Of a stretch of DNA of 64,000 nt, positions 1-64,000 are shown piece by piece. Below the pieces are notes generated by a model. That model saw only the letters and a program-made list of their open reading frames with translations, was not told where the DNA came from and did not search any database. Source of the DNA: an uncultured delta proteobacterium. GTDB lineage: Bacteria > Desulfobacterota > Binatia > UBA9968. The position numbers and the translations under genes are program-made. Within the stretch, counting starts at the first letter, position 1; the number at the start of each line of letters is the position of its first letter. Location of the stretch: contig CAVYTU010000009.1 of NCBI GenBank assembly GCA_963771465.1, positions 64,001 through 128,000 of the forward strand. Direction: 5' to 3'.

Positions 1-265
1 CGATGTCGATATCATAACGCCGCTTGTACCAACCGGCGATGGCGCAACGCAGCTTATAAATACCGCGGGAAACCGAGTAGCGGTGATTAGCGGGCTTGGA
101 TGCGGCCTCGATCAACTTTGCCACCACATGTGGCGGCGTGGGCAAATCGGGATTGCCCATGCCGAAGTCAACGATGTCTTCGCCCCTATGCCGCGCTTCC
201 ATCTTCATGCCATCGATGATGCTGAAGACATAGGGCGGCAGCCGCTTTATCCGCTGAAATTCCAC
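1..265 (-). CDS. alaC: PLP-dependent aminotransferase class I/II (AlaC-like), 5' part only; runs off the window
   Basis: Hand translation from GTG 265: [48 protein letters not shown]...[13 protein letters not shown]. Not in the ORF track because there is no stop in the window. Confidence 0.8.
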
Positions 266-391
266 GCTCGCTACCTTATCCTTTCTGGAATTGGGAAAAT
301 GTTTTTCTATTTATAAGGCATCACTTGAGTCCGTGCAAACAGACAATACTTGCTAGGTCCAAACCCGGAAAACCGTGCGGCATCGCTGTGG

Positions 392-2596
392 TTATCCCAC
401 CGTTCCCAACTGCAAACGCTTACCCCATCGATGCCTAAGCAACTCGCGCATGCCGGCCGACTCTTTGCTTTTCAACTGCGGATCTTTATCCAGCCACGCC
501 AGAGCTTCTTGGCGCGCTTCGATTAGCAAACGCGCGTCGCGGATGAGATTGGCCAAACGAAAGTCTACTAATCCTGATTGCCGGGTGCCGAGAAATTCGC
601 CAGGGCCGCGCAGTTGGAGGTCGGCTTCGGCGATTTTGAAGCCATCGGATTCCTTTTCCATTACGCGCAAGCGTTCACCTGCGACCGTGCCGCCGGCGCC
701 GTGATTGACGAGAAAGCACAATCCCGCTGCGCTGCCGCGCCCGACCCGCCCACGCAGCTGATGGAGTTGCGATAGGCCGAAACGCTCGGCGTGCTCGACG
801 ACGATCACCGTTGCGTTCGAAATGTCGATGCCGACTTCGATGACGGTGGTGGCGACGAGAATGGCTAGCTTGCCGTCTCGGAACTCGCGCATGACGGCGT
901 CGCGCTCATCCGTCTTCATCCGGCCATGGGCCAAACCGACGCCGAAATCCTTGAACATCGTCTGGCGCATCTTCTCGGCCATCTGCGTGGCGTCGCGCAC
1001 TTCTTGGAGCTGCTCGGACGCTTCAACTAGGGGCAAGACGACGAAAGCCTGATGGCCGCGCTTGAGCTCTTCGAGCACCAGCGAATAAAGCTGCTTGCGT
1101 TCCCGCTCGGCAAAAACTTTTGTCCGAATCGGCGTCCGCCCCGGCGGCATTTCATCGACGTAGGAGACTTCCATGTCGCCGTAGAGCACCATGGCGAGAC
1201 TGCGCGGGATCGGCGTCGCGCTCATGAGCAATATATGCGGCTCGCGCTTGCCGGCGGCGGCACCGACCAACTGCTGCAGCGACAAGCGCTGCATGACGCC
1301 GAAGCGATGCTGCTCGTCGATGACGCCCAAGCCCATGAGCGGCATGCGCACCTCGTCTTGAATCAAAGCATGGGTGCCGACGATGAATTGGATCTCGCCG
1401 TTGGCGATGCGCGGGAGCAAAACTTTGCGTTCGCGCGCCGGCGTCGACGCCGTGAGCAGCGCAGCTGAAACGCCAAGCGCGTGCGCGAACGTCAGCAAAT
1501 TGCGAAAATGCTGTTCGGCGAGCATTTCTGTCGGCGCCATCCAGACCGCCTGGTGACCCTGTTCGATCACTTGCAGGGAAGCCAGCCAGGCCACCATGGT
1601 TTTGCCGGAACCGACATCGCCTTGCACCAGGCGGTGCATGGGATGATCAGCCGCGAGGTCGTTTTGGATTTCCCCCAGCACCCGCGCTTGCGCGCCGGTG
1701 AGCTTGAACGGCAGTAGCTGGTGCATACGCATGGACAGCTTGTCGTTGCGTCCCGACATTCTGGGACCCGAGCTGCGCCGCCGCCAGTGTTTGCGCAAGC
1801 CCAGGCCCAATTGCAGAAAGAACAACTCTTCGAACACAATCGTGCGATGTGCCGGCGACGCCGCTTCGTTCAGGGCGTCCAAATCGACGTCGAGCGGCGG
1901 TTGGTGCAGCTGCGCCAAGGCGGTGGATACGGATAACAAACCTTGGCGTTTGGCAATCGCTGGCGGCAGCCGATTAGGTACGCAGCCGCCAAACTGTGCG
2001 AGCGCCTGCCCGGCCAATTTACGAATGAACGATAAGGGTAACCCGCCCGGCCGCAAATAAACCGGCAGCACCCGGCGCAGGCTCGCATCGTCGCCGGCGT
2101 CGATCACCTCAAAGTCGGGGTGAACGATGCGCATTCTCATCTGCTGGCCGTGCTCGACTTTGCCGTGGACGAGCAGCGTCTGGCCTTTTGCCAAGCCACT
2201 GACCAAAAAACTTGGCGCGCGATACCAAACTAGATCAAGCGCCGCGGTGTCGTCGCGCACGGTCGCGGTCATCAACTGCATGCGCCGGCGCGGAATGAAT
2301 CGGCTTTGCAACATCACCAACTCGCCGACAAAACTCTCCTCCTGACCCAACTCCGCGGCGGCAATTTTCTTGAGTAGGCGCCGATCCTCGTAACGAAACG
2401 GCAAGTGATAGAGAATATCTTCGACCGTGCTCAAGCCGCTCGCTTCGAGCAACTCGGCGCGCTTGGGTCCGACCCCTTTCAAATCCTGAACCGGTGTCGC
2501 CAAGGCGCGCAGACGTTCGCGCATGGTGACAGGAGGAATCGGCTCGGCGGGATTGTCAGGCGGATTGGCTGTGACGGTAGTCATGGAATCACTCAC
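392..2596 (-). CDS. recG: ATP-dependent DNA helicase RecG
   Basis: LKGVGPKRA, QGDVGSGKT, DEQHRFG, SATPIPR, QLRGRVGRG and DLQLRGPGEFLGTRQSG motifs. Confidence 0.97.
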   Translation of the reverse strand: MSDSMTTVTANPPDNPAEPIPPVTMRERLRALATPVQDLKGVGPKRAELLEASGLSTVEDILYHLPFRYEDRRLLKKIAAAELGQEESFVGELVMLQSRFIPRRRMQLMTATVRDDTAALDLVWYRAPSFLVSGLAKGQTLLVHGKVEHGQQMRMRIVHPDFEVIDAGDDASLRRVLPVYLRPGGLPLSFIRKLAGQALAQFGGCVPNRLPPAIAKRQGLLSVSTALAQLHQPPLDVDLDALNEAASPAHRTIVFEELFFLQLGLGLRKHWRRRSSGPRMSGRNDKLSMRMHQLLPFKLTGAQARVLGEIQNDLAADHPMHRLVQGDVGSGKTMVAWLASLQVIEQGHQAVWMAPTEMLAEQHFRNLLTFAHALGVSAALLTASTPARERKVLLPRIANGEIQFIVGTHALIQDEVRMPLMGLGVIDEQHRFGVMQRLSLQQLVGAAAGKREPHILLMSATPIPRSLAMVLYGDMEVSYVDEMPPGRTPIRTKVFAERERKQLYSLVLEELKRGHQAFVVLPLVEASEQLQEVRDATQMAEKMRQTMFKDFGVGLAHGRMKTDERDAVMREFRDGKLAILVATTVIEVGIDISNATVIVVEHAERFGLSQLHQLRGRVGRGSAAGLCFLVNHGAGGTVAGERLRVMEKESDGFKIAEADLQLRGPGEFLGTRQSGLVDFRLANLIRDARLLIEARQEALAWLDKDPQLKSKESAGMRELLRHRWGKRLQLGTVG

Positions 2597-2656
2597 CGTC
2601 GAGGATCACGACTGTCTTAAAAGCGAATCTCTTATTCCTGCGAATACGAGCGACGA

Positions 2657-5887
<3,231 letters not shown>

Positions 5888-5896
5888 GAGTTACGA

Positions 5897-7057
5897 CTAG
5901 CCTCGATGTTTTGCCATCATGTCGGTGAAGCGTTTGAACAAATAATCGGCGTCATGGGGTCCGGGCGACGATTCCGGGTGATACTGGATGGAAAATAAGG
6001 GTAGTTCGCGATGCGCCAAACCCTCCACCGTGTTGTCGTTGAGATTCAAGTGGGTCACTTGCACCGCGCCGCCAAGGGAATCGGCGTCCACGGCGAAGCC
6101 ATGATTTTGCGCGGTGATTTCGACCTTGCGTGTGGTCAGGTCCATGACCGGCTGATTGCCGCCGTGATGGCCAAACTTGAGTTTGAAAGTTTTGCCGCCA
6201 AGCGCCAAACCCATGATTTGATGCCCGAGGCAAATGCCGAAGATCGGCTTTGTGCCGATGAGCTTTTGCACGTTATCTTTGGCGTAGGGCACCGCATCGG
6301 GATCGCCTGGCCCATTGGAGAGAAAAATTCCATCGGGATTGAGCGCCAGAACTTCTTCAGCCGGCATCGTCGCCGGAACGACTTTAACCTGGCAGCCGGA
6401 CTCGGCGAGATTGCGCAGGATGTTGTACTTGATGCCAAAATCGTAGGCGACGACAAAATAATTCGGCGCAGCGAAGCTCGCTTTGCCGCGCCGCTTAGCG
6501 ATTTTGCCGCCATCGCGCTGCTTGTAACCGCCGCTCAGTCCCCACATCCCTTGGTTCCAGTCGTAGGCCTCGTCGCAGGTCACGTTCTTGACCAGATCGA
6601 CTCCAATCAATCCCGGCGACGCCTTGGCTTTGGCGACAAGCTCCGCCGGATTCGAATTGACCGTTGAGATAATTCCATCCTGGGCGCCGTGATCGCGCAG
6701 ATGGCGCACCAGCGATCGTGTGTCGATGCCCTGAATGCCGACGATGCCGTTCGTTTGCATGTATTCATGCAGCGGCTCGCGCGCGCGCCAGTTGCTCGGC
6801 TGCGCCGTGTAGTCTTTGACGATGAAGCCGCGCACGAAGGGTTTGCGCGATTCGACATCTTCTAAATTAACCCCAACATTGCCGATCTGCGGATAAGTCA
6901 TCGCCACCAATTGCCCTTCGTAAGACGGATCGGTGAGGATTTCTTGGTAGCCGGTCATGCTAGTGTTGAAAACCACCTCGCCGATCGCTTCGCCCTCCGC
7001 GCCGAAAGCGAGACCTTCGAAATATTTGCCGTCCGCCAGTGCTAAAATCGCTTTCAT
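5897..7057 (-). CDS. carA: Carbamoyl-phosphate synthase small subunit
   Basis: [33 protein letters not shown]. Confidence 0.99.
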
Positions 7058-7059
7058 TA

Positions 7060-9012
7060 TTATGACCGCGCCGCCTTTTTTTCCCCACCGGCACTCGGCG
7101 ACTTCACGGCGTCCGCCGGGCCGATGACCGAGAAGATCACCACTTGATCTTTTTCTTCCTGTTCCAAGCCGCGCAGCTTCACCCGTACGCGATCTTTCTC
7201 GGAGCTGGGAATATTCTTGCCGACATAGTTCGGTTTCACGGGGACTTCGCGATGGCCGCGATCGATCAACACCGCCAACCGCACCGACTGCGGCCGGCCC
7301 GAACGAAAAATAATGCTCAGCGCACTCTTGACCGTGCGGCCGGTGTGGACGACGTCGTCGACTAGAATCACTTCGCGGTCTTTGAGGCTGAGCGGCGCGG
7401 CGTCTGGATCGGCTGGCGCCAGACGCTTGATCTCGTCGCCCGAGCCGTAAATTTCGATCTCGCCCAATTCGATTTTACGCTTGCGCTGGGTTTCGATTTC
7501 CGCGGCGATGCGCTGCGCCAACTGCGAGCCGACGCTGCGCACGCCGAGAATCAGCAAGCGATCCGGATCGCGGCAGTCGCGCAAAATTTGCCGGCTCATC
7601 TCCGCCAACGCCGAGGCGATTTCCACGTCATTCATGAGCGCCCGCTGCGGCCCGCTTTTTATCGGCTCGTAGCCAAGCTCTTCGGCTTCCTTGATCGAAT
7701 TGAAGATCGCCAGTTGTTTCTTCTCCAGCCAGCCGTCAATCTGGCCGGCGAGCGAATGATCATAGGAGCAATAGCGTTTGCTCTTCACGTCACCGACAAA
7801 CTGCACCTTGAAGCGATGATCGCAATAAGCGCAGCCAAGGATCAGCGTGCCGTTCTCGCCCACGGTGAACAATTCGAAACGCTTATCGGTCGACACCGGC
7901 TCTTTCAGAGTCACGCAGTTGGGATTGTGACACTGCGGTCCGAGCTTCTCCGGACTTTTGTAGGCGGGCGCTTTGTTAATTGGCGCGGCGGCTTTAGCCT
8001 CACGCCGGTCAAAGAGAAACTTTAGTAGCGCCATGCGCACCGGCACGCCGTAAGCCGCCTGTTTGAAATAAATTCCGCGCCAGTCTCTGTCCAGTTCCGG
8101 CGATAGCTCGTCGACTCGCGGCAGCGGATGCATGACCACGGTGTCTTGAAAACGCTGCTCGCGCAAAAACTCCGGACCGATGGTCGGGTAACTGGCGTCG
8201 GCCGCGCCGTCCTTCATGCGCTCTTTTTGCTTACGCGTCATGTAAAAGGCGTCGTAGCGCAGACCGGTCGCCAACGAATTCAATCGTGCTTGAATCACCT
8301 CATCGACTTGGGTGAAGAGCGCCAACTGATGCGGCTGCTTGGGGGTTAAATATAAGGCGTCAGTTTCCGTCATCACGGCACTCAAGTCATCGGACGCCAT
8401 CGGCGCCAGAGCGTAATCATATTCCCGCTCCAAGCGTTCAAGCACATATTGCGGCAGCTCCATGCCGTTGGCCGCCAAGGTGACCACGTTGGCGCCAAAG
8501 CGCGCCAGCGCGAATACCAGAGAATGAATCGTCCGGCCGTTTTTGAGATCGCCGCACACGACCACTGTCAAACCTTTGAGCGCGCCCTTTTCTTGGCGTA
8601 GCGTGTAGAGATCGCACAGCGTCTGGGTCGGATGCTCATGACCGCCATCGCCGGCATTGATGACCGGCACGTCGGCGTGCTCGGCCATCGCTTGCACCGC
8701 GCCGTCCCAATTGTGGCGCACCACGAGAACGTCGGCGTAGGCCGAAACCACCTTGGCGGTATCCGCCAGGGTTTCTCCTTTCGCCACGGAAGACGACTTC
8801 ATGTCCGAGCAGCTGATCACCGAGCCACCCAAACGCTGCATGGCCGACTCGAACGACAACCGGGTACGCGTGCTCGGCTCGTAGAAGAGCGTCGCCATGA
8901 TCTGGCCGTTTGCCGGACACTCAGACCGTAATCGCTGGGCCGTATCGGCCAAAGAAAAAATCTCTTCGATCTCGTCGTTGGTCAGGTCGGCTATGGAAAT
9001 TAAGCTGCGCAT
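7060..9012 (-). CDS. pyrB: Aspartate carbamoyltransferase fused to a PyrI-type Zn-binding motif and a C-terminal PyrR-like PRTase domain
   Basis: [29 protein letters not shown], then CHNPNC...CAYC, then [13 protein letters not shown]...DRGHREVP...VGKNIP in one frame. Start is 9012 or 9024. Confidence 0.9.
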
Positions 9013-9013
9013 T

Positions 9014-9571
9014 TCAGTTCGCATTTCGGCCTTGCCAATCGGCGACGATCACTTGGTCGACGCCATCCGACTCTGCCAACAATACGTTGACCCGTTGGCC
9101 ATCCTGGGCATCGATATTTTTACCGACAACGTCGGCACGGATCGGCAGCTCCCGGGCGCCGCGATCGATCAAGACCGCGACAAGAATTCGTTTGGGCCGG
9201 CCAAGCCGCTCCACCGCCTCCATCGCCGCGCGAATGGTCCGGCCGCGAAAGATCACGTCGTCGATCAGGACTACGACTTTGTCGTCGACCGCGACTTGGA
9301 CTTCGAAAGCGCCGACAGCCGGCAATTCCGATCGCTGGCTTCGGTCATCACGATAGGGCGTGACATCGATAACGCCGACCGGCGGCGCCAGGTGATTCAT
9401 TTCCTCAAGCTTGCGCGCCAGCCGGCGCGCCAAATGCACCCCGCGTGAGCGAATCCCGATGAGCACCAATTCACGAGGTGTTGACGCCTTCTCGACAATC
9501 TCATGCGCCATCCGCGTGATGACCCGGACGAGATCGTCGCCCTGCAAGACAATTTTTCGCTCTTGGGCCAT
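9014..9571 (-). CDS. pyrR: Pyrimidine operon attenuation protein / UPRTase PyrR
   Basis: ITRMAHEI, GIRSRG, PYRDD, DDVIFRGRT, DRGARELPI. Confidence 0.93.
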   Translation of the reverse strand: MAQERKIVLQGDDLVRVITRMAHEIVEKASTPRELVLIGIRSRGVHLARRLARKLEEMNHLAPPVGVIDVTPYRDDRSQRSELPAVGAFEVQVAVDDKVVVLIDDVIFRGRTIRAAMEAVERLGRPKRILVAVLIDRGARELPIRADVVGKNIDAQDGQRVNVLLAESDGVDQVIVADWQGRNAN

Positions 9572-9608
9572 AAAAAAAGACTCCGTCGGCGTTACCGAGA
9601 GAGTCTTT
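9572..9608 (-). terminator. Attenuator terminator in the pyr leader, overlapping the pyrR ribosome-binding site
   Basis: Minus strand AAAGACTC-loop-GAGTCTTTTTTT immediately before the pyrR ATG. Confidence 0.8.
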
Positions 9609-9646
9609 GCGCGCGCGAATTATGTAAGTAAATTTTGCTCATGTCG

Positions 9647-9679
9647 CCTTTTCCGATCTCGCAGGATCGAATTAAAAGG
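9647..9679 (-). promoter_or_regulatory. PyrR-binding RNA stem-loop (anti-antiterminator)
   Basis: Minus strand CCTTTTAATTCGATCCTGCGAGATCGGAAAAGG: CCUUUU/AAAAGG outer stem and a CNGNGA hexaloop matching the UCCNGNGAG consensus. Confidence 0.85.
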
Positions 9680-9889
9680 TATGAGTTTTTGTAACTTGGG
9701 TGCGGCCGATTGTCAACGAATAGCGCGTAAAATTTTCGAAGGGCCAAAGTGTGTTGGCTGACCGGGTCGTCTCTGCCGCACGGATCTTACGAATGTTTTG
9801 ATAAAATGGTCTCGATCCGCAAAGAATCTGGCGTCTATAGCAAACGAATTCTAGCTCTCTCTCGCTAGCGTTGTTGCCGCGGCCAATTG

Positions 9890-10096
9890 TCAAGGCATTC
9901 GAACGTGTAGGCGAGCAGGATCAAGACGAGTGCGGAACGTGCGGTTACCCCGGATCACAATCCATGCGAGCCGGTAATTACAACGCAGGCATTGGCCGTT
10001 GACGGCTTGCGAGCGGGTGTTGCGTGCAGGTTCTCGCAGGATGATTCCTACGTGGCCGTTACACCGTGGGCAGGTGCGCGTTAAATAACGAACCAT
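9890..10096 (-). CDS. Small Zn-ribbon-like hypothetical protein
   Basis: MVRYLTRTCPRCNG...CLRCNY, two CxxC pairs. Confidence 0.5.
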   Translation of the reverse strand: MVRYLTRTCPRCNGHVGIILREPARNTRSQAVNGQCLRCNYRLAWIVIRGNRTFRTRLDPARLHVRMP

Positions 10097-10596
10097 CAGC
10101 TTAACGCCTTGCGCATCCTGGCGATTTGAGTTTCTGATGGTCACTTGCCGCCCAAGATCAACCGCCATCCTCTCAGTTGGAAACCGCAGACGGCACAATA
10201 GGCCAATAGGGCAAGCTGTCGGCTTTGGGGTGAAGGTTGGCTTATGACGACGCCGAAGTAATCACGGCACTTAGGGCATTTGCGTGAAATGTACTTGGCC
10301 ATGGTGGGCGATATATCGCAGTGACCACCGGAGCGTCAACTTATGCTATTGGACTCTGGCGTCCCAGTCCAATCGCCAATGGGTTGAGGAGTTTGACTCT
10401 GGTCTAGCGGACGAAATAGGCTGCGGCCAGTCGCGAGATAGGCCGCCATGCCGCGCAGTGGACTTGCCCTCGCCACAGTTGGTACCGAGTTGGCAATAGA
10501 AATGTTCATGATGGGAAAGGGCTTTTGGAATAATGCTGTTACTTATAAAGGGTCGGTCAAATCACTAACAGCTTGTTTCGTCATAGGAGGTCAACC

Positions 10597-10884
10597 ATGT
10601 ACGCAGTGATACGTCGATATCAGTTCGATCCGAAATCGAGTGAAGAGATAAGTCGCCGCATTAGAGAGGGCTTCATCCCGCTCCTCCGTAAAACGCCCGG
10701 CTTTGTGACATATCATTGGCTGGATACGGGGAATGGTGTGGGGGCCTCAATGGGTGTCTTTGAAGATAAAGCTGGGACGGAGGAGTCGGTCCGCCTCGCA
10801 GCGGCCTTTGTCCAGCAACATTTGGCCGGGTTGCTGGGTAAGCCTGAGGTCATCACCCAGGGCGAAGTGAAGGCCCACGCATGA
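10597..10884 (+). CDS. ABM-like dimeric alpha-beta barrel protein
   Basis: AGGAGG RBS; MYAVIRRY...GFIPLLRKTPGF...SMGVFED pattern. Confidence 0.7.
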   Translation: MYAVIRRYQFDPKSSEEISRRIREGFIPLLRKTPGFVTYHWLDTGNGVGASMGVFEDKAGTEESVRLAAAFVQQHLAGLLGKPEVITQGEVKAHA

Positions 10885-11127
10885 CGTGAGACGATAGAGC
10901 AACCAAATAGCGAGCCGTGTCTTCTCGTAGATCGCAACTCAATTTGAGAAGAACAAATGGGGACAGGTTGCTTTAGATTCCCGAGGTCCAAAAATCCAGC
11001 CTGATGTCCCTTTTTTAGCCCGCAACGGAGCTGCCGCTCGTCGTTTTCGCCCTCCGGCTAGGCGCAGATCCGGGGACGTGCGAGAGGCGAGACTCTTTTG
11101 GTCGGAGCGGCGTGCGAGACTGGGTCT

Positions 11128-11179
11128 GTCTAACAAGCCGTTGAAGCAGACGGGCGCGCTTAACGGCGGTACGTTAGGC
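11128..11179 (+). mobile_element. Isolated integron attC-like recombination site
   Basis: GTCTAAC (R'') ... GCCGTTGAAGC / GCTTAACGGC (L boxes with one extrahelical G) ... GTTAGGC (R'). Confidence 0.65.
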
Positions 11180-11265
11180 GTCGGGACACTACACTCCGAC
11201 ATCGGCTGGACAGGATTAGCCGGTAGTCCATGTTAACCCAATGACTTCTTACGCAAGGACAAACG

Positions 11266-11545
11266 ATGAATGCTAGAGTTTTGTTGGCGACCGCCGCAGG
11301 AGCCGTAACGATATTATTCTTGGATATCTAATTTATGGGGTGTTGCTCGTGTCGTACTTGAACGAACACCTGGTTTAGTACGCGGGCTTGAATAAGGAAC
11401 CGACGCCAGATTTTGTTCCGCTCATTTTTTCAAATCTGGTTGTGGCTTTTCTGTTGGCCTACATCTTCGATACTTGGGCGAAAATCCGAACGGTTATTGG
11501 CGGGTTTAAAGGTGGAGCAATCATCATGTTTCTCATGGCAGCATT
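11266..11545 (+). pseudogene. Membrane protein pseudogene (DUF1761-like)
   Basis: MNARVLLATAAGAVTILF / GYLIYGVLL...HLV*YAGLNKEPTPDFVPLIFSNL: one frameshift, an internal TAG and 3' truncation. Confidence 0.5.
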
Positions 11546-12367
11546 CGAACCTCCGTCACGGTTCCTCGTGAACTTGATTTCGAGTCTCGTGAAGATTAGC
11601 GAGACCGACAACCAACAGCAAAAGCCAACAGAAAATCCGCGGCTCTCTCCCCTCTTCTCTGTGCATGAATGCTCGTGTTTTTCGATACAACTAGCACAAA
11701 ACAGGCACAGTAAATAATAATGGCAACGACCGGCGGACGCCCGTCCAAAAACTCTTTCGCTCAAAATCACGCCTACCGCTTGAATCGCTGGAATTTACTA
11801 CCCTACAATTTTTCAAAATATTTTGCCGTGGCCCAGGTTGTCGACTCGCATGTCACGCCGAATTGCAGAACTCTTGGAACACAGTCGAATGCTACGACAA
11901 GAGTCGTGCGCACTCGCCAACGCCTGGAAACCAATTCGGAACGGGCGAAAGAAGTAGTTGCGGCCGCAAAAGAGAAAATTGAGTTCATCCGAATGATTCT
12001 CCGCGAGCTAGCTTCAAAACGTCACCGTCAATCAAACTCTTGAACGATTTTCTAATGCGCCGAACGCCCAAAACACGGTCAAAAACGATTTCGTCGCCAC
12101 CGGCCAATCGCTGGCGCTGGCGAAGGGACGAGGCGGACGTGGCGTTAGTTGAGGGCCTCGATCTAGCGCGGCAAGTATATTCTGAAGGGCGGACAGGATC
12201 GCCAATCTCAATTTTTTTTGAATTTCCTTGAAACCGAGCTTCTCACGTACAGGCTTTGATAACTTTACCAAACAGCGCGCAAAACCCGACAATCGACCGA
12301 GATTCTTCTGTCGCCTCTTTACGGTCGAATTTCTCTTTCAACTCTTGGCATTGCCGATTCGCCGAGA

Positions 12368-12406
12368 ATAAGGGAAATCGTATAAAGAAATCAGTAAAAC
12401 CCTGAT
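12368..12406 (+). promoter_or_regulatory. 17-bp palindromic operator plus upstream secondary site
   Basis: ATCAGTAAAACCCTGAT at 12390-12406 and ATAAGGGAAATCGTATA 22 bp upstream. Confidence 0.65.
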
Positions 12407-12550
12407 AGTCGGCAAAGGTGAGTCTGTTAGAGATAGATAGGAGAAAAAGGTTGTTTAAATTAACGGATACTTCCACCGCTGTGCAACTCGCATCAAGCGG
12501 TAGGCGCAACGATCTCCGGCGAATGGGGATCAGAAAAGGACAGGAGAACG

Positions 12551-12958
12551 ATGAAGGTAAGATACCTAGGGAGGGGCGTTGGCCTCGCATCGGCCGCCTT
12601 GCTGGTCGCCCTTGGCACCGCCAGCGCTGACCAGTGGTTCGTGATGGGCGAGAAGCCGGTCAAGTCCACGGATCCAAACGCGGAGATCAAGGCTGAAGCG
12701 GGGAAGTTTTGGAAGGAAGACATCAAGAAGACGAAGGTCACGGTCGAGGGCGCTGACGTGGAGCTCACGAAGGTCGTCCTCCGCTGGAAGGGTCGTAAGG
12801 ACGACACCATCACGAATGTCGGAGTCGTGAAGTCGGGAGGATCAACGGCTGAGAAGGACGCTCCAGGACGCGAGGCGACCCTCACGTCGGTCGCGGTCCA
12901 GTACAAGATCCTCGATAATAAACCGACGGCCACCCTCAAAGTTTGGGGATACGACTGA
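12551..12958 (+). CDS. Secreted beta-rich hypothetical protein
   Basis: CAGGAG RBS, signal peptide ending ASA-D, GC-biased third codon positions. Confidence 0.75.
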   Translation: MKVRYLGRGVGLASAALLVALGTASADQWFVMGEKPVKSTDPNAEIKAEAGKFWKEDIKKTKVTVEGADVELTKVVLRWKGRKDDTITNVGVVKSGGSTAEKDAPGREATLTSVAVQYKILDNKPTATLKVWGYD

Positions 12959-13246
12959 GCAGGGTGTAAACCACCGACCAGCGGACATGTAGCCGCGATC
13001 AACGCGCCGAAGGCGAGGCGATCAAGGCTCATGTTTGCTGGAGTCGAACACGGCCGCCGCGTTCACGTCCGACGGACATGGCTGGCGAGGCTTCGGGAGA
13101 ACGCAGACCGCGCGTGCGCGTTTGACTTATTGGGGCGCCCGCATGCTCAGCAAGCGGCATCCTTTTTTTTGACTGCAAATAGAGTTATGGTCCTATGACT
13201 GTGTTTTAGCTATCGCGATAAAGATCAGCATGACAGCGGTGACATT

Positions 13247-14869
13247 ATGCGGATTTTTCTTATCCATATACGCGACCCCCAGTTCTATGCTCTACCGGCG
13301 GCGACCCGCGCAAAGAACGGCAATATACGCGTGATGGGTTTCCCGCCGATCGGGATTATGTCGCTTTCCGCGGTGGTCAAACGCGCCGGGCACGAGTGCG
13401 TGATGTTTGATCAGGCCAATCCGGAGACACCGAATGAGGTCATTGTTGACGAGATTCGCAGACAACAACCCGACCTGGTCGGGTTGAGTTTTTTGAGCAC
13501 GACGAGTTACCCGTACGCCAAGATCCTCGCCCGTCAAATTCGCGCCGCCGATTCCCGTATCCGCTTGGCCTTTGGCGGCGTGTTTGCCACGTTGAACGCC
13601 GAACTCGTCAAGCAGCAGTGTCCAGAGGTGAATTTCGTCTGCCGCGGCGACGGCGAACAGCTGATCCTCGATTTGCTCGAAAGATTGGATGATCCTGACG
13701 ACGTCGCGGGTCTCACTTGGGAAAAAGATGGCCGCGCCGTTCACAACCCGAATCGTGCGCTGGATCGCGACCTTGATCAATGGCCGTTTCCGGACCGAGA
13801 GAGCCTACCTTTGGATTTTGTCGAGTCGATGCCCCTCGATGTGCCTGCGGTGCTGTCGATGGAGCGCTTCACCACGATGCAGACTTCGCGTGGATGTCCG
13901 TGGCCGTGCGTTTTTTGCGATATCCCGATCTTCAATGAAGGCAAGTGGCGCTCACGCAGCCCCCAGCACGTTGTCGACGAGTTCAAGCACTTGCAGTCGC
14001 TGGATTATGGCGCGGTCTATTTTGTCGACGATCATTTTCTCCTCCAACCGAAGCGTATCGAGGCGATCTGCAAGGGCATCAACGACAACGGAATCAACAT
14101 CCAATGGGGCTGCGAGGGTCGCGTGGATTCCACCGCGCAGCACCTTTTTCCAGCCATGGCGAAAGCCCATTGTCGCACGCTGATGTTCGGGATCGAGAGC
14201 GGCAGCCAGAAAGTACTCGATCGATTAAGGAAAGATCAAACGCTGGAGCAGGTCGAGGTAGCGGTCAACAGGGCCAAGCAAGCCGGAATCGAGATCGTTC
14301 ATGGTTTTTTTGTCGTCGGCAATCCAGACGAAACCGTCGAAGATATACGCGCGACGTTCGACTTTGCGGCCAAACTCCGGTTGGACACGTTCGGATTTAA
14401 CCGGCTGTGCGTTTACCGCGGTACGCCGCTGTGGAAGGAGTACGTGGGACGCGGCTTGGTCGACGATGCGAAGGACTGGTTCAAGTACTTTAAATGCTCG
14501 GAGATCGATCCGACCTGCCTGCCGGGTCCGGTAATCAACGCCGAACGTAGCGCCGGATTCCGCAAAATATTCCGCCACAAATTAACCCACTATCCGATGC
14601 AGACGCTTCGATTGCTGCGGCGCTTCATGCGTCACATGCCGCTTCGCGATGTCGTCTACCTCATTATTAAACCCTTCCTCGGACAAAAGCAGGGGCCGAC
14701 CAAGAACGAGATGCTTTCGCGTGCCGTCGAGCATCGCGCGCTCAAAGATGCGGCGGCGAAGTTCACGACGCTCCCCGATGAATTGCTAGCCGACGAGAAT
14801 CGGAGACCATTATCCAGAGATGTAGTCCATGCAGCGGAGCGAAGAATTCTAGGTGAGAGATCGATTTGA
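13247..14869 (+). CDS. Cobalamin-binding radical SAM protein
   Basis: N-terminal B12-binding-like domain (PPIGIMSL...GG...RGDGE), TSRGCPWPCVFC, GIESGSQ. Confidence 0.92.
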   Translation: MRIFLIHIRDPQFYALPAATRAKNGNIRVMGFPPIGIMSLSAVVKRAGHECVMFDQANPETPNEVIVDEIRRQQPDLVGLSFLSTTSYPYAKILARQIRAADSRIRLAFGGVFATLNAELVKQQCPEVNFVCRGDGEQLILDLLERLDDPDDVAGLTWEKDGRAVHNPNRALDRDLDQWPFPDRESLPLDFVESMPLDVPAVLSMERFTTMQTSRGCPWPCVFCDIPIFNEGKWRSRSPQHVVDEFKHLQSLDYGAVYFVDDHFLLQPKRIEAICKGINDNGINIQWGCEGRVDSTAQHLFPAMAKAHCRTLMFGIESGSQKVLDRLRKDQTLEQVEVAVNRAKQAGIEIVHGFFVVGNPDETVEDIRATFDFAAKLRLDTFGFNRLCVYRGTPLWKEYVGRGLVDDAKDWFKYFKCSEIDPTCLPGPVINAERSAGFRKIFRHKLTHYPMQTLRLLRRFMRHMPLRDVVYLIIKPFLGQKQGPTKNEMLSRAVEHRALKDAAAKFTTLPDELLADENRRPLSRDVVHAAERRILGERSI

Positions 14870-15134
14870 TCGGCCATCTGAAGGACAATCATTTGCCTCA
14901 CCCCTTTTGCTTGCTCAACGCACATCCAGCAGCCAGCGCAATCCAATCCCGCCAGCCACGAGGATTGCTGATTCTCGTAGCACACATAACCACTGAAAAA
15001 AACATTTTCCGACTTTGCCATTATTTTGCCAGAAGAAAAATCGGCAATAATTCGAATGCGGTCACGTCTGACAGAACGAATCGGGGCAAACTATAAAATC
15101 TCCGGCTATATCGACAATGCGATGAAAGCGCTTC

Positions 15135-15830
15135 TCACTGTGCGCGAAAGACGATCGGCCCAATAAAGGATTCGGCCGTCGAGTGGGTGTCATTCGAGTC
15201 GATCGAAATCGTAATGGCACCGGGATTATCGGGGAATTCGCCATAGATCTTCGCATAATCTTCGACGACGTTGCGACGTTCCGTAAGCCACTTACCGAGA
15301 TCTCGCGAGCCGGAACGCATCACCACAAACCTGACCGTCCCGGTCTTCTGGCTCTGCACAATCGTTGTGACCGGAGTCGTCGCGTCCCAGACATATCCAA
15401 TAATCCGCGAGCGAAGGAGTGCGGGAACCCGCGGCCATACGACGTAGAGTTGGGCTGCCATATCCGTGGTTTCTTTCCGCCGCAGGTCGCCGCCCGTCGG
15501 GAGAATGGTCGCCTTCCAGGTCCATTCCAGAATGGGGGTTTCTTTCAAGTTTACTTTGCCTGTGATGTCTCTTGCGATGGTCGAATGCTCGTCTCGACTC
15601 TCGAGGTGGATAACCCGCCTGCCGTCGCCTTGCTCGATCGTGAAATCGTACTCGGCACGCTGTCCAAAGGCTTCGCCCTTCCAGCCCGAAGGAATTCCTT
15701 TTCGGCTCACCGCCTGGGTCAACCAGTCCTCAATCACGACGACGCGATCGGCCCCCGCTGCCGTTAGAAGGAAAACCGCGGACAGCAAACCAACCCATTT
15801 ACTGGCGATCAGTAGGTCACCCTTATTCAT
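15135..15830 (-). CDS. DUF3047-family secreted protein
   Basis: TPILEWTWK...D..AQLYVVW...IGYVWD...WLTERRNVVEDY...DSNDT pattern. Confidence 0.75.
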   Translation of the reverse strand: MNKGDLLIASKWVGLLSAVFLLTAAGADRVVVIEDWLTQAVSRKGIPSGWKGEAFGQRAEYDFTIEQGDGRRVIHLESRDEHSTIARDITGKVNLKETPILEWTWKATILPTGGDLRRKETTDMAAQLYVVWPRVPALLRSRIIGYVWDATTPVTTIVQSQKTGTVRFVVMRSGSRDLGKWLTERRNVVEDYAKIYGEFPDNPGAITISIDSNDTHSTAESFIGPIVFRAQ

Positions 15831-15910
15831 ATCGAACTGTCGAATTATCCACCACGGAGTGGCTTGCCGCACCTACTAGAAAGCATTTCGGCCCTATGAG
15901 CCGAATGGTC

Positions 15911-15930
15911 ATTGGACCAAAGTCCAATAG
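15911..15930. promoter_or_regulatory. Palindrome ATTGGAC-CAAA-GTCCAAT, copy 1
   Basis: Identical 20-mer at 45341-45360. Confidence 0.55.
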
Positions 15931-16100
15931 ATAGACTTGGAGAGTTCTTGATAGAAGCTCAATCATTGTTCAACGAACTTTAATTCCATGACAACGGGCA
16001 AGTGTCGCCGGAAGAAATCAATTGGAAAATTGGAATGGTGAAATAATGAATAGCGCGTATCAGCGAGTTTGTCATCACTAGCTGCCATAAAAGAGAATTA

Positions 16101-16605
16101 ATGATGTCGCCTGAGCACAGATACTTAAATTTCGCGTTGATTGTATCGGTGCTCTTTCTGATGTTTGCCCCAAACGCTGGGCCGAGACCGCGAAGGAACA
16201 ACTTCAAGGTAGCATGGATCGCGTCATCGAAGTTCTCCGGACCATCCGAAGCCCGGAAGATATTGAGGAGAAACAGGAATTCTCTGCGGAGATCCTTTTG
16301 GTCCGCTTTGATTTTGCGGCAATGGCAAGGATCGCTCGGGACTCGGTGGAATGATCTGAAGGGCAAGGAAGAAGAATTTGTATCGGTGTTCACTGACTTT
16401 GTCGAACACTCGTATATGAGCACACTCGGTTCTTACCGAGGTGAAAAAATAGTTTATGACCACGACCGGTCGGATGGAGAATCGGCGGAAGTCGACACGC
16501 GGGTTGTTGGCGGCGAGGGGAATCCGATCAAAATCGAATACAAGCCTCCATCTCACGGATGGACAGCGGATGGTCTACGATGCGGTTATCGATGACGTCA
16601 GCTGA
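16101..16605 (+). pseudogene. MlaC/Ttg2D-family phospholipid-binding protein, frameshifted
   Basis: Pieces across frames: RFDFAAMAR, LGTRWNDL...EEFVSVFTDFVEHSY...AEVDTRVV, VYDAVIDDVS. Confidence 0.7.
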
Positions 16606-16768
16606 AAAAAGATGGGAAGTATGGCGAGGACAGAATCGAACTGCCGAGCGAGAATTCAGTCCTTTGCCGCACCGGGCGTCACCTGCGATTTTTTTTGTTG
16701 ATTATCGTCAAGGAATTTTGATAAATCGCGTGTGCATTATCCTGCTTTCGGCGCATAGAAAGGGCAAC

Positions 16769-17980
16769 ATGGGAATGAAATCGTCTCTCGTTCGTATTGG
16801 AAGCAGCCTGTTGATGCTTACAATTTTTTCTGGAACGGCGTCTTCGAGCGACACTAACAATCCAGAGTCGGTCAGTCTTGCAGTCACGAGTGCGTGCGAT
16901 TCTACGGATTGTGCTCAGGAACTTCAGCCATGCCAAGCCTTTTGTGCTTTGCTATTCAACCGAACTGCCGTCCAAAGGATGAGCCTTGCTCCGCGGCAGC
17001 TTGACTATTCAGTCACTGCCATTCCAAGAGTGAATCCAAGTAACACCCAGCTTGCGCCCAAGGAAGCACCGTGGTCGAAAGGGCCGACAAAAGACGGGTG
17101 GCCAATCCGTTACATGACAGCAGCCGCGGAAACAGCCGAGCCGAGCGGCTCCCAAAGCGCCACGCCGACGAGCGCCGAAAGACCACAACCGCACTGGTCG
17201 CATTTACCGATTTGGGGCGCCGAGGCCGAGGCCAAAGGCTATGGGATTCCGCTCCCGTTCGGAATAGGAGCCACTTTCTACGACGCGAAACAACCGGTCA
17301 ATGTCAGGGACCTTAAGTTGGGCATCGGTAGGGGCCCGACGGAGTCGGCCACGTTCGTAAAAGTCGGTCAGCCGATTGTCTCGTGGCAGCAGAACGTCTC
17401 GAGCAGATTCGATGTCTGGCTTTTGCCGTTTTTTAACTTATACGGCGTCTTCGGCTACACCAGGGGAAACACAAGAGGACGGGTGAGCGTTACCGGTCCG
17501 GTTTTCGGACTTTTAAACGAGGAGCTCCGGCTCTTTGCCGAATTCAACGGTCCCACTGTCGGTGGAGGCATGACCCTCGGGTTCGGCCATAAAATCACGG
17601 AGTGGCACGATCTGACCGCTTTCATCGTAGGCGACGTCAACCATACGGTGACATTCCTGTCCTTCAAAAATGAAAGTTTGATCGCTCACACAAAGCCTCA
17701 GGCGACGGTGGCCGCCCCAAGAGTCGGTTTGCGCGGTCAAGTGACGGAATCCATTAACGTCGGCATGTGGGTGGGCGGCATGTATCAACTGATCCAGGAA
17801 GAGGTCGTGGGTTCAGTTGCCGGTCGACAGCTTGAATTTATTATCAACCAGCGTGCAGCGTCTCCATGGAACACTCTGGTCGGTGGTCAGATCGAATTCG
17901 GTAAGCACTTCCACATCGTTATCGAAGGAGGTTTTGGAGATCGCTCATCGATTCTCACGGGAGCCACATTTCGGTTCTGA
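16769..17980 (+). CDS. Outer-membrane beta-barrel protein, uncharacterised
   Basis: Signal peptide; LPIWGAEAEAKGYGIPLPFGIG, DVWLLPFFNLYG; C-terminal TFRF. Confidence 0.75.
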   Translation: MGMKSSLVRIGSSLLMLTIFSGTASSSDTNNPESVSLAVTSACDSTDCAQELQPCQAFCALLFNRTAVQRMSLAPRQLDYSVTAIPRVNPSNTQLAPKEAPWSKGPTKDGWPIRYMTAAAETAEPSGSQSATPTSAERPQPHWSHLPIWGAEAEAKGYGIPLPFGIGATFYDAKQPVNVRDLKLGIGRGPTESATFVKVGQPIVSWQQNVSSRFDVWLLPFFNLYGVFGYTRGNTRGRVSVTGPVFGLLNEELRLFAEFNGPTVGGGMTLGFGHKITEWHDLTAFIVGDVNHTVTFLSFKNESLIAHTKPQATVAAPRVGLRGQVTESINVGMWVGGMYQLIQEEVVGSVAGRQLEFIINQRAASPWNTLVGGQIEFGKHFHIVIEGGFGDRSSILTGATFRF

Positions 17981-18242
17981 CCGACTCATACGGCGAGACT
18001 CTAAATCGTAAAATACCTGCAGCTTGCTCTCGGGATTGAACTCAAAGAAGCTTCATTGATTTCGAATAAGAACCCGCCGTGGATGATGAAGGGCCCGGCC
18101 GCCAAGGACTCTTCCCGTGCCGGGCGATTTCCCGAAGCAACAGCAAGGCTGATACCGTTCTCAACAGTCATGCAGCGCGCCATTTATTCGACGTCTAAGG
18201 AAAGGTCGACACCTCTCAGCATGCATATCTCTTAGAGATGTC

Positions 18243-18280
18243 CTAAGTAAATTCTTAATAAATATCAGGGCGACCCTGAT
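18243..18280 (+). promoter_or_regulatory. 17-bp palindromic operator plus upstream secondary site
   Basis: Perfect ATCAGGG-CGA-CCCTGAT at 18264-18280; CTAAGTAAATTCTTAAT 21 bp upstream. Confidence 0.7.
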
Positions 18281-18388
18281 TAACAATCTCACAGCGGAAT
18301 TTCATAATAAAATTCTAAGGGACTGACTGACAATAGACGATCGCGGTGCCAATCTCTTGCGCCGTCCCTTAACCAGGAGAGGTGAAAC

Positions 18389-19002
18389 ATGAGGACAAGA
18401 TATCAGTGGGACAACAGCATGTTACCGATCCTCGGAATGGCGTTCCTTCTGACCGCGTGCAGCGCCACAGTCAACTGGGATTACCCTCGCAATCCGTCAA
18501 ATACTTTCGCAAATCCGGAAACCACCACCGTCGGTGCGCTGTTTCAGGAAGCGGCCGACAAACATCCGGGAGTATCCGGCTTCTCTCTTATTCGGCAAGG
18601 CGGTCAGGCGTTTATGGCTCGGCTGGCGATGGCCGACTTAGCCGAAAAGACCTTGGACGGGCAGTACTACATCTGGGATGGCGACACCACCGGCCTGATT
18701 TTGGCCGACCATCTGCTGCGCGCCGCGGACCGCGGCGTCCGTGTCGATCGCAGGCCCTCAACACCGAGATCGGCGTGATGATCGACAGTCCAGAGATTGC
18801 CAGCCAGGTGGCAGAGTTGATGGATGAAGGGGTCGCCCCCGGCAGCGCCTTTCACGTCACCCTCGACAAGAACGATAATCTGCTGTGGACCAATGAGTAT
18901 AAAGACTCAAAAGTCGTGTACGACACAGACCCCGACACAAACTTCTTTTATCGGTTTATCGTTAGCGTCATCGGCATGCTGCCGATTGAGGACCAGCTAT
19001 AG
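18389..19002 (+). pseudogene. Phospholipase D / ClsC-like lipoprotein with a large internal deletion
   Basis: N-terminal LTAC lipobox...QYYIWDGDTTG...AADRGVRV joined out of frame to C-terminal RSQALNTEIG...LPIEDQL; no HKD motif remains. Confidence 0.8.
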
Positions 19003-19218
19003 AGGAGGCTGAGGCGGTGGCTGGAATCTTTACCAAAGAGACGATGAACAATCTTGCCGCGACGCTTCTGCTTTAGAACGCATCGGCATGAGGACTGCGT
19101 ATTGAGGTTGTTTCAAGTCGTTGTGGCATTTGACACGTTATAAAAATGGCCGTTTATACGACTTCGGGCTCGTACATCTTCAGCCCTTATGGCTGGACTC
19201 AGGTATTTAGAAGCCCAA

Positions 19219-19235
19219 ATTGGGTAAATCCCGAT
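19219..19235 (+). promoter_or_regulatory. 17-bp palindromic operator variant
   Basis: ATTGGGTAAATCCCGAT upstream of the gene at 19374. Confidence 0.5.
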
Positions 19236-19373
19236 GTTCATACAAAGCGAAAGCGATAAGATTGCCAGCGTCGCGCGACAATCAGATGCCAAAGCGCGAG
19301 TTTCGGAATTGCGCTAAAACGCAATGAAATTGATCGTGGGACAACAAATCCAAATACAATTAAGGAGAAATAT

Positions 19374-19955
19374 ATGAAAACCTTCGGGATGATACTGACC
19401 GCGGTCATGCTGCTTGTGGGGCTAACATCCGTGACGATTGCGCAACAGAAAGACAGCGATGACAAGAGCGCAAAGCCTAGTCGAGTTACTGTAGGCGTGG
19501 TCAAATTGACCGGCACGGTTAAAGCCGTTGATCTTGAAAAGAAAACCGCCACCGTCGAAGGATCGGGTGGTCGAGTGGTCACAGTGGATGCGAAGAATGC
19601 GAGAAATCTGGACCAGGTCAAAATAGGGGACAAAGTGAATCTTACGTATACGCAGGAGCGCGCCGTGTTCGTAAGAAAAACCGACGAGCCACCCAGCGCA
19701 GCAGAGGCACGATCGGTGCAGCTAGCACCCAAGGGTGAAAAACCGGGCGGAGTCATTGTCCAGACGATCGAGCTGAGTGGCAGCGTAGAATCGGTCGATC
19801 CCCAGAAGCACCTGATTGTATTGAAGGGTCCTGCCGGCAACGTGAGAACCTTTACGGTCGACCCTGGCGTGAAGAATCTCAGTCAAATCAAGAAAGGCGA
19901 TCAGGTCGTTTTGAGATTCACTGAAAGCGTAGCCCTCAGCGTTGTGAAGCCCTGA
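19374..19955 (+). CDS. Secreted protein with two OB-fold-like repeats
   Basis: TAAGGAG RBS, signal peptide; repeated G.V..VD...NL.Q.K.GD.V. Confidence 0.8.
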   Translation: MKTFGMILTAVMLLVGLTSVTIAQQKDSDDKSAKPSRVTVGVVKLTGTVKAVDLEKKTATVEGSGGRVVTVDAKNARNLDQVKIGDKVNLTYTQERAVFVRKTDEPPSAAEARSVQLAPKGEKPGGVIVQTIELSGSVESVDPQKHLIVLKGPAGNVRTFTVDPGVKNLSQIKKGDQVVLRFTESVALSVVKP

Positions 19956-20181
19956 GCGGTTTTACTAGAGGTAGTTACCCATTAGATCTGGCTAGCTTTG
20001 CAACGCACGGCGCGAATGGGTATCCATGGTGAGCACATATAATACTTGGCGAACCTGCGCGTCGCGTCCTCAGGAGCCTTCTATTCAAAACGGCTGCAGC
20101 ACTTTGTCACAACTATTTGTCTTTATGTGTTCGAATCGGCAAAACGAGACTCAGAACACCGCAGTTAAACGGCGGCTTTAC

Positions 20182-20502
20182 TCATGTTGAATTATTAAGC
20201 CGGGCGCTACCCTTTTGAGTCATGCGGTGAGGCAGACCAAGTTCTTGAGCCGTGTCGTTATCAATCTTTCCAGTTACATTCAGTTGCCTTGATTCTTGGA
20301 ACGACCGCAACGCCTCACGTGTGCGCTCATTCATTGTCCCGTCCACTGGTCCTGAATAAAAACCATTCTGCCTCAAAAGCTGCTGCGCTTCGGCATATTT
20401 GAAGCTTCGACATCTGATCAACGCTGATGCCGGAGATCGACCGACGGATCGAGTCGACGAAACTCGGCGCCCCAGCGGAACAACACATCGATCTGCACTC
20501 AT
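20182..20502 (-). pseudogene. Peptidoglycan-binding domain protein fragment
   Basis: AQQLLRQNGFYSGPVDGTMNERTREALRSFQ...LNVTGKID; no credible N-terminus. Confidence 0.55.
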
Positions 20503-20585
20503 GCGATTTCATCGCTGAAGGCGCTGATGCGGGGTCCGTAATCCGACGACGTGTGCGAATCTATAGGATTCCTACAATCGCTGGT

Positions 20586-20625
20586 ATCGGGTGTTCCCTG
20601 ATTTTGCGTCCGTTTTTTTCCTTAG
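20586..20625 (-). promoter_or_regulatory. 17-bp palindromic operator plus secondary site
   Basis: ATCGGGTGTTCCCTGAT at 20586-20602, followed by GCGTCC...TTCCTTAG. Confidence 0.55.
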
Positions 20626-20695
20626 CCTGAAGGATTCGGAACCGTTTCCGCCGCTGATCGTTGAGGTGCGCCGAAACGCGCGGCACGAGACTCAG

Positions 20696-21520
20696 TCACC
20701 CGAGCAGAAACACAAGAAAAAACATCTGGAGGACGTTGGCGCCAATTTTCCACGATAAATTGAGCGTTGTAGCGCGATTGATATAATCAACGCGGACTTC
20801 GTTGGCCAGTCGATCCAGCCTAGCTTTGATCCCGCCCTCCGCCTTTGCAGCCCGCTCCTGCAGCGAAACAATCTTCGCCTCGGCTTCAAGCTTGATTGAC
20901 GCGGCGCGATATCTGGCCCGGTCTTGTGTCGCCTGTAACCTGTCCTTTTTTACCTTCAGCATTACTTGCAGTTGGTCCTTCGATTGATCGCGCGTGTGTA
21001 ATAGTTGTCCCTCGATGGTGTGGATTTCGCGGTGCAAAGCGTCCAACTCGTTGGCTATCTGCGCATCCACGACTTCGCGTCGCACACAACGAAATACAAT
21101 TCCGCCCTGAGATTCTAGCAAAGTATCAATGGGGGTCAGCCGTTCCTCGTCGATCTCGGACACAATAGCTGCTGTTCCGGGCAATAGATGGCGCGATACT
21201 TCGTCGAGAAAGCCGCCGTCGACACCAACGTTCGCCAATTCTAGCATCAAGTCAGTGGTGCATTCTGCTGTGGCCTCCTCCGCGGATTGCCACGAGTGAT
21301 CGAGTAAGCCGATTAAACTACGAGTGGCTGTTGCGAGAGCCGGATCTGGAGAATTTTGATCGCGCGCGAAAGTCACGATGGCAATCCTTTTAAAGCCTTT
21401 TAGGATCACCGCCGAAGCGTACACCAGTACCACGCCCTCAGTGCTCAGTTCTTTCATCGCGCGCGCAGCGGCCGACGCCTGTCTTTCAGTTTCAAATACC
21501 GCGACAAGCATGTTATCCAT
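20696..21520 (-). CDS. DUF1269-like protein with C-terminal coiled coil
   Basis: MLVAVFETE..A, GVDGGFLDEVSRHLLPGTAAIVSEIDE...GGIVFR. Confidence 0.65.
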   Translation of the reverse strand: MDNMLVAVFETERQASAAARAMKELSTEGVVLVYASAVILKGFKRIAIVTFARDQNSPDPALATATRSLIGLLDHSWQSAEEATAECTTDLMLELANVGVDGGFLDEVSRHLLPGTAAIVSEIDEERLTPIDTLLESQGGIVFRCVRREVVDAQIANELDALHREIHTIEGQLLHTRDQSKDQLQVMLKVKKDRLQATQDRARYRAASIKLEAEAKIVSLQERAAKAEGGIKARLDRLANEVRVDYINRATTLNLSWKIGANVLQMFFLVFLLG

Positions 21521-21550
21521 GGCAAACTCCGTTTCGCCCGTATTCTGTAT

Positions 21551-22504
21551 TTATCTTTCACTTTCACAGTCGCGGAGATGCGGTCTCCGGACCGTCGTGG
21601 CGCCGTCGAGCGAGCGGAATTTTTTACGCTTGGCATCGATCATTCCCAGGTAATGGTAGATGCGACCCTTGCTGCGATAGCGCTTCCGCTCTTTGCCTAT
21701 CAACGTGTAATAGACATACTGCGCATTCGCGCGTACAAGATTAAACCCTATTCGAACATAACTGCGATCGCTCATCAGTAATCGACTCTTGCCTTGTTGC
21801 CAGTGTCTCTTTATAAAGTATTCGTCGGTGAATCGGTTCCGGTCCACGTGATGGTACACTACGGCGTTGGGCGCTAGTCCAATGGCGATACCCCATTGCG
21901 CCAACCGGGAAGCGAATTCCACGTCTTCAGATGTTCCCGAAGCACCCGGACCCAGGCGTTCGTCGAATCCCCCGATGCGATCGAAGGTGCCGCGCCGCAC
22001 AAAAAAATTAGACCCATTCAAGGATCGGACTTCCTTCAGACTCGAGTCGTGATCGATAATCGGAATCGTTCGATACCGTTGGTTTAGTCTCTGAACCTTG
22101 GGATCATCTCCGGCCGGAGATTGAAGTCGAACCGTGCCTTGTCCGACGCCGTACCCACTCGTGTTAAAAAACGTTTCAACAGACGTTAGCCACGTCTTAT
22201 CCACGATGACGTCATCGTCTAAAAATGCCAGGACGTTACCCGTCGATAGGTTTACGGCATCGTTAATCGCTGCCGATTTTCCGCCCCGTAGCGCCCGCAG
22301 AAAACGGATTGTCGTTGGGAAGGACCCCGCGATCCCCGTGAGGTACTCATACGTATCGTCCCGTGAGTTATTATTAGCAACAATGATTTCCGGCACGATC
22401 CGGTCAATTGCAGTTAGTTGTCTAATGCTGTCCAGGAGGTGAGAAAGTATTTCGCGTCGATCTTTGGTGGGAATAATGATCGTCGGTTGAAATGGCATAG
22501 CCAT
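21551..22504 (-). CDS. Family 2 glycosyltransferase
   Basis: IIIPTKDR, NNNSRD, FLDDD, GGFDERLG, SEDVEF. Confidence 0.9.
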   Translation of the reverse strand: MAMPFQPTIIIPTKDRREILSHLLDSIRQLTAIDRIVPEIIVANNNSRDDTYEYLTGIAGSFPTTIRFLRALRGGKSAAINDAVNLSTGNVLAFLDDDVIVDKTWLTSVETFFNTSGYGVGQGTVRLQSPAGDDPKVQRLNQRYRTIPIIDHDSSLKEVRSLNGSNFFVRRGTFDRIGGFDERLGPGASGTSEDVEFASRLAQWGIAIGLAPNAVVYHHVDRNRFTDEYFIKRHWQQGKSRLLMSDRSYVRIGFNLVRANAQYVYYTLIGKERKRYRSKGRIYHYLGMIDAKRKKFRSLDGATTVRRPHLRDCESER

Positions 22505-22830
22505 CCTCGTCTGCGCGTGGCAAGAGACCTTCCGTTTATCGCTATCAACCGCCAATTGAAGTGTGCTGGCTTTAAATATACCGAGCCTATGATTGATGCT
22601 GTACTCTCGTGAGGCTAACCTGGATGGCGCTCGGTGACTATCAGGCACTCGCTGATTTGCGACCTCCAAAAACCTGAGAAGGAGTAGTGCGATTCGCGCG
22701 GAAGCAGAAAGCTCAATCGGGCAGCGTCAATTTCACTGGAATACTGATTTATCGGATGGCGGTTCTCGGGCGTTACCAATGAGGCATCCGATCTGATATA
22801 AAGAACCGGCGGGTGCTTTGCGGGATCTGG

Positions 22831-25800
22831 TCAGGACAATAGTGTCGCCGCTGTCGCCATAGAAGATAGCAAGGTAACTAAGTGTCTTTTAATGCGTGAA
22901 ACCATTTTTACTACTGCTCCGCTGCGAATGATTATTCTTTCACGGGCAGGTCTCTGAAGGGCCAGCTTCCTCATGCGGGAACGTAACGTGTTGGGATGCA
23001 GCCCTAAAATCACCGCCGCCCCCTTCGGCCCCTCAATCCGCCAACTCGTTTGATGCAAGACCTCTAGAATATGGGCTTTCTCTAGTTCGGCCAACGTTGC
23101 CTCTCGTTCGGCAGTGATCGTCTCTGGGATTGAAGTTGGTTTGCCGTTCGAACTCAGCCCCGTGGCACGGTCAATCACATGCTTACCTTCCATCCTTCGG
23201 GCAGTTGGAGGGTTGAGCCGGTGGAAGTGACGGCCGCTCGGCCGATCACATTCTCCAACTCGCGCACGTTGCCGGGCCAACTGTAACCCCGCAACGCTCC
23301 GATCACTGGAGTCGGTATCTGTGCCAAAACTCTTCCCCAACCGCCGCCCAGATTCCTGTATAAAATACCTCTGCCAATAACCCAATATCCTCTGTGCGTT
23401 CCCTGAGCGGCGGTATCTCGAATCGGATAAACATTCAACCGATAGTATAAGTCGGTGCGAAATCTGCCGCGCTGCGCCGCTTCGCTCAGATTGCGGTTGG
23501 TCGCCGCTATTACCCGCACGTCCACCTTGATCGTCTTACCGCTCCCCAACCGCTCAAACTCTCCCTCCTGCAATACCCTCAACAACTTCGACTGCAGCCG
23601 CAACGGCAATTCGCCGACCTCGTCCAAAAATATCGTCCCATGATCGGCCAACTCAAACCGTCCCACCTGCTTGGATACCGCCCCCGTAAATGCTCCCCGC
23701 TCGTGCCCAAACAATTCACTCTCGATCAGCTCCGCCGGCAACGCCGAACAGTTCACCTTCACCAACGGCCGCTCCCGCCGCCTGCTCTTCTCGTGTACCG
23801 CGCGCGCGACCAACTCCTTGCCCGTCCCCGTCTCGCCCAATACGAACACCGTCATGTCGGTCCCGGCTACCTGCTCCACTTGTTGCAATACCTGACCGAT
23901 CCCTTGGCTCTCCCCGATGATCTCCCCATACCGGTGTGATCCCATCACTTCGGATCGCAAATACACGTTCTCGGCTTCCAACCGCTCCTTGAGCCGCTGC
24001 ACCTCCGCCAACGCATCCTTCAATTCCTCCTCCGCTCGCTTGCGATCGGTAATGTCGCGACCGACTCCCTGGATTTCAACGACACGTCCATCTGAATCAA
24101 CCAGCAAGTGATTAGTCCAACAATGCCAACCTACACTACCGTCCGGTCTGGTAACCTCGTGCTCGTGCTCGCTTGTCGTCGTCTCGGTATTTCTGCAGAG
24201 CATTTCAATATGTTCGAGGACGGCCTTCCGCGCGCTGAGCGGAATGAGCTCCAAAAATTTTTTACCGATAAGCTGCTCGCGGGTTCTACCGAAATAACGG
24301 CAGTAAGCATCATTGACGAAGGTCAGCGTGGTGTCCGGCAAATTACGGCAAATCAGCTCGGTTTGCGTTTCCACGACATTGCGATATCTGTCTTCGCTCT
24401 TACTCAAAGCTTCCTGTACCAGCTTAAGCTCGGTGATGTCGATTACCGAGCCGATGTAACCTAAAAATTCACCTTCATTATTGAATCGCGGCGATCCTGT
24501 GTCGAGCACCGTCCGGTATTGCCCGTCATAGCGTCGAAGCCGGTAATCAACGCAAAACGTCTCGCGCTTTTGGACCGCGGCCCCAACGAATTTTTTAGTC
24601 GCCTCTCGATCGTCCGGGTGGATGCTGGCGAGCCAACCGAAACCGAGTTGTTCTTCGAAAACCGTCCCCGTAAATTCAGTCCATTGTCTGTTTACGTAGG
24701 TGCACCGACCCGAAGTATCGTTGAGCCAAATGATTGTGGGAACGTAATCGGCTATGTAACGGAAGCGGGCTTCGCTTTCCCGCAGCGCCTCCTCGATGCG
24801 TTTGCGTGCGGTGATATCTGTGACAATACCGCCGGTCGCACAAGCATTCCCGGCGACATCGAACATCGCAAACTTGTAAACAACACTGGTGTGGGGTCCG
24901 TCAGCGTGAACTGCAGTTTCCTCAAATTGCGACGCCGTCCCGGATTGGAGCACCGTAAGATCGTTGGCGCGAAACGCAAGGGCTTGTTCATGGGGAAATA
25001 AGTCGAAATCGGTCCTTCCGACGATGTCTTCACGCGACAAACGCAAAAGGGTCTTGAAACGCGAGTTGGTATATAGGTAGCGTCCTTCCCGGTCCTTAAG
25101 AAAGATGATGGCAGGGCAATTGTCCATGATCGTCTTGAGCAATGTCTGATTTTCACGCAGTGATTGCTCGGCGTTTTTGCTCTCTGTAATGTCGCGCACC
25201 ATGGTGAGAATTCGGTCGTCGTCGTAGTGAATCATGCGAGCTTCAAAATGGCGCGTTTGTTCTTTCACCGGCAGAGAAAATTCGTGAATCACCGGCTCAC
25301 CGGACTCAGCCGCACGTTTGAAGCATTTCAAAAAGGCGTCAACAAGCTGAGCAGGAAGCACTTCGCTCATGTTCTTGCCGAGAAAGTCGTCCGGCCATAG
25401 CAAGAGGTCTCGCTCGGCTTTGAAATGACAATCGACGTAGACGCCTGCGATCGTCTGGATAAACATGACGTCGGGCAAGGCGTCCAGAATTGCGTGGTTC
25501 TTGGCAGCACTCATACTTGCCAAGCTATAAGCGTGTAAGAGCTCTATGCATTGCCGTTCGTTAGTCGACTCCGCTCGCTTTCTACGTCGATGTTGTACCA
25601 GAAGCGCGACAACGAGCAACGTCTCCAGTACAAATAGAGCAGCAACGCCGAGAATTTGCCGGTGATATTCCTCCCAAAGGGTAGGTCGGCGAAATTGGAC
25701 GATAGTGTCCGGCGGTAAGAACTTTTCGTTCAGACCCCAGCGCTTGATCTGCCGCCAATCGACTGTTGGTATGGTCGGCACCGGAGGTTCCACGCGTATC

Positions 25801-26807
25801 TTGTCGGGATCTTCACCTGCAAGAATCCGCGCGACCAGCTTCCCTACCCGTTGCGCATTATCATCGAAATTTGTCATCGCGCCACCGACAATGCCCAATC
25901 CCATGAAGCTCTCGAAGAAGCTATAAACGGGTGCGGCGGATACGCTCGTCAGTTGGGTCAACACGTCGCGCGGTATCGTTGTTCGTCCGGCCGCATCTTG
26001 GAACATTGAAGTGTACAAAACGACCGTGTTGCCGGGCAGGTTGCTTACCGTCTTAAGAATTTCCGGCAACGAATGATTGGTGAGATAGGTGATTTTTGCC
26101 TGCCCTTTGAGCGAACGCAGAGCGTTTTGCACCAGCGGAATCCATGATTGATCGGTCTCGGTCACCCCGCTGACTACCACAACGCGGCTGGCGTTTGGCT
26201 GCAAACTAAACGCCATTCTCAAAGTGCCGGCAAAATCGATTTTCCCGGTTACTCCAGTCATGCGACGACCGAGTGAGCGTTTGCGCATCGAATCCTCGGA
26301 GACACCGAAGAATACGACCGCCGCTTCGGGCCACAACTGCGCTCGGTGCTTAGTAACGAAATCTAGTGCCGGCGGCTGTACTGTCATGACGATATCGAAT
26401 TTCCGATCGCGGTATTTTTGCTGAAGCAGGGCGGCAAAAACGGATTCATAACTCGGATTGGAGAGATGGGAGGCGTCGAAGGCTTCCGAGTCAAAATCGA
26501 TAGGATGTGGCGCCGCGGCGGAAACCGTCTCACGAACCATGCGCTCGACAATCACATTGGCCGGAAGGAGCGTGTTTGTGCCATGTAAAATCAGCACGCG
26601 GTGAGGTGTCTTCTCTGCCTGCGCGTTCGCGCCAATGACGAGCCAGAGTATGCCGATCATGAGGGCAATAGGCAGGCGGGTAAGTTTCGCTTTGGCGACA
26701 AACTCCATCATGAATTGCGAGACCTCGGAATCGAACGTCAATGGAAATATCACATCTCGCGCTTTCATCTCTACCATTGGTGATGATGCAGTTTCAAATC
26801 TAATCAA
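22831..26807 (-). pseudogene. Membrane-anchored multi-PAS sigma54-dependent activator, frameshifted in the AAA+/HTH junction
   Basis: Extracytoplasmic domain, TM helix, about 4 [17 protein letters not shown]. The frame breaks after YRLNVYPI and the HTH ([17 protein letters not shown]) lies in another frame. Confidence 0.85.
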
Positions 26808-27773
26808 TCAAATTTACGATGTCGACAATTTCCCAAACCTGCCGGTGACGCCCGCCTCCATCGCGGGAGCGCAGCGAAGAGTTTTGCGAATCTTACAGAA
26901 GTTATAATGGAAAGTGTATAACGCCACTTGAATAATAATCATATTCAAGGCGAACAGAATGCCGCCGAAGCTCATTTTCACGTAGGCCGTGAAGTGAGAA
27001 ATACAATGGCTAGAGCCGGTGGAAAGATGCCAGAAAATTTGCCAAGAGAACCGTCAATAAAAAACTCGCGAGACTAATCTCGCGATAGAAAATTTCTCAG
27101 GTAAGAAGCTGACCGCACCTCAGTAAAGCTCGGCGACGCATAATCGCCTTGTCATTTGGGGCTCGCCCCAAGCTTGCTCAGCGCGACCGCATGCGGGTTT
27201 CTAGTATCCGGTTTCTCCTGGAGGCGCGTTTCCCGTTACCTTGTCGATGACCGCTTTCGCAATTTGCGTAAAATTCTGGTCATACCACTTTCAGGAATGC
27301 ATGCGTCACTCGTAAGTGCGTCGGTGCGTCATAGTGAGCAAATCATTGGCCGGACTAGCGTTCCTCAGAGCGGGAGGCTGTGGAGGATGGATCACGTCTC
27401 GGCCGAATGCCGGATGGTTGAGGCTCATAACGAAAGGCACAGTATGCATCGAGCGTTCGCTGTAATCCCGCAGCTTCTTCATCCGGTATTGGTCATCTTG
27501 CGTGCAGCGTCCGCGTCAGAACGCTTTTCACATCCGCAAACAAGGCTCAAAACGATAACCCCGCAACACTCGAGAGTTCTGTTTCACGTTTGTCATTTCG
27601 CCTTTCACACGCGAACAACCAGGAATTGATGCGCACCGCGTCACGCGAAGCCGCAATGAATCAGACAGTCGGTAGATTTTTCTTGTGCTCGTTTCGGTCG
27701 CCGCACTCTGGCTGTCAACAGCAATACTTCGCTGCCATCCAAACTAGGTTTATTCGATGCGCGAACGCTTTGA

Positions 27774-27812
27774 TATCAGGAATTCCTTATCGGCAGATTC
27801 GAAATTCCTTAG
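27774..27812 (-). promoter_or_regulatory. Operator pair variant with no intact downstream gene
   Basis: TATCAGGAATTCCTTAT and GATTCGAAATTCCTTAG, 22 bp apart. Confidence 0.45.
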
Positions 27813-28093
27813 TCCTCTTCCAGATGACGGCATAGAACAAGCAAGACATACTGGGAGCCGGACTTACTAGCCTAAAGTGTGTGAGCAGAGTCGGAGGAGA
27901 GGAATCCCATAGCAATTAGTATTTTCCTTGAACGGGCCGATTGGTCGACAGCCCGAGAATCTATCACGGTAGGTGCTGCCCGCGTGTGGGGCGCAAAAAA
28001 CCGCCCCCACACGACCACTCGATTAATTCAAAGGTTGATTAATCTACTTTGACGCCCGTTTTGAGAGGAGCTTCCGCGCCCCTCCCATTCACT

Positions 28094-28809
28094 TCACTGG
28101 ACTTTGATTTCGACACGCCGGTTTTTGGAGCGGCCTTCAGCGGTTTTATTATCCGCGATCGGCTTGCTCTCGCCAAAGCCCTGTCCCGAGACACGGCCGC
28201 CGTCCACACCCTTCTTCACGACGTAATCTTTCACCGAAGCTGTGCGCCGTTCCGACAGAGCCTGGTTGTACGCATCTGAACCGACGCTGTCGGTATGGCC
28301 GGCCAAGCTCGCCTTTTTGTCTTTATTCTCGTTCATGAAAGCGACCAGCCGATCCAGGATCGCGCCAGCTTCCGACTTGATGTTACTCTTGTCGAAATCA
28401 AAGAGCACGTCATCCAGAATAATCGTCCGCTCAACCACTGGCGCGGGCTTGGGTGCGGCGGCGGCGGCGGTGGTGGTGGTGCCGGCTTTGGCGCAGGCGG
28501 TGGTGGCGGCGGAGGTGGTGGCGGAGGTGGTGGTGGCGGTGGCGGCGGCGCTGGCTTTGGATCTTCAGTCAATAAGTAAGCCAAACCACCGCAGACCAAT
28601 GCGCCGGTAACCGCGCCAATCGCAGCTCCTAAAGCCTCGTTACGATGTTTGCCGTTGACACCTTGGTGCGCGACAGCTGCGCCGCCCGCGCCGCCCATGA
28701 CACCGCAAACGCTAGCGCCCACAAGCGCAGCCTGGTTCCTGGTTAACCCAGTACAACCCGCCATGAAAAAACCTAGCAAAGCTAACGCCAATTGTTTGTT
28801 TTTCTTCAT
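28094..28809 (-). pseudogene. OmpA-family lipoprotein (glycine zipper, poly-Pro linker, OmpA_C); 1-nt frameshift near 28455
   Basis: MAGC lipobox, GAAIGAVTG, poly-Pro; LFDFDKS...GHTDSVG...NRRVEI in the adjacent frame. Confidence 0.85.
28440..28560. repeat. CCG/CCA trinucleotide tract encoding poly-proline
   Basis: GGC/GGT tandem triplets visible on the + strand. Confidence 0.9.
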
Positions 28810-28907
28810 CACTCCCCCAGTTGGTTTAGTTTCGGCTCCGCTCCGATCATTTGACGATTCTTTAGATTTATATTGCTCAACCCTAAAATAGTTCCGTATT
28901 CCGCGCA

Positions 28908-28946
28908 ATTGGGAAATCCCTTATTTGAAGCGTCGATTTTCCTGAG
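28908..28946 (-). promoter_or_regulatory. 17-bp operator plus secondary site upstream of the ompA-family gene
   Basis: ATTGGGAAATCCCTTAT and GCGTCGATTTTCCTGAG, 22 bp apart. Confidence 0.6.
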
Positions 28947-29030
28947 CTTTCCAGAAAAGAGGTTAGTGCACCAAAACCACATGTCCATACGAAGTACCTG
29001 CCCATGTGATTGAAACTTCATCGTAAGCGT

Positions 29031-29708
29031 TTAAAGCGAAGTCAATCCTTCGCGGATGCAATATTTTGTCAGGCCGGCGGTGGATCGAATACCGAGCTTG
29101 TCCATGACCTGCTTGCGGTGTGTCTCTATCGTTTTAACACTTACTTCGAGAGTCGCCGCGATCTCCTTTGTCGAGTTACCGTCCGCGATCAGTTGCAAGA
29201 CCTGCAGTTCTCTTCTGGTCAGCCGTTGCGCATTGACAAGGTTTTTTAGTGAAAGATCGGCTGCTTCGTTCTTCAACGTAACTGCGGTCGATATTGAAGG
29301 ACTCAAATACATTCCACCTTGGGATACCGCTTCCAACGCCGCGGCGAGGTCCTCCAAAGCGGAATCTTTGAGGAGATATGCGGACGCGCCGGCTTGCAGC
29401 AGTTGGAGCACGTAGCTGCGAGTCGCATGCATGGAAAGTACAACGACCTCGATTTCCGGCTGCGCGGATTTAATCTGCCGCGTAGCATCGATACCGTTGA
29501 GATTCGGTAACATGATATCCATGATGACGATGTCCGGATGCAATTCTTTGGCTTGTCTCACCGCCTCGTATCCGTCATTTGCTTCTGCGACACATTCATA
29601 TCCGAGTTTTTCTTCAAGCAATGCCCGGAGCCCCTCGCGCATCATCTTATGGTCTTCCGCAATGAGAATGCGCCTTCCGGCGGAATTTTTTTTGGGCGGT
29701 TTATCCAT
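29031..29708 (-). CDS. NarL/LuxR-family response regulator
   Basis: ILIAEDH...IMDIMLP...LTRRELQVLQLIADGNSTKEIA...KTIETHR. Confidence 0.95.
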   Translation of the reverse strand: MDKPPKKNSAGRRILIAEDHKMMREGLRALLEEKLGYECVAEANDGYEAVRQAKELHPDIVIMDIMLPNLNGIDATRQIKSAQPEIEVVVLSMHATRSYVLQLLQAGASAYLLKDSALEDLAAALEAVSQGGMYLSPSISTAVTLKNEAADLSLKNLVNAQRLTRRELQVLQLIADGNSTKEIAATLEVSVKTIETHRKQVMDKLGIRSTAGLTKYCIREGLTSL

Positions 29709-29808
29709 GTCAGGGCAAACCAAGCTAAATATTTTCCGACCTATGGGCCTGGGATACGCATAGATTGCTGCCTCAGATCGTGATTCACACGAACGAAAGG
29801 AAAACGCT

Positions 29809-29847
29809 ACCGGGAATTCTCTGATTTTTCGCGTCGAATTTTCTTAG
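29809..29847 (-). promoter_or_regulatory. 17-bp operator plus secondary site upstream of the second response regulator
   Basis: ACCGGGAATTCTCTGAT and GCGTCGAATTTTCTTAG, 22 bp apart. Confidence 0.6.
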
Positions 29848-29869
29848 ATCGAAGAGAAGGGCCCCCACT

Positions 29870-30517
29870 CTACTGGATCGATGTGATTCCTTCGCGGATT
29901 GCAAATTTTGTCAGTTGGGGGATATTGGGCAGTTTCAATCGATCCATAATTTGTCGGCGGTGGGTTTCGACAGTTTTAATGCTGACGTAAAGATTGGCTG
30001 CGATTTCTTTAGTGGACTTCCCCTCTGCGACGAGTTGTAATACTTCGCGTTCTCGATTGGATATTTTGGGGAGTTGACATTGCGACTCTGACAGCCACTG
30101 CGCAACTGCTCTTCCGACCACGACCTCGGCAACGTCGGGCCCAACGTATTTTCGCCCTGCCAAAACTACCTTTAGCGCGTTGCTGATCTCCTCAACACCC
30201 GAGTCTTTGAGCAAATATCCGGAGGCGCCGGCTGCAAACGAGTCCAGGATGCAACGGCTCTCAGTGTGCATAGAGACGACTAAAACTTTAACATGAGAAA
30301 ATTCCCGATGTATTTGCCCAGTAAGCTCGATCCCGTTGCGCCCTGCCATGCTAACGTCCGTTATGACAGCTTCGGGTTTTAGTTTTGCAATCAGCCTTAA
30401 CGCCTCGCGACCATCGTCTGCCTCACCCACAATTTGGAAATCCTCTTTCTCGAGCATGGGCTTTAGGCAGGCTCGGAACAGACGGTGATCATCTGCTAGA
30501 ATGATTCTCGGTCGCAT
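29870..30517 (-). CDS. NarL/LuxR-family response regulator
   Basis: IILADDH...ITDVSM...ISNREREVLQLVAEGKSTKEIA. Confidence 0.95.
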   Translation of the reverse strand: MRPRIILADDHRLFRACLKPMLEKEDFQIVGEADDGREALRLIAKLKPEAVITDVSMAGRNGIELTGQIHREFSHVKVLVVSMHTESRCILDSFAAGASGYLLKDSGVEEISNALKVVLAGRKYVGPDVAEVVVGRAVAQWLSESQCQLPKISNREREVLQLVAEGKSTKEIAANLYVSIKTVETHRRQIMDRLKLPNIPQLTKFAIREGITSIQ

Positions 30518-30521
30518 AACA

Positions 30522-31352
30522 CTAAGTAACATTGATGATTGGCAAAGTAATGCACCCTTTGGTGCCATTACCGATATGAGAAAAAATACGCAGATCTCCG
30601 CCGAGGGACGCAAGGTCTGCGCGTACACTAAACAGTCCAAACCTACCGGTGCTCAGGTCGGAAAGAACAGTCTTGTGATGATCAAAGCCCCGGCCATCGT
30701 CGCATACTTCGATTGAAAGCGACCCCACTTTACGCGTCACGACGATTTCGATCCGGGAGGCCTGAGCATGCTTGATCACATTGAAAAGGAGCTCTCGCAC
30801 GGCGCGAAAAAGAATTTGCTGGACTTCGTCTTTCAACTGTTTGGGGACTAAATCGAGTCTGGCCGTGCAAGTCAGCCCGTGTTTCTTTTGAAGCTCTTCT
30901 ATTAACGACTGCAAAGCGGTTCTGAGCCCAGTTTCGCAAAGATATTGGGGGCACAAATCAGCGATGACCGTTCGCGTACGGCGAATCAGGCCGGTGATAA
31001 TTTCCCCAATTCCTTCGACAGAAGCGCGGTCCTGCGGAGGCAGCCTGATCATGAGCTCCGCTAGCCGCATTTTTGCAACCACAAGATCCTGGCCGAACTC
31101 GTCATGTAGCTGCTCGGCAACCTTTTGTCTTTCCTTCTCTTTCACGCGAGAAAGTTCGCGTGCCAGGGTTTTGAGCGCCTCCTCGTAGTTCGCGACATAG
31201 GTTACTGCCTCGCCTGGCTTGGTTGATGAAGTTTTACTGAACCGGCCGAATGCCCCGAACCGATCATTGGGATCCTTGTCAATAAGAGCCGTTCCGAGAG
31301 AACAGGCCGGGTCTGAATTTGACCAATTCAATGGTCTAACTTTTATATTCAT
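30522..31352 (-). CDS. Soluble HisKA_3-type histidine kinase with no recognisable sensor domain
   Basis: ERQKVAEQLHDEFGQ, ELLFNVIKHA, DDGRGF, FGLFSVR; start uncertain. Confidence 0.88.
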   Translation of the reverse strand: MNIKVRPLNWSNSDPACSLGTALIDKDPNDRFGAFGRFSKTSSTKPGEAVTYVANYEEALKTLARELSRVKEKERQKVAEQLHDEFGQDLVVAKMRLAELMIRLPPQDRASVEGIGEIITGLIRRTRTVIADLCPQYLCETGLRTALQSLIEELQKKHGLTCTARLDLVPKQLKDEVQQILFRAVRELLFNVIKHAQASRIEIVVTRKVGSLSIEVCDDGRGFDHHKTVLSDLSTGRFGLFSVRADLASLGGDLRIFSHIGNGTKGCITLPIINVT

Positions 31353-31365
31353 GCCAATAGACAAG

Positions 31366-31382
31366 CGCAATTTTAATACCAG
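31366..31382 (-). promoter_or_regulatory. Candidate sigma54 -24/-12 promoter
   Basis: Minus strand CTGGTATTAAAATTGCG = GG-N10-GC, ending TTGC. Confidence 0.55.
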
Positions 31383-31655
31383 ACTTGCAATGCCAAGCTA
31401 TGAAGAAGTCAAACGAAGTGAAACGAAGCGAAACGAGATTGAGGCTGTCGGCTCGGTGTCAGGAATACAGGGGTATGCTACAGAAAGCCGCCTAGAGTGC
31501 CATCAATGCGGAAATAATGACAAATTTGCTCAAATGCTAAGTCGTTTTAAACGCAGTAAAAATATTTTTTAAAAAGAACGTTAATAATCGGTGACGTTTT
31601 TAAAAGGAGGCTTGCAGTATTTAGACTACTCTGTTAACTCACTTCCCGATCCATG

Positions 31656-34600
31656 TTATTTCGTGGTTTCGACTGAATTTCGTAGTTTCGGCGCTTTTGT
31701 GATACCAAGTTTCCGAAGACGTGAGCGCAGTGTATTAGGATGCAGGCCCAAAATCATTGCCGCCCCCTTCGGCCCTTCAATCCGCCAGTTTGTCTGATCG
31801 AGAACCTCCAGGATTCGCGTCCGCTCGAATTGCTCCAGCGTGGGCATCGATTGTGGGCTTTCGCTTCGCAAGCTCAATGGCTCCGGTATTGTCTTCAAAG
31901 GTGTAGATGACAGTCCTGTAACCGGAGCTTTGTTCCATCCCTCGGGCAGTTGGAGGGCTGCAGCAGTGGAAAGGACCGCCGCTCTGCTGATCACGTTCTC
32001 CAGTTCCCGCACGTTGCCAGGCCAACTATAGGCGCGCAACGCTTCGATTACCTCATTCGGTATCTTTCCAAAGCTCTTCCCCAACCGCCGCGTGGCTTCG
32101 TTTAAAAATACCTCGGACAATAAGCCGATGTCGCCTCTTCTGTCTCGCAGCGGAGGAAGCTCGATCGGATAAACATTCAACCGATAGTATAAATCGGCAC
32201 GAAAGCGCCCGCGCTGCGCCGCTTCACTCAAATTGCGGTTGGTCGCCGCGATCATCCGCACATCGACTTTGATCGTCTTGCCGCTCCCCAGTCGCTCAAA
32301 CTCGCCCTCTTGCAGTACCCTTAATAGTTTTGACTGCAGGCGCAACGGAACCTCGCCCACCTCGTCGAGAAAGATCGTCCCTCCGTCAGCTAACTCGAAG
32401 CGCCCTACTTGCTTCGATACCGCTCCGGTAAATGCTCCGCGCTCGTGCCCAAACAATTCACTTTCGATCAATTCCGCAGGCAAGGTCGAACAGTTCACCT
32501 TGACCAACGGCCGTTCGCTGCGTGCGCTCTTCTCGTGCACCAGGCGCGCTACCAATTCTTTTCCCGTTCCCGTCTCCCCCAGAATCAAAACCGTCATATC
32601 GGTTGGCGCTACCCGGTCTACTTGCTCGAAAACCTTTTGGATCCCTTCGCTCGCCCCGATTATCTCTCCATAACGGTGGACTCCCGATACCTCGGACCGC
32701 AAATACACATTCTCCACTTCCAACTGCTCTTTTAACCGCTTGACTTCCGATAGTGCCTCCTCTAAATCCTGTTCCGCACGCTTACGGTCGGAGATGTCGT
32801 GAGAGATGGCGACCAGCGCGATGATGTCCCCATCCTTACTTCGTAGTGGCGCAGCGTGTGACTCCATCCAACGGCGTTTTCCCTTAAGTCCGATGATTTC
32901 AAACTGCGCCACTGCGCTTTCTCCCCGGCAAACTCGGCGATGCAAATTTTCATAGGTAGCATGCCACTCCGGCACTATAATCGCCATGACGGACTGGCCC
33001 ACGACTTGCCTTAAACAATCGGCCTCGATCATAGCCAATCCAGCCGGATTCATATCCAGTAACCGGTAATCCGGAGCCACGAGTTTCACACACACCGGCT
33101 GCGACTCGAAAATCGCACGCCGCAGACCTTCGCTTTCCCGCAACGCCTCCTCGGCTCGCTTGCGCTCGGTGATGTCTCGAATGTAGCTTAGACAGTGTAT
33201 AGGATTGTCTTTTGCGTCGGTGACGATCGAAACATTAACGTAAACCCAAACGATCCCTCCATCCTTACGAATGTAGCGTTTCTCTATGTCGAAGGATTTG
33301 ATTTCACCCCGCAGGACCCGTAATCGCTGTTCCACATTGCCCTTGAGATCATCGGGATGTGTCAATTCGTGAAAGCGGCGCCCCAATAATTCCCTTTCCG
33401 TATAACCGAGCAGCTTGCACAATGTGGGTGGCACCTTAAGCCAACGACCTTCCAAGTCTGTATGCGTCACCATCACTAGCGAAAATTCTTCCGTCCGAGC
33501 TAAACGGCCTTCGGTCTCGCGCAACGCTTCTTCGGCGCGCTTGCGCTCAGTGATGTCCAGTAAGACGCCCATCCTGTGCCCGTCGTGGCGGCCACGCTCG
33601 ACGACGGTCCGTCCCTTGGCTAACACCCACCGCTCTGTCCCCCCGGGGAGAACGGTACGAAACTCTCCCTGAAACGGCTGGCCAATCGCGGCCGTGCGCT
33701 CGATTTCAGACTGCATACGGGTCCGATCATCTGGATGTACTCGGGCAAGCATCTCATCGTATCGAAGCCGATCAGTTGGGCCGAAGCCAAACAGAGAACG
33801 CGCAGGCGCGTTAGCCGCTAAATCGCCGTTTCTCAAATCACGCGACCACAGCCCCAACTCGGCGCCGCTGGTAGCGAGTTCCATCAATTGCTGGCTCTCC
33901 TGCAGCTTCGTTTTGACATAGCTCACGCGGCGGCGCTGCAAAAACAAATTGGCAATAATTGCGCTCTGAGCCAATATGATGAGCCCACCGAGAATGTACC
34001 ATCGATATTGTTCCCATAGTGATTCCGGCCGAAATCGAACAACGCTATTAGCAGGCAACCGACCTTCGCTGATGTTCCACCGCTTCAAAGCCCGCCCATC
34101 GAATGTTGGCACGCTGTCGGTGCGAATTTCGAAAGGCAGCGCCACCGGCAATGTGCCGGTTAAAATCAGACGCGCCATTTCGCCTGCCCGTTTGCCAAAA
34201 GCCTCGACACTTGCCAATGAGCCACCCACGGCGCCCGTGCCAAAACTAGCATCCGTCATTACATAGACCGGCACATTAGCCGACCGACCAATCCACTGGC
34301 CCACCTCAGAGGAAATAAAAGCCTGACTTGCGGCGTCAAGAAACATCCGAGCGAACAGAATCGCGCTGCCCGGTGGTAGCATCGTTACTGATTGACGCAA
34401 TTCGGCCATGGTAAGGTTGTCCCAGAAAGCGATTTCGACACGGCCCTTTATCGACTGCGCTGCGTCCTTAACGCGCTGGAGTACCTGCCGATCGATTTCC
34501 GCCGTACCGCCGATGACGACGACACGCCGCAGTTCGGGTTGCAGGCGGAGGATCAATTCCAGCGTCGCGCGCGGATTGATACGCTGCGCCACGCCGCTGA

Positions 34601-35195
34601 CCAGAGTGCCGAATTGATCGGCTCGAAACTCCTCTTCTGTGAGGCCGGCGACGATAATCGGGGTTCGCGGAAACAGTTCACGCAGTAGCTGGCCGGGAGT
34701 TCCCAAGGTCCCGACGTAAACGAGGATCACGAGGTCGGGAGGATTTGCAGCGTATTTCCCAGTCAAATACTCTCTGAAAATTTTTCCATAATGTGCGCTC
34801 GGAAAGCGAGCCAGATCGAGATTCTCGGCGTAGGTTTCGACAGGGACCGATGGGATGTTCGCCAACGCCTGCAGCAACGGCTGATCGACGAGTATGAATC
34901 CCGGCGCAAGGCGGCTTCCCATCGAAATAATCAACACGCGCTTTGGCCGCAGCAATTCTGCGCCGCTCACCGTGGTTACGGAAGCGAAAGAAAAGAGAGC
35001 TGAGAGCGCTAGCCCGAGTAGTAGACTTAAACGTCTCACTTGGGTTCCTGGCAGAGCTAACTCTTTGGTGCGGTTACTCCGCCCAGATAAAAAATCACAT
35101 CCGGCCAGAAAAGCCAAGTGTTGACTACGCAATCTGACTATACACTTTATAATTGTTTTATTGACCGCCCGCTGGACCCGACAAAATGAGCGCAA
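31656..35195 (-). CDS. Membrane-anchored multi-PAS sigma54-dependent activator (intact paralogue)
   Basis: Signal/TM segment, extracytoplasmic domain, TM ([16 protein letters not shown]), 3 [25 protein letters not shown], Fis-type HTH. True start is probably downstream of 35195. Confidence 0.92.
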
Positions 35196-35524
35196 CCATA
35201 GGGACGGAGAAAAACGACGCAGTATTGTAGTCTCCTCCCTGTCTAAGTGATTCGTTGAGTTTGTCTCTTCCTACTCGATCCCCCAATTCAAAAGACTACT
35301 GGTTGTATCAGTGAGATTTGCCTGAGGCGTCTTTGAGTGCAATCGATTTGTCGCGTCTTACAATCTCACCCTCCTAGGCTCCATGATTTGTAAGCTTGCC
35401 ATGCGACGCCCATTGGTCAGTGGTCGGACATTTTTCCGACACGCTAGAGCAGCGGATTGGACTTGTTGAGTTACGGCTCGGTTAAGTCTCGGTTGCAGGC
35501 TCTGGCGTACTGGGAATGAATTCA

Positions 35525-35632
35525 GAGCGCAGCTTCGGTGGGGTACGAGCACGCCATGGAAGCGGATCAGATGTAACCGCCGACGGGGCGCCAGGGCGGC
35601 GAGCCGCTGCATGAATTCCAGCGGCTCCAGGT
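35525..35632 (-). mobile_element. IS91-family transposase C-terminal remnant
   Basis: LEPLEFMQRLAALAPRRRLHLIRFHGVL. Confidence 0.75.
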
Positions 35633-35717
35633 TCTCCAAATTCGTGCTCGCTGCAACTACGTAGGCTGGCATCAGCGTAGTCGGTCCGCGCTACCCTTAC
35701 CAACAGCTCATTTGGAA

Positions 35718-36245
35718 TCAATACGGCGGATTGACCACGACGTACTGCGATCCCTGGGGCTGATACCAGGTGCTTCCGCATTGTTGATAGACCATGCCAC
35801 CATAGTTCACCGGCACGCAGCTTGGCGGCACGCTTCGCACCATCGAGCCGACGACGGCGGAAGTCACGGCGACGGCAGTGCCAACCGCCGCTGCAGCCGC
35901 GACCGGATGGTAGTCATTGTCCCAGCCGCCACAGCAACCGCCATGACCTTCGACATTGACGTTGACGTCGCGGTCGACGTTGACGTTATTGACGCTAGTG
36001 CTGCGGACATTGTTGGTACGGGCATCAGCCTTGCTGTTGTCGACCTGCGCACTCTGCCTGGTGGCGCCGCCACCGGCGCCTGCGGCGCGAGCACCGCCAC
36101 CACCGCCGCCTGCGGCGCGAGCACCACCACCCCCACCGCCGCCGCCCCGAGCCGCGGCGGCATCAGCGTAAGGGGCTATGGCGAAGCTGGCGAGAACGAG
36201 AGCGGCCAACGAGGCCGGAAGCAACTTACCGAATGATCTCTTCAT
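35718..36245 (-). CDS. Secreted Gly-rich hypothetical protein
   Basis: Signal peptide, GGGGARAA repeats, NVNV repeats, C-terminal C...YQQCGSTWYQP. Confidence 0.8.
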   Translation of the reverse strand: MKRSFGKLLPASLAALVLASFAIAPYADAAAARGGGGGGGGARAAGGGGGGARAAGAGGGATRQSAQVDNSKADARTNNVRSTSVNNVNVDRDVNVNVEGHGGCCGGWDNDYHPVAAAAAVGTAVAVTSAVVGSMVRSVPPSCVPVNYGGMVYQQCGSTWYQPQGSQYVVVNPPY

Positions 36246-36257
36246 GTTGGCGCTCCT

Positions 36258-37007
36258 CTACTTTGTTTTCACCGGAACAATCTCGATCCTGGACGCACCC
36301 TTGGGCGGCGTGAACTTGAAAACCGTGTCCTTGAAGGTAGGTTTCAAATTCCAGTCGATCAGGGAAACCGACTGCGGGCGCGCTTCGTCGGTGCGACTGG
36401 TGATCACGACCTTGCGTGGCAGCGGCCTGCTCCCGGTGGTAATCCAGATCTGCCAGTCGGCCTTGGCCTGCCGGAAGGCGTAGTGGTCACAGAGATCGTC
36501 GCCGACGAAATCCTGGCCGGCATTCATTGCCGATTCGATCTTGTCGACTGGCGCGGCTGGGGTACCCCAGAGGAAGAGATCCGCCAACGGGAGTTCCACA
36601 CCGTACCTTTCCTCCAGCCGCTCGATCAGTTTGCCGATCGTGTCGGTGAATTCGACCGTCGAGTAATACTTTTGCGCCGGCGTATAGAGTGTGACCGTCT
36701 TGCCGTCGTAGACGAGCTCGCGTTCGGAACGGGCGCTATGCATCAGGGCGCGGATCTTGTTCGGACGCTCGACATCCATATCGGCCGTCGCCGTATGCTG
36801 CAGCTTTTGGCCATCGGCCAGAACGCGCTCACCGGTTAGTTCGGTCGACACCCGAAAGCGCTTCAGTGTCTGAAAGAACGCACCCATGTCCTTGAGGGCC
36901 TGAATCGACGCCGGATCGACAGCACTCGCCGGCGCAGTCTGCGCATAGGTGCTCGGTGTCGCAAGCGACATTGCCAGCACGCTGAGCACCAGAATCTTTC
37001 GTACCAT
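36258..37007 (-). CDS. DUF2092-family periplasmic protein (LolA-like)
   Basis: DGQKLQ...RPNKIR...YDGKTVTLY...LPLADL...CDHYAFRQ..DWQIWI...LPRK. Confidence 0.85.
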   Translation of the reverse strand: MVRKILVLSVLAMSLATPSTYAQTAPASAVDPASIQALKDMGAFFQTLKRFRVSTELTGERVLADGQKLQHTATADMDVERPNKIRALMHSARSERELVYDGKTVTLYTPAQKYYSTVEFTDTIGKLIERLEERYGVELPLADLFLWGTPAAPVDKIESAMNAGQDFVGDDLCDHYAFRQAKADWQIWITTGSRPLPRKVVITSRTDEARPQSVSLIDWNLKPTFKDTVFKFTPPKGASRIEIVPVKTK

Positions 37008-37205
37008 GGTTATCTCCCGGGTTGAGAAAACTTTATGTATAGGAAATTTAAACCACCTTTTTTCTGGCCGGAGTAAATATAATCTGATCCGCCTTGAGAT
37101 AGTTGATCAGCATTCCGACCGGAGCGGCCCGATGCGGGCCATGAGGCCTGGCGCGGGGCAGCGGAAAATGCCACGCGACGATACTAAAGACAAAATCGAA
37201 ATGGT

Positions 37206-37244
37206 ATCAGGGTAGCCCTGATTTTCTGTGTCGAGTCTCCCGAT
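37206..37244 (-). promoter_or_regulatory. 17-bp operator plus secondary site upstream of the DUF2092 operon
   Basis: Perfect ATCAGGG-TAG-CCCTGAT and GTGTCGAGTCTCCCGAT, 22 bp apart. Confidence 0.7.
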
Positions 37245-37555
37245 GAAAGTTTAGGGGCATGGGAAACGCAAGCTCGTCAAGAACTGACGCTGACCGAAGC
37301 GTTCAACAACCAAACCGCCCAGCTTGGCGCCGACCACCAGAACCGCAAGTCCGAACAGCACGGGCGCCTATTGGGAAGCCCCGGTAGATTCACCGCTGGC
37401 CGCTGGTCGGATCAGATCGGGCCACGGCAGGAACTCCTTTCTTTGGGTTAGGTTTTGGCTCCCGTCCTGCGGCCCCGGGTGGGATAAGCTCAACCAGTTA
37501 TTGGATAGCCCACAACGCTTTCAAACAGTCTAACGAATCGAGGCCGGACCGACTC

Positions 37556-37680
37556 GCCGAGACTAAGGGAAAGCGTATCAAGGATCAGTAGAGCCCCGGT
37601 GTTCAGCAAAGAGTGAGTCCGTTAAACTTGGAACCATGAGTTATAAAGATAGATCAGAAAAAAAGGTTGTTTAAATTTCC
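37556..37680 (+). promoter_or_regulatory. Promoter region homologous to 12361-12461, containing an operator pair
   Basis: GCCGAGACTAAGGGAAAGCGTATCAAGGATCAGTAGAGCCCCGGT...GATAGATCAGAAAAAAAGGTTGTTTAAAT aligns with 12361-12461. Confidence 0.7.
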
Positions 37681-37700
37681 CAGCGAAAGGAGACTGCACG

Positions 37701-38256
37701 ATGTCCAAATGGAGATTCCCCCAGTAGACCACGATGACGTTCATCGCCATGATGTTGCTTGCCGGTTGCGTCTCGCAACAAAAAGTATGACTCGCTGGAC
37801 GCAGAATATCAGCAACTCAACCATACAATGTCGGCGGAGGTCGCCACCAACCAGATGCAGATCACGCGATTGCAAAACGCCGTTAAGGTCACGGTCAACA
37901 GTGAGCTGCTGTTTCCCTCGGGCGACTGGCAAATGTCGGTTGAAGCGCAGCAGACCATCGGCAAAATCGTTCCGATCCTAGCCCCCAACCAGCAAACCAA
38001 GATTAAGGTGAACGGCTATACCGACAATGTCCCGATCGGCCCGGGGCTCATGCGCGAGGGCATCACCAGCAATCAGGTGCTGTCCCAGAAGCGGGCCGAC
38101 AACGTGATGCAGTTCATGATCTCGCGGGGCGTCAACCCCAGCCTGGTGTCCGCGCAGGGTTTAGGCGAGACAGACCCCATGGCCTCGAACGACACGCCGG
38201 AGGGCCGGGCGAAGAACCGGCGGGTGGAACTGACCGTGGCTGGTTCGGGCAACTGA
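37701..38256 (+). pseudogene. OmpA/MotB-family lipoprotein with a damaged 5' end
   Basis: MSKWRFPQ*...MLLAGCVSQQK, then an A-run frameshift; LLFPSG...GYTDNVP...LSQKRA...NRRVEL intact. Confidence 0.8.
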
Positions 38257-38444
38257 GCTAGGCGGCCTTGGCTGGTCGCCGCGAGCAGCCGTCAATCAGG
38301 CCTCACAGGAGCAAACGTCCTCATCCCGAGTTCGGCATGACTCTGCATCTGGTCACGCACGCTATGGAGGGAGTGCTGTGAAGATTATCAGCTTGCCGCT
38401 GTTGTTCGTGCCGGTGGCCGTGGCCTTGGAACATCTGGCATCCG
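38203..38444 (+). repeat. ~240-bp direct repeat, copy 1 (ompA/motB 3' end, spacer, 5' stub of a Ca2+/H+ antiporter-like gene)
   Basis: Aligns by eye at roughly 90% identity to 44004-44243. Confidence 0.92.
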
Positions 38445-38445
38445 G

Positions 38446-38960
38446 CTAGCATCTGGGGGTCTTACGCCAAACTGGCGAGCAAACCACTTCCACAACCATG
38501 ACAATGGGAATTGTGGCTTTGGCTGAGCGTACATCTCCCACACTGGTCACAACGATAACATTTACTTTGAGACGCACCAGCTCAGTCGCGAGCGCGGGAA
38601 GGCGATCGACTTTTCCCTCATGACGTCGCCATTCAATGACAATGTTTTTCCCCTCGACGTATCCAAGCTCGCGCAGACCCTGGCGGAATGCCTCTGTGCG
38701 CGCCGACACGGAAGTGGAACCTAGATATCCTATCCGGCGGATTTTCGTCGGCTGCTGCGCCCAAACTGGAAGGCAAAAGGCAGAGAACAACGGGGCAAGC
38801 GCAAAGTTAATGACTGTCTTTCGCATAGGTTTTCTACGTGCTTGTGCTCTTTGCTATTTGATCACCTTATCTGCCCTTGCCAGAACGTTCGGCGGGATTG
38901 TGAGACCGATCTGCTTGGCTGCCATCAGATTGATGATGAAGTCAAACTTTTCGGCTGCTT
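38446..38960 (-). pseudogene. Fragments of two tandem ABC_sub_bind-type substrate-binding protein genes
   Basis: C-terminal KFDFIINL.AAKQIGLTIPPNVLARADKVIK, then N-terminal AFRQGLRELGYVEGKNIVIEWR, truncated. Confidence 0.8.
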
Positions 38961-39276
38961 GACGGGTAAAGCCGCGCGTAGACAGTATGGGGAAGTTATC
39001 CCGGTAATCGAATTTACTATTCATGCGGCGTGGTTTGCAACATGTGGGACGTAGGGTTAGACACTTACGATGGGGGTGGTGACTCATTTTGAATGCATTG
39101 AAATAGAATCCGCCGGAATGCAACACGCAACCAGCAAAGCTTCCATTATTCAGCAATCACGTTTGGTCGGTCGAGGAAATCGCGGATTTATTAAATTGAA
39201 AATAAGTCACTACATACGATGGACTTAGGGAGTAGCAGCATATATTCTTTGTGTATTTGGCTAAGAGGCACAAATA

Positions 39277-39873
39277 GTGCCCACAATGCCTAATGCACAA
39301 TCAATAGCAACCCTGCTTAAGGGGGCGGGTCTCGCCACGATCCCTAACCTGCTGTCCTTCGCCCGGATCGTCGGGGTAACCTTAGCGGTCATTCTCTACT
39401 TGGGAGGACACGGTTGGGTGGCAGTGGCGATCGGCACCGTCGCCGGCGTGACCGACCACCTCGATGGCTACCTAGCGCGACGGCTTAAGCAAGAGACTGC
39501 CCTCGGAGCCATGCTGGACCAGGTCGCTGACAGTTTCACAACGGCGATCCTGCTCGCCATGCTCGTCGTCACGGGCGGTATCCCGTTCGCCTATCTGGTA
39601 ATCTTCCTGTTAAGGGAGTTCTGGGTTGGCACCGTGAGGCGGTACGGCGCAACGGTGGGCATCGAAATCCCCTCGATCGCGCTGGGCAAGATGGCGACCG
39701 CGGTGATTGACTGGGCCATTCTGACGGTGGCGATCATTATCCTGCCCGATATGCCCGCGCGAGTCGTGACACCGGTGCACTGGATAGGACTTGTGGGCCT
39801 GGGCGTGGGTTTGGCCATCAGTTGCCTGACGGGCTGGCGCTATACAATAACTTTGGGGGCTAAGATAGTGTGA
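39277..39873 (+). CDS. CDP-alcohol phosphatidyltransferase (PgsA-like)
   Basis: TIPNLLSFARI; DHLDGYLARR...GAMLDQVAD signature; LLREFWV. Confidence 0.92.
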   Translation: MPTMPNAQSIATLLKGAGLATIPNLLSFARIVGVTLAVILYLGGHGWVAVAIGTVAGVTDHLDGYLARRLKQETALGAMLDQVADSFTTAILLAMLVVTGGIPFAYLVIFLLREFWVGTVRRYGATVGIEIPSIALGKMATAVIDWAILTVAIIILPDMPARVVTPVHWIGLVGLGVGLAISCLTGWRYTITLGAKIV

Positions 39874-41045
39874 AACCGATATCCACAAATACTACACGGC
39901 GCGGCGCCGAAATTCTGCTCTGCCCAGGTCCTGTCATGCTATCCCCTGGCGTCAAGGCAGCACTTGCCGACTGCGAGATAGGACACCGCGATACGCGCTT
40001 CTCGCAGCTGGTTACGCGGGTGCGGTGCAATAGCCGCCACGTCTTCCGCTCTGGAGATGAGCACAGCGTCCTTTTCATCGGCGGACCCGCGACGGCTGCA
40101 ATTGAAGCGGTGTGCGCCTCGCTCGTGCCACCGGATGCCAGGGTGCTTGTCCCCGTCAACGGGTCATTCGGAGCCCGTATCGCGGAGATCCTGAATGTTT
40201 ACCAGATCCCCCACACAGCGATCGATTTCGGGTTCGGTAAGCCTTTCGATCTGGATCGCATCAAGGCGGTCATTGCGAAAGAGCGCCAGTGCGGGTTCAC
40301 TGCAGTGGCGATGACCCACCATGAAACGTCAGCGGGCCTGCTCAACCCGGTGGCGGCTGTCGGTGCCCTGGCGCGGCAGCACGGCCTGAAACTGATCGTC
40401 GACGCCACGTCGAGCGCAGGCGTCGAGGACCTGGATGTAACGCGCGATGGGATCGACGCGTGCGTTACGACCTCCGGAAAATGCCTGCATGCAGCGCCGG
40501 GGCTCAGCCTTGTCTGCGTGCGACGCGACCTGCTTGAAATGGCCAGGCTAATCCGCCCGCGCAGTTATGCGTTGGACCTGCATCGTTTCCATGACCAGAT
40601 GGAATTCAACCGCCAGACGCCCTTCACAGCCTCTGTGCCCTTGTTCCTTGCGCTCGACCGCGCGCTTGAAGAACTTCTCGATCGGGGCATCGATGAACGA
40701 CGACGCGTCTACTGGCGACGCCGCGAAATACTGGCGGCAGGAATGGTACGGCTGGGGTTACCTCTGCTGCCGTTGCCACCGGGGAGTGAAGCCGCTTCGA
40801 TTCTGACGGTCGGCGTTCCGGAAACACTCGGCTTCGACGCGCTTTACGCGGCCGTCAAGGATCGTGGCTACCTCATCTATGCCTGCAAGCCGCCGCTGGC
40901 GCCGAATTATTTCCAAATCGCGGTGATGGGAGAATTGGCGGACGATGAGCTCCATGAATTTCTCGAGATTTTGCAGTCGTTGATGACCACAGTGCCGGCG
41001 CGTTGCCTCCCTCTGCTAGATTACCCCGCGGGTGATCAAAATTGA
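39870..41045 (+). CDS. Class V PLP-dependent enzyme (PhnW / serine-pyruvate aminotransferase-like)
   Basis: LLCPGPV, HHETSAGLLNP, DATSS, SGKCL (PLP lysine), QTPFT; overlaps both neighbours by 4 nt. Confidence 0.9.
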   Translation: MKPISTNTTRRGAEILLCPGPVMLSPGVKAALADCEIGHRDTRFSQLVTRVRCNSRHVFRSGDEHSVLFIGGPATAAIEAVCASLVPPDARVLVPVNGSFGARIAEILNVYQIPHTAIDFGFGKPFDLDRIKAVIAKERQCGFTAVAMTHHETSAGLLNPVAAVGALARQHGLKLIVDATSSAGVEDLDVTRDGIDACVTTSGKCLHAAPGLSLVCVRRDLLEMARLIRPRSYALDLHRFHDQMEFNRQTPFTASVPLFLALDRALEELLDRGIDERRRVYWRRREILAAGMVRLGLPLLPLPPGSEAASILTVGVPETLGFDALYAAVKDRGYLIYACKPPLAPNYFQIAVMGELADDELHEFLEILQSLMTTVPARCLPLLDYPAGDQN

Positions 41046-41539
41046 CAGGAAAAGAAGTGTCACCTGCCGTCAACACGGGGGTATTCCGCAGCTGGCGCCA
41101 TTTTCTCGCGTTCGGTCTCGGTAGCGGACTGGCCAGGTTTGCGCCGGGCACGTTCGGCACCCTCGTTGCAATCGCCTTCTATCTTCTCCTGAGCCCGCTG
41201 CCGCACTGGCTCTATGCAATCTGCGTGTTTTGCGCCTTTGCCTTTGGTGTCTGGCTTTGTCAAAGCGTCACGCACGACCTCGGTGTGCACGACCATGGCG
41301 GCATCGTGTGGGACGAGTTCGTCGGTTACTGGATCACGATGTTCCTCGTGCCCGTTAGCTGGGGCACGGTCCTGGCCGGCTTTGCGCTGTTTCGCCTGCT
41401 CGACATCTGGAAACCATGGCCGATTTGCTGGATCGACAAGCACGTGCAAGGCGGCTTCGGCATCATGCTGGATGATGTGATTGCCGGCGCGGCCGCCTGT
41501 ATTATCCTCCACTCCCTTCGCGCGGGCGCCGGTTTTTGA
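41042..41539 (+). CDS. pgpA: Phosphatidylglycerophosphatase A family protein
   Basis: GSGL...APGTFGT, HDHGGIVWDEFVG, FRLLDIWKPWPI, GIMLDDVIAG. Confidence 0.93.
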   Translation: MTGKEVSPAVNTGVFRSWRHFLAFGLGSGLARFAPGTFGTLVAIAFYLLLSPLPHWLYAICVFCAFAFGVWLCQSVTHDLGVHDHGGIVWDEFVGYWITMFLVPVSWGTVLAGFALFRLLDIWKPWPICWIDKHVQGGFGIMLDDVIAGAAACIILHSLRAGAGF

Positions 41540-41981
41540 ACCATCGGCCGTTGTCGTTCCCGAAATCAAGCCAACGTGCAGTTACTGCTGAACGGTGTGA
41601 GAGATACGTTCGTGACAGAGCCGAGTTTCCGTGTCTCGTATAGTGAACACATTGGTCTCAGAACGCTATTCAAGTCTACTATCAGCGATGGTGTCGACAA
41701 GGGGTTGTAACGACCGATGTTAGTCTGCGACTCTGGCTGTTTTTCTATTGGGAGCTGGCCACATGCATTAATCCATGATAGACGTAGCAGATGACAAGGG
41801 GCTGGCGCGCGGGGTTATTCCGTGCGCTGAAAATTATGGTACACTACCCAGGTAGCCAGAGGCTAACTGCCATGAAAATCGAGTACTTAAAAACACAGAT
41901 AGTTACTGTAGTGACCATCGCATTGGCTGCGTTTTTCTTATTGCTCGCTTCTAAATGGTTATGGCGGCCAGGTAGCACACG

Positions 41982-42896
41982 TTGATGAGGCGTGTTTTCA
42001 ACATAAGCATCTCCTACACTGGAGGGCTACTTCTGCTTATCGTGCTGTTACCTTCTTGTGCAACAACGCAACTTCATTCAACACCACCCGTGCACTACGA
42101 TCAGAATTCAAGCATTCCGTATCATGCTGACCAGCATTCCGATGAACATGGTCTCAGGGTCATGACACTGAACGTAGCCCACGGGCGAGGGACCAGTTTT
42201 CATCAATTGCTGCAGCATTCAGCCAAGATTGTGAAAAACCTAGATCGTATAAACGAACTAATGAACCAGGCAGCACCGGATATCGTTGCTTTTCAGGAGA
42301 TCGATGCGCCTTCGTTCTGGAGTGGCAATTTCAACCACGTGGGATATCTTGCAAGTCACAGCATGTTTACCCGTTCGATTCAGGCGTCACACGTTAATGC
42401 GATGAGACTTTCCTATGGTACAGCACTGATATCAAGACAGGAGATGTCGAATCCGCAGGCGGTTACATTTAACCCCTCACTTACACTGGTACCCACGGGT
42501 TTTGTGGTATCGACCATTAGTTGGCCGGGAAGGGACAGTATCGACATTGATGTAGTTTCTGTTCATCTGGATTTCATGAGTGGTTGGGTCAGGAAAAAAC
42601 AGGCAGACGAACTGATTGCAGTTTTACGTGCCAGAAACAATCACGTGATTATCATGGGCGACCTGAACTCAGGATGGCTGCCGCAGGACTCGGCAGCACA
42701 GTACCTGGTTGAGAAACTTGGGCTGAAGGCGTACCAGCCGGAAAACCGCAATCTGATCACTTTTCCCCTGCTTGGCAGACGCCTGGACTGGGTCCTGATA
42801 TCGGCCGGTCTTGAGTTTTCTTCCTATGAAGTTATCGGAACCGATATTTCCGATCATCGTGGTGTACTTGCCGAGCTTACGCTTTCTGGCGGGTAA
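41982..42896 (+). CDS. Endonuclease/exonuclease/phosphatase-family lipoprotein
   Basis: LPSC lipobox, MTLNVAH, FQEID, VHLD, MGDLN, LDWV, SDH. Confidence 0.88.
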   Translation: MMRRVFNISISYTGGLLLLIVLLPSCATTQLHSTPPVHYDQNSSIPYHADQHSDEHGLRVMTLNVAHGRGTSFHQLLQHSAKIVKNLDRINELMNQAAPDIVAFQEIDAPSFWSGNFNHVGYLASHSMFTRSIQASHVNAMRLSYGTALISRQEMSNPQAVTFNPSLTLVPTGFVVSTISWPGRDSIDIDVVSVHLDFMSGWVRKKQADELIAVLRARNNHVIIMGDLNSGWLPQDSAAQYLVEKLGLKAYQPENRNLITFPLLGRRLDWVLISAGLEFSSYEVIGTDISDHRGVLAELTLSGG

Positions 42897-43141
42897 ATAA
42901 TGGTGGTGGAGTCGCCAGTGTATGGCGACATTTCGCTCTAATCGCCTCACTTGTGTGCTGGTATGATGCAAAAACCGGATTGACCGTCCTGTCGTGCAGG
43001 CGATCCGGTTCGGCCACCGAGTTGGTGGGTATGTCGCGGCACAGTTTGTCCACCTGCAGGACAAGGCACTGTGTGTAGAGCGGGTTTTTTTGCCAGCCCG
43101 ATACCACGCGACAGGGTCAGCTCACATAAAGAATCCAAATT

Positions 43142-43864
43142 TCACTGTTCAGAATAAAAAACAATCTTTTTAATAAAGGCGGCGGCGCCACCTTTTGTGT
43201 CGTCGGTGTTCATTTCAAACGCAAAGCCTGTGATGGGCGGCGTCTTTTCCTGTTTGAAAACATCTTTAAATCGATTGTTGACTTCAAATTTGGTGACAAT
43301 GGTTTGCCCCATAGGCGCGCCATTGGATACACAAAAGTAGCGCCCACCTTCCTGGTATAAAGCACCGAGGTACATTCTATTAACCTGTTCTTTCTCGCCG
43401 ATGAACGCACTAAGGAAGTACGGAGCGGCCTTGATGCCAAAAGGCAAGCCGCTACTCAACTTCTTGTCGCCAAAACTGAAAATGACGCCAATCGGCACCC
43501 GTTTATTTCCTTGTGCCCAGTCTGCACCGATGGGAAAGCGGTTTACACCCCATTCAATAACAACATGATTTACGTCGCGAACGTAATTTGGCTTGCCAAA
43601 CTTTAATCCGAACATGGCTGTCAAACCTTCGTTCGTGCTGATGCGCAGCCCCTCATTCTCAAACTTCAAATGCAATCTCTTTGCATCGAGAAAATCATCG
43701 AATCCCTGCTTCTTAAGCCATGTGAATGCATCGATATTCTCTTTCTGGCCGAAATCCATGGTGTATAGAGCCTTGGGTTCGGCGCCCGCGGATATTATCT
43801 CACCCATGATTATGGCGATTCCAAGTATCGCAGCACATAGGCACTTCTTGGAATTTGTCTTCAC
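43142..43864 (-). CDS. Secreted hypothetical protein
   Basis: 240-aa ORF with signal peptide; lower GC than its flanks. Confidence 0.7.
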   Translation of the reverse strand: MKTNSKKCLCAAILGIAIIMGEIISAGAEPKALYTMDFGQKENIDAFTWLKKQGFDDFLDAKRLHLKFENEGLRISTNEGLTAMFGLKFGKPNYVRDVNHVVIEWGVNRFPIGADWAQGNKRVPIGVIFSFGDKKLSSGLPFGIKAAPYFLSAFIGEKEQVNRMYLGALYQEGGRYFCVSNGAPMGQTIVTKFEVNNRFKDVFKQEKTPPITGFAFEMNTDDTKGGAAAFIKKIVFYSEQ

Positions 43865-44003
43865 GCCATCTGTCCCTTATCGGTTATTGGTCATGACAAG
43901 CACTGAAAAGTATATATCCCTTTGTATCTGCAAGGGAAGCTGCCGACAATTCACCTTTGGTTTCCCATTCTTGCCATGCAATAGAGCACTTCACTTACAG
44001 GAC

Positions 44004-44243
44004 GGCCGGGCGAAGAACCGGCGCGTGGAACTGACGGTGGCTGGTTCGGGCAACTGAATCAGGCGGCCTTGGCTGGTCGCCGCGAGCAGCTCAATCCGGC
44101 CTCACAGGAGAAAACGTCCTCATCCTGAGCTCGGCATGACCCTGCATCTGGTCACGCACGCTATGGAAGGAGTCCTGTGAAGATTATCAGCTTAGCGCTG
44201 TTGTTCGTGCCGGTGGCCGTGGCCCCGGAACATCTGGCATCCG
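44004..44243 (+). repeat. ~240-bp direct repeat, copy 2
   Basis: Matches 38203-38444; similarity ends at ...GAACATCTGGCATCCG. Confidence 0.92.
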
Positions 44244-44548
44244 AAGTTGTCAATCAATTTTCGTTCGCGTTCATCCCAATATACCTGGTCAGTATATATA
44301 GTGCCAATATACCTGCACAGAACAGGTTAATTCATTACCGATGAGCCGGACTACGAACCACTCTATTTTGTCGTAGGATTGAACTGAACGACGCTTCAAT
44401 TTCATCTCACAGGATTTGTATGGAAGATAACGTTCAACTATAAGGTGAGCGTATCGGGTGAGCGCCGCCAGCGTTCCAGAAGTCGTGGGATGGGAAGCGG
44501 CATCACCGCGCACATTAGGTTAACAGTGATTCGACGAAGTCTGCAAAG

Positions 44549-44734
44549 ATGAGACTAATCGGAAAAGTTTGTCCACGTTGCGGAAAGCCTGGATCGGTGC
44601 TCTATATGACGAAAGAGCGAATTGTCTATCAGTGTCCAAGCGAACATCAGTACGAAACTAGGTTCAGCAAATTCAGTATCGCTACACCGCAACCTGCTTC
44701 TCAAGAAAACAAACCAGATCGTATCTTGACATAG
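44549..44734 (+). CDS. Small Zn-ribbon-like hypothetical protein
   Basis: CPRC...CPSEH. Confidence 0.4.
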   Translation: MRLIGKVCPRCGKPGSVLYMTKERIVYQCPSEHQYETRFSKFSIATPQPASQENKPDRILT

Positions 44735-45239
44735 GCGTCCTTCTCTTGCCTGGCCGTCGTCTTCCGTCAGATTGACAATCCTCGCGTCGGGTTGGATTTA
44801 TCCGTCACTGTTAAAGAGCTTGTCACTTGGTTCGTCATCAACCATGAGTGCGAGTCTATCATTTCGATACCGAGTCAGAACTTGCTTGGTATTTGGCTTG
44901 CCTGGAATGTGGGGCTAATGAGCCATTAGGTGTCGTCAAAAAATCCCAACGACCTAAAGCTCTCTCCGAAAAATACTCAGCGCAGAACGCCACAACGTGA
45001 TAAAGGAAGGACTGGCTTTGTACTGCCGATGAAAGTCCCGTAGCCATCGTTATATTTAGTGGTTCGCTCAGGCTTGTCCGATGACTATCCGAACGGCCAG
45101 CGTTCTGTGGCGAGCGAGATTATTATTCGCATCCTGGCTGCAATCGGATTCCCCGGGTCGCGACCTATGAATGCGTGGTCACTCCGTCCGATAGGCCGCA
45201 TTCCCATTTTCTTTCTTCTAAGAAGATAATGATGCCGAT

Positions 45240-45256
45240 TTCAGGGATTTCCTGAT
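45240..45256 (+). promoter_or_regulatory. 17-bp operator variant
   Basis: TTCAGGGATTTCCTGAT. Confidence 0.55.
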
Positions 45257-45340
45257 AGGAATTTCTTGCCTCTAGTGTCAAAGCGGTCAGGTAGCGCCTC
45301 GGTGATTGATAATTCAACAGTCCAAGACGGGGAAGAGGGT

Positions 45341-45360
45341 ATTGGACCAAAGTCCAATAG
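45341..45360. promoter_or_regulatory. Palindrome ATTGGAC-CAAA-GTCCAAT, copy 2
   Basis: Identical to 15911-15930. Confidence 0.55.
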
Positions 45361-45455
45361 AAAAGCTTTCCGCGCCTCGTTAGTTCGCGTTGGAATGCCA
45401 TCAATTGAATCGCTATTGATCGGATAATAAACCTAAACACTATTAAGGAGGCTAT

Positions 45456-45548
45456 ATGAAGCTATTTAGGATGGTGCTTACGGGGATCATGCTTGTGGGT
45501 TTAACATCCGTCGCCTCCGACCATATCGCTACGCGCTCTTCTTCATGA
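45456..45548 (+). pseudogene. Signal-peptide stub paralogous to the gene at 19374
   Basis: TAAGGAG RBS; MKLFRMVLTGIMLVGLTSV versus MKTFGMILTAVMLLVGLTSV. Confidence 0.6.
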
Positions 45549-45893
45549 CGGACGACGTACTGTTGCATCTTCTTTTTTGACCGAAGGGCTCTACATCGTT
45601 GATGAGGACAGCAATGGATCATTGGCTAAACAAATGCGCCAGGACTGATATTTCTTAAAGAGCTTTCCACTTGGTTTATATTGAACCATAAGTTGAGCCT
45701 GGTATTTGGATCGAAGGCGAGTCAGAACTTGCTTGATATTTTGCTTGCGTCGAATGCGGAGCTAACGACCGGCGATCGGCCCAATCCCGGGCGGGTTTTA
45801 CTGATACAACATCCAAGTAGTAGTGTGGCAACAGCCACAATAATTCCTAATGCGAAAATAGAATCGGAAATTTTGTTGGTGAGGGGTCCTGCC

Positions 45894-46106
45894 ATGGCAA
45901 TAGAATTTCGGTCCGATCTCAAAGGAATCTGGCATTGGTGCTCCGACTGCCGATATTGGCCAGCAAACTCGTTCGACATTCTAAACACCCAAACACTGCC
46001 ACCCGGTTTTAAGAGCTGCCCGGAATGCACGGTCCTAGCTCCCATCGATGGATTCATAGCGCTGTCCGAATCACCTTCACGATCCCTGCGTCCGAAAGCC
46101 CGGTGA
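45894..46106 (+). CDS. Small Cys-rich hypothetical protein
   Basis: GAGGGG RBS; WHWCSDCRYWP...CPEC. Confidence 0.5.
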   Translation: MAIEFRSDLKGIWHWCSDCRYWPANSFDILNTQTLPPGFKSCPECTVLAPIDGFIALSESPSRSLRPKAR

Positions 46107-46134
46107 GCACGAGAAAACTCGGTCATAGAAGATC

Positions 46135-46337
46135 AGACCGACGCCCAAAGCACGTCAACACTCGCGCCAAAGCAGCGATGATGATCGCCTTGGATCGGCA
46201 TCGAAAGTACGTGGTGCAGTCGCAAAGATACTATGAAAAGAAACGCAGCGAGGGAAAGAAACACAATCAGGCTGTCCGAGCTCTAGGTCGACACTTGTCT
46301 CGGATCATCTACAAAATGCTCACCGAAGAACGTCCCC
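46135..46337 (+). mobile_element. IS110-family transposase C-terminal remnant
   Basis: SQRYYEKKRSEGKKHNQAVRALGRHLSRIIYKML. Confidence 0.7.
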
Positions 46338-46928
46338 AAAAAGGGAATAACAAGACAAAGGTCAGTCCGAGATCGTCGATTAAAACGCAAATATGGAGGC
46401 CGAAAATCTTATCCAGGAAAAACAAATAACAAAAACTTCGTAGAGCACGTACCTCAGCCTCATCCACTTGAAATTCTCAGCGGGATGATCAGACTCTTAC
46501 GTCTCGATTTTCGCCGCCATCAACAACCTTTGCCAACAACCTAGGAACACCGATCAACACAATACCCGAACCTGAACTGTCCATCCATAAGGATACGCTC
46601 CCAGGCGCTCCGTTCGAGGTTTAATTCCAAAGCCTGTTCCAATCGCTCAACCGGTTCCATCATCACCTTATGACCTCTGATCAATCGTATGAATCTCTCG
46701 ATTTCGCGAGTCGAAGCGAAATTGCTCATAGGGAACGACCCTTTCAAGCGCTCGGGCGAAGACATTAAGTGGTGCGGCAATCATTCAGCCAAAATTTTCG
46801 TTACCCTACTGGAATCACCGTCGCTGTGACAAGGGACGGGAAAGGATAAAGACAAAGGAATAGAGGATAAAAGCCGTGGACGCGATCGTGGTGGGAATAC
46901 TCGTGTTCGTGGTGTCTCCAGCCTATCG

Positions 46929-47420
46929 TTAGAGCAACTCTAGAATTTCCGACCTTAAGTTGCCACGATGAATTTCTAACCGCGCGATTGTGACCGGCAG
47001 CTTAAACCTTCTCGGTCCGGCGCTGCCGGGATTTACGAACAAGACATCGCCGCGCTGAACGATGCTTGGCTTGTGGGAATGACCGCTGATCACGGCGCGA
47101 ATTCCTGCGGCGTTGGGAATTTCTTCAAGATCGTTGACGTTATGGATCACGTGTAATTTGATGCCATTGATCTGGAAATTGAGAATGTCCGGAAGTGTCT
47201 TTGACCATGCATCGCGGTCGTTGTTGCCGCGGATGGCATGCACTGGTGCGACGGAACACAGGGATTGAAGTACTTGGGGCTTGCCGATGTCACCACCATG
47301 AATAATCAGCTCAACTCCCTTCAACGCAGCCAAAGCTTCGGGACGAACCAAGCCGTGGGTGTCGGAGATCACGCCGATAATGCCTTTTTTGATTTCGATC
47401 CGTTTCTTCCGAACTAGCAT
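46929..47420 (-). CDS. YfcE-like metallophosphoesterase
   Basis: ISDTHG, HGGD, RGNND, GHSHKP, NPGSAG. Confidence 0.92.
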   Translation of the reverse strand: MLVRKKRIEIKKGIIGVISDTHGLVRPEALAALKGVELIIHGGDIGKPQVLQSLCSVAPVHAIRGNNDRDAWSKTLPDILNFQINGIKLHVIHNVNDLEEIPNAAGIRAVISGHSHKPSIVQRGDVLFVNPGSAGPRRFKLPVTIARLEIHRGNLRSEILELL

Positions 47421-47491
47421 GACCAGCCTGATTTAGCTTGATTCCGTCTCCGGCGCAATTCTATATTGGCTGTAGGTCAACGGAGGTTCCT

Positions 47492-47995
47492 ATGTTTCCT
47501 CATCTTCAAAGTTTTAATTTGCAGAAATGGATCGACGAGAACCGCGGTAGTTGGGGCCAGCGTAGAGTCATCTGGCAGGACTCGGATTATATCGCCTTCG
47601 TAACGCGCGGACCGAACCGGCGCAAGGACTACCACATCAATCCCGGCGACGAGATTTTTTATCAACTGGAAGGTGAGCTTAACCTGCACTACTTGAAGAA
47701 TCGGGAGCGAGAATTAGCGGTGCTCAAGGCCGGCGATATATTTCTCATGCCGAAGAACACACCGCACTCACCGCGGCGCGCCGATGGCTCCTGGACTTAT
47801 GTAGTAGAAAGAACCCGAACCCAAGAAGAAATCGACCGGTTTATTTGGCCCTGCGAGAAATGCGGCAATAATCTCTATGCCACGGATGTGCGCTTCGACG
47901 ATCCCGGCGATGCGGTCAATAAAGCGACCGCGGCGCTAAAAGCGGATGCGAAACTAGCGACGTGCAAGCAGTGCGGTGAGATATTGGATCTTTAA
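47492..47995 (+). CDS. nbaC: 3-hydroxyanthranilate 3,4-dioxygenase-like cupin
   Basis: GGAGG RBS; GPNRRKDYH...EIFYQ...PHSPRR...VER; CEKC/CKQC rubredoxin-like site. Confidence 0.82.
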   Translation: MFPHLQSFNLQKWIDENRGSWGQRRVIWQDSDYIAFVTRGPNRRKDYHINPGDEIFYQLEGELNLHYLKNRERELAVLKAGDIFLMPKNTPHSPRRADGSWTYVVERTRTQEEIDRFIWPCEKCGNNLYATDVRFDDPGDAVNKATAALKADAKLATCKQCGEILDL

Positions 47996-48039
47996 ACAAG
48001 CTCAAGCGATTCTTTTAACAACTTAAAGTAATCGACGAG

Positions 48040-50334
48040 CTAAGATTTGGCCTGTAGTGCGCGCCAAACTTTCGGCGGCGTGAGCGGTAAGTCCTGAATG
48101 CGCACACCGACGGCGCGCGAAACCGCATTGGCGATGGCCGAGGCGACGGGCAACAGTCCTCCCTCGCCCATGCCTTTGGCTCCGAACGGTCCTGGCCCGT
48201 TACCGTTTTCGATTAGAATCGTGTGCAGCTTGTCCGGCAAATCTTTAAACGTCGGCACGCGGTAATCGACCATGTTGCCGTTGAGCAATTGGCCATCTTC
48301 GTAGACCATCTCTTCCATGAGCGTATGGCCGATGCCGAACATGACCGCGCCTTCGTCCTGACCGATGCACTGTTCCGGATTGATCGCCTTGCCGGCGTCG
48401 CAGGCCGAAACGTAATTGAGCAGCTTAACGTTACCCGTATCGCGGTCGACCTCGACTTCGACGCCGCCCCAACCGACTTCCCAGAAGGTTGTCGTCGAGC
48501 CGAGCACGGCCTTGGCGCTGCGTTTGTCTTTGTAGAGGCCTTTACCAATGATTTCTCCGGCCTTGCTGCCAAAGAAGTCGACAATCACTTTACTGAATGA
48601 AATGCTCTGCCCCTTGTTTGTGACCACCTGGCCATCTTTGAGTTTCAAGCTATCGGCTTTTTGCTTTAAGACTTTCGCCGCGCATTGGAGCAATTGCTTT
48701 CTGGCATCCTCGGCGGCGCGTTGCACGGCGGTGCCCATGACCACTGTCGAGCTGCTGGCACTGGTGGAAATATCGTAGGGCGTTACGTCGGTATCGAGTT
48801 GGGCGACGCCGATCTGATCCATCGGCAGCGCCAATTCTTCGGCGACGATTTGGCTCAGCGCGGTGCGCGGCCCCTGCCCGGCTTCAACGGTGCCGGTGAG
48901 CAGCATGACGCTGCCGTCGGAGGACATCTTAACCGTCGCGCCGGCAACTTTGTACGTCCCGCCGGCATCTTTCATGCAGCAACTAATGCCCTTGGCGCGA
49001 TTGGGCTTATGGCTCTTTTCACTCCACTTGATCGCATCGGCGACCTTGAGCAAGCCTTCTTTCAGGTCGCAGTCTACCGGTGTATCGCCAACCGTATAAA
49101 GGTCGCCTTTTTTAAGCAGGTTCTTGATGCGAAACTCCAATGGGTCAAGACCGAGCCGATCGGCGATCATGTCCATCTGCGATTCGTAGGCCCAAGTGAC
49201 TTGCAGGGCGCCGAAACCGCGAAATGCGCCCGCGGGCACAGTGTTGGTATAAACTCCGTACGCTTCGACCTTGGCATAGGGAGTTCGATATGGCCCGAGC
49301 GCGCGATAGCCCGCCTTCTGCGTCACCCGCGGTCCTGCGTCAGCGTAGGCGCCCGTGTCCATGTAAACCTGGCAATCGCGCGCGATGAGCTTGCCGTCCT
49401 TGGTCACCCCGGTCTTCACCGTGACGCGCGCCGGATGGCGTGTGACAGTCTTGAAACTTTCGTTGATCGAGAGCTGCAACTTTACCGGCCGCCGCGTCAT
49501 CCAGGTCAGCGCCGCTGCGATCGGCTCGGCTTTGACATAAAGCTTGCCGCCGTAGCCACCGCCCACGTAGGGCACGATGACGCGAATGCGGCTGCACGGT
49601 AGCTTGAAAATTCCCGACAAATGATCGCGCAAGGTGAATGGGTCCTGACATGACGCCCAGACGGTTAACTTTTCGCCGTCATAGTAGGCGACATTGTTGT
49701 GCGCCTCGAGAGAGAAGTGCTGCACCTTTTGAAAGCGGAAGGTGTCTTCAAAAATATGCTCGGCTTTGGCAAATCCCTTCTCGACATCCTCTCGCCCGAA
49801 GGTTAGGTAGTAGCAAATATTGGTGCTGCTGAACCGCTCTGGCGCGCCGTAGGTCGAGCCGCGCAACTCCGCGCGCGCTACGCCGCCTTCATGAACTTGA
49901 ATCGCACCGGGCGCAGTGGCTTCTTCGAGATTGGTCACCATCGGCAACTCTTCGTACTCGACTTCGATCAGCTCCAGCGCCTGCTCGGCGATCTCCGCCG
50001 TGTCCGCCAAGACCGCGGCCACCGGATCACCGACATAACGCACCTTGTCGACCGCGACGATGGACTGGTCTTTGTAAGTCGCACCGTATTTAAAATTAAA
50101 GCCCTGGATGTCGTCGCGAGTTAGCGTCGCGATGACACCGGGAAATTCTTTTGCCTTGGCGGCGTCGACCTTGACCAGTTTCGCGTGGGCCACCGGACTA
50201 CGCAGGATGCGCGCATGAGCCATGCCCGGCAACTGGATATCGCTGGTGTAGACCGCCTTGCCGCTGACCTTTTCGATGGCGTCGACGCGCTGCGCGTTGG
50301 TGCCGACGACTTTGAGATCGTGCTTGAACTTCAT
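48040..50334 (-). CDS. Xanthine dehydrogenase-family molybdopterin-binding large subunit
   Basis: ILRSPVAHA, GGGYGGK, GAFRGFG, GAKGMGE. Confidence 0.95.
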   Translation of the reverse strand: MKFKHDLKVVGTNAQRVDAIEKVSGKAVYTSDIQLPGMAHARILRSPVAHAKLVKVDAAKAKEFPGVIATLTRDDIQGFNFKYGATYKDQSIVAVDKVRYVGDPVAAVLADTAEIAEQALELIEVEYEELPMVTNLEEATAPGAIQVHEGGVARAELRGSTYGAPERFSSTNICYYLTFGREDVEKGFAKAEHIFEDTFRFQKVQHFSLEAHNNVAYYDGEKLTVWASCQDPFTLRDHLSGIFKLPCSRIRVIVPYVGGGYGGKLYVKAEPIAAALTWMTRRPVKLQLSINESFKTVTRHPARVTVKTGVTKDGKLIARDCQVYMDTGAYADAGPRVTQKAGYRALGPYRTPYAKVEAYGVYTNTVPAGAFRGFGALQVTWAYESQMDMIADRLGLDPLEFRIKNLLKKGDLYTVGDTPVDCDLKEGLLKVADAIKWSEKSHKPNRAKGISCCMKDAGGTYKVAGATVKMSSDGSVMLLTGTVEAGQGPRTALSQIVAEELALPMDQIGVAQLDTDVTPYDISTSASSSTVVMGTAVQRAAEDARKQLLQCAAKVLKQKADSLKLKDGQVVTNKGQSISFSKVIVDFFGSKAGEIIGKGLYKDKRSAKAVLGSTTTFWEVGWGGVEVEVDRDTGNVKLLNYVSACDAGKAINPEQCIGQDEGAVMFGIGHTLMEEMVYEDGQLLNGNMVDYRVPTFKDLPDKLHTILIENGNGPGPFGAKGMGEGGLLPVASAIANAVSRAVGVRIQDLPLTPPKVWRALQAKS

Positions 50335-50351
50335 GGTGTACTGTAGAAAGT

Positions 50352-50384
50352 AAAAAAAGCCACGGTGAGGTCATTACCGTGGCT
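50352..50384 (-). terminator. Rho-independent terminator after ubiD and the small ORF
   Basis: Minus strand AGCCACGGT-loop-ACCGTGGCT followed by a T run. Confidence 0.8.
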
Positions 50385-50396
50385 ATCAACCGCGAC

Positions 50397-50543
50397 TTAT
50401 TTGCGGATCTTTGGACTATCTTTTTCGGGGAAATATTTGTCGCAGAAAGGGCAATGAAAATCCATTCCCGATCCCAGCATATGCGGATTCACGACAAAAA
50501 TTTTCTTACAAGTTGGACAAGTGATTTCAACCGCCTGACCCAT
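50397..50543 (-). CDS. 48-aa Zn-ribbon protein downstream of ubiD (below the ORF-track length cut-off)
   Basis: GAGGAGG RBS; MGQAVEITCPTCKKIFVVNPHMLGSGMDFHCPFCDKYFPEKDSPKIRK*. Confidence 0.82.
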   Translation of the reverse strand: MGQAVEITCPTCKKIFVVNPHMLGSGMDFHCPFCDKYFPEKDSPKIRK

Positions 50544-50590
50544 GCTGCCTCCTCAATAAGTTTCGTAAACCGTGTTTGCTGCGCAACCAC

Positions 50591-52036
50591 TTACGCCCAG
50601 TAGGTCGTGCGGTCCATTGGAATATGCTGCAAAACTTCGCCCGGCACATAGTCTTCCAGCTTGATGCGCGCCATCGCTTCATCCGGGCACTTGGACACGG
50701 GTGAAAACGGCCGGTCCGTTGGTTTAGTCGCATCGACGATCATGCCCGACGTCTTGATCTCGTCGCGCAGTGACGGGTCCAAGAAATTGCCGCGGAACAG
50801 CGGCTTTAAAATATTCACCTGGAGATGCGGCTGCACCCGAGTCGCGACCGCCCAGAGAATGTCGGTGGGATTGAAAACATCAATGTCCTCATCGAACACA
50901 AAGACATTCTTGGTGTGGTCGAAGGTCAACGCGGCGGCTGCGGCGCGTGCCGGATCGCCCTCGGACATCTTTTTCATGGAGATAAAGACGTTATAGTGCG
51001 CATGGCGCCCTTGCTTGCAGACCGCCGTAACGCCGGGCACCGCTTCGCGGCAACGGCGTAAGTACGCGCCTTCTCGCGGCAGATCCATCCACGGTTTATC
51101 GCCTTCCGGCGTGATCACCGACTGATACATGGCGCCGTTACGATAATTGATCGCTTTAACTTCGTAATGCACGCAAGTCGTGTAGCGTTGCGGCCCAAGG
51201 TAACCCGGTGCTTCACCAAACGGGCCCTCGACCACCCGGCCACCAGGTCTGAGCACGCCTTCGATCACGACTTCAGCGTCAGCGGGTATAAGCAAATCGT
51301 CGCCAAAAGTTTCGGAAGCGACCAAGCGCAGCGGTTCACCCATATAGCCGCCAATCACGTCGTATTCACTGACTTCGAAAGGCCCGCTATAACAAGCGCC
51401 CATGTGAAAGGCCGGATGATGACCGAGCACCGTGGCGACCGGCATTTCCATGTTGTTTTCTTCGTAGTCCTTGAAAATTTTCCAGAGGTGGCGCGGTGAG
51501 GCATAAAGCGCGGTGGAAGTTTTCGATTTCACTTCCATGCGATGGTACGAGAGGTTGTAGATGCCCGACTTGCGGTCTTTGGTGATCGTCGACAAGACGA
51601 TATAAGGGCCGCCGTCCATCTCATGATGGCGCATGATCGGAATTTGATAGAGGTCGACTTTATCGCCGACCATGGTGTTTTCCTTGATCGGCGCGTCTTT
51701 TCTTTGAATGATCGTCGGCGGCACCCGATGCTCTTCCATCTCCAGACATTTTTCGGCCATCTGCGGCCGCGTCGCGGTGCGCGGCATGCCCAAAGCGATT
51801 TGCGTTTTGCCCTGGGAGATTTCGCAGTTCATGGTCAGCTTGATCGGCCCGACTTTACCATTCAAGTTCAATGGATTATCGAAAATGATGATGGGAAATT
51901 TTTTCTGCGCGCCAAGATGCTTAATAATCGCGGTAACGTCGTAATTGGCCGGATTCACCTCCTTGGTGACGTGAATCACTTCGCCAGGCAACTCGCGCTG
52001 GCAGTCGGCTATGAAAGTCCTCAAATCCTTCGCCAT
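50591..52036 (-). CDS. UbiD-family prFMN-dependent (de)carboxylase
   Basis: DLRTFI, DGGPY, NLSYHR, EGPFGEAPGY, DEDIDVFNP.DILWAVATRVQP. Confidence 0.93.
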   Translation of the reverse strand: MAKDLRTFIADCQRELPGEVIHVTKEVNPANYDVTAIIKHLGAQKKFPIIIFDNPLNLNGKVGPIKLTMNCEISQGKTQIALGMPRTATRPQMAEKCLEMEEHRVPPTIIQRKDAPIKENTMVGDKVDLYQIPIMRHHEMDGGPYIVLSTITKDRKSGIYNLSYHRMEVKSKTSTALYASPRHLWKIFKDYEENNMEMPVATVLGHHPAFHMGACYSGPFEVSEYDVIGGYMGEPLRLVASETFGDDLLIPADAEVVIEGVLRPGGRVVEGPFGEAPGYLGPQRYTTCVHYEVKAINYRNGAMYQSVITPEGDKPWMDLPREGAYLRRCREAVPGVTAVCKQGRHAHYNVFISMKKMSEGDPARAAAAALTFDHTKNVFVFDEDIDVFNPTDILWAVATRVQPHLQVNILKPLFRGNFLDPSLRDEIKTSGMIVDATKPTDRPFSPVSKCPDEAMARIKLEDYVPGEVLQHIPMDRTTYWA

Positions 52037-52133
52037 TTAGGCCTCCTGCGAGAAATATATGAAATTGTTTATGCAAAAAGATTTATCGGATGGGGTTCTG
52101 CTTGTCAATTGAAACAGCAAGTTTGCACCCCGA

Positions 52134-52433
52134 TTAAGAAGACGAGATGCGGCTTTTCCAGTATCCTGGTTCGCGACTGCAATGCATCACGGCGACAATG
52201 AGAACGTAATCTGTTTCGATCGTGTACAAGATGCCATATGGAAAAACTCGGGTAAGGCAACGGCGCACGTCTTCGTCAACGATACGCCATCGATCGGGCG
52301 TGTCGACAACGCGTCCGATAGCATCTTCGACCGATTGGATAAACCGACGGGCTAATTGTGGATCGCGTTCAGCGTAGTAGCGACTGGCTTCTTGATACTC
52401 TTGTAGCGCCTCGGGATGAAACTCGAAGTTCAT
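52134..52433 (-). CDS. ParE/RelE-family toxin
   Basis: FHPEALQE...RRCLTRVFPYGILY...VAVMHCSREPGYW. Confidence 0.88.
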   Translation of the reverse strand: MNFEFHPEALQEYQEASRYYAERDPQLARRFIQSVEDAIGRVVDTPDRWRIVDEDVRRCLTRVFPYGILYTIETDYVLIVAVMHCSREPGYWKSRISSS

Positions 52434-52663
52434 CGGCGCAGCGCATCACGTACCTTCTGCAGCGCCGTTTGACCGGGAATTGCTTTGACTTGACCGCTTC
52501 GAACCTCGTCACGCCGGCGCTTTGCTTCAGAGACCCAGAGTTGATCGATCTGTCCGAGAACCTGGGTATCGAGGCTTTCCACAAGCAGGTCAGCTAGCTG
52601 AGCTCGTGATTCGTTCGAAAGCGCCATGGCCTGCTCGGCCAATTGTTCAATTGTTGTTACCAT
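52430..52663 (-). CDS. Addiction-module antitoxin
   Basis: ALSNESRAQLADLLVESLD...WVSEAKRR; ATGA overlap with the toxin. Confidence 0.85.
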   Translation of the reverse strand: MVTTIEQLAEQAMALSNESRAQLADLLVESLDTQVLGQIDQLWVSEAKRRRDEVRSGQVKAIPGQTALQKVRDALRR

Positions 52664-52733
52664 GCTTAGAGATTACCTTAACCTAGTGATGCCAACAAGT
52701 CTCAATTCTCTGGGTAATTTCTGCCGAGAAACC

Positions 52734-53570
52734 TCATTCAAACACCACCGACCGGTTGCCGTGCAAGAATACCCGCTCTTCGAGAACCAACTTCACTGCC
52801 TTCGCTAAGGTGATCTTTTCCGCGTCTCGGCCCGCCTGGACCATCGCCGTGGCGGTATAAGTGTGATTCACCGGGATCGTACTCTGGGCGATGATCGGCC
52901 CGGTGTCGAGATCATCGGTGACGATATGCGCGGTGGCGCCGATGATCTTCACGCCGCGCTGATAAGCTTGATGGTACGGTTTGGCGCCGATGAAGGCGGG
53001 TAAGAACGAGTGATGTATGTTGATGACGCGGTCGCGGTAACGCCCAACAAACGTCGGCGTCAAAATGCGCATATATTTGGCGAGCACGAGATAGTCAGGC
53101 GCATAGGAATCGATCACCTCCATGACGCGCTTTTCGTGCTCTACGCGATCCAGATCGTTATGGCTGACGCAGTGAAATGGAATGCCAAACGGTTTGACCA
53201 ATGAACCGAGCGTCTCGTGGTTGGCGACAACGGCTTTGATATCGGCAGGCAGCTCGCCGGAATAATGGCGAATCAACAGATCGCCTAAACAGTGCGCCTC
53301 CGTCGTTGCCAGGATGATTATGGGTTGGCGCTCCGCGGCAACTAGTTTCACCACCGACTCTTTCGGCAGCATCTGCTCAAGATATGAGACGACGGTCTTC
53401 GGCGCCGCCGGTCCTTCGAACGCCGTGCGCATGAAGAAATGCTTCGCTTCCAGGTCGACAAACTCTTGGTTGCTGAGGATGTTGTAACCTGCGTTAAACA
53501 AAACGCCGGTAATTTTGTGGACCAGACCTGGCTCGTCCGGACAGTCGATTCTCAAAATATGCGGCGGCAA
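52734..53570 (-). CDS. purU: Formyltetrahydrofolate deformylase
   Basis: ACT domain CPDEPGLV, HCLGDLL, INIHHSFLPAFIGAKPYHQA. Confidence 0.95.
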   Translation of the reverse strand: MPPHILRIDCPDEPGLVHKITGVLFNAGYNILSNQEFVDLEAKHFFMRTAFEGPAAPKTVVSYLEQMLPKESVVKLVAAERQPIIILATTEAHCLGDLLIRHYSGELPADIKAVVANHETLGSLVKPFGIPFHCVSHNDLDRVEHEKRVMEVIDSYAPDYLVLAKYMRILTPTFVGRYRDRVINIHHSFLPAFIGAKPYHQAYQRGVKIIGATAHIVTDDLDTGPIIAQSTIPVNHTYTATAMVQAGRDAEKITLAKAVKLVLEERVFLHGNRSVVFE

Positions 53571-53818
53571 GATTATGGTTTCCCTAAGATTTTCAGTCGC
53601 CGCAAGTATGGCATGGTCCGACGTTGAGATAAACGGCGCCGCGTAGTCTTACATCTCTACGTCAACGCGAAAGGTTTAGGGTATGTTATAGCGAGCCGAG
53701 CGACGAAGCTCGAAAGCGGATTACTTGCATTGAATGCGCAGCAATCAAAAATGAACAGCGGTAAACCGGAAAAATCTCTTCTTAGACTCGCATCAAATTC
53801 TCGCCAACTCTGAGCACC

Positions 53819-55135
53819 CTACACTGTCACTTCGGTCTGAAACATAGTTTCCCCGCCCGCACCGATGAACTCGATCCTGGCTTTACCGCCGGCGGGATCA
53901 ACATGCCACAGCCCGAAGTTATAGCCGTCGCCGTAATGAAATGTTCCAGCCTTCTGGTAGCGCGCCCGGGCTTCGGGATTATTTTTATAATGAGTGAAAG
54001 ACGCAATCGGCCCAGCCATGTATTCTCGCGTTCCGGTCTTTGGATTGCTCCAATCTCGCGCCAGATGGTAATCGCCGCTGAGAAAGATGATTCCGGCAAT
54101 TTTCTCAGCGCGGATAAAACTGGCAATTTCGCTGCGCTCGGTGGGGTACGAACCCCAGGTGTCTTCGCCACCGCCCTGAAAGGGAACAGAAGTTACGACG
54201 AATTTAAATGGTGCCCTCGATGCCTTGAGGGCGTCTTTTAGCCAACTCTTCTGCGCGGCTCCGAGCATGGTTTTTTCCGGACCATCCGCGGTTGCTTGCG
54301 GGGTACGAAATCGCCGCGTATCCAGGATGAAAAAATCCACGCCGGCCCAGTTGAATTGTCGGTACAAAGCATTTGGCACAACCCCAGTGCACGGCCAGAA
54401 TTCTTTAAAGACTTGAAATGCGTTATCCATGAACGGATTGAGACTGTGGCAGTTGTTCTCGGTTTCGTGATCGTCCCAAATTGCGTATGTTACATGGCGA
54501 GAAAAAAAATTCTGCAGGTGTGGATCTTTCCGGTTCGTCACGTGCTTGTTCCTATAGTGAGCCACTGAAGGCGCAAACGGTCGTTGACCCCGAAGGTCGG
54601 CATATATCGTATCGCCTAGATGCAGGAAGAAATCCGGCTGCTTACTATCGATTACGTCGAAGAGTTTAAACGGTTGATAGCTTTCGTCCATGTCGGCGCT
54701 GAACACAAATGTGAAAGGCACTGAATTAGACGGCGCCGTCTTGAATCGGCCGGGTTGTGACAGAGGCGTGCCGGATTCTGCCTCAACAACCCGGTAGGTC
54801 CATGTTTTCCCAGCCGCGAGTTGGGTCAAAGGTATAGTTGCGCAGAAGTCTGTTTTATTAGTTAAATCGGCCGATGGCCCCGAACTCATTTCTGTTGCGT
54901 TGGCTTCGCTTGTAAAATCCACTCGGACATGGCCCGCTCCCTCACCCTTCAGCCAAATCTGAACGGAGTTATGCGTCGCATCGAAAGCCGCAGGCTTGAA
55001 CGCAAGGGAAGCTGCTTCGACAGCGCGGGCGTGTGCAAGCGCGAGAGGTGCAGCGCTGGCAATGCGCAGGAACTCCCGCCGAGTATAGCCTGCAGAAGGA
55101 CGGTTCCTTGATCTCGGATTTTGATCCTGTGACAT
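53819..55135 (-). CDS. phoD: PhoD-family phosphatase with a Tat signal
   Basis: TRREFL, HLGDTIYAD, WDDHE, LDTR, SGDYH. Confidence 0.88.
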   Translation of the reverse strand: MSQDQNPRSRNRPSAGYTRREFLRIASAAPLALAHARAVEAASLAFKPAAFDATHNSVQIWLKGEGAGHVRVDFTSEANATEMSSGPSADLTNKTDFCATIPLTQLAAGKTWTYRVVEAESGTPLSQPGRFKTAPSNSVPFTFVFSADMDESYQPFKLFDVIDSKQPDFFLHLGDTIYADLRGQRPFAPSVAHYRNKHVTNRKDPHLQNFFSRHVTYAIWDDHETENNCHSLNPFMDNAFQVFKEFWPCTGVVPNALYRQFNWAGVDFFILDTRRFRTPQATADGPEKTMLGAAQKSWLKDALKASRAPFKFVVTSVPFQGGGEDTWGSYPTERSEIASFIRAEKIAGIIFLSGDYHLARDWSNPKTGTREYMAGPIASFTHYKNNPEARARYQKAGTFHYGDGYNFGLWHVDPAGGKARIEFIGAGGETMFQTEVTV

Positions 55136-55204
55136 TTCCGATTTTACGGCTTAGTCCAATTCGCTTTCGCAAGATTTGGTCCGAAAGCGTAAACGTCTTC
55201 GGCA

Positions 55205-56335
55205 TCAGCGTGCGCTGTTGCCGTTTCCGCTCAAGTCAAACAACCGCATCGCGTTGCCGCCGAGAACCTTCGCTTTGTTCTCGTCCGACAAGCTCGACAT
55301 CTTCTTGATCACATCGACCGTCCGTGGCCAGGTCGCCACGGCGTCGCCGTGGTCGAAGTCGCTACCAATGATGATGTTGTGATTGGGCCAGCCGTTGATG
55401 GTGTCGGCTATATACGTCTCCCACGAGACGCAGGCGATGTAGAACTGATCGAAATATTGGCTCGGCATTTTTTTGATGGCATTTTTGCCTTCAAAGAATT
55501 GCTGGACGGATACGGATATCCGGTCTTGGTTCGGCATATGCGCGTCGAGCGTGTGCATCAACCACGGCACCCAGCCGATGCCGCCTTCGAAGAAACCGAA
55601 TTTCAATGTTGGAAATCGATCGAGCACGCCGCCGAAGATCAAGCGCGCGACGCTGACCATGTAAGTCAGAGGAAAGCCGAGCGCGGTTGGGAAATGTTGA
55701 TAACCCTGAAAGCGTTCGCTGCCGACAAGCCAGGGATGACTGTGCTGGGCTTCATACACGCGGGCGGCGGGATGGAGCAAGATGGGAATGTTGAGATCGG
55801 CGATTTCTTCGTAGAGCGGAAACAACACTTCGCTGTCGAGATCGCCATCGCCCCAGCCGCCGTTGAACTTCACAGCCTTCAAGCCAAGTTCTTTCACTGC
55901 ACGGCGCAGTTCCTTGACCGATTCGTCGATGTCGGGCAAATAAATCCAGGCGCAGCCAATGAAGCGATCGTCGCCGTGAATGTCTTCGGCGACCGTGTCG
56001 TTGTAAGCGTGTGCCAGCTGGCGGCCTAACTCGGCATCGCACTCGTAAATCAACGGCCGGTTGTCGGGAATCAAAACTTGCACGTCGAAGCCGTCTTGCT
56101 TCATGAACTCGGCACGCAGCGAGAGGTTCCAGCGCCCTTCTTTGAACGAATGAACCTTTTTGCCGTCGCGATAATAGGTCGCGACCTTACCCGGCACGAC
56201 TTCGCCGTAGCGCATCATGTCGCCCTTGTCTTCGACGACTTCGAGGTGACCTTTTCCAGGATGCTTCACCTTGTCGATAAAGCGCAGCGGCCAATAGTGT
56301 GTATCACCGTCGATGTACATCTTATGCTCTCCCAA
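55205..56335 (-). CDS. Amidohydrolase_2-family protein
   Basis: IDGDTH, LLHP, FFEGGIGW, GSDFDH, LGGNAMRL. Confidence 0.9.
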   Translation of the reverse strand: MGEHKMYIDGDTHYWPLRFIDKVKHPGKGHLEVVEDKGDMMRYGEVVPGKVATYYRDGKKVHSFKEGRWNLSLRAEFMKQDGFDVQVLIPDNRPLIYECDAELGRQLAHAYNDTVAEDIHGDDRFIGCAWIYLPDIDESVKELRRAVKELGLKAVKFNGGWGDGDLDSEVLFPLYEEIADLNIPILLHPAARVYEAQHSHPWLVGSERFQGYQHFPTALGFPLTYMVSVARLIFGGVLDRFPTLKFGFFEGGIGWVPWLMHTLDAHMPNQDRISVSVQQFFEGKNAIKKMPSQYFDQFYIACVSWETYIADTINGWPNHNIIIGSDFDHGDAVATWPRTVDVIKKMSSLSDENKAKVLGGNAMRLFDLSGNGNSAR

Positions 56336-56397
56336 GGGTCCCCTATGCTCCGCGTTCTCGCCCGTTACTAAACACGATCACGAATCACGAACACGTT

Positions 56398-57411
56398 TTA
56401 TTTCACTCCGTACTTGGCCATCATCTCATCGATGAAGCCGCTTTGATCCAGTTTCTTGAGTATACGGTCGTCGATCAGGTTTTCGGGTTTGACGTTTTCG
56501 ACTTTTGGATTGGTGCGTTTCATCAGACGCACGACATTAGTCACTCCGGCGGCCGAGGCGTAGGGTTTACGGTCGAGACCGTTCACCATGTCTTTGTATC
56601 CTTCTTCCGCGTCTTTCTCCGTGATACGTAAATATTTTTGCAGGATCTTCAGCGTATTTGGCTTTTGTATCGGTGAAAGACAGAACGCCGCGCCTTCAAT
56701 GATCGCGCGCATCACGTTCTCGACAATCTGCGCATTTTTTTGAATGTAAGGTTCACGTGCGACAATCGATGAACTCAGGATCGGCAATTTTGCCTTGTCA
56801 AGTTCGGCGATAATCGGAAACCCCCTGGCGTGCAACGGCCGGCTCTGCACACCATCGAGCACGGTGGCGTCGAGTGTGCCGCTGGCCAGCGCTTGCGCGA
56901 GCACGGTTTGATCGCCAGCGGCTATGATGCTGATCTTGTCGCGATCGGGATCGAGGCCGAGATGCTCAAGCGCGAGAATCGCCCCCATCCACACCGTGCC
57001 GCCGATCGCTTGCACGCCGAACTTTTTGCCGCGCAAATCTTCTGGGGATTTAATTCCCGGCCGGGCGACTAAATCGTAGGTCACGCGATTGGTGAGCGCC
57101 GACAAAACTTTCAAGTCTGCACCCGAGGCCACGGCGCCGATGACCGCGGTACCGCCGGTGTAACCGATTTCGATTTCATTGGAGGCCATGGCCGACACCA
57201 AGGTCGGCGCGCCACGCACAAACAAGGTCTCGGCGTCGAAGCCGTACTTGGTGAAGAAGCCGCGCTCGCGCGGTGCCCAGAGCGGACAGACGCGCGCGTT
57301 CATCGCAGCGTACGCGATGACAAGCTTCTTTCCCGCTGCGGCGGCGAATACGCCTTCGTGAGCGCTTAGGACACCGAGAACGAAGGCGATCGCCAAAATC
57401 AAGCTAGTCAT
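56398..57411 (-). CDS. NMT1/THI5-like ABC substrate-binding protein
   Basis: Signal peptide; GFFTKYG, DLRGKKFGV, SGFID C-terminus. Confidence 0.88.
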   Translation of the reverse strand: MTSLILAIAFVLGVLSAHEGVFAAAAGKKLVIAYAAMNARVCPLWAPRERGFFTKYGFDAETLFVRGAPTLVSAMASNEIEIGYTGGTAVIGAVASGADLKVLSALTNRVTYDLVARPGIKSPEDLRGKKFGVQAIGGTVWMGAILALEHLGLDPDRDKISIIAAGDQTVLAQALASGTLDATVLDGVQSRPLHARGFPIIAELDKAKLPILSSSIVAREPYIQKNAQIVENVMRAIIEGAAFCLSPIQKPNTLKILQKYLRITEKDAEEGYKDMVNGLDRKPYASAAGVTNVVRLMKRTNPKVENVKPENLIDDRILKKLDQSGFIDEMMAKYGVK

Positions 57412-57501
57412 GCGGCCTCCTATCGCACCGTAGAAACGCTTCGCGTCACGAAGCCAAGATCTTTCACTATCTGGAATGACCAGATTCAGTAGTCAGAACG
57501 G

Positions 57502-58593
57502 TCAAAGTCCCAGCGCTAACAAATTGATCGCATTTTCGCCGAGCACCTTGCGCTTGTTCTCCTGAGATATCTTCGTACTCTTCGCTACTGGACCGGTTAC
57601 TTGTCCGGGCACGGACGAGTCCCAGTGCGGCGAGTCGGTGGCGAGCACCAAACGATCGCCGCCTAAATATTCCACCGCCCATTCGAACAAGCCGTCCTCG
57701 AAGGGCTCGCAGCCGACGTAAACACTCTGGTTGAAAATGTCGCTCGGCTTGCGCTTCTGCCACGGTACTAGATGAGGAAGCTTCTCGAAATGCTCGTCCA
57801 TGCGGGAAATCCACCAGGGCATCTGCGACGCGCCGGTTTCAAGACAAATAATTTTTAACTTCGGATGTTTTTCCATCACGCCACCGCATAGGTAAACCAT
57901 CAGACAAACCATGCTTTCGATGGTGCGCCCGACCATATGAGAGAAGAAAAAATTATCAGCAAACCGCTCGTGTCCCATGGAGCCAGTCTTGGTGTCGTGA
58001 AAAATGATCGGCGTGTTGGTCTTCTCCAGTTCTTCGAAGATCGGGTCGAAGTGTGGATCAGTCCATTCTTTGCCGGGTATCGGTGTGGCTTTGACATTGA
58101 GTGCCTTGCTGCCAAGCTCGCGCGAACGATGGAGCTCCTTGATCGCCTCTTTGGGATCTTGCAACGGAATCACGCCGGCCCACATGAGACGGCCCGGCTG
58201 CTGCGAGGCGTAATCGTTCATGTAATTATTCTGCGCCCGTGCGTAGGCGGCCGCGAGCTCGGCGTCATTGACAAACCAGAGGATATCGAGGGCCGGCGAG
58301 TTGGGCGATAATACGGCGACGTCGATGCCATCCAAGTCCATGTTGCGCACACGCCCCTGCGGCGTCAGATCGGCGGGCGTTACCCACTCTTTCTTTTCCG
58401 CTTTCTGCCGGCCCAGCTCCGAGCCGATCATGATTTGATTGCCGACCAGTGTCTTGCGCCGCTCGTTGTCCTTGGTCGGCAGCTTGCGTGGCAAGAATTC
58501 TTTGAACTTCGCCTCGACCGTCTGATCCCAACTCTCCAAATCACCGACCAAATGACTGTCGAGATCGATCACCTTCATGCCGTCGATGGCCAT
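57502..58593 (-). CDS. Amidohydrolase_2-family protein
   Basis: IDLDSH, MDLDGID, LETGA, ATDSPHWD. Confidence 0.9.
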   Translation of the reverse strand: MAIDGMKVIDLDSHLVGDLESWDQTVEAKFKEFLPRKLPTKDNERRKTLVGNQIMIGSELGRQKAEKKEWVTPADLTPQGRVRNMDLDGIDVAVLSPNSPALDILWFVNDAELAAAYARAQNNYMNDYASQQPGRLMWAGVIPLQDPKEAIKELHRSRELGSKALNVKATPIPGKEWTDPHFDPIFEELEKTNTPIIFHDTKTGSMGHERFADNFFFSHMVGRTIESMVCLMVYLCGGVMEKHPKLKIICLETGASQMPWWISRMDEHFEKLPHLVPWQKRKPSDIFNQSVYVGCEPFEDGLFEWAVEYLGGDRLVLATDSPHWDSSVPGQVTGPVAKSTKISQENKRKVLGENAINLLALGL

Positions 58594-58621
58594 AATATCC
58601 TCCCGTGTTATGTTTCGTCGC

Positions 58622-59650
58622 TTATTTGATTGCCGACTTTACGCCGAATTGCTGATCTAGGAAACCGTTCTTTTCGAACTCGCGAAGCATACTCTCGTCG
58701 ATCAGTTTTTCGAGATTGAGTTCGGCGATTTTTGGATTTCGCAGTTTCATGAAGCGCTGTATGTTCTTCAATCCATCGACACCGACGTAGGGTTTACGCA
58801 CCACGCCGCTAACGTAATCCTCGTAGCCATCGGCGGCGGTGCTCGGATCGCTCAAGCCCAAGCGCTTCGAGAGTATCTCTGTGACGCTCGCTTTGTTTGC
58901 CGAATTCAATACGTAGGCATGCCCCTCGACCAAACTACGCAGAACGTTTTTGCTGATCGCTGCTTGATTGTGAAGATAATCGGCCTTAACCACTAACCCC
59001 GTTCCCGTGAGTGGAATCTTATCGGGTTCGCCAGGAACCCAGTAACCCGCTCTGGCTAATTTCCGGCTAAAGACACCGGCCAGCGCCCCGCCCTGAATCG
59101 TCCCGCTCTCGAGCGCCTGGGAGATCACCCGTTGGTCGCCGAAGGAGGTGAGTTGCATTTTGTCGCGTTCGGCATTGATGCCGATTTGCTCCAATATCAA
59201 TAGCGCCGACATCCAGCCGGTGCCGCCGATACTCGTGACACCGACCCGTTTGCCTCTGAGCTCCGCCGCGGTCTTGATCTCGGGGCGCGTCACGAGTTCG
59301 CTCTGTACGCGGTTGGCGAACGCGGCAATCATCCTAACGTCGAGGCCGGCGACGGCAGCGCCCAATGTCGCCGTACCGCCGGTAAATCCAAAATGGACAT
59401 CACCGGTATTGAGTGAAGCGATTAAAGTCGGTGAGCCGGGAATGAACACCAACTGAGCATCGACGTTGTTTTTTGCGAAAAAGCCTCTGTCTTGCGCCGC
59501 CCAAAGGGTTAACACTACCGAACTCATGGACGCGTGACCAATCACAACTTTGGCCCGCGTCTGAGCGTGACCTTCATTGTATGTAAGCGCGAGCGCGATA
59601 AAAACAAAAATAGTAAGAAAGCGTCGATAGGTCATGTTTACCTTCTTCAC
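58622..59650 (-). CDS. NMT1/THI5-like ABC substrate-binding protein
   Basis: Signal peptide; GFFAKN, ELRGKRVGV; paralogue of 56398. Confidence 0.88.
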   Translation of the reverse strand: MKKVNMTYRRFLTIFVFIALALTYNEGHAQTRAKVVIGHASMSSVVLTLWAAQDRGFFAKNNVDAQLVFIPGSPTLIASLNTGDVHFGFTGGTATLGAAVAGLDVRMIAAFANRVQSELVTRPEIKTAAELRGKRVGVTSIGGTGWMSALLILEQIGINAERDKMQLTSFGDQRVISQALESGTIQGGALAGVFSRKLARAGYWVPGEPDKIPLTGTGLVVKADYLHNQAAISKNVLRSLVEGHAYVLNSANKASVTEILSKRLGLSDPSTAADGYEDYVSGVVRKPYVGVDGLKNIQRFMKLRNPKIAELNLEKLIDESMLREFEKNGFLDQQFGVKSAIK

Positions 59651-59833
59651 TGAACGATTCTCCCCTTCCCGATAACAAAACGCCTATGCGCCGTCAAATC
59701 TGACGCCGTAGCTCAAATCGAATGGATGGCCGATAGTACATGGGCGTTGTGATTGAATACAAGAAAGGAAATCTAACTTGACTTTGACCCGCGAGCGGAT
59801 GTATTCGCAAAGCCTCAAAGGAGTCGGCTGCTA

Positions 59834-60865
59834 ATGAAAACGAAATGGACTTGCGCGCTGATCTTCCTGATTTATTTTTGCTGGCCACACGCTGCCTACG
59901 CCAATCCCTATTTGGCCAAGGCCGGTGAAGCGCCTGTGACCGTGCGCGTCGCGGCTTGTGCGATCACCGGCGGGTTCATCCATCTCTATGCTGCCCTCGA
60001 CAATGGACTGTTCGACAAGTACGGCATGAAGGTCGAGTTCGTCTCGATCCGCGGCAGCGGCGTATCTCTGGCCGCCCTGGCGGCTGACGAAGTTCAGTTT
60101 CTCTACTGCGCCGCCGACGCGACGATTCCGGGCATGGCTTCCGGTAGCGATGCCAAGCTGATCGCTGCGCCGCTGATCGGATTGCCCTGGGTCTTGCTCA
60201 CCCGCAAAGACATCAAGCGGCCCGAAGAGTTGAAAGGCAAAAGCATCGCAGTAACGCGGCCCGGCGATCTGACCTTTCGTCTGGCGCGGGCGCTGCTCAA
60301 GAAATTTAATCTCAGCGAAAGCGACGTGAAGATCCTGACCGTCGGCGGCACGGGTCAAGTGGAGCCATTCAACGCACTGCGCTCCGGTTTCGCCGAAGCT
60401 GCGCTGGTCACTCCACCGCTCGATGTGCGCGGGCGGCGTGATGGTTTCAGCTTGATCTACCGGCTCAACGATCTCGGTTTACCGGCGGTTTACAGTTCGC
60501 TCCACACGAACGCCAAGACCTTGCGCGAACGGCCGCTGTTGGCGCAAAAATGGGTCGCGGCGTTAGCGGACTCGATTCAGTTCGTCGAGAAAAATCCCGA
60601 CCGAGGCAAGGCCGCAGTCGGCAAAGCGTTGAAGCTAAACGACGCCGACGCGCTGCAATCGGCCTACGACGCCTATGCCAAGTTACTCGTCAACCGACGC
60701 TTATCGGTGCCGGAGACGAGTGTTGCCGGCGTCATCGAGGTCGCCCGTGAACAGGGAACCAGTATTCGCCGCAAGGCCAGCGAGATGACCGACAATCGAT
60801 TTGCCGAGGATTTGGAAAAGAGCGGTTTTCTCAAAGAGCTTTGGGGCGCCGAGATCGGACGTTAA
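59834..60865 (+). CDS. NMT1/THI5-like ABC substrate-binding protein
   Basis: Signal peptide; GLFDKYG, ELKGKSIAV, SGFLKELW. Confidence 0.88.
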   Translation: MKTKWTCALIFLIYFCWPHAAYANPYLAKAGEAPVTVRVAACAITGGFIHLYAALDNGLFDKYGMKVEFVSIRGSGVSLAALAADEVQFLYCAADATIPGMASGSDAKLIAAPLIGLPWVLLTRKDIKRPEELKGKSIAVTRPGDLTFRLARALLKKFNLSESDVKILTVGGTGQVEPFNALRSGFAEAALVTPPLDVRGRRDGFSLIYRLNDLGLPAVYSSLHTNAKTLRERPLLAQKWVAALADSIQFVEKNPDRGKAAVGKALKLNDADALQSAYDAYAKLLVNRRLSVPETSVAGVIEVAREQGTSIRRKASEMTDNRFAEDLEKSGFLKELWGAEIGR

Positions 60866-60876
60866 AGGAGACTCTC

Positions 60877-61842
60877 ATGAATCAGCGATTGCTAATTTTT
60901 GCCGCGCTGGCGCTGTGCACTTTTTCCCCAAATAGCCTACGAGCTCAGAGTTATCCGAAGCAAGCGATCAATCTGATTATTCCTCTCGCTCCCGGCGATG
61001 CCACCGATGTAGCCGGCCGCACCATCGGCGAAGGTCTATCTAAACTTCTTAAAGTTCCCGTCGTCGCGGTCAATCGGCCTGGCGCCGGCGCAACCCTCGG
61101 CACCGATAGCGCCGTGAAAGCGCCGAAGGATGGTTACACGATCCTGATCACCAACAACGCAGCATTGGTGTTTAATCGCATTTTGACACCCGAGACCGTT
61201 CCCTACGATCCGTTCAAAGATCTCACGCCGATCGGCATGGCCGTTCGCACGCCGATCATCCTCGCGGTACACAAAGACGTGCCGTTCAAAAATTTCGCCG
61301 AGATGGCCGAGTACGGTAAGAAGAATCCGGGCAACATCCGCATCGGCACTGTCGGCCCCGGTTCGGTCGGCCATTTCACCGTCGAGATCGTCAACTCGCT
61401 GAGTACTGCCGACATGACGATGATCCCGTTCAAAGGCGCCGGACCTGCGGTGACGGCAGCGCTAGGCGGTCACATCGAGGGCGCCGCCGCGGCTCAAGGC
61501 GTCGTCGCCGAACATCTCAAAGCTGGAACCATGAGAGGCATCGTCGCATCCACGAAAATGGCCGAGTTCCCGCAGATACCGACGCTGGCACAGTTGGGAC
61601 ACAAGCAAAATTTACTTGGCGTCTGGTCGGCATTCTTCGCGCCCGCAGGTGTGCCGCCGGAGGTGGCAAAAATATTGATCGCGGCGCTGGAGAAAGTGAT
61701 GAAGGACCCGGCAGTCACTGCCCGGCTAACGAACCTGGGAATGGTCGCCGATTACGAACCGCCGGAGAAGCTAATTGCAGAAATCCGCGAAGAGCATCGC
61801 ACCGTCGAGCAAATCGCAAAAAAGGCCGGACTGATTAAATAG
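60877..61842 (+). CDS. Tripartite tricarboxylate transporter substrate-binding protein (TctC/Bug)
   Basis: YPKQAINLIIP.APG..TD, NRPGAG, PKDGYT, PFKGAG. Confidence 0.9.
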   Translation: MNQRLLIFAALALCTFSPNSLRAQSYPKQAINLIIPLAPGDATDVAGRTIGEGLSKLLKVPVVAVNRPGAGATLGTDSAVKAPKDGYTILITNNAALVFNRILTPETVPYDPFKDLTPIGMAVRTPIILAVHKDVPFKNFAEMAEYGKKNPGNIRIGTVGPGSVGHFTVEIVNSLSTADMTMIPFKGAGPAVTAALGGHIEGAAAAQGVVAEHLKAGTMRGIVASTKMAEFPQIPTLAQLGHKQNLLGVWSAFFAPAGVPPEVAKILIAALEKVMKDPAVTARLTNLGMVADYEPPEKLIAEIREEHRTVEQIAKKAGLIK

Positions 61843-61870
61843 CCCTCCCTCCTGACCCTACGAAACGCAG

Positions 61871-61913
61871 AAAAAGAAAGCGCCTGGCGGCTTTCAAGAC
61901 CGTCCAGGCGCTT
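61871..61913 (-). terminator. Terminator hairpin between convergent genes
   Basis: AAGCGCCTGG...CCAGGCGCTT stem with a T-rich tail on the minus strand. Confidence 0.7.
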
Positions 61914-61939
61914 GGTTGAATTCTAAAACGATAACGCAT

Positions 61940-63034
61940 TTACAGATTCAGCAGCTTCGCCGCATTCTCGCCGAGAATCTTATCTTTCTGCTTCGACGTC
62001 AAATCTGTCCGCTCCCGAATTCCCGATACGGTGTGAGGGAATTCCGAATCGAAGTGCGGATAGTCGGTGGCCATCAAAATATGGTCTTCGCCGACTTCCT
62101 TGAGCGATTGGCTCATGTCGCCTTCGTCCGCTTCGCAAGTGACGTAGCAGTTTCGCTTCACATATTCCGAGGGCGGCATTTTGAGCTGGCCGGAGATCTG
62201 CGGGAAGTCTTTGGCCCACTCCCAGTCCTCATCCATGCGATGCATCCAGAAAAGCGGCCATTCAGTGCTGCACTCGAAGAACGCTACCTTGAGCTTGGGA
62301 AACATTTCGAACACGCCGCCGAGCACCAGCGCCACCAGCGCCGGCGTGCAGTTCATCACCCGGCCCAAGACATGAGTTTTGAAAAAGTTGTCGAAGCGGT
62401 CGGTGATCTCGCCATTGCTATTGGGATGGCAGAACAGCGGCACGCCCAACTCTTCGGCGGCCTGATAGTAGGGATAGAAGCTCGGGTGGTCGAGGTTGCG
62501 CCTGCCGATATAGGGAACCAGGTGCGACGCCTTGAAGCCGAGTTTCTGCACGCAACGGCGCAATTCGTTGGCCATCTCCTCGGGGCAACCGGCGGGCGCC
62601 ATCGCCACCGGCAAGAAAGTGTCTTCATGTCCTTTGACGAGTTTTTTGACCCAGTTGTTGTACGACTGCGCGCAAGCCAGACCGAGCCCGCCGACGTTTT
62701 CCGTGGCGATGCTGATGCCAGTGGCAAAGAGAATTTGTTTATCGATCCCCTCTTTCTTGATATCGTTGAAGCGAAATTCCATGTCGTGACCGGCGATCTG
62801 GCGCGCGGCGATTTCGCCGTTGCGCCAGTTGACCTTGGGATCGTAAATATACGGATGTTTGTGCGCCGCGCGACCCTGCGGGTCGCCGGGATCGAGCTGA
62901 TGCACCCACTTGGTATTATGATTTCGGCCTTCGCCGGATTTCTGCGGCGTGAAGCGCGCATAGGGTTCCGGCAGATTGAAAACCTCGTCCATGAAGTAGC
63001 CTTCACGCAAATGAGAATCTAGATCGATAATCAT
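61940..63034 (-). CDS. Amidohydrolase_2-family protein
   Basis: GAGGAGG RBS; IDLDSH, FCHP, ATDYPHFD, LGENAAKL. Confidence 0.92.
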   Translation of the reverse strand: MIIDLDSHLREGYFMDEVFNLPEPYARFTPQKSGEGRNHNTKWVHQLDPGDPQGRAAHKHPYIYDPKVNWRNGEIAARQIAGHDMEFRFNDIKKEGIDKQILFATGISIATENVGGLGLACAQSYNNWVKKLVKGHEDTFLPVAMAPAGCPEEMANELRRCVQKLGFKASHLVPYIGRRNLDHPSFYPYYQAAEELGVPLFCHPNSNGEITDRFDNFFKTHVLGRVMNCTPALVALVLGGVFEMFPKLKVAFFECSTEWPLFWMHRMDEDWEWAKDFPQISGQLKMPPSEYVKRNCYVTCEADEGDMSQSLKEVGEDHILMATDYPHFDSEFPHTVSGIRERTDLTSKQKDKILGENAAKLLNL

Positions 63035-63078
63035 AGATCACCTCCTCGGGTTAACTTTGTCGTTTCAGCCAACTCTCC

Positions 63079-64000
63079 CTATTTTGATAAGGCTTTGATA
63101 AAGCTGCGATCAACCATTTCCTCCGCGGTGATTTTTCGCTTCAGCCTGCCGGTGCGAAACTCCTCTTCGATGACCGTCGGAATGACCTTTTCGGCGATCT
63201 GACCGTTGAGCGGAAAGGACTCGCGGTACTCGTCATATCCCGCCGGCGCGTAGGCCGGATCCATCTTGACGTATTTACGGATCGCCCGGATACCGTCGTC
63301 TTTATTCTCAACGGTATGTTTTACGCCGCGCTGGTAAGCGCGCAAAAATTTGGTTGCGTCGGTTTTCTCTTTAGCCAACCAAGTCTCCCGCGCGGCGAAA
63401 GTTTCGTAGGGCCATTCCGGGAAAATCGTTTTCAAATCGAAAAGCTTGCGAAATCCTTGGCTCTTGGCGATTTCGGTCACCGGAAACCACATCACCGAAG
63501 CGTCCACCGCTCCGGCGCTGAGGGCGGCAAAGCGCGCCGGCGTGCTGCCGATCTGAAGAATGGTCACATCCTTGGGATCGACGCCATGGTGCTGAAGCGT
63601 TGCCCGGGTGAGGAAATCAGTCAACGAGCCAAAGCGGCTGATGGCGAAGCGCTTGCCTCTGGAGTCTTTCAAAGAGGCTAATTTCGGACTCGCATAAAGC
63701 TCGAAGGGCATCAAGTTGCAGATGCCCCAGAAGTTCTTGATATCGAAACCTGCCGCTCTACCGCCTAGAGTCTCGACGAACGCACTGCCCATGATCTGAA
63801 TGTCGCCGCCCATCAGGGACTGCAAATTCGTCGAGCCGGCGTTGAACATGACAAACAAAACATCCAGGCCTTCGTCCTTGAAGAAGCCCTTTTCCTGGGC
63901 TACATACACCGGCAGAAATGCGATGTTGACCGAGGACAGACCGACAATGATCTTGGCCGAAGCGGGGTTTGGCAGAACGGCGAGCCATAACCAAGCTAGC
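63079..64000 (-). CDS. NMT1/THI5-like ABC substrate-binding protein, start outside the window
   Basis: Frame is open to the window edge (...ASAKIIVGLSSVNIAFLPVYVAQEKGFFKDEGL). Confidence 0.87.
   Translation of the reverse strand, partial: LAWLWLAVLPNPASAKIIVGLSSVNIAFLPVYVAQEKGFFKDEGLDVLFVMFNAGSTNLQSLMGGDIQIMGSAFVETLGGRAAGFDIKNFWGICNLMPFELYASPKLASLKDSRGKRFAISRFGSLTDFLTRATLQHHGVDPKDVTILQIGSTPARFAALSAGAVDASVMWFPVTEIAKSQGFRKLFDLKTIFPEWPYETFAARETWLAKEKTDATKFLRAYQRGVKHTVENKDDGIRAIRKYVKMDPAYAPAGYDEYRESFPLNGQIAEKVIPTVIEEEFRTGRLKRKITAEEMVDRSFIKALSK

Follow-up and report, generated by a model that had tools for sequence, protein, structure and literature searches.

An aspartate carbamoyltransferase of uncultured Binatia with a PyrI-type zinc domain and a PyrR-derived domain, a putative nucleotide sensor, on a single chain

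Introduction

Aspartate carbamoyltransferase (ATCase) is a model system for allostery. In the E. coli class B holoenzyme, PyrB6-PyrI6, two catalytic trimers are bridged by three regulatory dimers, and regulatory and catalytic chains are docked to each other through the zinc domain of PyrI. Passages of a review of the enzyme (PMC4581275) describe prokaryotic ATCases as PyrI-regulated dodecamers with separate or fused chains, DHOase-associated dodecamers, and unregulated trimers, and make no mention of PyrR or phosphoribosyl. For a fused PyrB-PyrI the review cites the enzyme of Thermotoga maritima (Chen et al. 1998). PyrR belongs to another level of control. According to passages of PMC7430163, its binding to RNA, which sits on a basic concave surface, is favoured by UMP and UTP and opposed by GMP and GTP, and UPRTase activity is known for PyrR proteins.

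Here we analyzed a window of 64,000 nucleotides from an uncultured bacterium of the class Binatia, in which an ATCase, a PyrI-type zinc domain, and a PyrR-derived domain are encoded as one protein. A preliminary description of this DNA knew of no described ATCase with such an architecture, and literature searches aimed at the architecture likewise found no description of an ATCase-PyrR fusion.

Results

A single reading frame joins the domains

The fusion gene was a single ORF of 654 aa with no stop, located at 7060..9024 on the minus strand. Its chain consisted, in order, of the ATCase catalytic domain, a variable tether, the PyrI-type zinc domain, an Ada-like module, and the PyrR-derived phosphoribosyltransferase (PRTase) domain, hereafter PyrR'. 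The preliminary description had seen an uninterrupted 654-aa frame with three parts (ATCase, PyrI zinc motif, and PyrR-like domain), and this was confirmed by the ORF and by Pfam and NCBIfam matches, with OTCace_N, OTCace, PyrI_C, and Pribosyltran all matched on one chain. Its coordinates and residue ranges were right to within a few residues, and only the start codon was corrected: because most homologues begin at the same ten-residue sequence (10 protein letters not shown), the ATG at 9012 (650 aa) was the probable start instead of the ATG at 9024 (654 aa). According to the start chosen, the 5' end of the gene overlapped or abutted the pyrR stop. The 36-residue insertion, the Ada-like module, the upstream free pyrR with its RNA site, and the PyrR'-less relative, all treated below, were absent from that description. 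In the source records these proteins are named 'aspartate carbamoyltransferase catalytic subunit', 'pyrimidine operon attenuation protein/uracil phosphoribosyltransferase', or 'phosphoribosyltransferase family protein', annotations that the architecture corrects.

Misassembly or an internal stop was ruled out, since one frame ran through the complete chain in 71 of 80 related loci and independent contigs bridged the domain junctions. The related loci came from independent assemblies, including megabase contigs; of the nine incomplete ones, six were truncated by the contig end on the 5' side and one on the 3' side, one had a split frame (L008), and in one the match to the window protein began only at residue 38. 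The same architecture, which the preliminary description had proposed to seek in related genomes, was thus found there as a complete chain and not as separately encoded parts. A metagenome contig of 1648 nt (run X4) aligned without gaps over 7249-8896, differing by 17 substitutions, and contigs from an RNA library (X10) covered 7602-8087 and 8075-8830 with no indels listed. One joint in run X4 that skipped from 7117 to 8162 was rejected, its shorter side being only 21 letters.

An intact catalytic domain carries an insertion

The catalytic domain (aa 1-340; 8005..9024, minus strand) had all catalytic residues and was 37% identical to E. coli PyrB. It matched OTCace_N at residues 6-144 (E 4.3e-51) and OTCace with a best stretch at 265-336 (E 1.2e-18), and it exceeded the cut-offs of two NCBIfam ATCase equivalog models, TIGR00670 (292.6 bits versus 236.95) and NF002032 (279.2 bits versus 263). 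The closest solved structures were archaeal class-B ATCases, of M. jannaschii and P. abyssi (2rgw, 245 bits). The catalytic residues of the E. coli enzyme are S52, T53, R54, T55, K84, R105, H134, Q137, R167, R229, Q231, and L267. Thirteen catalytic or substrate sites were invariant in 75/75 family members, and all of them aligned to E. coli PyrB. Judged by these alignments, the catalytic site of the fusion protein is intact.

Residues 226-261 (8242..8349, minus strand) formed a 36-residue insertion opposite a gap in the E. coli PyrB alignment. It was located in the aspartate domain, after the strand matching ...ILY of E. coli and before the catalytic TRxQ (Arg/Gln) motif, and opened with LYLTPxxPHQ, a degenerate repeat of that motif. 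Y225 and L236 were conserved in 75/75 members, P228 in 74/75, and H232 and Q233 in 73/75, while pLDDT was below 50 at residues 231-245. The insertion was not present in P0380, the nearest ATCase of normal size.

A zinc domain follows without the PyrI allosteric domain

The tether (aa 341-356; 7957..8004, minus strand) was defined by hypervariable columns, which in the family alignment extended over residues 340-356, and its block 341-350 was modelled with a pLDDT of 54. Only about 24 residues lay between the C-terminal helix of the ATCase and the first cysteine of the zinc domain, which bears out the earlier remark that the linker is too short for the PyrI allosteric domain. Moreover, that domain (PF01948) was found neither in the fusion protein nor anywhere in the genome, which is 99.36% complete; in control genomes the same model matched in 7 of 14. 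PF02748, searched with a positive control, matched the fusion gene only. OTCace_N matched twice in the genome, in the fusion gene and in a 336-aa frame on another contig. On this evidence the fusion gene is probably the only ATCase of the genome.

The zinc domain (aa 357-413; 7786..7956, minus strand) matched PyrI_C (PF02748) at residues 364-406 with 31.4 bits versus a cut-off of 23.4 (E 1.6e-07), and with up to 33.9 bits. It aligned to residues 109-150 of E. coli PyrI; C365, C370, C398, and C401 fell on C109, C114, C138, and C141, and all four cysteines were present in 75/75 members. The AlphaFold model of the chain (pTM 0.68) placed this region in the fold of PyrI chains, with 4kh0_B found by Foldseek (E 0.048, 43 columns, rmsd 1.4) and 2be7_D by VIA (Z 6.3, rmsd 2.6, 49 aligned). 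By homology with PyrI, the zinc domain is assumed to dock on its own catalytic domain.

The next 45 residues (aa 414-458; 7651..7785, minus strand) formed the Ada-like module, which is free of Cys and has a layout of strands, helix, strand, and helix (16 protein letters not shown). W432, F441, A447, and P454 were invariant in the 75-member family, and a conserved quartet of Cys was absent from aa 414-458 in the family alignment. PF02805 (Ada_Zn_binding) gave 13.2 bits (E 0.09), below its cut-off of 23. In the VIA comparison the region matched the N-Ada fold of 1u8b_A with Z 5.1 (rmsd 2.0, 47 aligned), where a Z below 8 may reflect a mere common arrangement, followed by 1eyf_A with Z 4.5; the next unrelated row had Z 3.9. 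The resemblance to Ada is weak and serves as a lead, and the module is probably a small adaptor of similar topology.

The PyrR' domain has lost RNA-binding features and kept the nucleotide pocket

PyrR' (aa 459-635; 7120..7650, minus strand) matched Pribosyltran at residues 468-606 (E 3.9e-18) and the PyrR equivalog model NF003549 at residues 461-630 (150.3 bits versus a cut-off of 138); it scored below the cut-off of each of the other four PyrR models, NF003547, NF003548, NF003546, and NF003545. PyrR structures (1a3c, 4p82) aligned with it across the whole PyrR fold with E values of 2.5e-32 to 3.8e-31. The C-terminal PRTase, previously called PyrR-like, can be described as PyrR-derived based on NF003549 and these structure matches.

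We next compared functional positions, which in B. subtilis PyrR include T18, R19, H22, R27, R141, R146, and K152, with T18, R19, H22, and R27 as the basic RNA-binding positions. At these four positions the window protein had A474, E475, R478, and D483. Among the 75 fused copies, no Thr occurred at the T18 position and no His at the H22 position, the R19 position was basic in 8/75, and the R27 position was Asp or Glu in 72/75. The (Y/F)RDD motif was found in 2/75 fused domains versus 70/70 free PyrRs, and the loop at this motif was variable in length in the fused copies. D556, D557, G562, and T564 of the phosphate loop were present in 75/75 members, and the DRGHR hood of the nucleotide pocket in 73-75/75. 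The phosphate-loop Arg was variable (R in 43, W in 24, K in 7, and M in 1 of the 75), and since it is not conserved, ligand binding may be altered or absent in a third of the family. As far as residues can tell, PyrR' is a domain that shed the RNA-binding signature and (Y/F)RDD and kept the phosphate loop and the hood of the nucleotide pocket.

With the regulatory half modelled, the PyrR' homodimer was predicted with an ipSAE of 0.52 versus 0.00 for the best control, a mark attained by 20/30 proteins solved as one-chain pairs and 1/23 solved as single chains. Contact agreement between dimer runs was at least 87% and partner pLDDT at least 78. The interface lay wholly inside PyrR', at residues 554-599, including the conserved R592-N599. 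The model supports a symmetric PyrR' homodimer, although the prediction may echo PyrR dimers already solved, and it is silent on the bridging of trimers.

The operon encodes a second, free-standing PyrR

The operon, which is conserved, was ordered as a PyrR RNA site, a free-standing pyrR, the fusion gene, carA, and carB. The leader RNA (9570..9683, minus strand) consisted of a hairpin for PyrR binding and, after it, a terminator hairpin with a U-run, ending at the pyrR AUG. RF00515 matched it over the full model (1-115) with 48.1 bits versus a gathering score of 54 (E 2.5e-05 / 6.6e-06), and matched upstream of pyrR in 4/5 related loci with 48.7-51.9 bits, all below the gathering score; at the gathering threshold Rfam gave no match in the whole window. 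The free-standing pyrR (9014..9571, minus strand) encoded 185 aa of the RNA-binding regulator / UPRTase type and scored 199.2 bits with NF003549 (cut-off 138). Its orthologues (n=70) had R19 in 70/70, H22 in 63/70, and (Y/F)RDD in 70/70, and kept the G-R-T loop. Downstream of the fusion gene, carA (5897..7057, minus strand) was identified by the Pfam matches CPSase_sm_chain and GATase, carB (2657..5887, minus strand) by its ORF and by BLASTP of related-locus ORFs against the window proteins, and recG (392-2596, after carB) by Pfam.

The order of fusion gene and carA was kept in related loci. Moreover, of the 71 complete loci, 69 had pyrR directly next to the fusion gene, and in 18 of these 69 the two genes overlapped by 4 nt. 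Free PyrR and fused PyrR' were 33% identical, and the two kinds of copy grouped apart in trees. The split between them had SH-aLRT support of 81-93 in an 85-row quick tree, and in a quick tree of 50 rows a branch supported by only 59 had all 14 of its fused copies on the same side. The trees suggest that the divergence of fused and free PyrR into separate clades predates the split of the families, and they are compatible with an origin of PyrR' from the neighbouring pyrR or from elsewhere.

The architecture is widespread and has PyrR'-less relatives

Of 8000 candidate proteins searched, 491 matched at E<=0.001, and 106 of the best 120 relatives were 635-672 aa in size. Relatives were encoded in 201 species genomes, as determined by a scan with a three-sequence alignment. 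In Binatia, the class of the window, 173 of 401 genomes had a match, in only 5 of 20 families. Rough dN/dS values, with dS of about 1.0-1.3 being near saturation, were 0.14 for PyrR', 0.12 for the Ada-like module, 0.17 for the zinc domain, and 0.58 for the tether, and 0.07-0.17 for the domains overall. By these comparisons the architecture is widely conserved under purifying selection.

Among non-fused relatives, no PyrI_C was found in five complete genomes of the class. Of genomes lacking PyrI_C, G143 had an ordinary 329-aa PyrB (NF002032, 417 bits), and in G320 the best match to the query was an OTCase, with ATCase not found with that query. Two apparently free chains of zinc domain and PyrR' (P0122 and P0129) were rejected as fragments, since their first residue is a Met inside the C-terminal helix of the ATCase (MALLKFL...). 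When shorter forms were sought with the catalytic part as query, the matches were all fragments, entries with frameshifts, or ordinary ATCases of 310 aa. P0137 and P0154 were divergent full-length members; none of the labelled partial proteins matched them closely, and an ESM Atlas search with them returned only an ordinary PyrR cluster, at 0.75.

ATCases composed of PyrB, zinc domain, and Ada-like module without the PRTase (P0398-P0400, 452-461 aa) were found at locus L089 of genome G006, from another class of the phylum, and in two metagenome homologues. They shared with the fusion protein the insertion motif (YITPSKSHQ), the tether, the four-Cys zinc domain, and the Ada-like end. In contrast to the fusion protein, they ended right after the Ada-like module, and in the locus read pyrC followed and no pyrR was directly upstream. 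The existence of these relatives indicates that the zinc/Ada tail has a role needing no sensor. If the domain-replacement reading discussed below is true, they would represent a stage of the build-up, either before gain of the sensor or after its loss.

Discussion

Our results favour the interpretation, to which we assign a probability of roughly 0.6, that the role of dimerising nucleotide sensor of ATCase has passed from the PyrI allosteric domain to a pseudoenzyme derived from PyrR. As a pseudoenzyme, PyrR' would, like PyrR, bind UMP/UTP, and possibly also PRPP or purine nucleotides with an antagonistic effect. Its dimers would link two catalytic trimers in the manner of PyrI dimers, and the ligand signal would be relayed to the catalytic domains through the Ada-like and zinc modules, perhaps also the insertion. 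The preliminary description had likewise proposed a UMP/GMP/PRPP sensor whose signal would pass through the zinc domain. The operon would then be under dual control by paralogous sensors of one pool, with free PyrR acting on the leader RNA by attenuation and PyrR' on enzyme activity. This fuller proposal, in which domain replacement rewires ATCase to a UMP/UTP versus GMP/GTP logic (perhaps with PRPP), with a zinc/Ada-like/insertion relay and control at two levels of the operon, is tentative, and we hold it at slightly under even odds.

The strongest rival is that PyrR' is an assembly module only, which staples two catalytic trimers for stability or cooperativity while its pocket is a structural relic without signal. 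The model-supported dimer, whose interface includes R592-N599, the variation of the phosphate-loop Arg among R, W, K, and M, and the PyrR'-less relatives, in which the tail is useful without a sensor, all agree with it. However, the two Asp, G562, T564, and DRGHR are kept in 73-75/75 members, beyond the need of a pure scaffold, even if part of this set is also at the predicted interface, and we consider assembly alone unlikely.

That PyrR' is an active uracil phosphoribosyltransferase, making the protein a bifunctional enzyme of de novo synthesis and salvage, appears improbable. The UPRTase activity of PyrRs (PMC7430163), the retained PRPP-type loop, and the Upp family, which is only borderline in the genome (26.8 bits versus a cut-off of 27), would fit such a function. 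It is opposed by the near absence of (Y/F)RDD from fused copies, where the loop also varies in length, against its presence in every free orthologue, and by Trp in place of the phosphate-loop Arg in 24/75; moreover, the neighbouring free PyrR could provide the activity.

PyrR' might instead act in gene control, either by binding the pyr leader RNA as a trigger enzyme or by pairing with and titrating free PyrR. The two genes are adjacent in nearly all complete loci and overlap in some of them, both proteins are homologous dimer formers, and a PyrR RNA site is present at the locus. The RNA-binding-helix positions are nevertheless acidic or neutral in the fused copy, with Asp or Glu prevailing at the R27 position, and the fused and free copies appear to have been separate clades since before the families split, so we give this role very little credence. 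Lastly, an artefact in which a misassembly or missed stop joined separate pyrB, pyrI-like, and pyrR genes can be dismissed, for although a few entries (P0286, P0304, P0338) are short or lose the frame at their end and L008 has a split frame, the one frame recurs across independent assemblies, and independent contigs span all junctions without indels. The short forms either have as their start a Met within the ATCase helix or run out of frame at their end.

If PyrR' is indeed the sensor, the protein would be a widespread natural form of ATCase in which the zinc docking domain was kept and the effector domain was swapped for an unrelated nucleotide-binding fold. It would offer a natural experiment on the modularity of allosteric coupling, on the conversion of an RNA-binding regulator to an enzyme-bound sensor, and on the control of expression and activity by one ligand pool via paralogues. 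It also points to an undescribed feedback control of pyrimidine synthesis in uncultured soil bacteria (Binatia).

Comparison with known systems

Like the class B ATCases of E. coli and archaea, the fusion protein has all catalytic residues and the same four zinc cysteines with N-x-N and Glu between them. It differs from them in being one polypeptide with an extra 36-aa insertion, from a genome with no PyrI allosteric domain. Moreover, its zinc domain comes directly after the catalytic chain, and the putative effector domain, of PRTase fold, follows the zinc domain instead of preceding it. The PyrB-PyrI of T. maritima likewise has catalytic and regulatory parts on one chain, but that chain keeps the whole of PyrI, allosteric and zinc domains, whereas the window protein is without the allosteric domain and scored 89.9 bits with the model of fused PyrB-PyrI (NF009916), versus a cut-off of 800. 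With the N-terminal zinc domain of E. coli Ada (1u8b, 1eyf, PF02805) the protein shares a weak resemblance in sequence and fold over aa 407-458, while the module lacks the four-Cys metal site and scores below the membership thresholds. Bacillus PyrR (1a3c, 4p82) and PyrR' have in common the whole fold, the DD...TG.T loop, the DRGHRE.P hood, and a dimer that for PyrR' is predicted; in contrast to Bacillus PyrR, PyrR' stands at the C-terminus of an enzyme and is without the basic RNA-binding positions and (Y/F)RDD.

A single chain joins ATCase, zinc, and PyrR-derived domains

The frame at 7060-9024 (-) ran without interruption over 654 aa; translation probably starts at the ATG at 9012, giving 650 aa, because most homologues begin there. 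Pfam placed OTCace_N at aa 6-144 (E 4.3e-51), OTCace with its best stretch at aa 265-336 (E 1.2e-18), PyrI_C at aa 364-406 (31.4 bits, cut-off 23.4), and Pribosyltran at aa 468-606 (E 3.9e-18). With NCBIfam, the N-terminal part was recognized as ATCase (TIGR00670, 292.6 bits, and NF002032, 279.2 bits, each above its cut-off) and aa 461-630 as PyrR (NF003549, 150.3 bits versus a cut-off of 138), the four remaining PyrR models staying below their cut-offs. The three-part ATCase proposed in the preliminary description, with PyrB, a PyrI zinc motif, and a PyrR-like domain in one polypeptide, was thus borne out.

The catalytic domain was 37% identical to E. coli PyrB and retained its STRTR, 80s-loop Ser/Lys, RH, HPTQ, GR, TRxQ, and HPLP elements. 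All 13 catalytic sites were invariant across 75 aligned full-length members of the family. The closest solved structures were archaeal class-B ATCases (2rgw, 245 bits; 1ml4, 240 bits), with B. subtilis at 137 bits. By alignment to E. coli, a 36-residue insertion (aa 226-261) lay immediately N-terminal to the catalytic Arg/Gln strand and opened with a degenerate copy of the catalytic Arg/Gln motif. It was among the best-conserved stretches (Y225 and L236 75/75, P228 74/75, H232 and Q233 73/75) and was modelled by AlphaFold with low confidence (<50 at 231-245). This region next to the Arg/Gln motif includes the 240s loop, a mobile element of the E. coli T-to-R transition.

A hypervariable tether (aa 341-356) followed the C-terminal ATCase helix and preceded the zinc domain, whose C365, C370, C398, and C401 aligned with C109, C114, C138, and C141 of E. 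coli PyrI and were present in 75/75 members. The stretch aa 350-462 was folded in isolation (pLDDT 78.6) and searched with Foldseek and with VIA, which is independent of Foldseek and covered 48,161 chains. PyrI chains came top in Foldseek (4kh0_B, E 0.048, 43 columns, rmsd 1.4), where no match of any kind reached E 0.001, and scored Z 6.3 and 5.3 in VIA over model residues 2-58. Over model residues 58-109, VIA returned the Ada N-terminal domain (Z 5.1, rmsd 2.0, 47 aligned; and Z 4.5), the next row being at Z 3.9; the Ada_Zn_binding match of Pfam to the same stretch was sub-threshold (E 0.09, 13.2 bits). We therefore describe aa 414-458 as a small Ada-like module that lacks the cysteine quartet, a weak resemblance in sequence and model rather than family membership. 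The remainder, aa 459-635, was the PyrR-like domain, hereafter PyrR'.

PyrR' as a proposed nucleotide-binding pseudoenzyme

We propose, with a probability of roughly 0.6, that PyrR' is a dimerising pseudoenzyme that would bind nucleotides, would not bind RNA, and would replace the PyrI allosteric domain. PyrR' was 33% identical to the free PyrR encoded upstream. Residue positions were mapped by alignment to Bacillus PyrR structures, using 75 fused and 70 free sequences. As judged from this alignment, the nucleotide pocket is retained in the fused copy, unlike the RNA-binding positions: the two Asp, G562, and T564 were found in 75/75, and D588-R589-G590-H591-R592 in 73-75/75. The loop Arg was variable (R 43, W 24, K 7, M 1; n=75), which counts against the proposed reading. 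Because dS was about 1.0-1.3, near saturation, the dN/dS estimates are rough; they rose from 0.07-0.08 in the catalytic domains through 0.11 (insertion), 0.12 (Ada-like module), 0.14 (PyrR'), and 0.17 (zinc domain) to 0.58 (tether).

The regulatory half (aa 346-640) was modelled as a pair of identical chains from a 72-row alignment. The dimer scored an ipSAE of 0.52, a mark reached by 20/30 proteins solved as same-chain pairs and 1/23 solved as single chains; of its three controls, the best scored 0.00. At least 87% of contacts agreed among runs, the partner pLDDT was at least 78, and the predicted interface was wholly within PyrR' (554, 565-566, 569-570, 573, 579-583, 592-599). The pass may reflect only likeness to known folds, because PyrR dimers have already been solved. 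Such an interface would also suit a PyrR' that serves purely as a structural dimeriser; given the conserved pocket, we consider this unlikely, though the best placed of the alternatives.

Next in order is an active uracil phosphoribosyltransferase. No clear Upp-type enzyme was found in the genome (PF14681 best 26.8 bits, cut-off 27), so uracil salvage may fall to one or other PyrR copy. The (Y/F)RDD motif was absent from the window protein and occurred in 2/75 fused versus 70/70 free sequences, and we regard activity of the fused copy as quite improbable.

A role of PyrR' in binding RNA or free PyrR fares slightly worse still. In B. subtilis PyrR, T18, R19, H22, and R27 are reportedly RNA-binding positions (Savacool and Switzer, 2002). 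They correspond to A474, E475, R478, and D483 of the window protein. Thr at the first position was found in 0/75 fused and 15/70 free copies (S 19, K 16); the second was basic in 8/75 fused and Arg in 70/70 free copies; His at the third occurred in 0/75 and 63/70; and the fourth was Asp/Glu in 72/75 fused versus Lys/Arg in 61/70 free copies. RNA binds a basic concave surface of PyrR, according to the available text of PMC7430163. In trees, fused and free copies formed separate groups with parallel sub-clades, and therefore both copies were inherited together; the fused copy may derive from the neighbouring pyrR.

The fusion is widespread in Binatia and follows free pyrR

The genome (6.9 Mb on 19 contigs; completeness 99.36%) contained two OTCace_N matches, the fusion and a 336-aa frame on another contig. 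Its sole PyrI_C match was the fusion, and the PyrI allosteric domain was found nowhere in it. When one genome per species was scanned, 201 genomes encoded a relative of the zinc-plus-linker part. The best 80 loci were titled Candidatus Binatia/Binataceae (34), Deltaproteobacteria/delta proteobacterium (34), or otherwise (12), and the whole chain was complete in one frame in 71/80. Of the nine incomplete loci, six were truncated by the contig end on the 5' side and one on the 3' side; another had a split frame, and in the last the match began only at residue 38. The search of related genomes suggested in the preliminary description thus found the same architecture, with the parts joined in one chain in the complete loci. 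A 1648-nt contig from soil metagenome X4 spanned 7249-8896 with 17 substitutions and 0 gaps, and contigs from RNA library X10 spanned 7602-8087 and 8075-8830; neither set had any indel listed, and the stop or misassembly between domains named earlier as a refutation was not seen. The X10 contigs are not proof of transcription, because an RNA library can contain DNA. With these contigs and the complete loci, there is next to no chance that the fusion is an artefact.

Among 8000 candidates scored from a protein database, 491 were relatives of the C-terminal half at E<=0.001; of the best 120, 106 were 635-672 aa and 14 were shorter pieces. Three proteins (P0286, P0304, P0338) ended out-of-frame and one locus (L008, 3050-4751) was split in two frames, and some of these sequences came from very long contigs; such copies are probably assembly frameshifts yielding falsely short ATCases. 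Divergent full-length metagenome members (P0137, P0154) were 35-36% identical in the regulatory half. The insertion motif also occurred in partial proteins labelled Dehalococcoidales and Planctomycetota.

Within the class, the zinc-linker part was present in 173/401 sampled genomes (165/393 without eight flagged unpublished: G632, G682, G504, G663, G635, G499, G642, G378). By family, it was found in 55/63 (f1), 93/94 (f6), 4/4 (f100), 1/1 (f102), and 19/19 (f104), and in 0 sampled genomes of the remaining 15 families. Five complete class genomes without the fusion had no PyrI_C either, and one of them encoded an ordinary 329-aa PyrB (NF002032, 417 bits). In another genome of the same order (G320, one contig, 99% complete; L088), the sole catalytic-domain match was ornithine carbamoyltransferase (NF001986, 427 bits), and the ATCase catalytic-domain query found no ATCase.

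In a whole-phylum sample, 6/301 genomes matched, one outside the class. This lone match (G006, contig G006:C352, L089 2273-3679 (-)), from another class of the phylum, was a 452-aa protein that shared the insertion motif, the tether, and the four-Cys zinc domain and stopped at the Ada-like end; pyrC directly followed its gene. Metagenomes yielded two homologues, of 459 and 461 aa, that ended likewise without a PRTase domain; the short forms (L089 and P0398-P0400) measured 452-461 aa. The zinc and Ada-like tail can therefore exist without PyrR'. These natural tails without a sensor bear on the mechanism, and relatives lacking PyrR' count against the proposed reading.

The minus strand carried, in order, a PyrR-binding leader (9570-9683 (-)), free pyrR (9014-9571 (-)), the fusion, carA, carB, and recG. 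The leader matched RF00515 at 48.1 bits, short of the gathering score (54). Its Rfam alignment comprised a hairpin for PyrR binding and a terminator hairpin plus U-run (AAAGACUC...GAGUCUUUUUUU), ending exactly at the pyrR AUG. RF00515 scored 48.7-51.9 bits at the same place in 4/5 related loci; the Binatia version is probably under-detected by default annotation, because all these scores fall just below the gathering score. Free pyrR lay immediately upstream of the fusion in 69/71 complete loci, with a 4-nt overlap in 18/69. In more distant Binataceae-labelled loci (L066 6861-8213 (+); other loci L054-L082), the fusion was separated from carA by a dihydroorotase gene (Amidohydro_1 / DHOase), which did not occupy that position in the window's own family. 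One 1412-aa frame (L028 6901-11136 (+)) matched CarA at residues 7-324 and CarB at 330-1405, and reflects either a genuine CarA-CarB fusion or the loss of a stop codon in that assembly. Downstream of the pyr region, 13247-14869 (+) encoded a 540-aa B12-binding radical SAM protein with no link to the fusion.

Proposed regulation and comparison with known systems

If PyrR' replaces the PyrI allosteric domain, three PyrR' dimers would bridge two catalytic trimers via the zinc domains. Pyrimidine nucleotides would act at PyrR' against purine nucleotides or PRPP; antagonism between pyrimidine and purine nucleotides is described for PyrR in the available text of PMC7430163. The signal would travel via the Ada-like and zinc modules to the catalytic domains, with the conserved insertion beside the catalytic Arg/Gln motif as its candidate receiver. 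The domain architecture, its conservation, the residue patterns, and the dimer model are direct results of the analysis; the ligands, the coupling, and the quaternary structure are inferred from them.

The available portion of a 2015 transcarbamylase review (PMC4581275) distinguishes three prokaryotic quaternary types, and neither PyrR nor phosphoribosyl occurs in it. In line with the earlier remark that no such ATCase was known, no account of an ATCase-PyrR architecture was found in the literature searched, which covered few subscription journals and so does not prove absence. The window protein did not match the Thermotoga-type fusion (NF009916, 89.9 bits versus 800). Its last domain is PyrR-derived, yet lacks the RNA-binding and (Y/F)RDD features of PyrR. 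The fusion would work most nearly as a class B ATCase does, yet it lacks the PyrI allosteric domain, one defining feature of that class, and we regard it as a class B variant for which the searched literature held no description.

Follow-up and report, generated by a model that had tools for sequence, protein, structure and literature searches.

A two-part candidate operator and NarL-type regulators beside exported-protein genes in an uncultured Binatia bacterium

Regulator genes, composite sites and their targets

The DNA analysed here, a stretch of 64,000 nucleotides referred to as the window, comes from an uncultured soil bacterium of the Binatia (Binatota), a group which is itself uncultured. 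Among the papers listed by a literature search, none dealt with a regulon in the Binatia. Between kb 12 and 46 the window encodes two response regulators (RR1 and RR2), a histidine kinase and a sigma-54 enhancer-binding protein, and carries ten copies of a two-part element, here called the composite site and named after the position of its palindrome:

12368..12406, + strand: composite site, distal block from 12368, palindrome 12390-12406
18243..18280, + strand: composite site, perfect palindrome 18264-18280
19198..19235, + strand: composite site (19219), weak (leave-one-out 16.5 bits, profile E 8.6e-5)
20586..20625, - strand: composite site, spacing 23
27774..27812, - strand: composite site with a 16-bp palindrome variant (leave-one-out 13.1 bits, weak; profile E 0.00135)
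28908..28946, - strand: composite site just downstream of RR1
29031..29723, - strand: RR1, response regulator with REC and GerE (LuxR-type HTH) domains, candidate binder and itself behind the putative operator
29809..29847, - strand: composite site between both regulator genes, driving RR1; the best match of the genome (E 3.2e-6)
29870..30517, - strand: RR2, response regulator with REC and GerE domains, starting 4 nt after the kinase stop
30522..~31352, - strand: histidine kinase (HisKA_3 and HATPase_c, ~277 aa), adjoining RR2
31366..31381, - strand: sigma-54-type promoter TGGTAT-N5-TTGCG before the kinase gene
31656..35195, - strand: sigma-54 enhancer-binding protein with PAS, AAA+ and HTH_8 domains, presumably activating the kinase-RR2 operon
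37206..37244, - strand: composite site, perfect palindrome
37563..37600, + strand: composite site (37584), weak (profile E 0.037), paralogue of the sites 12390 and C13:443807
45218..45256, + strand: composite site, palindrome 45240

The targets are mostly exported proteins. Site 12390 drives an exported, weakly DUF2541-like protein (12551-12958), site 19219 an exported protein with weak CusF/TOBE-like matches (19374-19955) and site 37206 a DUF2092, LolA-like protein with a signal peptide (36258-37007) and probably also 35718-36245; an orthologue of the last site is found at L017:11434. About half of the ten targets are truncated or frameshifted. Behind 18264 lies a relic (18389-18778) in which a PLD-like lipoprotein with an internal deletion is represented by its first 118 residues, and the orthologous site in the related genome G018 (L016:10502) drives an intact PLD-like gene of 319 aa. 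Likewise, 45240 drives a truncated CusF/TOBE-like gene copy in which the signal peptide alone is retained (45456-45548), its orthologue (L017:7713) driving an intact gene of 191 aa. The glycine-rich OmpA-C lipoprotein gene driven by 28908 (28097-28809) has one frameshift near 28438, and position and target of this site are the same in G018 (L015:11992, 236 aa, OmpA) and G066 (L028:10691). A second OmpA-C lipoprotein gene, driven by 37584 (37734-38256), shifts frame at five consecutive A. The small lipoprotein reading frame after 27774 has a frameshift near 27540; in G017 the orthologue (L027:4742) combines a perfect 17-bp palindrome with a lipoprotein gene of 89 aa. Site 20586 is followed by a PG_binding_1 fragment (20182-20502), and its G018 orthologue drives an aquaporin gene; contigs from the runs X1, X4 and X15 have one extra T behind 20586. 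The broken targets may indicate that the circuit is decaying here, or may be single-base errors in the assembly.

The preliminary description had taken the whole accessory region for one envelope-remodelling regulon. Envelope remodelling describes the products fairly, their function being read from domains only. The region as a whole is not one regulon, as only ten promoters bear the site and the genes between them, among others those for radical-SAM, DUF3047, MlaC-like, GT2 and CDP-alcohol transferase proteins, are without it.

Form and distribution of the motif

All ten sites combine a proximal box, the 17-bp palindrome ATCRGGR-N3-YCCYGAT, with a distal block, CTAAGGAAAnTCGAM, invariably in the order distal block, palindrome, gene. 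The motif had been reported at ten coordinates and is present at each of them, although 27774 had been placed one base off. A weaker companion site on the gene-distal side had also been described, and in 10 of 10 window sites a YTMRG-type block indeed begins there, at 21-23 bp from the palindrome; the sequence given for it, GYGTCGAnnTTCCYKAK, is the reverse complement of the observed block. The start-to-start spacing of 21-23 bp recurs in all 44 aligned sites, and the proposed two-turn spacing and orientation towards the gene are both confirmed. Conservation is lower in the distal block than in the palindrome, as in a strong/weak pair of boxes in the same helical phase, and the right part of the block (TTCGAA/TCGAC) is conserved yet unlike a half-site. 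Perfect matches to ATCAGGGNNNCCCTGAT are found at 18264 and 37206, matches with two mismatches at 12390, 20586 and 45240, with four at 28908, 29809 and 37584, and with five at 19219, while 27774 is a 16-bp spacing variant of the palindrome, ATAAGGAATTCCTGAT.

Enrichment over background, left by the preliminary description to be checked, is evident. At three mismatches or fewer the window holds nine matches against 2.07 +/- 1.47 expected, a number reached in 0 of 100 shuffles. In the 6.9-Mb genome 16 matches occur at two mismatches or fewer, six of them between kb 12 and 46 of the window, where both perfect palindromes of the genome also fall. One of these six, at 22640, was rejected as a chance occurrence, being located inside a glycosyltransferase gene, lacking the distal block and being duplicated as coding DNA at C9:141523. 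When each site was scored by a position weight matrix trained without it (13.8 million positions scored), seven of the ten were equalled or beaten by at most two positions outside the region (12390, at 24.3 bits, by none), and the weak sites 19219, 37584 and 27774 by 33, 34 and 262 positions, respectively. A profile built from 44 sites gave 12 matches in the genome at E <0.05, namely the ten window sites, which were among its training sites, and C11:5965 and C13:443807; apart from the leave-one-out test and the searches of other genomes, profile and matrices were trained on the sites later found. The next-best match reaches only E 1.66, and 10 of the 12 are packed within 33 kb of the window. 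The housekeeping and catabolic blocks of the window, said to be devoid of sites, gave no match in the profile search.

Promoter geometry, regulators and the sigma-54 tier

A TAnnnT hexamer starts exactly 22 nt past the palindrome in 12 of 33 promoter sites, which include orthologues and are therefore not independent, and at offsets of 16-23 nt in 17 of them; all other 8-nt offset bins hold 0-3 sites each. At the -35 position at least four of the six letters of TTGACA are present in only three of the 33. The hexamer, on which the placement rests, together with the lack of a good -35 would put the two boxes near -43 and -65.

The two-part element is probably the operator of RR2 and RR1, with class-II-type activation by tandem boxes as the mode predicted from the sequence. 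One dimer would occupy the 17-bp palindrome, centred near -43 and abutting the poor -35, and a second dimer, two helical turns further upstream near -65, the weaker distal block, and both would recruit RNA polymerase to promoters with only a -10 (TAGnnT type). The regulon would here comprise 12 promoters, of which 10 lie within 33 kb, chiefly promoters of small exported or lipoprotein genes, with OmpA-C lipoproteins, a LolA-like DUF2092 protein, a PLD-like lipoprotein and PG-binding, CusF/TOBE-like and DUF2541-like proteins as its predicted products. Motif, enrichment, orientation, spacing, the constant interval to a -10-like hexamer and the co-occurrence with the regulator (below) were computed directly; binding, cooperativity, activation rather than repression, the cascade and the physiological signal are what we infer.

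The regulator could instead bind and repress, the palindrome barring RNA polymerase until the regulator leaves. The palindrome does end at about -35, where repressors act too, but 30 of 33 promoters have a poor -35, a typical trait of activator-dependent ones, and the NarL-family regulators known to be centred near -42 act as activators. A weaker upstream box in helical phase is moreover the tandem-box activator layout (PMC3177182). Repression is for these reasons improbable.

The regulators suit the role of binders. RR1 and RR2 share 42% identity and a near-identical recognition helix, and both have clear receiver and output domains (Response_reg 7e-31 and GerE 1.6e-18 in RR1; 1e-25 and 1e-18 in RR2). 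The phospho-acceptor Asp, Ser and Lys positions (D69, S97, K119) are invariant or nearly so in the alignment (A1), in which the helix KT[VI]E[TS]HR[KR]Q[VI]M is common to RR1, RR2 and the single regulators of other phyla. No recognisable sensor domain is found in the kinase, and the gene order of kinase and regulators is the same in G018 and G066. A site had been described before the second regulator gene, which might thereby be autoregulated or part of a feed-forward loop; this site, 29809, drives RR1 and recurs in 5 of the 5 relatives that have both regulators (G017, G018, G019, G003 and G066).

Sites at E 0.01 or better occur in 24 of 123 genomes of the order: in 16 of the 16 that encode an RR1 relative of at least 56% identity and in 8 of the other 107, a contrast that overstates independence because genomes of one family, which are kin, are counted. 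The sites cluster round the regulator pair in four other genomes (G018, G019, G003 and G066), with ten sites within ~40 kb of the pair in G066 (C32), although synteny alone cannot part the pair from the sigma-54 activator in this Binatia family, as both are syntenic. The association extends further. Among 80 loci retrieved with RR1, a composite match of at least 20 bits is present in 10 of the 14 with at least 46% identity to it and in 2 of the 66 others (957 kb); in three further of the 14 the best match (17.8-18.4 bits) is at the same place, before amt and ~60 bp after the regulator stop, giving 13 of 14 against 2 of 66. In metagenome-assembled genomes of Ignavibacteria, Zixibacteria and Gemmatimonadetes the two-part site, with the same distal block, comes right after a single orthologous kinase-regulator pair and precedes an ammonium transporter gene (amt). 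As the element is found in other genomes wherever this type of regulator gene is, it is very probably the regulator's binding site, and the earlier proposal that the local NarL/LuxR-type regulators run the regulon is supported by every computational test run.

That another transcription factor, not encoded adjacent, binds the sites, the link to the regulator pair being shared island history only, is very improbable. Eight site-bearing genomes do lack a close RR1 relative, among them G077 (98% complete), which holds the two best-scoring sites outside the genus of the window, and linkage within one family can be inherited. However, the link spans phyla that share only kinase, regulator and site, the target being a different one (amt), and the geometry of the palindrome suits a GerE-type dimer.

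A sigma-54 tier above the two-component system had been missed in the preliminary description. The promoter at 31366-31381 is the region's only good sigma-54 promoter, and one is found before the kinase orthologues in three of four relatives examined (L015, L028 and L019; not L013). A tandem AAACYACGAAAT at 31658-31688 is a candidate binding site of the activator encoded at 31656..35195, which probably drives the kinase-RR2 operon from one tier above. Because this operon lies behind a sigma-54 promoter by the activator, and RR1 behind the operator, the proposed order would be a feed-forward cascade from the sigma-54 activator to kinase and RR2, and from these to RR1 and the targets.

The palindromes themselves could be upstream activating sequences of either of the region's two sigma-54 enhancer-binding proteins, with a 17-bp 6-N5-6 tandem geometry. 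This is consistent with the synteny of an activator homologue with the regulator pair (G018, G066, G003 and G019) and with the wealth of sigma-54 promoters in the genome (55 against 11 for a control pattern). It is nevertheless extremely unlikely: between the site and the start codon, read on the gene strand, a -24/-12 element (GG-N10-GC) is present in 0 of the 10 composite-site promoters, the sole match (28790) falling inside signal-peptide codons; the sites lie at a constant distance from a -10-like hexamer; for the activator there is a separate candidate site, together with a sigma-54 promoter before the kinase gene; and no sigma-54 activator is found at the ten loci of other phyla with the site (GAFTGA motif absent in 10 of 10). 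A reading of the palindromes as hairpins in RNA (of a terminator or a 5' leader) or as copies of a small repeat element is hardly credible at all: a terminator scan picks 37206-37222, next to a T-rich tail, and longer flanks are common to 12390, 37584 and C13:443807, but paired cells (77.3%, and 76.2% in shuffles, 84 of 500 of which reach the observed share) and covariation (0.122 against 0.110, reached by 106 of 500) are at shuffled levels, 28 of the 44 sites leave pair 31-41 unpaired, letters are conserved and not pairing, an Rfam search of the sites gave no match, and beyond the paralogous trio no repeat family covers them.

Comparison with known systems

The occurrence of the same operator before ammonium uptake genes in three other phyla suggests that the regulator-operator pair was kept and the regulon replaced. 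A wider reading, which we regard as rather unlikely, is that of an old and portable cassette of kinase, regulator and operator, with an ammonium transporter under its control in Ignavibacteria, Zixibacteria and Gemmatimonadetes. In the Binatia it would have been duplicated and rewired into a three-tier 'regulon island', from the sigma-54 activator through kinase and RR2 to RR1 and targets, patchily distributed and with the whole regulon packed beside its regulators. The TTCGAA of the distal block would then be read unlike known NarL-family sites, for example by an RR1:RR2 pair or by polymerase alpha.

The combination of REC and GerE domains with a HisKA_3 kinase resembles NarL, VraR/LiaR and RcsB, regulators of a type that uses inverted-repeat sites and of which VraR, LiaR and RcsB control envelope-stress genes. 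The best solved relatives of RR1 are VraR (E 3e-33) and NarL (E 1e-27). The half-site ATCRGG is not known from these or from other response regulators with a LuxR-type HTH, and among the papers listed by a full-text literature search combining the motif with 'response regulator' none was on such an operator, as judged by title. The NCBIfam equivalog models MctR, NarL, UvrY/GacA, NarP, MadR, EvgA, UhpA, RcsB and FixJ all scored below their curated cut-offs (best MctR, 191.3 against 300 bits; NarL 138.5 against 250; RcsB 82.9 against 235).

In the BldM-WhiI system a homodimer binds a palindrome and a heterodimer a hybrid site. These are two paralogous NarL/FixJ-type regulators of Streptomyces (PMC4125116). 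The likeness lies in the paralogous pair and in the present combination of a palindrome with a second site of which only one half resembles the half-site. Unlike there, both types of site stand together at every promoter here, which, together with the near-identical helices and the presence of the same block in single-regulator systems, argues against a heterodimer-specific half-site.

The closest parallel in architecture is DevR/DosR of Mycobacterium tuberculosis, a NarL-family regulator with a palindromic primary and a weaker secondary box. The tgs1 promoter has tandem boxes at -42.5 and -63.5 (about -43 and -65 being predicted in the present case), the secondary one weaker, with a dependence on helical phase (PMC3177182); at least two boxes are described at every promoter, and the regulon includes the gene of the regulator itself (PMC3177182, PMC13486717), as RR1 is itself under the putative operator. 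Differences are the Dev box, an 18-bp motif with G5 and C7 in each half, the targets (exported envelope proteins here, dormancy genes there), and the two tandem paralogous regulators with a sigma-54 tier; nor is RR1 more similar to DevR (E 2.3e-21) than it is to VraR or NarL. What has been read, from sequence alone, is a cis-regulatory code comprising motif, spacing, promoter position, regulator and targets in 24 genomes, and the proposed circuit would be a stress-type envelope regulon wired via sigma-54 into a two-component feed-forward loop. Such a switch would be real but conventional, and conceptually it lies within the known behaviour of the NarL family.

The composite site and its distribution in the genome

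The genome (G000) comprises 6.9 Mb in 19 contigs, with the window at G000:C9:64001-128000. The motif is present at all ten places named in the preliminary description, and the weaker second site reported there on the gene-distal side is found at each of them, as the ten sites share one anatomy once oriented by the downstream gene. Read towards the gene, a composite site consists of a distal block that reads CTAAGGAAA and then nTCGAC (this latter part being TTCGAA in relatives), and the palindrome ATCRGGR-N3-YCCYGAT, by whose start the sites are named. The palindrome begins 21-23 bp from the start of the distal block in 10/10 window sites, and the gene lies 55-200 bp beyond it. Alignment of 44 sites, taken from G000 and other genomes, gives the consensus nnCTAAGGAAATTCGAAnnnnAnAATCAGGGAAnnCCCGATnG.

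The proposed enrichment over background is borne out, as the window holds 9 matches at up to three mismatches versus 2.07 ± 1.47 in shuffled sequences, with none of 100 shuffles as high. At up to two mismatches the motif occurs at only 16 places in the whole genome, six of which, including both perfect matches, fall in kb 12-46 of the window; one of these six (22640) is glycosyltransferase coding DNA, lacks the distal block and has a duplicate at C9:141523. Leave-one-out weight matrices, applied to 13.8 million positions, gave seven of the ten sites top ranks (at most two outside positions as high); 27774, the spacing variant, is weak, as are 19219 and 37584. When the 44 sites were made into a sequence-only profile, it yielded 12 matches in the genome at E <0.05, namely the ten window sites, C11:5965 and C13:443807 (contig and position), the next match having an E value of 1.66. 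Training accounts for the matches of the ten window sites, which are rows of this profile, but for neither the two additional sites nor the distance to background. The site at C11:5965 is independently supported, because an orthologue of its 166-aa target stands behind a site in the related genome G066 (L028:17534).

Regulators and their co-occurrence with the site

Four regulatory genes make up the centre of the cluster:

31656-35195, minus strand: sigma-54 enhancer-binding protein
30522-31352/31370, minus strand: short HisKA_3 kinase
29870-30517, minus strand: RR2, response regulator (215 aa) with REC and GerE domains
29031-29723, minus strand: RR1, response regulator (230 aa) with REC and GerE domains

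A composite site separates RR2 from RR1, and another follows directly past RR1. The nearest named relative of the genome is a 'Candidatus Binatia bacterium' MAG, at 85% identity on RR1. Orthologous regulator pairs in G017, G018, G019 and G003 are likewise surrounded by composite sites, including the one before RR1, and in G018 the site past RR1 precedes an orthologous glycine-rich OmpA lipoprotein gene. In a survey of the order (profile matches at E 0.01 or better), sites were found in 24 of 123 genomes, all belonging to one family (23/89 genomes besides G000, versus 0/5 and 0/28 in the two other families). Relatives of RR1 at 56% identity or above are encoded by 16 of the 123 genomes; sites occur in 16/16 of these (1-21 per genome; 15/15 when the unpublished genome G005 is left out) versus 8/107 of the others, a comparison given no P value because kin are not independent. 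G014 and G020 (regulator at 58% identity) carry one profile site each within 3 kb, and a weight-matrix scan around these regulators (40 kb and 24 kb, respectively) gave no match of at least 20 bits. The two best-scoring sites outside the genus of the window, G077:C2:2923156 and G077:C5:515269 (L107 and L108; 35.9 and 34.6 bits), come from a genome that is 98% complete and encodes no relative of RR1 at E 1e-45 or better. Both precede small exported proteins, one being SnoaL-like and the other followed by an MliC/LprI gene.

The association extends to other phyla. Of 80 loci retrieved with RR1, a relative at 46% identity or above is present in 14, and 10 of these 14 hold a composite match of at least 20 bits, while three (L033, L035 and L037) have their best match, at 17.8-18.4 bits, in the equivalent syntenic position; two of the remaining 66 loci (957 kb) attain 20 bits. 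Ignavibacteria, Zixibacteria, Gemmatimonadetes and unclassified MAGs share a cassette in which the site lies about 60 bp past the regulator stop:

L029:8719-12857 (also L054, L055, L033, L035, L036, L037 and L032): 400-aa HisKA_3 kinase, single regulator, composite site, amt (ammonium transporter, TIGR00836, 401 bits), Gcw_chp porin-like gene

The cassette often adjoins cytochrome bd and malic enzyme genes, and a GAFTGA protein is encoded in 0/10 of the cross-phylum loci. A NarL-type system ahead of amt is not known to have been described. RR1, RR2 and the single regulators have the recognition helix KT[VI]E[TS]HR[KR]Q[VI]M in common. The protein tree places RR1 and RR2 in sister clades, with the single regulators separate from them (support 99/98; the midpoint root is for drawing only), which suggests that they arose by a duplication within Binatia. 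Together, the linkage of site and regulator in close relatives, across the order and in other phyla supports the earlier proposal that the NarL-type pair would run the regulon.

Promoter geometry and a probable sigma-54 tier

The promoters were compared in 33 Binatia sites, after sites of other phyla and near-identical orthologues of window sites (L024:2830, L027:2807, L015:3875, L016:10502 and L017:6574, 7713 and 11434) had been dropped. A TAnnnT hexamer, mostly TAGnnT, starts exactly 22 nt past the palindrome in 12/33 and at offsets of 16-23 in 17/33, other 8-nt bins holding 0-3 each. If this hexamer is the -10 element, the palindrome, with its centre at -43, would extend from about -51 to about -35, and the centre of the distal block would fall near -65. 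Only three of the 33 sites have, at the -35 position, a hexamer that agrees with TTGACA in four or more letters. With the -10 element assumed from TAnnnT, the geometry would be that of an activator-dependent promoter with tandem boxes, and the opposite mode of action, in which the regulator represses at composite sites, appears improbable. An element, AGAAAAAAGGTKGTTTAAAT, is found at 12447, 37663 and 37046 (minus strand) of the window and at C13:443908, 41-146 nt downstream of four composite sites and inside the presumed 5' leaders; an Rfam search gave no match for it.

The composite site might also be read as a hybrid bound by RR1 and RR2 together. This is not supported, since the recognition helices of the two are near identical and the same distal block is retained in phyla with a single regulator; the idea figures as one element of a less probable, more novel reading of the system. 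A role of the sites as upstream activating sequences of sigma-54 promoters was rejected: the window holds 46 TGGCAC-N5-TTGCA-like sites, none of which serves a composite-site promoter, and a -24/-12 element on the correct strand is found at 0/10 of these promoters. A promoter of an alternative sigma factor formed by the two blocks is a misfit in spacing, with 29 nt from GGGAA to the -10 element (by inspection). An RNA hairpin or terminator was rejected, as the 44 sites lack covariation, the Rfam search was empty, and base pairing within the palindrome does not exceed that of column shuffles, one pair being unpaired in 28/44 sites. The repeat search covers only one paralogous pair of sites, and flanks are in common to the sites 12390, 37584 and C13:443807 alone, which disposes of a repeat element; no tRNA genes that could mark island borders lie within the window.

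The region has one good sigma-54 promoter, TGGTAT-N5-TTGCG at 31366-31381 (minus strand), which stands before the kinase gene. In G018, G066 and G003, orthologous promoters (TGGCAC/TGGCAT-N5-TTGC[GT]) precede either the kinase gene or RR2, and none does so in G019; across the genome this pattern has 55 occurrences, versus 11 for its reversed control. The end of the activator gene contains a tandem AAACCACGAAAT/AAACTACGAAAT (31658-31688, minus strand), which G018 and G066 have in the same position and which may be bound by the sigma-54 activator as a candidate site. Across the window as a whole it is not enriched. Promoter and tandem occur together in G018 (L015), G066 (L028) and partly in G003 (L019). 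The sigma-54 promoter before the kinase gene, combined with composite-site promoters devoid of -24/-12 elements, suggests that sigma-54 most likely acts one tier above the two-component system. An RNA-library contig of the public run X15 ends at 31364, by this promoter, and a DNA contig of X1 continues, an observation from one study not taken as evidence. A second sigma-54 activator (22964-26807, minus strand; ORF 23175-26807) lacks an in-frame HTH_8 domain, and its homology to the other activator extends to 22964 (repeat families D1, D5, D6 and D12). Contigs of X1, X4 and X15 are one base short at 23366 and 23419 in this gene, the out-of-frame HTH_8 reflecting either strain frameshifts or assembly errors.

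Target genes and comparison with known systems

The genes behind the window sites range from intact to relic:

12551-12958: DUF2541-like exported protein, intact
19374-19955: CusF/TOBE-like exported protein, intact
36258-37007: DUF2092 (LolA-like), intact
29031-29723: RR1, intact
18389 onwards: PLD-like lipoprotein gene, internal deletion, only the first 118 residues aligning
past RR1: OmpA lipoprotein gene, one frameshift at a CCG repeat near 28438
37734-38256: OmpA gene, frameshifted in a run of five A near 37790
after 27774: small lipoprotein frame, frameshifted near 27540
45456-45548: second CusF-like copy, truncated, signal peptide alone retained
20182-20502: PG_binding_1 gene, domain fragment; the G018 orthologue of its site drives an aquaporin gene

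Several broken targets have intact, site-less paralogues elsewhere in the genome (C12 and C19). Intact PLD-like, OmpA lipoprotein and DUF2541-like paralogues, together with an aquaporin (MIP) gene, lie at C12:39351-44476, C19:145415-146122 and C19:15224-15628 without a composite site, the PLD-like gene on C12 having its 5' leader in common with the truncated window copy. Contigs from three public runs show single-base differences from the window at many places (e.g. 20586, 23366 and 23419), so some of the target frameshifts may be assembly errors or strain differences. Among the contigs listed, from four runs, none crosses the frameshift near 28438. The X1, X4 and X15 contigs have an extra T behind 20586, at the gene-proximal end of the palindrome, where the G018 orthologue agrees with the window. 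A 93% identical duplication (38199-38444 and 44000-44243), encompassing the OmpA gene 3' end and downstream DNA, is a further relic of the island.

In relatives, sites precede genes for aquaporin, LysM, DUF937 with PG_binding, HAD, FGE-sulfatase and sulfatase proteins, as well as an SBP_bac_3 protein and a SnoaL-like exported protein, the latter with lysozyme inhibitors beside it. The common denominator of the targets is export to the envelope, and the set may resemble the osmotic or envelope-stress genes osmB, aqpZ, yiaD and ygaU of E. coli (under RcsB or RpoS).

The genome contains six copies of a perfect 18-bp palindrome, ATTGGACCAAAGTCCAAT (window copies at 15911-15928 and 45341-45358), among them one upstream of the DUF3047 gene and one separating the 45240 site from its relic gene; a further regulator may use this palindrome as its operator. 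A 654-aa frame of the pyrimidine gene block (7060-9024, minus strand) represents an unusual fusion of OTCace_N, OTCace (aspartate carbamoyltransferase catalytic), PyrI_C (regulatory-chain zinc domain) and phosphoribosyltransferase domains.

The preliminary description regarded the whole accessory region as one envelope-remodelling regulon. The regulon and the envelope or exported nature of its products stand, but its extent is ten promoters rather than the entire region, and half of the local targets are damaged. Thus corrected, and with a probable sigma-54 tier placed on top, the interpretation is supported by the sequence comparisons. The case is of interest as it concerns an uncultured class, as the regulon is packed beside its regulators and as the operator is reused before amt genes in other phyla. 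Among the papers listed by full-text literature searches, none was, judged by title, on this motif with response regulators or on regulation in Binatia.

In promoter layout, the closest likeness is to DevR/DosR. According to the parts of the published accounts consulted, the DevR-dependent tgs1 promoter has a primary box at -42.5 and a secondary box at -63.5, all promoters of the regulon carry at least two boxes, the secondary ones being poorly conserved, and cooperative binding is lost when half a helical turn is inserted (PMC3177182). In cryo-EM the DosR dimer touches sigma region 4 and the alpha subunit (PMC13486717). The tgs1 positions compare with about -43 and -65 inferred for the composite sites. 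The finding is a well-delimited, probable NarL-family tandem-box regulon, known in kind and new in this case.
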